Shown here piece by piece: positions 1 to 45,720 of a stretch of 45,720 bases of DNA. Origin of the DNA: Octopus bimaculoides (taxonomy: Eukaryota); contig NC_069009.1 of the NCBI RefSeq assembly GCF_001194135.2, forward strand, positions 68,412-114,131, read 5' to 3'. Numbering within the stretch: position 1 is the stretch's first letter; every line of letters begins with the position of its first letter. The translations under genes were made by a program, and so were the position numbers. The notes beneath the pieces are model-generated. The model was given only the letters and a program-made list of their open reading frames with translations, ran no database searches and had not been told where the DNA came from.

Positions 1-222
1 GGCCGTTGCCAGTACCGCTGGATTGGCCCTCATGCTGGTGGCACGTAAAAAGCACCCACTACACTCTCAGAGTAGTTGGCGTTTGGAAGGGCATCCAGCT
101 GTAGAAACTCTGCCAGATCAGATTGGAGCCTGGTGCAGCCACCTGGTTTCACCAGTCCTCAGTCAAATCGTCCAACCCATGCTAGCATGGAAAGCGGACG
201 TTAAACGATGATGATGATGATA
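1..222 (+). mobile_element. Family D repeat (SINE-like or LINE 3'UTR-like) with (GAT)n tail
   Basis: Recurrent GGAAGGGCATCCAGCTGTAGAAAC...CCATGCTAGCATGGAAAGCGGACGTTAAAC(GAT)n. No tRNA head seen. Confidence 0.8.
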
Positions 223-623
223 TATATATATATATAGTAGCTGCTTTTTCGTATACGTGCAAAGCCATCACTAGAAAGATTCACTGAAATTAACCATTGA
301 CTATGCAGTACGAGGCTTTTGTATGGGGCCTATTGGGCCTATCAAAAGATTTGCACACTCTATTGCATCATGCATGGCTGTACTGGCTGACAAATGGAGC
401 ATGTCCTACAGTATGAACTCTTTTGACCTAACTTTTAATCCACCAACTGAAAGACACACCTTTCCACAGGCTGCATGTGTTCTGAACAATAGCCATATCA
501 TAATAGTTGAGTCCTGTGAGTTCTCTGATGGCTGACTAGGCTTACATAACTCAAACATTTCCTCCCACACTGATTATGTATGTGTATGTGTGTATGTATA
601 TATATATATATATGTGTGTATGT

Positions 624-954
624 GGAGGTGCAATGGCCCAGTGGTTAGGGCAGCAGACTCGCGGTCATAGGATAGCGGTTTCGATTCCCAGACCGGGCGT
701 TGTGAGTGTTTATTGAGCGAAAACACCTAAAAGCTCCACGAGGCTCCGGCAGGGGATGGTGGCGAACCCTGCTGTACTCTTCCACCACAACTTTCTCTCA
801 CTCTTTCTTCCTGTTTCTGTTGTGCCTGTAATTCAAAGGGTCAGCCTTGTCACACTCTGTGTCACGCTGAATCTTCCCGAGAACTACGTTAAGGGTACAC
901 GTGTCTGTGGAGTGCTCAGCCACTTGCACGTTAATTTCACAAGCAGGCTGTTCC
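624..954 (+). mobile_element. SINE family A (tRNA-Arg-like head), 3' end lost in gap
   Basis: A-box TGGCCCAGTGG, TCG anticodon loop and B-box-like GTTTCGATTCC, followed by a ~320-bp body shared with four other copies. Confidence 0.88.
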
Positions 955-1299
955 NNNNNNNNNNNNNNNNNNNNNNNNNNNNNNNNNNNNNNNNNNNNNN
1001 NNNNNNNNNNNNNNNNNNNNNNNNNNNNNNNNNNNNNNNNNNNNNNNNNNNNNNNNNNNNNNNNNNNNNNNNNNNNNNNNNNNNNNNNNNNNNNNNNNNN
1101 NNNNNNNNNNNNNNNNNNNNNNNNNNNNNNNNNNNNNNNNNNNNNNNNNNNNNNNNNNNNNNNNNNNNNNNNNNNNNNNNNNNNNNNNNNNNNNNNNNNN
1201 NNNNNNNNNNNNNNNNNNNNNNNNNNNNNNNNNNNNNNNNNNNNNNNNNNNNNNNNNNNNNNNNNNNNNNNNNNNNNNNNNNCACACATATATAAGGGC

Positions 1300-1528
1300 A
1301 GTGAGCTGGCAGAACCGTTAGCACGCCAGGTGAAATGCTAAGCAGTACTTCGTCTGCTGTTACATTCTGAGTTCAAATTCCACCGAGGTCAACTTTATTT
1401 TTCATCCTTTCGGGGTTGATTAAATAAGCACCAGTTGCATACTGGGGTCGATGTAATCGACTTAATCCCTTTGTCTGTCCTTGTTTGTCCCCTATATGTT
1501 TAGCCCCTTGTGGGCAATAAAGAAATAT
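1300..1528 (+). mobile_element. SINE family C (Pol III boxes plus Nin/Deu-like central domain)
   Basis: GAGCTGGCAGAA head, B-box GAGTTCAAATTC and central GTCGACTTTGCCTTTCATCCTTTCGGGGTCGATAAATTAAGTACC-type segment resembling the recalled Nin/Deu domain. Confidence 0.82.
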
Positions 1529-1580
1529 ATATTTATATGTATGGCTCAATTGAATAAAAGTTGTTTTTGCTTTATTCCAG

Positions 1581-1696
1581 GTCATCAATGGACTGATGTC
1601 TCGCCCTGACTGGGATCAAGCCCTCAAGATCCCAATTGGTTGTATCCCTGGGGGTTCGGGGAATGCCTTGTGTTGTTCCATCAATTACTCAGCAGG
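1581..1696 (+). CDS. SPHK: Sphingosine kinase, internal coding exon (earlier exons lie outside the window)
   Basis: Acceptor tttattccag|, donor GG|gtaatg. Translates [39 protein letters not shown], matching the SPHK NGL..RPDW and P.GSGNAL motifs. Confidence 0.93.
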
Positions 1697-2059
1697 GTAA
1701 TGTATTCACATTTGTTACTTCATTCTGCTAACCTTAGCTATAACACCAAACACTTCTAATACTACCATCAATTTAGGATATTTTAACCTTTTTGTCACGA
1801 CATCTCTCTTGAAATCCACCGCCTTTGTTTCAATTAACTTCGAGGAATTTAATGAACTAACTTAGTTGTTATTAAGCTTGTGCTGGGAACATAAACTGAT
1901 ATGAAATTTTGATCACTTTAACCCTTTTGTTACCATATTTCTACCATTGCCAATTCTCTGTCCCCCACCCCGCCAGCTCAGTTAACCCTCCTTTTCCTCC
2001 TCCCCCAACACAACCCTTAATTTATCTCAACTCTTGTCTTTTTTTCTCTTTCCCAACAG

Positions 2060-2283
2060 TGAACCTATTCTAGAGAACATGGTTCTTCACTCAACGTTCA
2101 TCCTGATCAAACACCAAGTACTCCCTCTCGATCTGGTGGCCATCCAGACTGTAAACCAATCCATGTACTCCTTCTTATCGGTTACCTGGGGTTTCATTGC
2201 AGACATTGACTATGAGAGTGAAAAATACAGGAAAAGCCTTGGTTCAAAGAGATTTCTCTTTCTCCTAGCACAACGGCTTATTG
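2060..2283 (+). CDS. SPHK: Sphingosine kinase, internal coding exon
   Basis: Acceptor tcccaacag|, donor G|gtaggt; phases 2/1 fit both neighbours. Encodes EPILENMV...LPLDLVAIQ...FLSVTWGFIADIDYESEKYRKSLGSKRF, the SPHK WGFIAD.D.ESEKYR sphingosine-binding motif. Confidence 0.95.
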
Positions 2284-2337
2284 GTAGGTACAATGTTATT
2301 ATTATTATTACTATTATTATTATTATTATTATTATCA

Positions 2338-2560
2338 TTGCCTTTGTACAGCTTCTAATGCTGGAGATGTACTACAGTGTCAGCTGTTCACTACCAGTGA
2401 ACTAAAGTAACACCTCTTATTTTTCTGGAGTATTCGGGTGGTTCCAAGCAATGCTGTTTTCTGCAAGTGCTCCACCCTTATTGCAGCCCCTATTGGTTCC
2501 ACGTACTTCTCAAGATTTTTACTCACTGTTCCCAGGGCTCCGACAATTAGAAGCCCAGTC
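2338..2560 (-). mobile_element. 5'-truncated R4/Dong-like non-LTR retrotransposon 3' end
   Basis: IVGALGTVSKNLEKYVEPIGAAIRVEHLQKTALLGTTRIL resembles the C-terminus after the restriction-like endonuclease. Followed by a short UTR and (TAA)n at about 2295-2337. Confidence 0.75.
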
Positions 2561-3235
2561 ATATGCATACATGTGTGTGTGTGTGTGTGTGTGTGTAGTG
2601 TGTGTCTGTGTGTGTGTTTGCCCCCTGCTACCGCTTTACAACCAGTGTTGGTTTGTTTACGTCCCTGCAACTTAGCAATTTTGGCAAAAAAAGAACTGAT
2701 ATAGTGAGTACCAGGTTTAAAAAAAAACAAATCGATTTGTTGAACTAAAAATTCTTCTCAGCGGTGCCCCAGCATGGCCACAGTCTAATGACTGAAACAA
2801 GTAAAAAAAAAAAAGAGACACACAAACACACACACACACACAAGTGCGTGTGTGTGTGTATAGTGATTATGGTGATGATGATGAGGACAATGATGATGAT
2901 GATGGTGGTGGTGGGGATTGGTGATAATGATGGAGATGGTGGTGGTGGTGGTGATCTTAAAGAGGTGATTGTGGTGACGAAGTGATGAGGACCGTGAGAA
3001 GGAGGAGGGAAGTGGAGGTAAGAAACCAACCTTTCGTTACTGTAAAGGTTAAATGCTGCAACTACGATCTAAAGACATATATATACGCGTGTGTGTACGT
3101 ATATATATGTGTGTATGTATATATATATATAAAAACATGTATTTATATATATATATGCATATATACATGTATTTATATTTATATATATATATATAAATAT
3201 ATATATATGTATCTATATATATATGTATGTATGTA

Positions 3236-3277
<42 letters not shown>

Positions 3278-4353
3278 ATATATGTATGTATATATGTATA
3301 TATATATGTATTTATATATGTATATATATATGAATGTATGTATATATGTATATATATGTATATATATATATGTGTGTGTATATATATATTATATATATAT
3401 GTGGATATTTATTTATGTATATATATATGTATGTATATATATATATTATATATATATGTATGTATATATATGTTATATATATNNNNNNNNNNNNNNNNNN
3501 NNNNNNNNNNNNNNNNNNNNNNNNNNNNNNNNNNNNNNNNNNNNNNNNNNNNNNNNNNNNNNNNNNNNNNNNNNNNNNNNNNNNNNNNNNNNNNNNNNNN
3601 NNNNNNNNNNNNNNNNNNNNNNNNNNNNNNNNNNNNNNNNNNNNNNNNNNNNNNNNNNNNNNNNNNNNNNNNNNNNNNNNNNNNNNNNNNNNNNNNNNNN
3701 NNNNNNNNNNNNNNNNNNNNNNNNNNNNNNNNNNNNNNNNNNNNNNNNNNNNNNNNNNNNNNNNNNNNNNNNNNNNNNNNNNNNNNNNNNNNNNNNNNNN
3801 NNNNNNNNNNNNNNNNNNNNNNNNNNNNNNNNNNNNNNNNNNNNNNNNNNNNNNNNNNNNNNNNNNNNNNNNNNNNNNNNNNNNNNNNNNNNNNNNNNNN
3901 NNNNNNNNNNNNNNNNNNNNNNNNNNNNNNNNNNNNNNNNNNNNNNNNNNNNNNNNNNNNNNNNNNNNNNNNNNNNNNNNNNNNNNNNNNNNNNNNNNNN
4001 NNNNNNNNNNNNNNNNNNNNNNNNNNNNNATGTGTGCTGGTATGAAGCTTATGTATGCACACATGTACACTGATGTTCAGACGCAAAGAAAATATCCATA
4101 TGTTATACATGCATGTACACATGTATACGCATACATACACACACTCGTACATATATGTACACGCATGCAAGTGTGTATGCACATGCACACATACACATAC
4201 ACACACGCATCTATTTGCTTGCAGACATACACATAGATACATATATCCACAAACACACACATGCATATATGTACACACACACATACACAAACACAAGTAT
4301 ACATATATACATACATACATGCATACACATATATATATATGTATGGATGTATG

Positions 4354-4384
<31 letters not shown>

Positions 4385-4800
4385 TTGTGTGTGTTCTGTA
4401 CACACCTAGTACTAAGCATACACATAGCACATATTTTGACTCAAGCACACGCACGCACACACTCACACACATGCACGCACACAGTTAGCCGGAGGAGGTA
4501 GACAGCAGTAATAGTGGTGGTGGTGGTGGCGGCGGCGGCAGTGGTGGTGGTGGTGGTGGTAGTAGTGTGAGGAGGAGGAGGGGGGGAGAAGGCGGAGGTG
4601 TCCCTGACCTCTGTCTTCCATCAACACATAACTTAAACTAAAGCTTCATCCTAATTGTGATGTCACAGGGTAGAGAGGCAGGTAGTGGTAGCGGTGGAGA
4701 AGGTCGTTGTTTATTGCGATGATGATTATTATCATTATTATTTATTGTTATTGTTGTTATTATTATTATTGTTATTACTGTCATGATTGTCATCATCATC
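2560..4800. repeat. Compound microsatellites (TG)n, (GAT/GGT)n, (TA)n, (CA)n, (ATT)n
   Basis: Read directly. Similar fields lie at about 19080-21840, 28500-29000 and 33340-34220. Confidence 0.9.
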
Positions 4801-6097
4801 ATCATCATCATCAGTAGATCGGCGAGCTGGCAGAATTGTCAGCACGCCTGGAGGAAATGCTTTGCAGCGCTTCTTTCAGTTCTTTGCAACCAAGTGGTGC
4901 TTCTCCTGAAGGCTCACGGGTGTTGTTGCCAAATAACAAGCACTCATGCCAGTGCGACATGGTGGCACATAATAGCGCCTGTGTCAGTGCCATGCAAAAA
5001 GCACCCAGTACACTCGGTGAAGTGGCTGGCATTGGGAAGGGCATCCAGCCATAGAAACCATACCAACGCAGACCTCACTGGTGTTGGTGCCACATAAAAA
5101 GCACCCAGTACACTCTGTAAAGTGGATGGTGTTAGGAAGGGCATCCAGCCATAGAAGCCACACCAAAGCAGACCTCACTGGTGCTAGTGTCACATAAAAA
5201 GCACCCAGTACACTCCGCTGAGTGGTTGACATTAGGAAGGGCATCCAGCCATAGAAACCATGCCAGAACAGACAGGAGGTACCTGGTGCAGCTCTCCAGC
5301 TTATCACCACCTGTCAAACCGTCCAACCCATGCCAGCATGGGAAACGGATGTTAAGTAACGACGATGATGATGATGGTGACGACGAAGATGACAACGATG
5401 ATGATGATGATAATAATGAAGAGGATTCTCAGGAATTCCCTTACAATTTTATTTTCTACTGAAAACCACTTTTGTCTCCCCTTTTCCCCATGTACGACCC
5501 CTCATTTTTCCAACGGGGCCCACCCCTATCACCCTTGTTCATCTCTTACAGTTTCCACCCTTATGTACCTCTGACTTCATCTCTGGCACTGTTTTTTTTC
5601 TTGCACTCCCCCCTACGTATTCCACATCGTCATTGCTGCAACCTATTACCTCCCTTACCCACTCATTCTTCCGCCGCCTTCCACGTCTTACTGTCCTTAA
5701 AAAAGAACGACACATTAAATAGCATAGTCCAAGGTACACAATGACAAAAAAAGGCAAAAAAGAAAAATGACATCGCGGCTAGGATATCAATAAAAACAAC
5801 CACATCACGAAACAAATATTTAAAAAAAAACAACTTTCAAATTATTTGATAGCCAAAGGGAGATAACTGCTTTATAATGAATAAAGGGAGATCACTGCTA
5901 CAACGACTTCGACAAAAAAAAATCAGTTAATTAGATTTATTCGTCGATATAATTAACATTGTACTTGTTTTATCGTCCCCCCGAAAGGATGAAAGGCAAA
6001 GTCAACCTCAGTGGAATTTGAACTCAGAATGTAGTGACTTGCGAAATACCGCTGTGCATTGCATCCAGTGAGATAACAATTCTTAGTAATAATAATG

Positions 6098-6129
<32 letters not shown>

Positions 6130-6311
6130 CCTTCCTGCGATAGGGACAAGGCCTGAAATTTTGGGGAAAGGGATAGTTGATGACATCGACCCCAGTATGC
6201 AACTGGTACTTAATTTATTGATACCCAAAAGGATGAAAGGCAGAATTTGAACTCAGAATGTTTTGATGGGTGAAATATTGCTAAGCATTTTGTCCTGCCA
6301 GATAACCAACT

Positions 6312-6615
6312 CGAATGTGGAATCTAAAAACAGAAACAATTCCTATCATAGTAGGTGCCTTAGGTATAATAAAAAAATATTCAGACAAATACGTAACAAA
6401 AACACCAGGACTTACAAATATATATAACATACAGAAAATTGCACTACTGGGCACTGCACACATCCTACGCAAAACACTTTCAATACAGTAACCATAAGAG
6501 CACCACAGCAAACCACAGCACATACGCAAGGCACACAGAGCTGCGCTCAATAGTGAAGTGAAAGCACGTTATAAAAATAAAACTACCGAATAATAATAAT
6601 AATAATAATAATAAT
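6312..6615 (+). mobile_element. 5'-truncated R4/Dong-like element 3' end (second subfamily)
   Basis: RMWNLKTETIPIIVGALGIIKKYSDKY...IQKIALLGTAHILRKTLSIQ* (6312-6491), a distinct ~100-nt UTR, then (TAA)n. Confidence 0.8.
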
Positions 6616-6672
6616 GATGTTAATTAATTAGATTTTTCAACCTTCACTCATGCCTTGTTCTGTATTTTTCAG

Positions 6673-7667
6673 ATTTACGTTCATATCGAGGACGTCTCTC
6701 ATTTATCCCAATAACAGCCTTCAAGGACAGCACAGATGGTGAGGGCGGAAATGTCCGCAAGCTGTCCCGCTTTGCATTCGACATCAACCCAGGTAGTAGG
6801 TCGAGTCTAGACGACAGTTCGAGCATGGACGAAGGGGTCACGTGGTCGTCGAGCTCCATGTCGACAGAGGGCAACACGTGCATAAAGCGCTCTGCAACGA
6901 TGTCGGAAGGTTGCAGCGTGAAAGCGAAGCAAGAATGCTCCGACGTCGGATCCAAGAACACGCGGCACTGTTCCGAGACGAACCTCTCTTTCGAGGAATC
7001 GACGAGGAGTAGTCACCGAGACCTGAGTTTCAATTCTTGCTCCGACATAACCAACTCTCCGTACCTCATCGACGACGGCAAAGAAAACAACTGCGACCAG
7101 ATGGAGCACGCGGACTCATCTACATTCCGAACCGCTAACTACAGCGACAACAAAGCAGGTTTCCCTTTAGAAAACAATGACTCGATTCGCTGGAAGAGCC
7201 AGCAAATGGTGACGGCAGACAACGTGGTAATCCAAGAAGAGACCCTAACTGCGCGTAAGAACGTAGGGTGCCCAGTTCCGACACCACTGCTCCCTCCCTT
7301 ACACGAACCCCTCCCCGACAACTGGGTTGTGATCGAAGATGACTTTGTGCTATTGTCTGCCTCGTACCAGACACATTTGGGGCCTGATTTCCTCAGCGCT
7401 CCCGACAGCCGTTTCAACGACGGTATTATCCATTTACATTTTATTCGGACTGGTATTTCAAGGAATGCACTTTTCAAATTGTTTCTCTCTGTGGAGGACG
7501 GTTCCCATCTTGACTCACCTTTCGTGGAATCAATCAAGGTATTGGCGTTCCGGCTGGAACCTCTAGACAAGGCTGGGAACATTATGGTTGATGGGGAACA
7601 TATAGAATATGGTCCGATTCAGGGACAGGTTTTGCCTGGAATTGCTAAAATTATGGGTATTCAATAA
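6673..7667 (+). CDS. SPHK: Sphingosine kinase, last coding exon with long central insert
   Basis: Acceptor tgtatttttcag|, phase 1. Starts DLRSYRGRLSFIP and is in frame with ORF 6825-7667. C-terminus LPDNWVVIEDDFVL...HLGPD...APDSRFNDGIIHL...AFRLEPL...VDGEHIEYGPIQGQVLPG. Stop TAA at 7665-7667. Confidence 0.95.
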
Positions 7668-7740
7668 AAAAAAATAAAAAGTTCAAAAAAAGAAAAACAA
7701 AATTAAAAAAGGTACGATTAATTACAGGAGTGAAAATAAA
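7663..7740 (+). promoter_or_regulatory. Candidate poly(A) signals of SPHK
   Basis: AATAAA overlapping the stop codon (7663-7668) and again near 7673 and 7735; which one is used is unknown. Confidence 0.3.
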
Positions 7741-8922
7741 ATTTTAAAAAAATATACAAAAACAAATAGCAAAAGACAAAAAAACTCACAAATTCCACCA
7801 AAAACAAATAGCAAAAGACAAAAAAAACTCACAAATTCCACCAAAACCAAAATCTTGGTTCTTCCAGAAGTCTTTCTGACATTAATTTCAGCTTATTGTG
7901 TGTGTATATGTGTACAGGCGTATGTGTGTGAAAGTGTGTGTATGGAAATTTATGCATATATATATATATATATATAGTCATTATGAGGGTATTTAAACCA
8001 CTTAACGGAATATTTTATCCAAGGTACACTGGTTTAATATTTTGTATTTTGAAGAGATATTTCTTCAATGAATATATTATATAAAATATTGCGAAATATC
8101 AAATGTTATTATTGAGTTAGAAAACAGAGAGATGTAATGAATACAAATTAATTAATTAATTAATATATTCACTTCCAATTGTTTCATTACATAAACAAAA
8201 TTAAAACAAAACATATATAATTTTGTCTGTGAAAATGAAACAGTTGTAGGTGGATATGTTAATGAATTAGTAAATTAATTTGTATGCATTAGATCGCTCT
8301 GTTTTCTGAATATATATACATATATGTATATATAAATATATATATATATATATGTGTGTGTATATGTATGTATGTATGTATGAGTATTTATGTGTATATG
8401 TATGNNNNNNNNNNNNNNNNNNNNNNNNNNNNNNNNNNNNNNNNNNNNNNNNNNNNNNNNNNNNNNNNNNNNNNNNNNNNNNNNNNNNNNNNNNNNNNNN
8501 NNNNCAAGCCACATAGAGAACATTTTCCTTCATCAGCTACCCCAGTTTTAACACAGGCGTTTCGAAGAGATATAGGGAGAGAGAGAGACAGACAGACTGA
8601 TAATTAGATAGATAGATAGAAGGATAGATAGATAGATAGATAGATAAAGAGAGAGAGGGGGAGAAACAGGCAGACAGACAGACAGGTAAATAAAGCCCTT
8701 CCGTCGTGTGTCCCGCCTACCAAATTCCTCCTCCTCCCGACAGGTAAAAACCGAAATCTAAAAATATTACAGTATATATAGAAAAAAAACAAACAAAATG
8801 CAGTAATTGCAATTTGTTTCTTTAGCGACATCAATTACAGCGACATTGTTCGAAAATTTTGCTTTGAGCAAGAGAGAGGCTGCTGTAGCAGTTATGTCCC
8901 TTGGCTCACACGGTACGTCTGT

Positions 8923-9306
8923 ACTCTTTTACACGTTTCAGGCATTTTGACTGCGGCCATGCTGGAGCACCACCTTTAGTCGAGCAAATCGACCCCGGGA
9001 CTTATTCTTTGGAAGCCTCGTACTTATTCTATCGGTCTCTTTTTGCCGAACCACTAAGTGACGGGGACGTAAACACACCAGCATCGGTTGTCAAGCAATG
9101 TTAGGGGGGGACAAACACACACATATATATATATACATATATACGACGGGCTTCTTTCAGTTTCTGTCTACCAAATCCACTCACAAGGCTTTGGTCAGCC
9201 CAAGGCTATAGGAGAAGACACTTTCCCAAGGTGCCACGCAGTGGGACTGAACCCGGAACCATGTGGTTGGTAAGCAAGCTACTTACCACACAGCCACTCC
9301 TGTGTC
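8923..9306 (-). mobile_element. SINE family B (tRNA head plus CORE-like segment), full length
   Basis: A-box TGGCTGTGTGG, B-box GGTTCAGTCCC, CORE-like CCTTGGGCAAG, internal (TA/CA)n and an (AAAAGAGT)-type tail. Resembles the octopus CORE-SINE OR2 as recalled; unverified. Confidence 0.85.
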
Positions 9307-9314
9307 TATCTTTT

Positions 9315-10275
9315 CTGACTGGCTTTCAGTCGTTTGTTTGACTACGGTCATGCTGGAGCACTGCCTTGGAGCAAACTCGACGCTAGAATTTATTTTTTAA
9401 GTCTATACTTATTCTATCAGATCTTTTGCCGAACCGCTATATTACGGCGGATGTAAACACAGCAACACCAGTTGTCAAGCGGTGATGATGGGGGTTGAGT
9501 GGGGGGCCAAACACGTCGGTTCTCTGCGGCTGCCCACGCTGGTGCTACTTCGCTCATTTCCTTTTCCTCTGCCCGTAGGGGCCCCTCGGCCGTTGACGCC
9601 ACTTGCCCTTTCCTTCCAGTTCACTTCACCCCCACAGATACATATATAGTTATTATACGACAGGCTTCTTTCAGTTTCCGTCTACTATATCCACACACAA
9701 GGCTTTTGTTGGCCTGAGGCTATAATAGAAGACATTTTTGCCCAAGGTGCCATGCAGTGGGACTGAACTTAGAACCATGTGATTGGGAAGCAACCTTCTT
9801 ACCATACAGACATTAGTTTAGTGCTTAGGGTGTTGCACTCACAATGATCATGATTTCAATTCCTACACCGGGTGGTACCGTGTGTGGTACACCATGCACC
9901 TGCACAGGTAACTTGGATCTGATGATGAAGACAATATATATGACGGGCTTCTTTCAGTTTCCATCTACCAAATCCACTCAGAAGGCTTTGGTTTGCCTAA
10001 GACTATAGAAGAAGGCACTTGTCCAAGGTGCTACACAGTGGGACTGAACCTGGACTCGTGTGATTGGGAAGTAAACTTTTTATTACTGAGCTACACCTGT
10101 GCCTCTCGCTACATATGATTCTCTCAGTTTCCGTATACCAAATCCGCTCACAAAGGCTTCGGTCGGCCTGAGACTATAGAGGAAAACACTTGCCTAAGGT
10201 GCCACATGGTGGGACTGAACATGGAACCATGTGGTTTAGAAGTAAACCTCTTACCACACAGCCACACCTGTGCCT
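9315..10275 (-). mobile_element. Cluster of partial family B SINEs
   Basis: Partial copies at about 9315-9480, 9655-9810, 9940-10100 and 10120-10270, all on the minus strand. Confidence 0.8.
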
Positions 10276-10397
10276 CATATCATATGCATCTAACCCATGC
10301 AAACATTAAGAAAAAAAAAAGGCATAAAAATAAATGAATTAAAGACAGAATCTTTGAATTCCATAGGATTCCTTACAGTTTCCGTCTAGTAACAAAA

Positions 10398-10403
10398 TTT
10401 ATT
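10398..10403 (-). promoter_or_regulatory. Candidate poly(A) signal of MRPL1
   Basis: AATAAA on the minus strand about 165 nt after the stop codon; position only. Confidence 0.4.
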
Positions 10404-10568
10404 TAACATTTTTCAACACCTCACCTTCCATCAAAATACAAAACTTTTCACAAGTCATTCAAACAGAACTGGCCACCACCACTGACAATGTATGTCAGTT
10501 CTGTCCATCAACGACAGTCCTGAATGACCAAATACCAAGGGTCAGTTTATACCCAATGACTGTCCAAC

Positions 10569-10804
10569 TCAGTTCACTGTTGACCTATCTTTGCTGTCAT
10601 CGTTGTCATCATCGCTATCCTCATCCTTCTCGTCCTTCCTCCCTTCCTCTTCTTCATCTTCCATTCCCTTTGTTTTCATTGTCGTTGATGTCTCCTCCGC
10701 CTTTTTCTCGGGTACACCATATCCAGGTACGTACTTCTGCACCTGAACGTGAAACACTTCCTCAGATGGTGGAGCAATGATTTTCACATTGGTAATGAAA
10801 GGTT
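10569..10804 (-). CDS. MRPL1: MRPL1 exon 9 (last coding exon)
   Basis: Acceptor cttttcactttaacag|, phase 1. KPFITNVKIIAPPSEEVFHVQVQKYVPGYG is followed by an acidic tail and TGA at 10571-10569. The nine exons sum to 1146 nt, one open frame of 381 aa. Confidence 0.88.
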
Positions 10805-11014
10805 CTGTTAAAGTGAAAAGCACAAGTAGAGTACAGGGATACAAAAGCGGTTCAGGGGCAGCAGTCATTGTTACAGAGGGGACAGTGAAGCTAACAATGC
10901 AATTAATAGCAAAAAGGACACAAAAGAGGTACACTAGTGTGCATATTAAGTATATCAGAAAAAAAGTCATTACATAGGTACAATAGGAGAAGTATACAGA
11001 AGAGTAGAGTAGAA

Positions 11015-11245
11015 AGACGGCGAGCTGGCAGAAATGTTAGCATGCCAGGCGAAATGCTTAGCGGTATTTCGTCTGCCGTTACGTTCTGAGTTCAAATTCC
11101 GATGAGGTCGACTTTGCCTTTCATCCTTTCGGGATCGATAAATTAAGTACCAGTTATGCACTAGGGTCTATGTAATCGACTTAATCCCTCTGTCTGTCCT
11201 TGTTTGTCCCCTCTATGTTTAGCCCCTTGTGGGCGATAAAGAAAT
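11015..11245 (+). mobile_element. SINE family C in MRPL1 intron 8 with 15-bp TSD
   Basis: AAGAGTAGAGTAGAA (11000-11014) and AAGAGTACAGTAGAA (11246-11260), one mismatch. Confidence 0.9.
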
Positions 11246-11344
11246 AAGAGTACAGTAGAAGAGACAATAGCAACTCTATAATGCAGTCAAAGGAATACAT
11301 ATGTACACTGTGAGAGTACCAAAAGCCAAATATAATCTACGTAC

Positions 11345-11426
11345 TCAGGTTGGGAGAACGGTTCACACAGAGTTTATCAACCAATTTAAGGAAATTTTTC
11401 ACCAAATCTTCAGTTTCCATATTGAG
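11345..11426 (-). CDS. MRPL1: MRPL1 exon 8
   Basis: Acceptor ctgtatttttcag|, donor A|gtacgt. LNMETEDLVKNFLKLVDKLCVNRSPNL matches uL1 L.M..E.L..N.... Confidence 0.88.
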
Positions 11427-11529
11427 CTGAAAAATACAGAAAAATTTGGGGTGTTAGTAGGAACTTCTGATGTCACATCAATTATTTAAGGGGTTGCTGG
11501 ATAGTATTTTACAATGTCAATCACCATAC

Positions 11530-11642
11530 CTTTCCAAATGCTACCTGCATTATGGCAGCCTCCTCGGAGGTCTTTTTGCACTCATACTGAATACCGTTCA
11601 TAAGGCTGGTGATGATGGTCTTCACATCTGTGCCAACTGTAC
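11530..11642 (-). CDS. MRPL1: MRPL1 exon 7
   Basis: Acceptor ctccatctctacag|, donor AAG|gtatgg, phase 1/0. GTVGTDVKTIITSLMNGIQYECKKTSEEAAIMQVAFGK matches the uL1 GTV..D and ...G(K/T)L motifs. Confidence 0.92.
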
Positions 11643-12036
11643 CTGTAGAGATGGAGATGAGGAGAGGTGGTCATATTAAAATTTAAATGTTGGCCGGGTG
11701 GGAGGAGAGGGGGAGTGAGAAGGACCGGGTAGAAAACAGGAAAGTAAGATGGGTTTCGAATCATAAATTGCTCTTTTATATTTCAAAGATTCAAGGGGAG
11801 AATATGGGGGATGTGTGACCCGTGGGAATTAAGGATTTTGGTCTTTACTGTTGTAGACAGATACAGATAGCAAGAGGAAAAGTAAGAAGCAAAGAGAGAA
11901 GAGAGAGAGAGAGAAAGATAAAGGAGAGAGACATAAGAGTAGAGAGACTACTTATAAAGAGTAGAGAAAGAGAGACATACAAAGAGAGGAGAGAGAGAGA
12001 AAGAGAGAGGCATAGAGAGAGACAATGTTGTCCTAC

Positions 12037-12157
12037 CTTGCTTTTGGTGAGGAAATTTGTCTTTAAAAATGTGACGATAGGAGAGAAGATCCGAATAGAT
12101 GTCAGGGGTACAGACTACATAATCGTACATACTTCGAGAGAGGGCTTCAGACTTTAT
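12037..12157 (-). CDS. MRPL1: MRPL1 exon 6
   Basis: Acceptor tgtttcaattccag|, donor G|gtagga. IKSEALSRSMYDYVVCTPDIYSDLLSYRHIFKDKFPHQKQ matches uL1 D..VA.P....L..LR..L...FP. Confidence 0.92.
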
Positions 12158-12211
12158 CTGGAATTGAAACAAGAAATTTAGGGTTTAAATTGCTGTATAG
12201 CGGTGGTGATG

Positions 12212-12248
<37 letters not shown>

Positions 12249-13179
12249 NNNNNNNNNNNNNNNNNNNNNNNNNNNNNNNNNNNNNNNNNNNNNNNNNNNN
12301 NNNNNNNNNNNNNNNNNNNNNNNNNNNNNNNNNNNNNNNNNNNNNNNNNNNNNNNNNNNNNNNNNNNNNNNNNNNNNNNNNNNNNNNNNNNNNNNNNNNN
12401 NNNNNNNNNNNNNNNNNNNNNNNNNNNNNNNNNNNNNNNNNNNNNNNNNNNNNNNNNNNNNNNNNNNNNNNNNNNNNNNNNNNNNNNNNNNNNNNNNNNN
12501 NNNNNNNNNNNNNNNNNNNNNNNNNNNNNNNNNNNNNNNNNNNNNNNNNNNNNNNNNNNNNNNNNNNNNNNNNNNNNNNNNNNNNNNNNNNNNNNNNNNN
12601 NNNNNNNNNNNNNNNNNNNNNNNNNNNNNNNNNNNNNNNNNNNNNNNNNNNNNNNNNNNNNNNNNNNNNNNNNNNNNNNNNNNNNNNNNNNNNNNNNNNN
12701 NNNNNNNNNNNNNNNNNNNNNNNNNNNNNNNNNNNNNNNNNNNNNNNNNNNNNNNNNNNNNNNNNNNNNNNNNNNNNNNNNNNNNNNNNNNNNNNNNNNN
12801 NNNNNNNNNNNNNNNNNNNNNNNNNNNNNNNNNNNNNNNNNNNNNNNNNNNNNNNNNNNNNNNNNNACTTCGAGAGTGTAGTGGGTGCTTTTTACGTGCC
12901 ACTGGCACGAGGGCCAGTCAGGCGGTTCTGGCAACGGCCACACAGATGTAAAACTGAATGGACATAAAATCAAATGTGTGCTTCCCAAAGTGGGTGGAAC
13001 TGGCCCCTGGGGGTTGGGGTGGGGGTGGGAAGCATTGACGAAACATAGAAACCATGCCACAACAGATGACCGGAGCCTGGTGTAGATCTCTGGCTTGCTC
13101 GCGCCAGTCAAACTGCCCAACCCATGCCAGCATGGAAAATAGATTTTCAATGATGATGATCATATAAGAGATACAATAC

Positions 13180-13251
13180 CATATCTAAGAGTTCTTGACC
13201 TCCTGCGTGTGTTGCTCCTGCAGACAGTCCCTCTGTTACAGTTGCTATGTC
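13180..13251 (-). CDS. MRPL1: MRPL1 exon 5
   Basis: Acceptor attattattccag|, donor ATG|gtattg. DIATVTEGLSAGATHAGGQELLDM matches the uL1 A...GA..AGG..L motif. Confidence 0.9.
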
Positions 13252-13255
13252 CTGG

Positions 13256-13287
<32 letters not shown>

Positions 13288-13522
13288 CAACAATAATAAT
13301 GGTTTCAAATTTTTTTTAGGGGGGGAGGGGTTAAGTCGATTACTTTGACCCCAGTAATCAAGTGGTACTAATTTTATCAGCTCTGAAAGGGTGAAAGGCA
13401 AAGTCAACCTTGGTAGAATTTGAACTCAGAACACGAAGACAGATGAAATGGCGCTAAATATTTTGCCTGGCATGCTAATGATTCTGCCAGCTCGCCAATA
13501 ATAATAATAATAATAATGATAA

Positions 13523-13585
13523 TAGATGAAAAAGTCAATATGAGAGGTATAGAGAAAATAGTAAAGTACCAGGACCTAGCCATCA
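13523..13585 (+). mobile_element. Short restriction-like endonuclease fragment
   Basis: DEKVNMRGIEKIVKYQDLAI (EK..KY.DL motif) directly after (TAA)n. Confidence 0.45.
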
Positions 13586-13636
13586 CAAGTGAGATCAGAG
13601 AGACCTGTTGTGAAAGATGACACCCGGCTTGAAATA

Positions 13637-13718
13637 GATGAACAACTATTCCGAGCCATGGCTCATTTCTTGTAATGAAAAGAGGTTCAACAATGTAGAT
13701 GAGGTTGAATCATGGTTA
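13637..13718 (+). mobile_element. Mariner transposase relic in MRPL1 intron 4
   Basis: DEQLFRAMAHFL, then stops and a frameshift, then KRFNNVDEVESWL; resembles mariner D.HLFRSM.HFL...RF...EV. Confidence 0.55.
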
Positions 13719-13773
13719 TGTGGGCTGGTGCCCCATCGCCACCCAGGTAGGTCACGTGATCTCTTGGACTTAC

Positions 13774-13863
13774 CTTTGTGAAGAGAATGCAGCGTGTCTT
13801 GGTGTTGTCGTCAAACAGGTGCGGGAAGACGACGGTACCCTTGACGGTACTCAGGAATTTGGT
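13774..13863 (-). CDS. MRPL1: MRPL1 exon 4
   Basis: Acceptor (ct)n-gattccag|, donor AAG|gtaagt, phase 0/0. TKFLSTVKGTVVFPHLFDDNTKTRCILFTK matches the uL1 G.V.LPH...VFT motif. This frame is absent from the ORF track. Confidence 0.9.
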
Positions 13864-14775
13864 CTGGAATCAGAGAGAGAGAGAGTGTGTGAGGGAGATA
13901 GAGAGAGAAAACAGGAGATTGGGCGGGGGAGACAAACACAGACACACACACCAGTCCTCAGTCAAATCGTCCAACCCATGCTAGCATGGAAAGCGGACGT
14001 TAAACGATGATGATGATGATGATGATATATATACATATACATGACGGGCTTCTTTCAGTTTCGGTCTACCAAATCCACTCACAAGGCTTTGGTCAGCCCG
14101 AGGCNNNNNNNNNNNNNNNNNNNNNNNNNNNNNNNNNNNNNNNNNNNNNNNNNNNNNNNNNNNNNNNNNNNNNNNNNNNNNNNNNNNNNNNNNNNNNNNN
14201 NNNNNNNNNNNNNNNNNNNNNNNNNNNNNNNNNNNNNNNNNNNNNNNNNNNNNNNNNNNNNNNNNNNNNNNNNNNNNNNNNNNNNNNNNNNNNNNNNNNN
14301 NNNNNNNNNNNNNNNNNNNNNNNNNNNNNNNNNNNNNNNNNNNNNNNNNNNNNNNNNNNNNNNNNNNNNNNNNNNNNNNNNNNNNNNNNNNNNNNNNNNN
14401 NNNNNNNNNNNNNNNNNNNNNNNNNNNNNNNNNNNNNNNNNNNNNNNNNNNNTTTAACGTCCACTTTCCATGCTAGCATGGGTTGGATGATTTGACTGAG
14501 GACTGGTGAACCAGGTGGTTAAGGTGTCAACAAAGTCTGGGTACATGGAGATTAGCACATACTTTAAGAAATTATTATTTCTTATATCTAATTGTTTATG
14601 TTATGATTTTATTTACTCCATGTACCCAGACCTTGTGGACACCCTATGTGTATATATATATATATATAAATGTATGTATACATATTTATGTGTGTGTGTG
14701 TCTGTGTCTGTCCCTCCACCATCACTTGACAACTGATGTTTCCCCTAGGGGTCATTTGTCAATGAAGGAGCTCAC

Positions 14776-14992
14776 CTTCTTCTTGGTTTCCATATTTAAT
14801 TCCATGTCTGCATAAAGCAATCCATCGAGGTTGTTAAGCATCATAGGATCAGCATAAGCCTTGTGTTTCATGATGGCCACTTCAAGGGCCAACTTTTGGA
14901 CTGGGTAATGCTTGTGGAGCCATATGTTGTCGGTCGGGTATCTTGCCTCGAATTCCGGATTGATCTTACGTTTCACAACTTTCTTGGTTTGT
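14776..14992 (-). CDS. MRPL1: MRPL1 exon 3
   Basis: Acceptor tctctgtcgtttcag|, donor AAG|gtgag. ...YPTDNIWLHKHYPVQKLALEVAIMKHKAYADP...LYADMELNMETKKK resembles the MRPL1 P.D.V(Y/W)...YP and LDM...KK region. Confidence 0.88.
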
Positions 14993-15409
14993 CTGAAACG
15001 ACAGAGATTTTGCGGTGATGGTCATAGGATTTTTTTGTTTGCTTTGTGTGTGTGACAGAGAGGGGAAAGAAAAATAAACAGAGAGAGGGGAGAGAAGAGA
15101 GAGAGAGAGAGAGAGCAAGCGACAAAGACAGAGAAAGAGAGGGGGGACAAAGAAGAGAGAAGGTGAGAAGGGAGAAAGGGTAAGAAAGAAAGGGAGAGAA
15201 AAAGAGAGAGGGAGAGAGAAAAGGAGCGCAAGAATGAGAGAGAGATAGAGAAACAGCAAGATTTAATTTTTGCACCTGTAATTGTATTTTATCAGTCACA
15301 GGTGAACCCATTGGCCCAAATTGCTAACTTTCACTCAATAATAATAATAATAATTAATAATAATAATAATGATGGTGATGATGATGATGATGATGATGAT
15401 AATACTTAC

Positions 15410-15557
15410 AAAGGTGATTTAGGTTCATGTTTTTTCTTCTCTTTCGCTGGCTTCAGTGCTTTGAACCTAATTTTCTTCTGTTTAAATCGGTTCTGTTGGT
15501 AATTTGTGAGACAGGGCCCAGGGTGGGGGACGGCCTGGAACACACCATTGCAGCTTA
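15410..15557 (-). CDS. MRPL1: MRPL1 exon 2
   Basis: Acceptor ccttctctttcag|, donor TT|gtaagt, phases 1/2 fit. Open frame LSCNGVFQAVPHPGPCLTNYQQNRFKQKKIRFKALKPAKEKKKHEPKSP. Confidence 0.8.
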
Positions 15558-16836
15558 CTGAAAGAGAAGGTAATTAACAAAAAGGTAATTAGCAAAACCA
15601 AAGCCTTTAGAAAGCTTTTTTGTCATAGGCATATCTGAAGAACTCATTCCATCAAGAAACAGAAGGGTAGTGGACAAGGGGGCCAGGGCAAACCCTCAAG
15701 GAGCAAGAAGATGAGTAGAAGAAGGGTGGGACAGGACCCAGGGTGGAACATGACCCAGGATGGGAGACGGCCTGGAACACACCATTGCAGCTTATTTTTT
15801 TCCACTCTAGGCACAAGGCCTGAAATTTTGAGGGAAGGGGTCCAGTTGATTAGATCGACCCCAGTATGCAACTGGTACTTCATTTATCGACCGCGAAAGG
15901 ATGAAAGGCAAAGTCGACCTCGGCGGGATTTGAACTCAGAACATAAAGACAGACGAAATATTGCTAAGCATTTAGCACAGCGTGCTAACGTTTCTGCCAG
16001 CTTGCTGCCTTACAATATACTTTTGTACTTGAGGCCCAAGACCCAAAATTTATGGGGGAGGGGGCCAGTCGATTAGATCGACCCCAGTATGCAACTGGTA
16101 CTTAATTCAGTCATTTGATTGCGGCCATGCTGGAGCACAGCCTTTAGCCAAGCTAATCGACCCCAGGACTTATTCTTTGTAAGCCTAGTACTTATTCTAT
16201 CGGTCACTTTTGCCGAACCGCTAAGTTACGGGGGATGTAAACACACCGCCCTAATGGCTATTGGGCTTCTTTCTCCGTCCCAGAAGCTCTTTTTGACAGG
16301 ATTTCAACTCAGAACGTAAAGAGCCGGAACGGCCCTCAAATCTTCGACCTCGGCGGGATTTGAACTGGAAGCGCTGAGAGCCGGAATGCCGTTTGTTATC
16401 GAACCATGAAAGCTTGAAAGGCATAGCTGACTCGAGCACGATTCGAAATCGAAGCAGAGAGAACTGAAACCATTAAAATTTTTTTTTTTTTACCGATCGT
16501 TGAAAACTTGAAAGACAAAGTTGACCCCCGGCGGGATGACCCGAAGCGCAGAGAGTCGGAACAAACACCACAAAGCATTCTGGCCGACGATCGTCCGACC
16601 CTGGGCTTCCTTCCTCGGCCTCGGACAGTGAGGACCATAGGTCGGGGCAGTGCGATCGGAGTCTTAGACAGTAAAAAGGTCTGCTACACGTTTGACTTTG
16701 AAAACTTTGTATATAATATATGTAAATAAATTAGATATTTTAGAGGGAAAATATACAGAAAGGCACCTAAGATGATGCAATGTAGAGGAAATGTCATAGA
16801 TCACGTTAAATATTGGCAAGGAACAGCCAGACTTAC

Positions 16837-16903
16837 GGGCAGTGAGAGATCTTCGAGCGAGGATCGAACTCCAAGAGGAAGAAAGAACAGAAGCCAAAGA
16901 CAT
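16837..16903 (-). CDS. MRPL1: MRPL1 exon 1 (start codon, mitochondrial presequence-like)
   Basis: ATG at 16903; MSLASVLSSSWSSILARRSLTA is Ser/Arg-rich with no acidic residues. Consensus donor C|gtaagt, phase 1 fits exon 2. Supported by splice sites and composition, not homology. Confidence 0.78.
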
Positions 16904-16920
16904 TGCTGAATGAATGAGAA

Positions 16921-16930
16921 AACAGGAAGT
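16921..16930 (+). promoter_or_regulatory. ETS/GABP-like motif just upstream of the MRPL1 ATG
   Basis: ACAGGAAGT lies about 20-27 nt upstream of the start codon. GABP/NRF-2 sites are typical of nuclear mitochondrial-gene and bidirectional promoters in vertebrates. Function is inferred. Confidence 0.3.
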
Positions 16931-17149
16931 TCGGTTTCAGATGTGAGGAGTAAATAAATATTTACTGCAAAACGGAGGAAAATGAACCGAAAAAGAAGGA
17001 AAAAAATTTGTTGCTGCTGTGCGGTGGGGGTTGAAATAAAATATGTTGGATTTTAAATCGTTTATGTAAATGGTTGAAATGATTTTTTTTTCCTGAAAAT
17101 TGTCCGGCGGTTGGTGTTGAAGGGGATGTGTAGGAGGAAGAGCGAGAGG

Positions 17150-18204
17150 AAGAAATATAGATAGATACATAGGTAAAAGGAGAAGGGAAAGATATATATA
17201 TAGAGAGAGAGAAAAGAAAGGATAAAACTGTAAGAAAGAGAGGTTTTAAGAGAGATAATGAGAGTGAGAGGAGAAAGGATAGAAAGATAGATAGATTAAA
17301 AGAGAGGGAAAGGTATATAAAGGAAGGGGAAGTATGAGAAGGAAGACATTTAGAGGGAGAGTGAGAGGAGAAAAGGTAAATAAATAGAGAGGGAGAAAAA
17401 AGAGAAAAAGTGCACGAACAAAGGGGTATAATGAGAACGAGAGGAAAAGGTAGAGAGATATATAGATGAAAAGAGAGGGAAAGGGAAAGACTGGAAGGTT
17501 GAAAGAGACGAAAGGGTAAAGTGCAAGAAAGAGAGGAAAGGGGTGGTAAGAGTGAATGTGTGAAATGAGAGAGAGAAAGGGATAGACAACGATAGAGAGA
17601 TAGATAGAGTGAGAAAGAGAGAGAGAAAATCGTTAAAAGAGTGTGATAAGAAAGGAGGGGAAATAAAGAGGAGAAAATAAAAGAGTGGTGAAAGCAGGCA
17701 TTTGGTAAGAGAGAGAGATAAAGAGAGACGCAGGGTGGAAGGATGAGGAGAAACCAAAGTAGATACAGTAAGAGAGAGGGGGTAAATGAACAGTTAAGGA
17801 GTAAAAGGGTGAGGATGACGCAAGTAAAACAAAAAGAGGAGGAAATAGTGAAAGAGTGTGAAGTAGATAAAGAGGGGCAGGGGTTAATTAGAACGTTGAG
17901 AGAGTGAGAGAGGAAGGGAGGATAAAGAAACAGTAAGGGAGGTGTAAAGGGGAGGAAATAGGAATAGGAAGGGGAGAAGGATTAGAAGGATTAAAAGAGG
18001 GGAAAAAAGAGAATAATGAGAAAGAAAGCAAAGAAACAGGGGTTTAGTGAGAGAGAGAGTGTGTAGAAAATAACTGGAAGTGGGAGGAAAAGAGTGAGAG
18101 AGAGTATTGAGAGAGAGTATTGAGAGAGAGTATTGAGAGAGTAAAGGTGTGAGTAGAGAGGTAGAGAAATGAGAGAGGACACGAAAGAGAGAAAGAAAAC
18201 AGAG

Positions 18205-18247
<43 letters not shown>

Positions 18248-18800
18248 AGTAGATAGAAAGCTAGATAGGTGGGTAGATAGACAGATAGATGGATAGATAG
18301 GTGGATTGATAGATAGATAGATAGATAGATAGACAGAGAAATAGATAGACAGCTAGATAGGTAGGTAGATAGAGATAGATAGATAGATAGAGAGAGAGAT
18401 AGATAGAGAGAGAAGTAGATAGAAAGTTAGATAAGTGGATAGATAGATAGATAGATGGATAGATAGGAAGAGGAATTGAGAGCAAGGGGAGGAAAGAACA
18501 CGAGAAGTAAAAGAGATATAGAGAAACAGAGAAACAGAGATTGATTGGGTAAGAAAGAGAGAGAGAGAAAGATGATAGAGAGAGAGCATAACAAAGAAAC
18601 AGAGAGATATAAAGAGGAAGAGGAAGAGAAGAAGCGGAGAGAGAGAAAGAGAGTTAGAAAGGAATTGAAAGTGAGGGGGAGAAGAGAGAGAGAGAGAGAA
18701 AGAGAGGGGGAGAAGAAACGAGAGAGGAGAAGAGAGAGGCAGATAAAAAGTAGGAGGAACTATAAGTGTGTCAGAGATAGAAACGGAGAGGATTTTCCTC
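17150..18800 (+). repeat. Polypurine low-complexity tract with (GA)n and (GATA)n
   Basis: About 1.6 kb, almost entirely A/G on the plus strand. Confidence 0.9.
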
Positions 18801-19456
18801 AGAACAAGAACATAATTGTTTTATTTCTATATTTATTTATTATTTTTACTCTTATTTTTTTTACGTAAAGCGGATTAAATTGAAATACGTATTTGAACGA
18901 TGTCTTATTTGTATCGATCCATTCGTGACCAACCCCCCAAACACACACGTACATACATATATATATACATACATCCCGTGAATGAAATGAAATGAAATGA
19001 AATAAAAAAGGAAAATGAGATGGCCTCGACGCGGATTCGATCTCAGAACGCAAAGGGACGCAACTTCAAAACCAATAATGTGTGTGTTTGTATGTGTGTG
19101 AACGTGTGTGTGTGTGTGTGCGTTACATAAATGCATGTAAATATCCCCTCCCACATATATATGTGTCATTGTGCGTGCGCAAATGTAAAGTACACAATAC
19201 TCTCTCTCATACACACACACGCACGCGCACACACACATGCACACACACATATGTGCGTGTGTATGTGTATTGGTATACATACACACTGAAAGATTCATTT
19301 CTGTCTATCTATCTATAGCACACACGTATGTGTGTGTTTGTATATGTGTGTGTGTGTGTGTGTGTATATATATAAATATATATATACACATACACATATA
19401 TGTATATATATGTATATATATATGTGTCTATATATATATGTGTGTGTATATATATA

Positions 19457-19513
<57 letters not shown>

Positions 19514-19516
19514 ATG

Positions 19517-19549
<33 letters not shown>

Positions 19550-20139
19550 ANNNNNNNNNNNNNNNNNNNNNNNNNNNNNNNNNNNNNNNNNNNNNNNNNN
19601 NNNNNNNNNNNNNNNNNNNNNNNNNNNNNNNNNNNNNNNNNNNNNNNNNNNNNNNNNNNNNNNNNNNNNNNNNNNNNNNNNNNNNNNNNNNNNNNNNNNN
19701 NNNNNNNNNNNNNNNNNNNNNNNNNNNNNNNNNNNNNNNNNNNNNNNNNNNNNNNNNNNNNNNNNNNNNNNNNNNNNNNNNNNNNNNNNNNNNNNNNNNN
19801 NNNNNNNNNNNNNNNNNNNNNNNNNNNNNNNNNNNNNNNNNNNNNNNNNNNNNNNNNNNNNNNNNNNNNNNNNNNNNNNNNNNNNNNNNNNNNNNNNNNN
19901 NNNNNNNNNNNNNNNNNNNNNNNNNNNNNNNNNNNNNNNNNNNNNNNNNNNNNNNNNNNNNNNNNNNNNNNNNNNNNNNNNNNNNNNNNNNNNNNNNNNN
20001 NNNNNNNNNNNNNNNNNNNNNNNNNNNNNNATATATATATATATATACACACACACACATTTACACACGCGCGCGAGCGCACACGCACATCAACCTATAT
20101 TTTTATATATTTATAGTGTCAGAAAGAGAGAAATGTATG

Positions 20140-20170
<31 letters not shown>

Positions 20171-20339
20171 GCGTGTGTGTATAATTGTATATATATATAT
20201 ATATATAGATTATGTATTCAAAATACTTTGTACACATACATCCACACATACATATATATATATGTGTGTGTTTGCGTGTGTGTCTGTGTGTTATAATATC
20301 TTTATATGCGTGTGTGTGCGTTTTGCGTGTGTGTAAGGT

Positions 20340-20514
20340 ACATGTAGTAAATATTGACCAATCAGATGTCGTGTTGGCCTTCACTTCGATTTGCTGCTCA
20401 CAAGAAGTGTTGGTCCGACATATTTGTTGGAGTTGGAGCATCTGTTTAAGGACTGACAGAATTTTTGGTTACCTGAACAGTTTCTGGGCACAAGATTTAT
20501 AGATGAAGGTAAGT
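20340..20514 (+). promoter_or_regulatory. Candidate 5' non-coding exon or promoter of the CCR4 gene
   Basis: Unique island between microsatellites with a GACCAATCAG CCAAT box (CCAAT at 20358-20362), a perfect AAG|GTAAGT donor at 20508/20509 and a CpG-rich flank. Confidence 0.3.
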
Positions 20515-21354
20515 CAGGGGACCAGGCAGGGCTTGGACGAACGATAAGCGCGGAGAGAGGCTCCCCGCGTAGACGTGTGTGTGTGTATATATGGACGTTG
20601 GTTTGTTTGTTTTTGAATGTATGTGTGTGTGTGTATGTGTATCTGTCTGTCTGTGTGTGTGTGTATGTGTATCTGTCTGTCTGTGTGTGTGTGTGNNNNN
20701 NNNNNNNNNNNNNNNNNNNNNNNNNNNNNNNNNNNNNNNNNNNNNNNNNNNNNNNNNNNNNNNNNNNNNNNNNNNNNNNNNNNNNNNNNNNNNNNNNNNN
20801 NNNNNNNNNNNNNNNNNNNNNNNNNNNNNNNNNNNNNNNNNNNNNNNNNNNNNNNNNNNNNNNNNNNNNNNNNNNNNNNNNNNNNNNNNNNNNNNNNNNN
20901 NNNNNNNNNNNNNNNNNNNNNNNNNNNNNNNNNNNNNNNNNNNNCTGTCTGTCTGTGTGTGTGTGTATGTGTATCTGTCTGTCTGTGTGTGTGTGTGTGA
21001 GAGATCCTATTCTTTTACTCTCTCTAATATTCTGATATGTATATATATATATGTATATGTATAATATATATATACATATATATATGTATAATGTGTATAT
21101 AATGAACGTTAAAACGTAAAGGGTCCTATATATATGTATATGTGTGTGTGTGTGTACATAAACACAGATATGTACCTATACATATATATATATATATGTG
21201 TATATACATCAATATATGTATATATAATATATATATGCAAATGTGTAAAAATATAAATCTATACATGTATATAGATCTGCATTTATATGTGTATATATAT
21301 ATATATATGTATACGTGTATAGATATGTGGAAGTCTATCTTTATTATATGAGTG

Positions 21355-21390
<36 letters not shown>

Positions 21391-22292
21391 CACAAGTATG
21401 GAAGTGTGTATACATACATATATATACATATGTATATATATATATATATATATATATTTGAAGGTTTATATATATACGTGTATTTATACATGTGTGTATA
21501 TACTTTTACATAAGTGTGTATATATATATGTATATGGATATAAATGGGCATTGGTACATATGTGTATACATACGTATGTGCATATTTATATATTGTACAT
21601 GTGTGTGTACATATAGATAAGTATATATTTGCTGTACATGTGTGTATATATTTATGCATATATTTAATAGCCTACTTAAATGCATAGATATTCTTATATA
21701 TATATATATATATATATGAACATACAAACATATATAAGTGTATATCTACAGATATATATACACACGTGTATATAAATAGATATGCACTTTTGTAAATATG
21801 TATATACACGTGAGTGTGTATGTATACACATATATATAGGCATGAAATGTTAGAAAAATATGCCTCACCAAACTTCATTCTACCCATGCAAGCTGGAAAA
21901 TGTGGACGTTAAATAATGATAATAATAATAATAATAATAATAATGATATTTATTTCCAATTAAACGTGTATGTTTTATTAGAACATGATAATAATATTCA
22001 TATATGTGTCCATACATTAGTGCAGGTATGGCTGTTTGGTTAGTGAACTTGCTTCCCAATCATGCGGTCTCTGATGATGGAATCTCATAGTGAAACATCT
22101 TGGGCAAGTGGTTACTATAACCCTGGACTGAGTAAAGCCTTGTCTGTTTATTTCATCATCATCATCGTTTTATGTGTGTGTTCCATTCTCGAATCAGTTC
22201 AATGGTTTGACAGAAGCCACACCTGGTTCCATTGTCTGTTTTGGTATGGTCTCCACAACTGGCTGTCCTTCCTAACATCGACCACTTTACAC

Positions 22293-22455
22293 AGGCGCAG
22301 GAGTGGCTGTGTGGTAAGTAGCTTGCTTACCAACCACATGGTTCCGGGTTCAGTCCCACTGCGTGGCACCTTGGGCAAGTGTCTTCTACTATAGCCTCGG
22401 GCCGACCAAAGCCTTGTGAGTGGATATCGTAGACGGAAACTGAAAGAAGCCCGTC

Positions 22456-22489
<34 letters not shown>

Positions 22490-22998
22490 GTATATATATA
22501 GGCACAGGAGTGGCTGTGTGGTAAGNNNNNNNNNNNNNNNNNNNNNNNNNNNNNNNNNNNNNNNNNNNNNNNNNNNNNNNNNNNCTTTACACAGGCGCAG
22601 GAGTGGCTGTGTGGTAAGTAGCTTGCTTACCAACCACATGGTTCCGGGTTCAGTCCCACTGCGTGGCACCTTGGGCAAGTGTCTTCTACTATAGCCTCGG
22701 GCCGACCAAAGCCTTGTGAGTGGATTTGGAAGACGGAAACTGAAAGAAGCCCATCATATATATGCATATATATATATGTATGTGTGTTTGTGTGTCTGTG
22801 TTTGTCCCCCCAACATCGCCTGACAACCGATGCTGGTGTGTTTACGTCCCCGTCACTTAGCGGTTCGGCAAAAAGAGACCGATAGAATAAGTACTAGGCT
22901 TCCAAAGAATAAGTCCCGGGGTCGATTTGCTCTACTAAAGGCGGTGCTCCAGCATGGCCACAGTCAAATGACTGAAACAAGTAAAAGAGTAAAAGAGT
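22293..22998 (+). mobile_element. Family B SINEs: 5' half, a head fragment, then a full copy after the gap
   Basis: Head GGCGCAGGAGTGGCTGTGTGG at 22293 and 22593; the full copy ends gtaaaagagtaaaagag. Confidence 0.82.
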
Positions 22999-23776
22999 GT
23001 GCTGGGTATGTTTTACATGGCATTTGATAGATGGAAACATAAGAGGATGGAAGAATAAGATAGGTTGTAAGCATATGGGACGAATATATGGGGTGCTTTT
23101 AATGTGGCACTGGCACCCACATGTCTGCATGACTAGGGTCTCTTGGCTGACAGGGATGTAGAGGGCATGCCTGTATGTATGGATGGCCACGATTTTCCTG
23201 AGCTATTTTCCTTCTTGAACCACATGTCTCTCTCCCACCATGTTCTATCTCCATACTCCAAATCCACCCTTGTTCACCTCTATACCTGCCATCTCACCCT
23301 GTGTCCCTGTCACCCTCCGATCCACTTTCTGTATCCTCTCCTATACTTGCATTGTGAGGTGCTCTGGCATCTCATCACTACCACATCTACCTTCTTTCCA
23401 GCTACCCTCACCCACCCTTATTATAATCCTTTCTACTACAGGCACAAGACCTGAAATTTGGTAGGAGCTGGGGCTATTCAATTATATAGACCCTGAATGG
23501 ACGAAGGCAAAATCAAACTTGGCAGAATTTGAACTCAAAACGTAAAGATGGATGAAATGTTACTAAGCATTTAGTGGTTGGCGTCAGGAAGGGCATCCAG
23601 CTGTAGAAACCTTGCCAGATCAGATTGGAGCCTGGTGCAGCATCCTGGCTTGCCAGTCCTCAGTCAAACCGTCCAATCCATGCCAGCATGGAAAGTGGAC
23701 ATTAAACGATGATCAATGTGAATAAAAAACCATTGCATTCGACAGAATGATTTGAATGCTAAAGGGATAAATTCTG

Positions 23777-24497
23777 CCCCAGTATTTCGGTGCTATTTTA
23801 TTTTACCCACCCCACAACAATGAAAGGTAAAGTTAGTGTTAGTCTATTATAATTCCATTGACATCTTGGATGTTTTATAGGAATATTAAATCTACCCCAG
23901 TATTTCACTGCTACTTTATTTTATCCACCCCACAACAATGAAAGGTAAAGTTAGTGTCAGTCTTCTATTATAATTCCATTGACATCTTGGATGTTTTATA
24001 GGAATATTAAATCTACTCCAGTATTTCACTGCTACTTTATTTTATCCACCCCACTACAATGAAAGGTAAAGTTAGTGTTAGTCTTCTATTATAATTCCAT
24101 TGACATCTAGGATNNNNNNNNNNNNNNNNNNNNNNNNNNNNNNNNNNNNNNNNNNNNNNNNNNNNNNNNNNNNNNNNNNNNNNNNNNNNNNNNNNNNNNN
24201 NNNNNNNNNNNNNNNNNNNNNNNNNNNNNNNNNNNNNNNNNNNNNNNNNNNNNNNNNNNNNNNNNNNNNNNNNNNNNNNNNNNNNNNNNNNNNNNNNNNN
24301 NNNNNNNNNNNNNNNNNNNNNNNNNNNNNNNNNNNNNNNNNNNNNNNNNNNNNNNNNNNNNNNNNNNNNNNNNNNNNNNNNNNNNNNNNCCAGTATTTCA
24401 CTGCTACTTTATTTTATCCACCCCACTACAATGAAAGGTAAAGTTAGTGTTAGTCTTCTATTATAATTCCATTGACATCTAGGATCTTTTATAAGGA
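23777..24497. repeat. ~120-bp tandem repeat, at least 4 visible units, spanning a gap
   Basis: Unit CAGTATTTCACTGCTACTTTATTTTATCCACCCCAC...GACATCTTGGATG recurs at about 23780, 23899, 24019 and 24391. Confidence 0.9.
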
Positions 24498-24499
24498 TA

Positions 24500-24706
24500 T
24501 TAACCCTTTAGCATTTAAACCAGCCATATTTGGCCCAAATATTCTGCCTGTTTTATGTTCAAACTGACCAGATCTGGCCTCTCTCTCCTACCCTACAATG
24601 TCATTCTAAAAAGACACAATCGCATCATTGAAATCTTGAAGCTATGAGGTAATGCATCATTAATTCACAAAACATTGACGGAATAATCTGCATGTTGAAG
24701 GGTTAG
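24500..24706. mobile_element. piggyBac-like MITE
   Basis: Begins TTAA|CCCTTTAGCATT and ends in a decayed ...GAAGGGTTAG. Inverted copy at about 27270-27443, an end fragment at about 23715-23770 and related TTAACC(C)TTTTGT ends at about 1783 and 1918. Confidence 0.55.
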
Positions 24707-26904
24707 GGAATAAATCCTTGTCAAAATTTCAAATTACCAACTACATTTATTTTCACGATTTTTTTAAAACTTGTTTTTGGAATATGTCATGGAAATATAC
24801 GAATTATTCAACATACATACATACATGCATTCATATATACATAGATTTATTTATGTGCGTGTGTGTGCATGATAGAAATAGATGCGTGTGTATGTGTATA
24901 TATACTCTGCTGGGTGGCTGGTGTTAGGAAGGGTATCCAGCTGCAAAAGCCCCGCCAAAACAGACACAGAAGTCTGGTGCAAGCTCCTGCCTGGCCAGCT
25001 CTTGTGAAACCGTCCCACCCATGCCTGCATGGAAGGTGGATATTAAATGCTGATGATGGTTTTATATATATATATATATATATATATCGTCATCGTTTAA
25101 CATCTGCTTTCCATGCAGGCATGGGTTGGGCGGTTTGATTGAGGACTGATGAGCCAGATGGCTGCACCAGGCTCCAATCTGATCTGGCAAAGTTTCTACA
25201 GCTGGATGCCCTTCCTAATGCCAACCACTCCGAGAATATATATATATATATACATACGACAGGCTTCTTTTCAGTTTCCATCTACCAAATCCATTGACAA
25301 GGCTTTGGTTGGCCTGAGGCTATAGTAGAAGACACTTGCCCAAGGTGCCACGCAGTGGGACTGAACCCGGAATCATGTGGTTGGTAAGCAAGCTACTTAC
25401 CACTGAAAAATGTTTTGTTTTTTCAAATACTTCACATTTTTCCTAAATTAAGCCCTTCCCTAGCTATCAGGAAAACGATGCCAATGTGAGAAAATACGGG
25501 GCATTAATGTGGTCACTTGAGATGCTAGAAATAGAAGCTTGAAAAATAATTTTTTTCCCCCCAAAAAATGTCGTTTTTTTTTGCAATTGAAATTTCAAAT
25601 CGTAAACAACTTTGAATGATGCAGTCTCTATAGTTGCACTTGAAGAAATATAATAAACACTTGATTTTTTAGTAACTTCTCGAAAAACGTTTCCAGTTGC
25701 TGACGTTTTATGCTCTGACTTCGTATTACAACGTAAAATTGTTTTGATTCAACAGTGATGGTCATATATCAACAGAAAGTAACAAGTGATATCTAAAATG
25801 GTTTGTCAATCTGCCTCATGGTCCATCATCATCATTTAATTTCCTACTTTCCTTGCTGGCATGGGTTGGATGGTTTGACAGGGGCTAGCTAGGCAGAAGA
25901 CTGCACCAGGCCTCAATGTCTGTTTTGGCAGGGTTTTTACAGCTGGATGCCCTTCCAAACACCAACCACCCTGCAGAGTGGACTGAGTGCTTTTGACATA
26001 GCACCAGCTCAGTCAAGGNNNNNNNNNNTGGATGCCCTTCCAAACACCAACCACCCTGCAGAGTGGACTGAGTGCTTTTGACATAGCACCAGCTCAGTCA
26101 AGGTTGGTTTTGGCAGGGTTTTTACAGCTAGATGCCCTTCCAAACACCAACCACTTCACAGTGTGGTCTGGATGCTTTTTGTGTGGCACTAGCACTGACA
26201 GGGTCACCGAATAACTTGCCAGACAAAGATCCTTTGAGAGGAGATGTTGCATTGGAGGAGGTGATCTTGTACCAGATGATGAAAGGTATGACAGAGACAC
26301 GTCTCTCTGCTTCCACATCTTTTGAACTTATGCTCCAGCGTTGGGATTTGTCTGAGATGAGTGAGTGTGTGTGTATGTATACAAACCAAATACAAATATA
26401 GAAACTCTGCCAGATCAGATTGGAGCCTGGTGCAGCCACCTGGTTTCACCAGTCCTCAGTCAAATCGTCCAACCCATGTTAGCATGGAAAGCGGACGTTA
26501 AACGATGATGATGATGATGATGAACAATGGTATTCATTCCCAATTTTCTGCNNNNNNNNNNCGTTAGGAAGGGCATCCAGCTGTAGAAACTCTGCCAAAT
26601 CAGATTGGAGCCTGGTGTTGCCATCTGGTTTCATCAGTCCTCAGTCAAATCGTCCAACCGATGCTAGCATGGAAAGCGGACGTTAAACGATGATGATGAT
26701 GATGATGAACAATGGTATTCATTCCCAATTTTCTGCAAAAACACGAATGACCATGAGGGTGGAAATATTACCTTGCTTGGAAACAGATGAGGGTTGGCAA
26801 CAGGAAGAGCATCCAGCTATTGTAAACCTACCTCAATAAACTATCTGACCCATGCAAGCATGGAAAAGTGGATGTTAAAACAATGACGATGTGTCTCTGA
26901 CTGA

Positions 26905-27125
26905 TTTTACTATGAGAACTGGGCCATCGTCATTACAAAAGTTCTCACGGACAAACTGGTGTTAAACTCGTCCATCGTGGCCTGGAGATGCACAGTAAGC
27001 AGAACAGGGTTGAGAGCCAATCCTTGATGCACACCTGTGAGCTCGCTGGATTCCGCTCTGAACTCACCGCGGACTTTCACATTGCTGACGTCATGTCCAT
27101 CCATACCCTCCATGGCTCTGATAAC
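26905..27125 (-). mobile_element. Degenerate RTE-type reverse transcriptase fragment
   Basis: SNVKV...TGVHQGLALNPVLL...DEFNT matches GVHQGS.LSP.LF; the downstream DNA reads as a decayed CPWELLYADDLVLI. Confidence 0.65.
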
Positions 27126-27445
27126 CTATAAGTCTTTTTTTATTTCTGTGACTTTTAGACCATAGAAAATAGCAGATTCACAACATGTCAAGCACCTTGA
27201 GGTTTTGTGGTTTACTACCAAGAACACCTGCAACGTGTAACCCGCTCACAATTGTATCCTGTTCTAGTGTAAACTTATGCTGCTTCTTATCAAAGTTAAT
27301 TGTATATCTCATAGCTTCAAAATTTTAATTATGTGATTGTTCATTTTTAAAATGACATTGTGGGGTAGGTGCGAGATGCTAGAGTTGGCTTTTTTGAACA
27401 TAAAACAAGTAGAATATTCAGGTCGGATATGGCTGATTTAAATAC

Positions 27446-27835
27446 TGTTGTTGTTGTTGACACTCTGTCGCTTACGACGTCGAGGGTTCCAGTTGATCTG
27501 ATCAACGGAACAGCCTGCTCGTGAAATTAACGTGCAAGTGGCTGAGCACTCCACAGACACGGGTACTCTTAATGTAGTTCTCGGGGGATATTCAGCGTGA
27601 CACAGAGTGTGACAAGGCTGACCCTTTGAATAACAGGCACAACATAAACAGGGAGTAAGAGTGAGAGAAAGTTGTGGTGGAAGAGTACAGCAGGGTTCGC
27701 CACCATCCCCTGCCGGAGCCTCGTGGAGTTTTAGGTGTTTTCGCTCAATAAACACTCACAACGCCCAATCTGGGAATCGAAACCGCAGTCCTACGACCGC
27801 GAGTCCGCTGCCCTAACTACTGGGCCGTTGCGCCT
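27446..27835 (-). mobile_element. SINE family A, full length with (CAA)n tail
   Basis: Reverse complement of the 624-954 copy plus tail. Inserted into a piggyBac-like MITE copy. Confidence 0.88.
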
Positions 27836-28719
27836 ACGCTATATACCTGAGCACTATATACTGTAATTTCATTATTATTATAAAACGTCCTAGATGTCAA
27901 TGGAATTATAATAGAAGACTAACACTAACTTTACCTTTCATTATTGTGGGGTTGATAAAATAAAGTAGCAGTGAAATACTGGGGTAGATTTAATATTCCT
28001 ATAAAACATCCAAGATATCAATGGACCGCTGGATGAATTTGGATGAAACTTTCAGGGATGTTTGGCCTCGTGGCTGGCATGAACGATTAGATTTTGGGAT
28101 CAATCCGGTACTAACAAAGATTCTGGATTATTTTTCTGATTTTTTTTGTTTTTTTACTTAATTTTTGAGTGTGGTCGAGTTCTTTTTTAGTATTCCCGTC
28201 CAACCTATGCCAGCATGGAAAAACGGACGTTAAACGATGATGATGATGTTTATGCATATAGATAAAAATAGGTACTGGCATGGCTGTGTGGTAGGATGCT
28301 TGCTCCCCGACCACATGGTTCTGGATTCAGTGGCACGTTGCGTTAGTGTCTTCTGCTATGGTCCTTGGCCAACCAGAGATTGACAGCTGATGTCGGTTCA
28401 TTTATGTCCCTGTAATCTAGTGGTTTGGCAAGAAGAGACCAGTAGAATAAATACCAGGCCTTACGAAGAAAAAAAGTTACTGGGGTTGATTTGACTAAAC
28501 ATTTCACATATATATATGTGTGTGTGTGTATTTACGCCGCTGTGACTTAGTGGTTCGGCAAAAGAGGCTGATAGAATAAGTTCTTGGCTTACAAAGTAAA
28601 AGTCCTGGGTGGGGAGGGTCGATTTGTTCGACTAAAGGCAGTGCTCCAGCATGGCCGCATTCAAACAACTGAAACAAGTAAAAGAATAAAAGAATATAAT
28701 CACACACATATATATACAC

Positions 28720-28784
<65 letters not shown>

Positions 28785-28942
28785 CACATATATACACACA
28801 CACACATATGCACACTTATATACACACACCACACACTCACCTGTATGTACATAATATGCATGTAACTGTTCTTTTGTTTTGTTTGAAATCTATCTATAGA
28901 TGTGTTTGTGTATATCAGCATACACATACCTATATGTTTTTG

Positions 28943-28996
<54 letters not shown>

Positions 28997-29724
28997 AAAT
29001 CTACTTGCATGGCGTGTAGAGTATGCGTCAATAAAGGGTGCTTTATTGTTGAAATGCAGTTTAGTTGTGATTTGTTTATTTTTAACAACAACCCCCCCCC
29101 NNNNNNNNNNNNNNNNNNNNNNNNNNNNNNNNNNNNNNNNNNNNNNNNNNNNNNNNNNNNNNNNNNNNNNNNNNNNNNNNNNNNNNNNNNNNNNNNNNNN
29201 NNNNNNNNNNNNNNNNNNNNNNNNNNNNNNNNNNNNNNNNNNNNNNNNNNNNNNNNNNNNNNNNNNNNNNNNNNNNNNNNNNNNNNNNNNNNNNNNNNNN
29301 NNNNNNNNNNNNNNNNNNNNNNNNNNNNNNNNNNNNNNNNNNNNNNNNNNNNNNNNNNNNNNNNNNNNNNNNNNNNNNNNNNNNNNNNNNNNNNNNNNNN
29401 NNNNNNNNNNNNNNNNNNNNNNNNNNNNNNNNNNNNNNNNNNNNNNNNNNNNNNNNNNNNNNNNNNNNNNNNNNNNNNNNNNNNNNNNNNNNNNNNNNNN
29501 NNNNNNNNNNNNNNNNNNNNNNNNNNNNNNNNNNNNNNNNNNNNNNNNNNNNNNNNNNNNNNNNNNNNNNNNNNNNNNNNNNNNNNNNNNNNNNNNNNNN
29601 NNNNNNNNNNNNNNNNNNNNNNNNNNNNNNNNNNNNNNNNNNNNNNNNNNNNNNNNNNNNNNNNNNNNNNNNNNNNNNNNNNNNNNNNNNNNNNNNNNNN
29701 NNNNNNNNNNNNNNNNNNNNNNNN

Positions 29725-30117
29725 TTTACTTGTTTCAGTCTTTTGACTGCGGCCATGCTGGAGCACCACCTTTAGTCGAGCAAATCGACCCCGGGACTTA
29801 TTCTTTGGAAGCCTAGTACTTATTCTATCGGTCTCTCTTTTGCCGAACCGCTAAGTTACGGGGGACATAAACACACCAGCATCGGTTGTCAAGCAATGCT
29901 AGGGGGACAAACACAAACACACAAACATACACACACACATATATATACATATATACGACGGTCTTCTTTCAGTTTCCGTCTACAAAATCCACTCAGAAGA
30001 CTTTGGTCGGCCCGAGGCTATAGTTGAAGACACTTGCCCAAGATGCCACGCAGTGGGACTGAACCCGGAACCATGTGGTTGGTAAGCAAGCTACTTACCA
30101 CACAGCTACCCCTGCGC
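29725..30117 (-). mobile_element. SINE family B, near full length
   Basis: Same consensus as 8923-9306. Confidence 0.85.
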
Positions 30118-30133
30118 CTATATATATATATAC

Positions 30134-30180
<47 letters not shown>

Positions 30181-30194
30181 TATATATATATAAA

Positions 30195-30375
30195 GATTGG
30201 GGCTAGTAGTCATAGACATTCTCTGACAACCACTTCTGACTCTTTCTTGGAGGTACTGTGAAAAGCCAAATCCTGCTGCCACACATATTTTATAATTAAT
30301 ATCTAGACTGTTAATATATGAATGTGAAAAAGATAGTTGATTAACTGTAAACCTACATTTGGGCCACCCTGTATA
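30195..30375 (+). mobile_element. Tc1/mariner-like 3' end
   Basis: Ends ...TTTGGGCCACCCTG|TA (CAGGGTGG-type TIR followed by TA). The upstream DNA resembles a decayed PDL.P.DFFLWG..K region. Confidence 0.45.
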
Positions 30376-31256
30376 TATATATATGTATGTATGTACATAT
30401 AGTCCAGTGTGGGCTGCATTTGGTAGCATTGTGGTGATAGCAATGTAATCTGTATTGGGATGAATCAACTTGATATTTAAATATAGAATTGAGGTAGATC
30501 TATATATGTATTACTGGGTGTGATGAGGGTGGAATAGATGTAGCATTTGGGGTGAGGTGCGTGAAGTCCTCGATCAAAGAATTCGAGTAGATGGGTAGAT
30601 AGTTAAATAGACAGACGATGGAGAGAGAGAGAGAGAGAGGGGGGGGGGGAAGGTGAGGTACAGACAGGGAAACAGAGGTGTGTGTGTGTGTTTGTAGGTT
30701 GGGTGATGGTGAAAGACAGGTAGGTAGAGTGAAAAGTATGCATTAAGGATGGGTGAGCTGTGTGTTTGGGGTACCATTGCTGTGAGGTGAGCTCCTTGAT
30801 AATAGTTTTGTGTGTGTGTATGTCTCTTTATCTTTTACTTGCTTCTGCTATTGAGCTGCTGTGGCCATGATGGAGCACCCCTTAAAGAATTTAATTGAAC
30901 AAATTGAAAACAATATTTTTTTAACCCCGTAGCATTCAGATTTCTTCTTCCTCCTTTTTTCATCTTGTTGTTGTTGTTGTTGTTCTTTTTCTTCTTCTTC
31001 TTCTTCTTCCATCCATCCATCCATCCATAAACTAGTCTGTAGATGCCAGACCAGCAAGGGGAAGCGACTGACCTCCCCTGTTCGAAGGTTATAAAGGACA
31101 CAGGTTCGTGTGTCACATAGCCCTACCCCTGAAATGTAAGTAATAATGTGAATTGTTGGTGTTAGTTTAGCTGTTTGAAGGATGAGTAACAGACAAATCC
31201 ATCCCAATGGTTTGGGTGTCTTCAAAGAATCTGATGTTCATACTTTTGTTATGATA

Positions 31257-31670
31257 GGCATAGGAGTGGCTATGTGGTAAGTAGCTTGCTTCCCAACCAC
31301 ATGGTTCCAGGTTCAGTCCCACTGCGTGGCATCTTGGGCAAGTGTCTTCTACTATAGCCTCGGGTCGACCAAAGCCTTGTGAGTGGATTTGGTAGACGGA
31401 AACTGAAAGAAGCCCATCGTATATATGCATATATATATATATGTATGTGTGTTTGTGTGTCTGTGTTTGTCCCCCCAACATCGCTTGACAACCGATGCTG
31501 GTGTGTTTATGTCCCCGTCACTTAGCGGTTCGGCAAAAAGAGACCGATAGAATAAGTACTAGGCTTGCAAAGAATAAGTCCTGGGGGTCGATTTGCTTGA
31601 CTAAAAAGCGGTGCTCCAGCATGGCCGCAGCCAAATGACTGAAACAAGTAAAAGAGTAAACAGAGAGTAA
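31257..31670 (+). mobile_element. SINE family B, full length
   Basis: Head, CORE-like segment, microsatellite and tail all present. Confidence 0.87.
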
Positions 31671-32620
31671 AGAGTAATTGAGTAACACTGTATTAGGGAA
31701 ACACACCTTGATACCTGCAATAAAAAAGCACACTAAGGAGACCCTTAGCTGCAAGGGTTGTGGGGCAACATCATAGAAAGAATAAGATGATGCGAGGCAT
31801 CGAGTCGCCGCTGCATCGGGAGGTTGCGGCTTTTACACGTGCACCTACTGGCTATGGATTGTGCGCGATGGACTGATGTTAGCCGACATGCACAGATTAG
31901 AGGTCGACTGATTTGTTTTTGGTTTTGATTTTTTAAAATCTTCCCGTCTTAACCACCAGCTGTTGCGTTTTATTATTATTATTATTATTATCATCATCAT
32001 CATCATCATCATCATCCTAGTAGTAGCCGTTTAGTATTAATACAGCTCCTCGCACTCAACTATCGCAGTTGTTGTCGTCGTTGGGTTTTCTAGATTTTTT
32101 TTTTTTTTTTTTTTTNNNNNNNNNNNNNNNNNNNNNNNNNNNNNNNNNNNNNNNNNNNNNNNNNNNNNNNNNNNNNNNNNNNNNNNNNNNNNNNNNNNNN
32201 NNNNNNNNNNNNNNNNNNNNNNNNNNNNNNNNNNNNNNNNNNNNNNNNNNNNNNNNNNNNNNNNNNNNNNNNNNNNNNNNNNNNNNNNNNNNNNNNNNNN
32301 NNNNNNNNNNNNNNNNNNNNNNNNNNNNNNNNNNNNNNNNNNNNNNNNNNNNNNNNNNNNNNNNNNNNNNNNNNNNNNNNNNNNNNNNNNNNNNNNNNNN
32401 NNNNNNNNNNNNNNNNNNNNNNNNNNNNNNNNNNNNNNNNNNNNNNNNNNNNNNNNNNNNNNNNNNNNNNNNNNNNNNNNNNNNNNNNNNNNNNNNNNNN
32501 NNNNNNNNNNNNNNNNNNNNNNNNNNNNNNNNNNNNNNNNNNNNNNNNNNNNNNNNNNNNNNNNNNNNNNNNNNNNNNNNNNNNNNNNNNNNNNNNNNNN
32601 NNNNNNNNNNNNNNNNNNNN

Positions 32621-32930
32621 GTGAGTGTTTATTGAGCGAAAACACCTAAAAAGCTCCACGAGGCTCCGGCAGGGGATGGTGGCGAACCCTGCTGTACTCT
32701 TCCACCACAACTTTCTCTCACTCTTACTTCCTGTTTCTGTTGTGCCTGTAATTCAAAGGGGTCAGCCTTGTCACACTCTGTGTCACGCTGAATATCCCCG
32801 AGAACTACGTTAAGGGTACACGTGTCTGTGGAGTGCTCAGCCACTTGCACGTTAATTTCACGAGCAGGCTGTTCCGTTGATCGGATCGACTGGAACCCTC
32901 GATGTCTTAAGCAACGGAGTGCCAACAACA
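32621..32930 (+). mobile_element. SINE family A, head lost in gap
   Basis: Near-identical body; ends gccaacaaca. Confidence 0.85.
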
Positions 32931-33995
32931 TGTTTCAGCAATGATTCCTGGTGGTGAGTTCTGTCCTTGAGGAAGACACTCTATTTCATGTTGCTCCAGT
33001 CCACTCATCTGGCAAATATGAGTCGTACCTGTAATTGAAAGGGGCCAGCCTTGTCACAATCTGTGTCCTGTTGAATATACCTATGATGAGCTTCTTTCAG
33101 TTTCCATCTACCAAATCCACTCACAAGGCTTTGGTTGGCGTGAAGCTATAGTAGAAGACACTTGCTCCAGGTCCCACACAATGGGACTGAACCCGAAACC
33201 ATGTGATTGGGAAGCAAGCTTCTTACCACACAGCCACATGTAGTTTTCTTTTTATGGCACCAGTCCCGATACTTTTTTTAAGCAGGCCTCTTTATGTACA
33301 CTTTAGCTTGTTTGTGTCTATAACATGGAGCCTTTTGGTGTGTGTGTGTGTGTGTGTGTGTGTGTACCTTGTGAATTAAGACAATGGTGGAAAATGTTTG
33401 TGTGAGAGGGAGAAACACGAGTCAGCTCATGACCCATTATTATTATTATTATTATTTAACAGGTGGTAACAAATGCGCTTGTTGGTGGGTGTGTGGATCG
33501 TGTGGTGGCGGTGGGTGTATATGTATGTGTGTAAATATATATAGTTTGATTTGTTGGTGTGTGTATGTATATATATATATATATGCATTATATATGTGTA
33601 TGTATATATATATGCATAGATATATGTGTATGTATATATGTATGTATAAATATGTGTGTGTGTGTATTTATAGTGTTTGTGTATATATATGTATGTAGTG
33701 TGTGTTTCTATGTAATGTATGTGTGTGAATATATTGATATATGTTTATATATATGTGCTTGTGTGTATATATGTAATGTATATGTGTGTGTGTATATATA
33801 TATATATATAAAATGTGTGTGTATATATATGTATATAAGATATATGATATATAAGGCTGATATACACACACGTGTAGTGTTGCCTTTTGCGACAGGTGAT
33901 GTCTGTCTGTAAGCTTAACTAGATAAACTGGGTGATTAGGTGTGTGTGTGTGTGTGTGTCTATTTAAACAGATGGCAGCACAGATCTGTTCATGT

Positions 33996-34032
<37 letters not shown>

Positions 34033-34157
34033 CATGCGTACAATGTATGTATATATAACACAGACACACATCATTGCTTCGTTAGACAGGTGATGTTTAT
34101 ACTCTTTTAGTTTGAGGGAACTAGGTGAGGTGTGTTGTGTTTAGACAGGCAATGCTG

Positions 34158-34223
<66 letters not shown>

Positions 34224-34643
34224 CTTTCTCTCTTTGTATAGAATGAGACAGGAAGTGCTGCGGTATGTTTATTTGTATAATTCGCAAGTTGTTACGTGTA
34301 CGCGCACGTGTGTACATGGCAATAATGGCCAAAGAGATGGACGACAATGAATGCAAGGGACAAACTGACGTGGGACAAACCTATTTAGTCAGCATCGTTT
34401 TTGTCATTTTGACGTTTTGGCATTTACTTGTTTCAGTAATTAGGGCTTCTTTCAGTTTCCGTCTACCAGATCCACTCACAAGACTTTTACCCTGTTGGTC
34501 AGTCTCCTGTGGCTTTTGTGGGTTTTTCTGAGTAGCCTTAAAGCGCCTCTCCCATTGGGAGTTTTATTTGTTTAATTTTATTTTATTTACTCCTTTTAAA
34601 AAAACCCTTTGTATTGTCCTGTTTTTATGTGGCCAATAAAAGA

Positions 34644-34675
<32 letters not shown>

Positions 34676-34904
34676 GGTGGTGAGCTGGCAGAATCATTAA
34701 CACGGGTGAAATGCTTAGCAGTAGTTTGTCTGTCTTCGTGTTCTGAGTTCAAATTCCACCTAGGTCGACTTTGTCTCTCATCCTTTCGGGAGTCAATTAA
34801 ATAAATACCAGTTACACACTGGGGGTCGATGTAATCGACTTAATCCCTTCCCCCAAATTTGAGGCCTTGTGCTTCCAGTAGAAAGGATCATTATTATTAT
34901 TATT

Positions 34905-35392
34905 TTATGTTTGACTTTTGTTTTGCATTTGTACAAGTTGGCTCCAAGTCTCACCCAGAGACCTCAAGAGACAACAAGTTAGAAGTTCATGTAGGTGTTA
35001 TGCCTAGGGTACCATATATTTGGATTTGTACATAGTGTTGTTCTAGAGAATGTTTAAGAAACCATAAGAAAATTATGTGTTTGCTTTAAAATTTGAGATC
35101 ACATAGACAGTATTTTACGGAGGATATGGGCAGTTCCCATGAGCACTATCTTTTGAACTTCAGCCATTTTGGGGTTTCCTGGTATCTGAGCTAGGTAGTA
35201 ATCAGCTCGTTTCGCTGTCATTCCCAGGGCACCTATGACAATAGGTATTGTTTTCGTCTTCAGATTCCACATTTTGCTAATTTCTATTTCAAGATCTTTG
35301 TATTTGCTCAGTTTTTGGTAGGTCTTGACAGATACGTTTATATCGATTGGGACAGTCATATCAATGAAGAGGCATGATTTTTTATTATTATT
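34905..35392 (-). mobile_element. 5'-truncated R4/Dong-like element (third subfamily), (TAA)n on both sides
   Basis: KSCLFIDMTVPIDINVSVKTYQKLSKYKDLEIEISKMWNLKTKTIPIVIGALG...QKIVLMGTAHILRKILSM* contains the ID..VP.D / K..KY.DL endonuclease motifs. ~190-nt 3'UTR. Confidence 0.85.
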
Positions 35393-35638
35393 ATTATTAT
35401 TATTGTTATTATTATTACTACTAAAGCAGTGAGCTGGCAGAATCATTAGCACACTGGCTGAAAAGTTTACCGGCATTTCGTCTGTTCTTTCATTCTGAGT
35501 TCAGATTCTGCCGAGGTCGACTTAGCCTGTCATCCTTTCAGGGTTGATAAAAAAAAAGTACCGGTTGTGTACTGGGGTCGATGTTATCACCTAGTCCTCT
35601 CCCACTGAAGTTCAGGCCTTGTGCCTATAGTAGGAAGG

Positions 35639-35686
<48 letters not shown>

Positions 35687-36279
35687 AATATTGCCTCTGT
35701 TTATGTTCTGGGTTCAATTTCCGCCAAGGTCGGCTTTGATTTTCATCCTTTTGGGATCGATAAATTAAGTACCAGTTGAGTACTGGGGTCGATGTAATCG
35801 TATTAATCCCTACTCCCAAACAATGTTATGGCCCTGTGCCTGAAGTAGAAAGGATTCACAGCTAGCCACCTACACTTTTCTCTGCAAAATAGGGATAGTT
35901 TATCCTGTTCAGGCTATATTATTAGCATTATTCTGCGATTGAGAATTTATAATCACTTCTTTAACTTTCTAAAAGACATCTCAACGCTTCTAAAAAAAGC
36001 AAACTTCGTTTGTCTATTTACGTTTGTCATAATTTGAATTATTATTATTATTATTATTTCGAATGTGGCAAGGGTTAGAATCGTTAACATGTCAGACAAA
36101 ATGCTTAGCAGTATTCCATTTGTATTTATGTTCTGAGTTCAAATTCTGCTGATGGCAACTTAGCCAGCCATCGTTAAAATAAGTGCCAGTTGATCATGTA
36201 ATTAAAGAGCTCGTCCCACTAAATTTCGGGCCTCGTACCAAAATTACAGAGAATTATTTTTATTTATATATTCTTTTAT

Positions 36280-36668
36280 TCTTTTACTTGTTTCAGTCAC
36301 TTGACTGCGACCATGCTGGAGCCCCACCTTAAGGGGTTTTAGTTGAAGAAACCGACCCCCCAGGACTTATTCTTTGTAAGCCTAGTACTTATTCTATCGC
36401 TCTTCTGCCGAACTAAGTTACAGGGGACATAAACTTACCAGCATCGGTTGTCAAGTGATGGTGGGGGGGAACAAACATAGACACAAAGATACACACACAC
36501 ACATATATATATGACAGGCTTCTTTTAGTTTCCATCTACCAAATCCACTCACAAGACTCTGGTCGGCCCGAGGCTATAGTAGAAGACACTTGTCCAAGGT
36601 GCCACGCAGTGGGACTGAACCCGGAACCATGTGGTTGAGAAGCAAGCTTCTTACCACACGGCCACGCC
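36280..36668 (-). mobile_element. SINE family B, full length
   Basis: Same consensus. Further partial copies at about 2600-2812, 14030-14104, 16105-16250, 25255-25405, 28270-28695, 33085-33240, 43395-43528 and 44530-45210. Confidence 0.85.
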
Positions 36669-37326
36669 TTTATTATTTATTTCATTTATATATTATTTAT
36701 CTTATTTATATATATATTTTATTATTTTTTTATCTTNNNNNNNNNNNNNNNNNNNNNNNNNNNNNNNNNNNNNNNNNNNNNNNNNNNNNNNNNNNNNNNN
36801 NNNNNNNNNNNNNNNNNNNNNNNNNNNNNNNNNNNNNNNNNNNNNNNNNNNNNNNNNNNNNNNNNNNNNNNNNNNNNNNNNNNNNNNNNNNNNNNNNNNN
36901 NNNNNNNNNNNNNNNNNNNNNNNNNNNNNNNNNNNNNNNNNNNNNNNNNNNNNNNNNNNNNNNNNNNNNNNNNNNNNNNNNNNNNNNNNNNNNNNNNNNN
37001 NNNNNNNNNNNNNNNNNNNNNNNNNNNNNNNNNNNNNNNNNNNNNNNNNNNNNNNNNNNNNNNNNNNNNNNNNNNNNNNNNNNNNNNNNNNNNNNNNNNN
37101 NNNNNNNNNNNNNNNNNNNNNNNNNNNNNNNNNNNNNNNNNNNNNNNNNNNNNNNNNNNNNNNNNNNNNNNNNNNNNNNNNNNNNNNNNNNNNNNNNNNN
37201 NNNNNNNNNNNNNNNNNNNNNNNNNNNNNNNNNNNNNNNNNNNNNNNNNNNNNNNNNNNNNNNNNNNNNNNNNNNNNNNNNNNNNNNNNNNNNNNNNNNN
37301 NNNNNNNNNNNNNNNNNNNNNNNNNN

Positions 37327-37555
37327 GTGACAAGGCTGACCCTTTGAATTACAGGCACAACAGAAACAGGAAGTAAGAGTGAGAGAAAGTTGTGGTGAAA
37401 GAGTACAGCAGGGTTCGCCACCATCCCCTGCCGGAGCCTTGTGGAGCTTTAGGTGTTTTCGCTCAATAAACACTCACAACGGCCGGTCTGGGAATCGAAA
37501 CCGCGATCTTATGGCCGCGAGTCTGCTGCCCTAACCACTGGGCCATTGGGCCTCC
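37327..37555 (-). mobile_element. SINE family A, 3' part lost in gap
   Basis: Head and 5' body on the minus strand. Confidence 0.85.
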
Positions 37556-37834
37556 TTAGTATGATGATGATGATGATCAAAAATTGCTTTTCCTCATTGA
37601 GAGGTCACAGCTCTGGCGTGCAGGACATGTGAGAATTTGGCAGGAAAGAATCCCAAGACAGATTCTTCAACCCAAGCCAACCGGCAGGATAGCTAGGGGT
37701 AGACCAAGAGTGGTTGGATTGTGTCAATAGTCTCAGTTGGTGGTCATGCTTGGGAACCCAGCCAGAAAGTGTAATGAAGGTTGCTTTTGATAGGACCCTA
37801 TGGAGGTGGGTCCTGAAGACTCTACCCCTACAAC

Positions 37835-38075
37835 CAGGGCTGTGGAGTTGACTCCGACTCCTCTACTCTACTATTGGCACCTCTGACTCTTCTTTATGTA
37901 ATTAAGTGACTGTGGTACACATATCTCATAAAGCATATACCGTTGTACTTTGAGTAAGCCTAGATGTTATAAGTGGTTTATATTAAAGAATAAAGATATT
38001 GTGAGTCAGAGCCAGTAAAACTATACTGACTCCAGCTACCCCTTAATTATTTCTGACTCCAGCTCCACAGCCCTG
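37835..38075. mobile_element. hAT-type MITE, 241 bp
   Basis: Perfect 13-bp TIR CAGGGCTGTGGAG...CTCCACAGCCCTG, sub-terminal GACTCC repeats and a perfect 8-bp TSD CCTACAAC (37827-37834, 38076-38083). Confidence 0.92.
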
Positions 38076-38112
38076 CCTACAACTAGGAGACTTAGGGGTA
38101 GACCAAGAATGA

Positions 38113-38347
38113 AAAAGGCGGCGAGCTGGCAGAATCATTAGCATGCCGGGCGAAATGCTTAGCAGTATTTTGTCTGCCGTTACGTTCTGAGTTCAAATTC
38201 CGCCGAGTTTGACTTCACCTTTCATCCTTTCGAGGTCGATAAATTAAGTACCAGTTACGCTCTGGGGTCGATGTAATCGACTTAATCCTTTTGTCTGTCC
38301 TTGTTTGTCCCCCTCTATGTTTAGTCCCTTGTGGGCACTAAAGAAAT
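38113..38347 (+). mobile_element. SINE family C with 8-bp TSD
   Basis: AAGAATGA at 38105-38112 and 38348-38355. Other C copies at about 5950-6297(-), 13320-13497(-), 15800-16105(-), 23430-23570(-), 34673-34905, 35423-36260, 41670-41945 and 42560-43085. Confidence 0.88.
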
Positions 38348-39610
38348 AAGAATGAGAAAGTTGGATAATATCCACAGTCTCGGTTGGTCATGTTAGGGAG
38401 CCTAGCCAGAAAGTGTAATGTTGCTTCTGATAGGACCCTATAAAGGAGATGACTGAGGACCCTACCCCAATAACCTTCCCAGGAGTCCTAGGGTGGACCA
38501 AGAATGAGATGGTTGGATAATATTGTCTCAGTTGGCCACACTTTGGAATCCATCAGGAAAGTGTAATAACAATTGCTTCTGAAACTGTATAATTAGATAA
38601 TTAATTTCTAGGTAGATAAAAAAATTGAGGTGATTACAGCTGGAAGATCTTAGCCTGTAGGTCTGCCTGGACCAGGACTGACCTGGGGCTAAACAACTAT
38701 AGCCCCTAATACCACTGAATTATACATTAACTAAGGTTTATCCTTTTGAAGATGTATTTATTGCCTGGTGGTTTGAATGTTGGTCTTCCAATCATAAAAT
38801 CATGGGTTCAATTCCTGGAATAGGCAATGTATTGTATCCTTGAGCAAGGGCCATCTACCAGCTTAGTGCTGATGTGGCCCTCTCCTTCTCTCTCTCTCCA
38901 ACTGTCACATCCTCAATCTTCTCACTCAAGAAGGACAGAGGCCATCTTTTAACTTTCAATAGCAGGGGTTTTTTTTGTTGTTTTTGTTTCTTGTCCTTTC
39001 TAATGATAATCCGAAGTTTATCACGTGAACAAAGCTGGGTTGCCTCAGCTAGTTACTTGATAAAAACCAACCCTGTGCATCTGTGAATTTACCATGCTGC
39101 ATTTAAGCCCCAAACCGCAGTGTCAAACAACCCAGAACATCTTCGCCATTCAAGTTTTCCTTAACGTCTAAGGGGAGATAACCATGTCGTATCATCCAGG
39201 GGTGTTGCCATATTTGCTATGCTTGGCATTGCAGGTTGGTGTGCCCTTATAAAGAGCTTTTTACCTCGCAGGAATATGTCAGGCCTATGGCCACAACAGA
39301 CAATTTGTAGTCTTGACAGCTCCCTGGCCTTGCCATCTCCTGTCAAATTGTCCAGCCCATGCCAGCATGGAAAATGGATATTCAGCGATGATTAATCTTT
39401 ACTGCAGATATCCACATATGTGGTTACACACGTCTGTCTGTTTGTCTTGTAATACAGTTGTTACAAATCTCCTTCAATGCAACTCTTTATAACACACATG
39501 TCTGTCTGTTTGTCTTGTAATACAGTTGTTACAAATCTCCTTCAAATGCAACTCTTTCTAACAAAAAAATTTCCTTTTTTTTTTTCCCCCGCTTTGTGTT
39601 TCAAACTCAG

Positions 39611-39874
39611 GACCCGTACGGAACTTGTGTCCCAAGCTATGGTCTCTGCGGCACCTGACGTCTCTCTACCTCAACGACAACAACCTCTTGCGCATCCCGC
39701 CGGACATTTCCAAACTCACCAACCTCACATATCTCGACCTCTCGTCCAACAAGCTGCGTAGTCTGCCGTCGGAGCTTGGGGATCTCTCACTGATGCGTCA
39801 ACTTCTCCTCAACAACAACTTTCTCCGTAATCTGCCGTTTGAACTCGGTAAATTGTTCCAGCTACAAACACTTG
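39611..39874 (+). CDS. CNOT6: CCR4-NOT deadenylase subunit CCR4 (CNOT6/CNOT6L-like), LRR exon
   Basis: Branch-like CTAAC, pyrimidine tract and ctcag| acceptor; donor G|gtgagt. GPVRNLCPKLWSLRHLTSLYLNDNNLLRIPPDISKLTNLTYLDLSSNKLRSLPSELG...LPFELGKLFQLQTL closely matches the CNOT6/6L LRR region as recalled. Confidence 0.95.
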
Positions 39875-40087
39875 GTGAGTACCTTACTGCTTGTTTTCCT
39901 TTCCGTTGCCACTGCGGCCCTATTGGCCGCAGAGGCACGGCCGGTCATGTTTGTATACATCTCGGTGTTTGTTAAATATTTAGATGGTGCTGCCATCTGG
40001 TTTCACCAGTCCTCAGTCAAATCGTCCAACCCATGCTAGCATGGAAAGCGGACGTTAAACGATGATGATGATTGACANNNNNNNNNN

Positions 40088-40129
<42 letters not shown>

Positions 40130-41959
40130 CACATGCACATAAAAGCACCCACTACACTCTCGGAGTGGTTGGCGTTAGGAAGGGCATCCAGCTGTAGAAA
40201 CTGCCAGATCAGATTGGAGCCTGGTGCAGCCATCTGGTTTCACCAGTCCTCAGTCAAATCGTCCAACCCATGCTAGCATGGAAAGCGGACGTTAAACGAT
40301 GATGATGATTGACACATAACACATGCAGTGTATGTGTATGCATATACATACATATGCACACACATATACACACACATATCTCCCTCTCTCTTATTTTCTC
40401 TCTCTCATATATATATATATATCATCATCATCATCATCATCGTTTAACGTCCGCTTTCCATGCTAGCATGGGTTGGACGATTTGACTGAGGACTGGTGAA
40501 ACCGGATGGCAACACCAGGCTCCAGTCTGATTTGGCAGAGTTTCTACAGCTGGATGCCCTTCCTAACGCCAACCACTCAGAGAGTGTAGTGGGTGCTTTT
40601 ACGTGTCACCCGCACGAAAACGGCCACGCTCGAAATGGTGTCTTTTATGTGCCACCCGCACNNNNNNNNNNNNNNNNNNNNNNNNNNNNNNNNNNNNNNN
40701 NNNNNNNNNNNNNNNNNNNNNNNNNNNNNNNNNNNNNNNNNNNNNNNNNNNNNNNNNNNNNNNNNNNNNNNNNNNNNNNNNNNNNNNNNNNNNNNNNNNN
40801 NNNNNNNNNNNNNNNNNNNNNNNNNNNNNNNNNNNNNNNNNNNNNNNNNNNNNNNNNNNNNNNNNNNNNNNNNNNNNNNNNNNNNNNNNNNNNNNNNNNN
40901 NNNNNNNNNNNNNNNNNNNNNNNNNNNNNNNNNNNNNNNNNNNNNNNNNNNNNNNNNNNNNNNNNNNNNNNNNNNNNNNNNNNNNNNNNNNNNNNNNNNN
41001 NNNNNNNNNNNNNNNNNNNNNNNNNNNNNNNNNNNNNNNNNNNNNNNNNNNNNNNNNNNNNNNNNNNNNNNNNNNNNNNNNNNNNNNNNNNNNNNNNNNN
41101 NNNNNNNNNNNNNNNNNNNNNNNNNNNNNNNNNNNNNNNNNNNNNNNNNNNNNNNNNNNNNNNNNNNNNNNNNNNNNNNNNNNNNNNNNNNNNNNNNNNN
41201 NNNNNNNNNNNNNNNNNNNNNNNNNNNNNNNNNNNNNNNNNNNNNNNNNNNNNNNNNNNNNNNNNNNNNNNNNNNNNNNNNNNNNNNNNNNNNNNNNNNN
41301 NNNNNNNNNNNNNNNNNNNNNNNNNNNNNNNNNNNNNNNNNNNNNNNNNNNNNNNNNNNNNNNNNNNNNNNNNNNNNNNNNNNNNNNNNNNNNNNNNNNN
41401 NNNNNNNNNNNNNNNNNNNNNNNNNNNNNNNNNNNNNNNNNNNNNNNNNNNNNNNNNNNNNNNNNNNNNNNNNNNNNNNNNNNNNNNNNNNNNNNNNNNN
41501 NNNNNNNNNNNNNNNNNNNNNNNNNNGCAATATGCCAGCTTTTGCAGTACACCTACACTAAGGTATTTCTAAACTTCCCAGATATTTCTTCAGGTTGGGT
41601 GGGATTGAACCCAATGCTCTGATGACAACGGGGATAGCCTTTATGCTCAATTCTCATAGTTCCCACTTGTCCGTCCCGTCCCCCGAATTTCAGGCCTTGT
41701 GCCTTTAGTAGAAAAGATTAATATTAAGGTGGTGGCTAGCAGAATTGTTAGCTCTCTGGGTAGAATGCTTTGCGGTAATTCATCTGTCTTTACATTCTGA
41801 GTTCAAATTCTGCTCAGGTCAGCTTTGCCTTTCATCCTTTTGGGGTTGATAAAATAGGTACTTAGGTTGATGTAATCGACTATTCCCCTCCCCCAAATTT
41901 CAGGTCTTGTGCCTATAATAGAAAGGATTATTATTTTTATTATTATTATTGGCTCCTGT

Positions 41960-42215
41960 GCAGTTCACACGTAAAATACACCATTTCGAGCGTGGCTGTT
42001 GCCAGTACCCGCCTGACTGGCTCCTGTGCCGGTGGCACGTAAAAGCACCCACTACACTCTCGGAGTGGTTAGGGTTAGGAAAGGTATCCAGCTGTAGAAA
42101 CTCTACCAGATCAGATTGGAGCCTGGTGTAGCCATCTGGTTTCACCAGTCCTCAGTCAAATCGTCCAACACATGGTAGCATGGAAAGCGGACGTTAAACG
42201 ACGATGGTGATGATT
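41960..42215 (+). mobile_element. Family D repeat, long copy
   Basis: Same consensus. Other copies at about 12867-13160, 13952-14025, 14453-14520(-), 23575-23712, 24905-25235, 25822-26210(-), 26400-26890, 39985-40661 and 44205-44480. Confidence 0.8.
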
Positions 42216-42216
42216 G

Positions 42217-42260
<44 letters not shown>

Positions 42261-42505
42261 TGACTATGCAAAACTGTTGATGGCCATTATTGACGTACAT
42301 TTAAACATGTTTGAATGAAATTAGAACAGTGTGCATCAAGCAATATTTATCTTTTTTTTGTTTCCCAATCAACATTATTGATCTTTTATTCTCAAATAAT
42401 AGACTGCATGCAGTAGATTGTATAGAATTTAGTATTGAACTTCAATAATATAAATTGTAGAAAAGAAAGAAAACCGGTCTAGTATTCTTTATTTTATCAT
42501 CATCA

Positions 42506-42540
<35 letters not shown>

Positions 42541-43086
42541 GTTATTGTTATTTTTATTGTATTCAAATCCTGCCAAGGTCAAGTTTGTCTTTCATCCTCT
42601 TGCAGGTTGATAAACGAATGTACCGGTCAAGGACTAGGGTTGATACGATAGTCTAACTCCTCTCTTCCCCTCAAGCCACTATCCTTGTGCCCAAATTTTA
42701 AACCATGAGGGCAGGGAGGTGGTAGAAATTCTACTGAGGTTGACTTCACCTTTTGTCCTTTTCCGTGTTGATAAAATAGGTACCAGTTTTGCACTGGGGT
42801 TGATGTAATTGAGTAGCCCCTCCCCACTAAATTTCAGCACTTTTGCCTTTAGTAGAAAAGATTATAATAATTGCAGTGAGCTGACAGAATCATTAGCATG
42901 CTGAGCAAAACGCTTAGTGGCATTTCGTCCGTTGCTATATTTTTAGTTCAAATTCCGCCACTGTCGACTTTGCCTTTCATATTTTCAGGGTCAATAGAGT
43001 TAGTACCAGTTGCATACTAGGGTCAGTGTAATTGACTTAACCCCTCTTCTGAAATTGCTGGCATTGTGCCAAAATTTGAAACCGTT

Positions 43087-43292
43087 ATTATTACCGCTGC
43101 CTTTGTGAAGGCGGCGGTATTGTTTTCAGTTGTGTTTGTTTGTTTGTCTGTGGACAAGATATCTCAAGAACTGCTGGATGGATTCAGATGAAACTTTCAG
43201 GGATGTTTGGCCTTATGACTGGCATGAACTGATTAGATTTTGGGATCAATCCAGTACTGGACGGAGGTTTGCGCTCTGTGAGTGCTCTTGTT
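43087..43292 (+). mobile_element. Helentron-associated non-autonomous element (HINE/DINE-like)
   Basis: 5' hairpin TACCGCTGCCTT-TGTG-AAGGCGGCGGTA, a (GTTT/GTCT)n tract, 3' sub-terminal CGGAGG and hairpin GCGCTC-TGT-GAGTGC ending in TT. An internal fragment also lies at about 28025-28175. Confidence 0.65.
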
Positions 43293-43530
43293 AAAACTAC
43301 AAGGAATTATAATCTTTAGGGAAGTTAGTTGAAACGTATTTCATTTGGCTCTTGATGTTCTCAGTGTGAAAGAGTGACAAGGGTTTTCTCGTAAGTTTCC
43401 ATCTACCAAATCCACTCACAAGGCTTTGGTCAGCCTGAGTCTGTAATAGAAAACACTTGTCCAAGGTGCCATGCAGTAGGACTGAACCTAGAACCATGTG
43501 GTTGAGAAGCAAACTTCTTACCACACAGGT

Positions 43531-43921
43531 TGTTGTTGTTGGCACTCCGTCGCTTACGACGTCCAGGGTTCCAGTTGATCCAATCAATGGAATAGCCTAC
43601 TTGTGAAATTAACGTGCAAGTGGCTGAGCACTCCACGGACACGTGCACACTTAACGCAGTTCTCGGGGATATTCAGCGTGACACAGAGTGTGACAAGGCT
43701 GACCCTTTGAATTACAGGCACAACAGAAACAGGAAGTAAGAGTGAGAGAAAGTTGTGGTGGAAGAGTACAGCAGGGTTCGCCACCATCCCCTGCCAGAGC
43801 CTTGTGGAGCTTTAGGTGTTTTCACTCAATAAACGCTCACAACGCCCAGTCTGGGAATCGAAGCCGCGATCCTATGACCACGAGCCCGCTGCCCTAACTA
43901 CTGGGCCATTGCACCTCCACC
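43531..43921 (-). mobile_element. SINE family A, full length with 10-bp TSD
   Basis: Flanked by CCACACAGGT at 43521-43530 and 43922-43931. Inserted in the head of a family B copy. Confidence 0.9.
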
Positions 43922-44079
43922 CCACACAGGTATACCTTTGCCTTACAGTGTGTTTTTGTGATGTATAACTAGCAAAATTTATGGATTGTTTGATAAGGGT
44001 GAAGGGAAATAAGTTAGATGATGAATATGGTGGTTGCTTAAATATTTATTCATGTCATCTCTTCTGTTTCCTCTGACAG

Positions 44080-44178
44080 GTCTGCAGGGAAATCCATTGT
44101 CTCCAGATATTTTAAATCGTTACAATGAACCAAACGGGACTCAAAAGCTACTCAGCTACATGTTGGATCACTTAGCAC
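44080..44178 (+). CDS. CNOT6: CCR4 (CNOT6/6L-like), next exon (end of LRR region)
   Basis: Acceptor ctgtttcctctgacag|, donor C|gtaagt, phase 1. GLQGNPLSPDILNRYNEPNGTQKLLSYMLDHLA matches CNOT6L GLKGNPL..DIL..Y..P.GT.KLL..MLD.L. The nuclease-domain exons lie beyond the window. Confidence 0.95.
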
Positions 44179-45550
44179 GTAAGTACAAAAACGTTTTAAT
44201 CATTCGACCCTTCCTAATACCAATCACTCAGCAGGGTGGACTTAGTGCTTTTTATGTGGTACAAGCGCAGGTGAGGTCAATTTTGGCAAGGTTTTTACAG
44301 CTGGATGCCCTTCCGAACACCAACCACTTTACAATGTGGACCGAGTGCTTTTAAGTGGCGCCTGTAAAAATGCTGCCAAAACATGTACAGAAGTCTGGTG
44401 CAGGCTTCTGCTTGGCCAGCTCTTGTGAAACAGTCCCACCCATGCCAGCATGGAAGGGGGACGTTAAATGATGATGATGACCTAGGGTAAAGACCATGAA
44501 TTGTCATGGGACTGCACCTCGGAAGTTTCCCACTCTCTTTTACTTGTTTCAGTCATTTGACTGNNNNNNNNNNNNNNNNNNNNNNNNNNNNNNNNNNNNN
44601 NNNNNNNNNNNNNNNNNNNNNNNNNNNNNNNNNNNNNNNNNNNNNNNNNNNNNNNNNNNNNNNNNNNNNNNNNNNNNNNNNNNNNNNNNNNNNNNNNNNN
44701 NNNNNNNNNNNNNNNNNNNNNNNNNNNNNNNNNNNNNNNNNNNNNNNNNNNNNNNNNNNNNNNNNNNNNNNNNNNNNNNNNNNNNNNNNNNNNNNNNNNN
44801 NNNNNNNNNNNNNNNNNNNNNNNNNNNNNNNNNNNNNNNNNNNNNNNNNNNNNNNNNNNNNNNNNNNNNNNNNNNNNNNNNNNNNNNNNNNNNNNNNNNN
44901 NNNNNNNNNNNNNNNNNNNNNNNNNNNNNNNNNNNNNNNNNNNNNNNNNNNNNNNNNNNNNNNNNNNNNNNNNNNNNNNNNNNNNNNNNNNNNNNNNNNN
45001 NNNNNNNNNNNNNNNNNNNNNNNNNNNNNNNNNNNNNNTATATACATATATACGTTGGGCTTCCTTCAGTTTCCGTCTACCAAATCGACTCACAAGGCTT
45101 TGGTCGGCTCGAGGGCTATAGTAGAAGACATTTGTCCAAGGTGCCACGCAGTGGGACTGAACCCGGAACCATGTGGTTGGTAAGCAAGCTACTTACCACA
45201 CAGACACTCCTACACCTAGACCAGCAGTCATCCATGCATACCTGTTTCCCCTCTCCACACCACTGATGTTATCCCAGGGAAAGGCAAAGGCTGATACAGG
45301 GCTATAAGTAGAAAATACTTTCCCAGGAACTGAACCTAGAACCACTTTGTTGCTATTCTTTTACTGGTTTCAGCCATTTGACTGCCACCATACTTGACTT
45401 ACCTGTAGCCTCCTTCAACTGTATGGGTGTGATTAATTTTTTATTTTTAAATTGCATGCTCTGTTTATAAAACTGTGTGTGGGTGTCTCCGTTATTGCCA
45501 AGTGCAGCATATATGGCATGATGTGTAGGTGGTACTGCTGGTGGTTTCGG

Positions 45551-45574
45551 TTAGGGTTAGGGTTAGGGTTAGGG
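45551..45574 (+). repeat. Interstitial telomeric repeat (TTAGGG)4
   Basis: Four perfect units read directly. Confidence 0.9.
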
Positions 45575-45661
45575 TGGTGGTTTCGGTGTCTGGTGATGTG
45601 ATAAACGAAATTTTAAATGCTCATGTCGTTGCAAGACACAGCAACATGACACTAGAATTGA

Positions 45662-45695
<34 letters not shown>

Positions 45696-45720
45696 ACATA
45701 CACATATAACATATATACAC

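Follow-up and report, generated by a model that had tools for sequence, protein, structure and literature searches.

The stretch of DNA analysed here (the window, 45,720 nucleotides) is identical in sequence to GCA_001194135.2 CM046629.1 from Octopus bimaculoides, which settles the cephalopod origin that the preliminary description had only supposed. Two genes, MRPL1 on the minus strand and CNOT6/6L on the plus strand, lie in it as divergent neighbours. Their exons, the spacer between them and a candidate promoter are collected in Table 1.

Table 1. Features of the MRPL1-CNOT6/6L locus, in positions of the window
Feature	Position	Strand	Remarks
MRPL1 (uL1m) coding span	10569..16903	-	ATG at 16903, stop codon ends at 10569
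MRPL1 exon 1	16837..16903	-	MSLASVLSSSWSSILARRSLTA + 1 nt, donor GTAAGT
MRPL1 exon 2	15410..15557	-	lysine-rich N-terminal extension
MRPL1 exon 3	14776..14992	-	MRPL1-specific N-terminal extension, YPVQ…ADPMMLNN…
MRPL1 exon 4	13774..13863	-	exact match to annotated protein
MRPL1 exon 5	13180..13251	-	DIATVTEGLSAGATHAGGQELLDM
MRPL1 exon 6	12037..12157	-	exact match to annotated protein
MRPL1 exon 7	11530..11642	-	exact match to annotated protein
MRPL1 exon 8	11345..11426	-	exact match to annotated protein
MRPL1 exon 9	10569..10804	-	acidic tail and stop codon
Candidate core promoter (inferred)	16904..17010	-	ETS-like ACTTCCTG, 20-27 nt before MRPL1 ATG
Spacer, MRPL1 ATG to first visible CNOT6 exon	16904..39610		22,707 bp
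CNOT6/6L second coding exon	39611..39874	+	LRR domain, G·PVRNL…QTLG
CNOT6/6L third coding exon	44080..44178	+	LQGNPLSPDILNRYNEPNGTQKLLSYMLDHLA

Joined together, the nine MRPL1 exons translate exactly into the annotated O. bimaculoides protein of 381 aa (P0122, '39S ribosomal protein L1, mitochondrial'), and all of them are bounded by AG/GT splice sites; the start on the minus strand at 16903, as first proposed, is thereby confirmed. One further candidate exon (13661-13605) was false, being ruled out by the annotated protein. The partial gene model carries the Pfam domain Ribosomal_L1 (PF00687) with E=6.4e-13 and 49.2 bits against a cut-off of 32.2. Its best PDB matches are mammalian 39S L1 proteins (E=1.4e-11 to 5e-8), bacterial 50S L1 being weaker at 2e-5 or worse, and in the same search the N-terminal extension also aligns. 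The N-terminus is rich in Arg and Ser. The MRPL1 profile search returned almost exclusively mammals, together with two octopuses, and a homologue search with exon 3 alone as the query gave no match. With an approximate human MRPL1 sequence as the query, tblastn missed the octopus gene and phmmer gave only weak, collinear matches. The two assembly gaps within the gene (12249-12866 and 14105-14452) are intronic and conceal no coding sequence, and their flanks are collinear with Octopus sinensis.

The two plus-strand exons encode leucine-rich repeats and are all of CNOT6/6L that the window holds, the EEP nuclease domain lying downstream of its end. They share 76-79% identity with 'CCR4-NOT subunit 6-like' proteins of molluscs and brachiopods, and each of the two human proteins is matched over residues 43-163 in a single stretch, CNOT6L (7voi_C) with 169 bits and CNOT6 (7ax1_A) with 162 bits. 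The N-terminal LRR domain of the CNOT6 type is the part that binds CAF1 (CNOT7/8). The intron position at the second coding exon is the same in octopus, oyster, Lingula and tubeworm. The earlier reading of CCR4 exons running on the plus strand from 39611 was thus right as to identity, strand and coordinates; 39611 opens the second coding exon, however, and is not the start of the gene. For the conserved first coding exon (MP[KR][DE]KY…GKKS.W.ELEITG; M…ELEITG), a profile of seven N-termini was run against open reading frames of at least 8 aa and motif regexes were applied in six frames, with no match in the readable window in any frame. The 10 kb of O. sinensis sequence upstream of MRPL1 did not yield it either; one match in that species was a SINE and was discarded as a false positive. 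Since the exon is absent from the readable sequence, the true 5' end of the gene is unseen, and presumably this exon falls within an assembly gap or sequence left unassembled. What the missing exon affects is how complete the locus is; the gene's identity is untouched.

The spacer contains 2,803 N (12%) in nine gaps, and 53% of its readable bases are repeated within the window. Tandem arrays adjoin the spacer gaps, and over the locus tandem or simple repeats adjoin most gaps. Neither an Rfam family, a tRNA nor a Pfam domain was found in this repeat-filled interval, and the 10 kb upstream of MRPL1 carry no gene annotation in O. bimaculoides or O. sinensis, in agreement with the initial statement that no other host gene is recognised between the two. 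On the MRPL1 side, 16668-23572 is collinear with O. sinensis, whose locus is nearly gap-free there, and so are the flanks of the gaps 19551-20030, 20696-20944 and 22526-22584; the comparison ends before the gap 24114-24389 and those that follow it. The N-run lengths of the O. bimaculoides scaffold are clear underestimates of gap size.

Around and upstream of the MRPL1 start, 16830-17450 aligns to O. sinensis with 85% column identity, and the ETS-like site of the candidate core promoter is common to both species. A scan of the short intergenic regions at four loci for ETS, NRF1, YY1, NFY, SP1 and ZNF143 motifs found none common to different phyla. A CpG-dense tract (16250-16660) is not taken for a CpG-island promoter, since it reads as degenerate core copies of an abundant SINE-like repeat in MRPL1 intron 1.

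In the Pacific oyster Magallana gigas (8492 vs 10001), the brachiopod Lingula anatina (on two contigs) and the tubeworm Lamellibrachia satsuma, the direct upstream neighbour of a CNOT6-like gene is a divergent Ribosomal_L1 gene, and exons homologous to octopus exon 3, the MRPL1-specific N-terminal exon, are found in these neighbours with E = 2.5e-16, 1.3e-9 and 2.7e-10. The 5'-5' orientation is thus seen in 5/5 lophotrochozoan loci (octopus, oyster, the two Lingula contigs and tubeworm), and the CNOT6 intron positions are identical across the loci from Mollusca, Brachiopoda and Annelida. In oyster, Lingula and tubeworm the ATG-to-ATG distance is only 1.5-3 kb; from these distances we infer a common promoter region, and a shared MRPL1/CNOT6 promoter is plausible in these compact genomes. 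Order and orientation, which had been suggested for checking, are kept in these three animals; the pair is absent in the three ecdysozoans examined, namely a louse, a nematode and a spider mite. Two intronless CNOT6 copies in eukaryote contigs (P0079 and P0049) are uninformative for synteny. The sampling includes mammals as the sole deuterostomes and no non-bilaterian. In human, MRPL1 and CNOT6L are presumably head-to-head, with 5' ends that we take to be about 43 kb apart. Their adjacency, as stated at first, is borne out by published work, where rs10518182 (chr4:77,835,861) is intergenic between CNOT6L and MRPL1 (PMC12969348) and the neighbours of CXCL13 include CCNG2, CNOT6L and MRPL1 (preprint 10.1101/2024.08.31.609994). 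A pig marker table gives CNOT6L and MRPL1 as the closest genes to one marker, FRAS1 being more distant.

On the whole, MRPL1 and CNOT6/6L are genuine neighbours, and their adjacency is an unremarkable instance of gene order conserved over a very long time. The orientation shared among lophotrochozoans, together with the adjacency in mammals, gives good support to an ancestral bilaterian pair, as had been conjectured from the octopus sequence. We consider it probable, at roughly 80%, that the two genes are an ancestral bilaterian 5'-5' neighbour pair kept by a once-compact divergent arrangement, the octopus spacer having been inflated later. The pair would consist of MRPL1 and a single-copy invertebrate CCR4 deadenylase gene, co-orthologous to vertebrate CNOT6 and CNOT6L. 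In the compact ancestral state the start codons would be 1.5-3 kb apart and share a divergent promoter region, and such spacing would offer a very small target for harmless breaks, so that the genes would stay together. SINEs, satellites and microsatellites would have swollen the octopus spacer, the first CNOT6 intron or both to >20 kb, and an assembly gap or unassembled sequence may hide the first coding exon of CNOT6. The small-target argument ceases to apply to octopus and human, whose spacers span tens of kb.

Another account, rather unlikely though to be taken seriously, is that the ancestral adjacency was just never broken and that no regulatory or functional coupling exists now or existed in the past. 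The functions of MRPL1 and CNOT6 are indeed unrelated, the louse, nematode and mite have lost the pair without obvious consequence, the spacers are large in octopus (22.7 kb) and human, no motif is conserved across phyla in the short intergenic regions, and cephalopods retain hundreds of ancestral blocks anyway. However, such neutral survival sits less well with strict adjacency, presumably in one orientation throughout, in octopus, oyster, brachiopod, annelid and mammals over >500 million years, with the 1.5-3 kb spacing in three phyla, and with the general enrichment of 5'-5' orientation and co-expression among conserved pairs (Irimia et al. 2012, PMC3514665).

We regard as improbable that a bidirectional promoter works in octopus itself, where an unannotated CNOT6 first exon, coding or non-coding, would adjoin the start of MRPL1 and precede an intron of >20 kb, both genes being transcribed from a single nucleosome-free region. 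Long first introns are common in cephalopods, the arrangement in oyster, Lingula and tubeworm is compact, and the block upstream of the MRPL1 ATG is kept in two Octopus species with its ETS-like site; yet the first coding exon is present neither in the 6.7 kb of the window nor in the 10 kb of O. sinensis beside MRPL1, neither Octopus annotation calls a gene upstream of MRPL1, and the human 5' ends are presumably some 43 kb apart. The shared promoter suggested for octopus is thus without support, the first visible CNOT6 exon being 22.7 kb from the MRPL1 ATG. Slightly harder still to favour is selection, since the bilaterian ancestor, on a shared regulatory unit co-tuning mitoribosome supply and cytoplasmic mRNA deadenylation; across a spacer of 20-40 kb, such coupling might depend, for example, on a promoter-proximal element that serves both genes or on a CNOT6 leader exon next to where MRPL1 starts. 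A mis-join of an MRPL1 contig and a CNOT6 contig in a gap-rich scaffold is very unlikely: the nine gaps between the genes, the missing first coding exon, the underestimated N-runs and the position of the gap 24114-24389 and later gaps outside the O. sinensis comparison would allow it, but a random mis-join would very rarely reproduce the arrangement and orientation found in oyster, Lingula and tubeworm, collinearity with O. sinensis extends through the spacer's first 6.7 kb, and the gaps fall in tandem or simple repeats.

As an ancestral neighbour pair, MRPL1-CNOT6 adds a new case to the conserved divergent microsyntenic pairs, a class already known. It resembles the conserved ancestral microsyntenic pairs (CAMPs), which are non-paralogous neighbours keeping both adjacency and 5'-5' orientation across animal phyla. 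Conserved pairs are enriched in this orientation, with a mean human 5'-5' spacing of 41 kb, and flies and tunicates are exceptions in several of the orientation results (Irimia et al. 2012, Genome Res 22:2356, PMC3514665). Neither MRPL1 nor CNOT6 is a developmental regulator, and the pair therefore does not belong to the 'genomic regulatory block' subtype of CAMPs. Spacing of tens of kb in human is common to the 5'-5' CAMPs and, presumably, to MRPL1-CNOT6L. Another likeness is to HSPD1-HSPE1, where a nuclear gene for mitochondrial function also stands in a conserved divergent pair; PMC3514665 cites this head-to-head pair as conserved from human to non-animal holozoans. However, HSPD1 and HSPE1 work as partners, are separated by <1 kb in human and use a common promoter that experiments have demonstrated, whereas MRPL1 and CNOT6L have unrelated functions and spacers of tens of kb in human and octopus. 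TWNK-MRPL43 likewise joins a mitoribosomal protein gene in divergent orientation to an unrelated gene; the two reportedly share a bidirectional promoter and are broken apart in some lineages (preprint 10.1101/2024.10.27.620512). The documented cases of TWNK-MRPL43 are all from vertebrates, and its genes lie close together, while MRPL1-CNOT6 occurs in both protostomes and deuterostomes and lacks tight spacing in large genomes.

The metazoan blocks of coleoids are alike in that ancestral linkage outlasts the reorganisation of the coleoid genome. Its retention despite heavy rearrangement, as first put, is not unusual: squid retains 275 metazoan microsyntenic blocks, about as many as scallop, and the intergenic regions of such ancestral blocks are larger than those of blocks specific to cephalopods (Schmidbaur et al. 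2022, PMC9023564). Those blocks require at least three genes, so that the two-gene pair is outside their definition, and the portion of the supplement text available contains neither gene name nor 'Ribosomal protein L1' (matches to L10 only).

If the pair merely survived neutrally, it would be a routine synteny marker that anchors the O. bimaculoides scaffold to other spiralian genomes. If it is under constraint, it would join HSPD1-HSPE1 among the deeply conserved divergent pairs with a gene for mitochondrial function and be a convenient test case for shared promoters versus a mere small breakpoint target, for which the compact forms (oyster, Lingula and tubeworm) and the expanded ones (octopus and human) offer a natural comparison.

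We examined the loci that encode CNOT6-like proteins together with 10 kb on either side, and at all four lophotrochozoan loci, from an oyster, Lingula and a tubeworm, MRPL1 exons in collinear order are present in the gene upstream. This gene includes the MRPL1-specific N-terminal extension (E = 2.5e-16, 1.3e-9, 6.8e-9 and 2.7e-10 for L001 to L004 respectively), showing that it is MRPL1 and not the cytosolic RPL10A. The start codons of the pair are 1.5-3 kb apart in these three phyla, and the pair is expanded in octopus. At the three ecdysozoan loci, MRPL1 is absent (3/3) as upstream neighbour of CNOT6, and a different gene is located there in each. In human, CNOT6L is read from the minus strand and MRPL1 from the plus strand, with about 43 kb between them. 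The preliminary description regarded the octopus genes as head-to-head, apparently as in human; the divergent pair in the octopus window is real, and the human adjacency is documented, since rs10518182 (chr4:77,835,861) is placed "between CNOT6L and MRPL1" (PMC12969348) and the neighbours of CXCL13 are given as SEP11, CCNI, CCNG2, CNOT6L and MRPL1 (preprint 10.1101/2024.08.31.609994). In addition, a pig marker table has CNOT6L and MRPL1 nearest to one marker, with FRAS1 more distant. The chance of two given genes adjoining in one genome of ~20,000 genes is estimated to be of the order of 1e-4, so that adjacency in the same orientation, repeated in several phyla, rules out coincidence. The only reasonable reading is that the arrangement was inherited from a common ancestor and lost in the sampled ecdysozoans. 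The proposed ancestral microsynteny is thus correct, with the same MRPL1(-)/CNOT6(+) order in oyster, Lingula and tubeworm and the adjacency in human and pig.

Features of the octopus window and upstream neighbours of CNOT6 in other animals
Sequence	Feature	Position	Strand	Remark
Window	MRPL1 exons 1-3	16903-16837, 15557-15410, 14992-14776	-	P0122 match
Window	MRPL1 exons 4-6	13863-13774, 13251-13180, 12157-12037	-	P0122 match
Window	MRPL1 exons 7-9	11642-11530, 11426-11345, 10804-10569	-	P0122 match
Window	Gap-adjoining repeats	19365-19550, 20618-20998, 23768-24113, 26399-26736, 36671-36733		
Window	SINE-like copies	22290-22491, 22590-22991, 9123-9302, 25236-25403		First two flank gap 22526-22584
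Window	SINE-like copies, continued	29939-30119, 31256-31446, 36505-36669, 45039-45211		
Magallana gigas L001	Ribosomal_L1 gene, 375 aa	end 8492	-	CNOT6L ATG 10001 (+)
Lingula anatina L002	Ribosomal_L1 gene	5108-7048	-	Upstream of CNOT6-like
Lingula anatina L003, second contig	MRPL1-exon-carrying gene	6541-8416	-	No Pfam match on record
Lamellibrachia satsuma L004	Ribosomal_L1 gene, 349 aa	end 7697	-	Upstream of CNOT6-like
Pediculus humanus L007	Ankyrin/RCC1/BTB gene		same as CNOT6	Upstream neighbour
Caenorhabditis bovis L008	Sec24-like gene		divergent from CNOT6	Upstream neighbour
Tetranychus urticae L009	Cuticlin/zona-pellucida gene		same as CNOT6	Upstream neighbour

On the MRPL1 side, a hand-built partial model matches Pfam Ribosomal_L1 (E=6e-13) and, in PDB, mammalian mitochondrial L1 best, with bacterial L1 well behind; single exons have no match in Pfam, and a homologue search with one exon alone found nothing. 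A profile search retrieved P0122, the MRPL1 protein of 381 aa in the O. bimaculoides annotation, into which the nine-exon join translates exactly, with AG/GT boundaries throughout. The limits first proposed, start 16903 and end 10569, are exact. About 40 nt at the start of exon 2 (15506-15545; …SCNGVFQAVPHPG…) resemble a segment of intron 1 about 230 bp upstream (15631-15782), which reads SCNGVFQAVSHPGSC in an ORF; both align to one O. sinensis segment (L005 13116-13248), which suggests that the exon 2 start may be a local duplication or repeat-derived. Tail-to-tail with MRPL1 lies a sphingosine-kinase-like gene (last exon 6825-7667, +; L006 19237-26335; DAGK_cat and YegS_C; annotated in O. 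bimaculoides with 494 aa), ending ~2.9 kb from the MRPL1 stop.

The window is AT-rich, and its 45,720 bases include 17 N-runs with 6,094 N altogether. Its sequence, with the gaps, equals that of the Octopus bimaculoides assembly GCA_001194135.2 at roughly 68,412-114,131 of the 12-Mb record CM046629.1, so the cephalopod origin first supposed is right; against the locus of annotated MRPL1 (L006), positions 26903-8505 show 100% identity in every ungapped block. Most gaps adjoin tandem or simple repeats, namely (TA)n, a 30-bp TG-rich array (present on either side of one gap), a 121-bp satellite, a 185-bp tandem and an AT-rich array, and are therefore repeat-induced assembly breaks of the typical kind. 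Two gaps are intronic in MRPL1, 14105-14452 between exons 3 and 4 and 12249-12866 between exons 5 and 6. When they were tested for hidden coding sequence, all P0122 residues proved to be encoded in readable sequence, so that none is hidden and the frame is intact. Their flanks align collinearly to the O. sinensis MRPL1 locus (L005), which is nearly free of gaps, although O. sinensis is 1.8-3.5x longer over the gap-containing intervals (760 bp at 14662-13902 vs 2,687 bp at L005 19585-22272; 811 bp at 13044-12233 vs 1,483 bp at L005 23418-24901). Judged from these longer intervals, the missing sequence is underestimated by the stated N-run lengths. The MRPL1 gene spans 19.8 kb in O. sinensis vs 6.3 kb in the window.

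The spacer between the two genes (16904-39610) has 22,707 bp, including 2,803 N, and 53% of its readable bases belong to SINE-like elements and microsatellites that recur in the window. It yielded neither an Rfam family nor a tRNA, none of its ten most complex ORFs has a Pfam domain, and in both Octopus species the 10 kb immediately upstream of MRPL1 are without an annotated gene, all in agreement with the earlier observation that no other host gene is recognisable between MRPL1 and CNOT6. The minus-strand ORFs 35099-35476 and 2380-2730 have no Pfam family above threshold (35099-35476 with sub-threshold matches only) and have a 43-aa C-terminal motif in common (35% identity, E=9e-8); since the motif recurs at 2380-2730, 35099-35476 is read as a transposon tail, both ORFs probably being tails of a transposon-encoded protein. 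The SINE-like element is abundant, ~170-400 bp long, in many copies of 88-96% identity; the tandem pair flanking the 59-N gap 22526-22584 is a tandem pair in O. sinensis also (L005 3383-2810). Window 16668-23572 is collinear with the 10 kb upstream of O. sinensis MRPL1, so that gaps 19551-20030, 20696-20944 and 22526-22584 are bridged by homologous sequence, which contains no CNOT6 exon; this comparison stops short of gap 24114-24389 and later ones.

On the other side, the CNOT6/6L (CCR4) exons 39611-39874 and 44080-44178 (+) are flanked by clean splice acceptors and donors and match human CNOT6L (7voi_C) and CNOT6 (7ax1_A) in one stretch, residues 43-163. Invertebrates have a single CNOT6/6L-type gene, which makes the octopus gene a co-orthologue of the two vertebrate paralogues. 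The first ~40 residues (M…PNPRR…GKKS.W.ELEITG) come from one exon in oyster, Lingula and tubeworm, which ends at the exact intron position preceding the octopus exon at 39611. This first coding exon was found neither in any frame of the readable window nor across the whole of L005, including the 10 kb upstream of MRPL1, where the only match is a SINE and was rejected. Thus the plus-strand exons stand as first described, but what begins at 39611 is the second coding exon and not the gene; the true 5' end would fall into a gap, into sequence left unassembled, or somewhere else. All matches of the CNOT6 search are ≤212 aa, which split gene models would explain; the LRR and Exo_endo_phos nuclease parts are called as separate genes in L008 (15403-20035) and L009 (14747-20644). 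Intronless copies of the CNOT6 N-terminus and LRR are also present in two eukaryotic contigs of ENA assemblies (L010 10001-10480, L011 10001-10483), one with reverse-transcriptase ORFs beside it, the other with an olfactory-receptor-type 7TM gene nearby, and are possibly retrocopies.

It had also been proposed that a shared promoter may hold the pair together. The ancestral state would have been a compact divergent pair with the promoter DNA of both genes intermingled, a situation reported by Irimia et al. (2012; PMC3514665) for many such pairs, with a majority being 5'-5', their orientation conserved and the genes co-expressed. In octopus, the stretch upstream of the MRPL1 ATG (16830-17450) has 85% column identity with O. 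sinensis where aligned, and an ETS-like ACTTCCTG lies 20-27 nt before the ATG. No CNOT6 exon was found near this stretch, and the shared promoter is unsupported for octopus. No promoter motif recurs from one phylum to another. That CNOT6 has a non-coding leader exon beside MRPL1 here seems rather unlikely. The CpG-dense tract 16250-16660, second in CpG density within the window (31 CpG/400 bp, observed/expected 1.28), was rejected as a promoter, being repeat-derived and within MRPL1 intron 1: in sequence it looks like a tandem series of degenerate copies of the SINE-like repeat's core. With intron 1 of O. sinensis it shares 82-90% identity, more than the neighbouring non-coding DNA (~75%).

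We found no literature discussing CNOT6L-MRPL1 synteny, the six papers that name both genes dealing with other subjects and supplementary lists of conserved pairs being outside the search, and an earlier listing is possible. The pair belongs to a known class, the conserved ancestral microsyntenic pairs; HSPD1-HSPE1 and TWNK-MRPL43 (preprint 10.1101/2024.10.27.620512) are analogous in having a gene of mitochondrial function. It had been described as possibly kept despite heavy coleoid genome rearrangement; 275 metazoan microsyntenic blocks are retained in Euprymna vs 216 in scallop (Schmidbaur et al. 2022, PMC9023564), and the keeping of this pair in a coleoid is therefore unexceptional.
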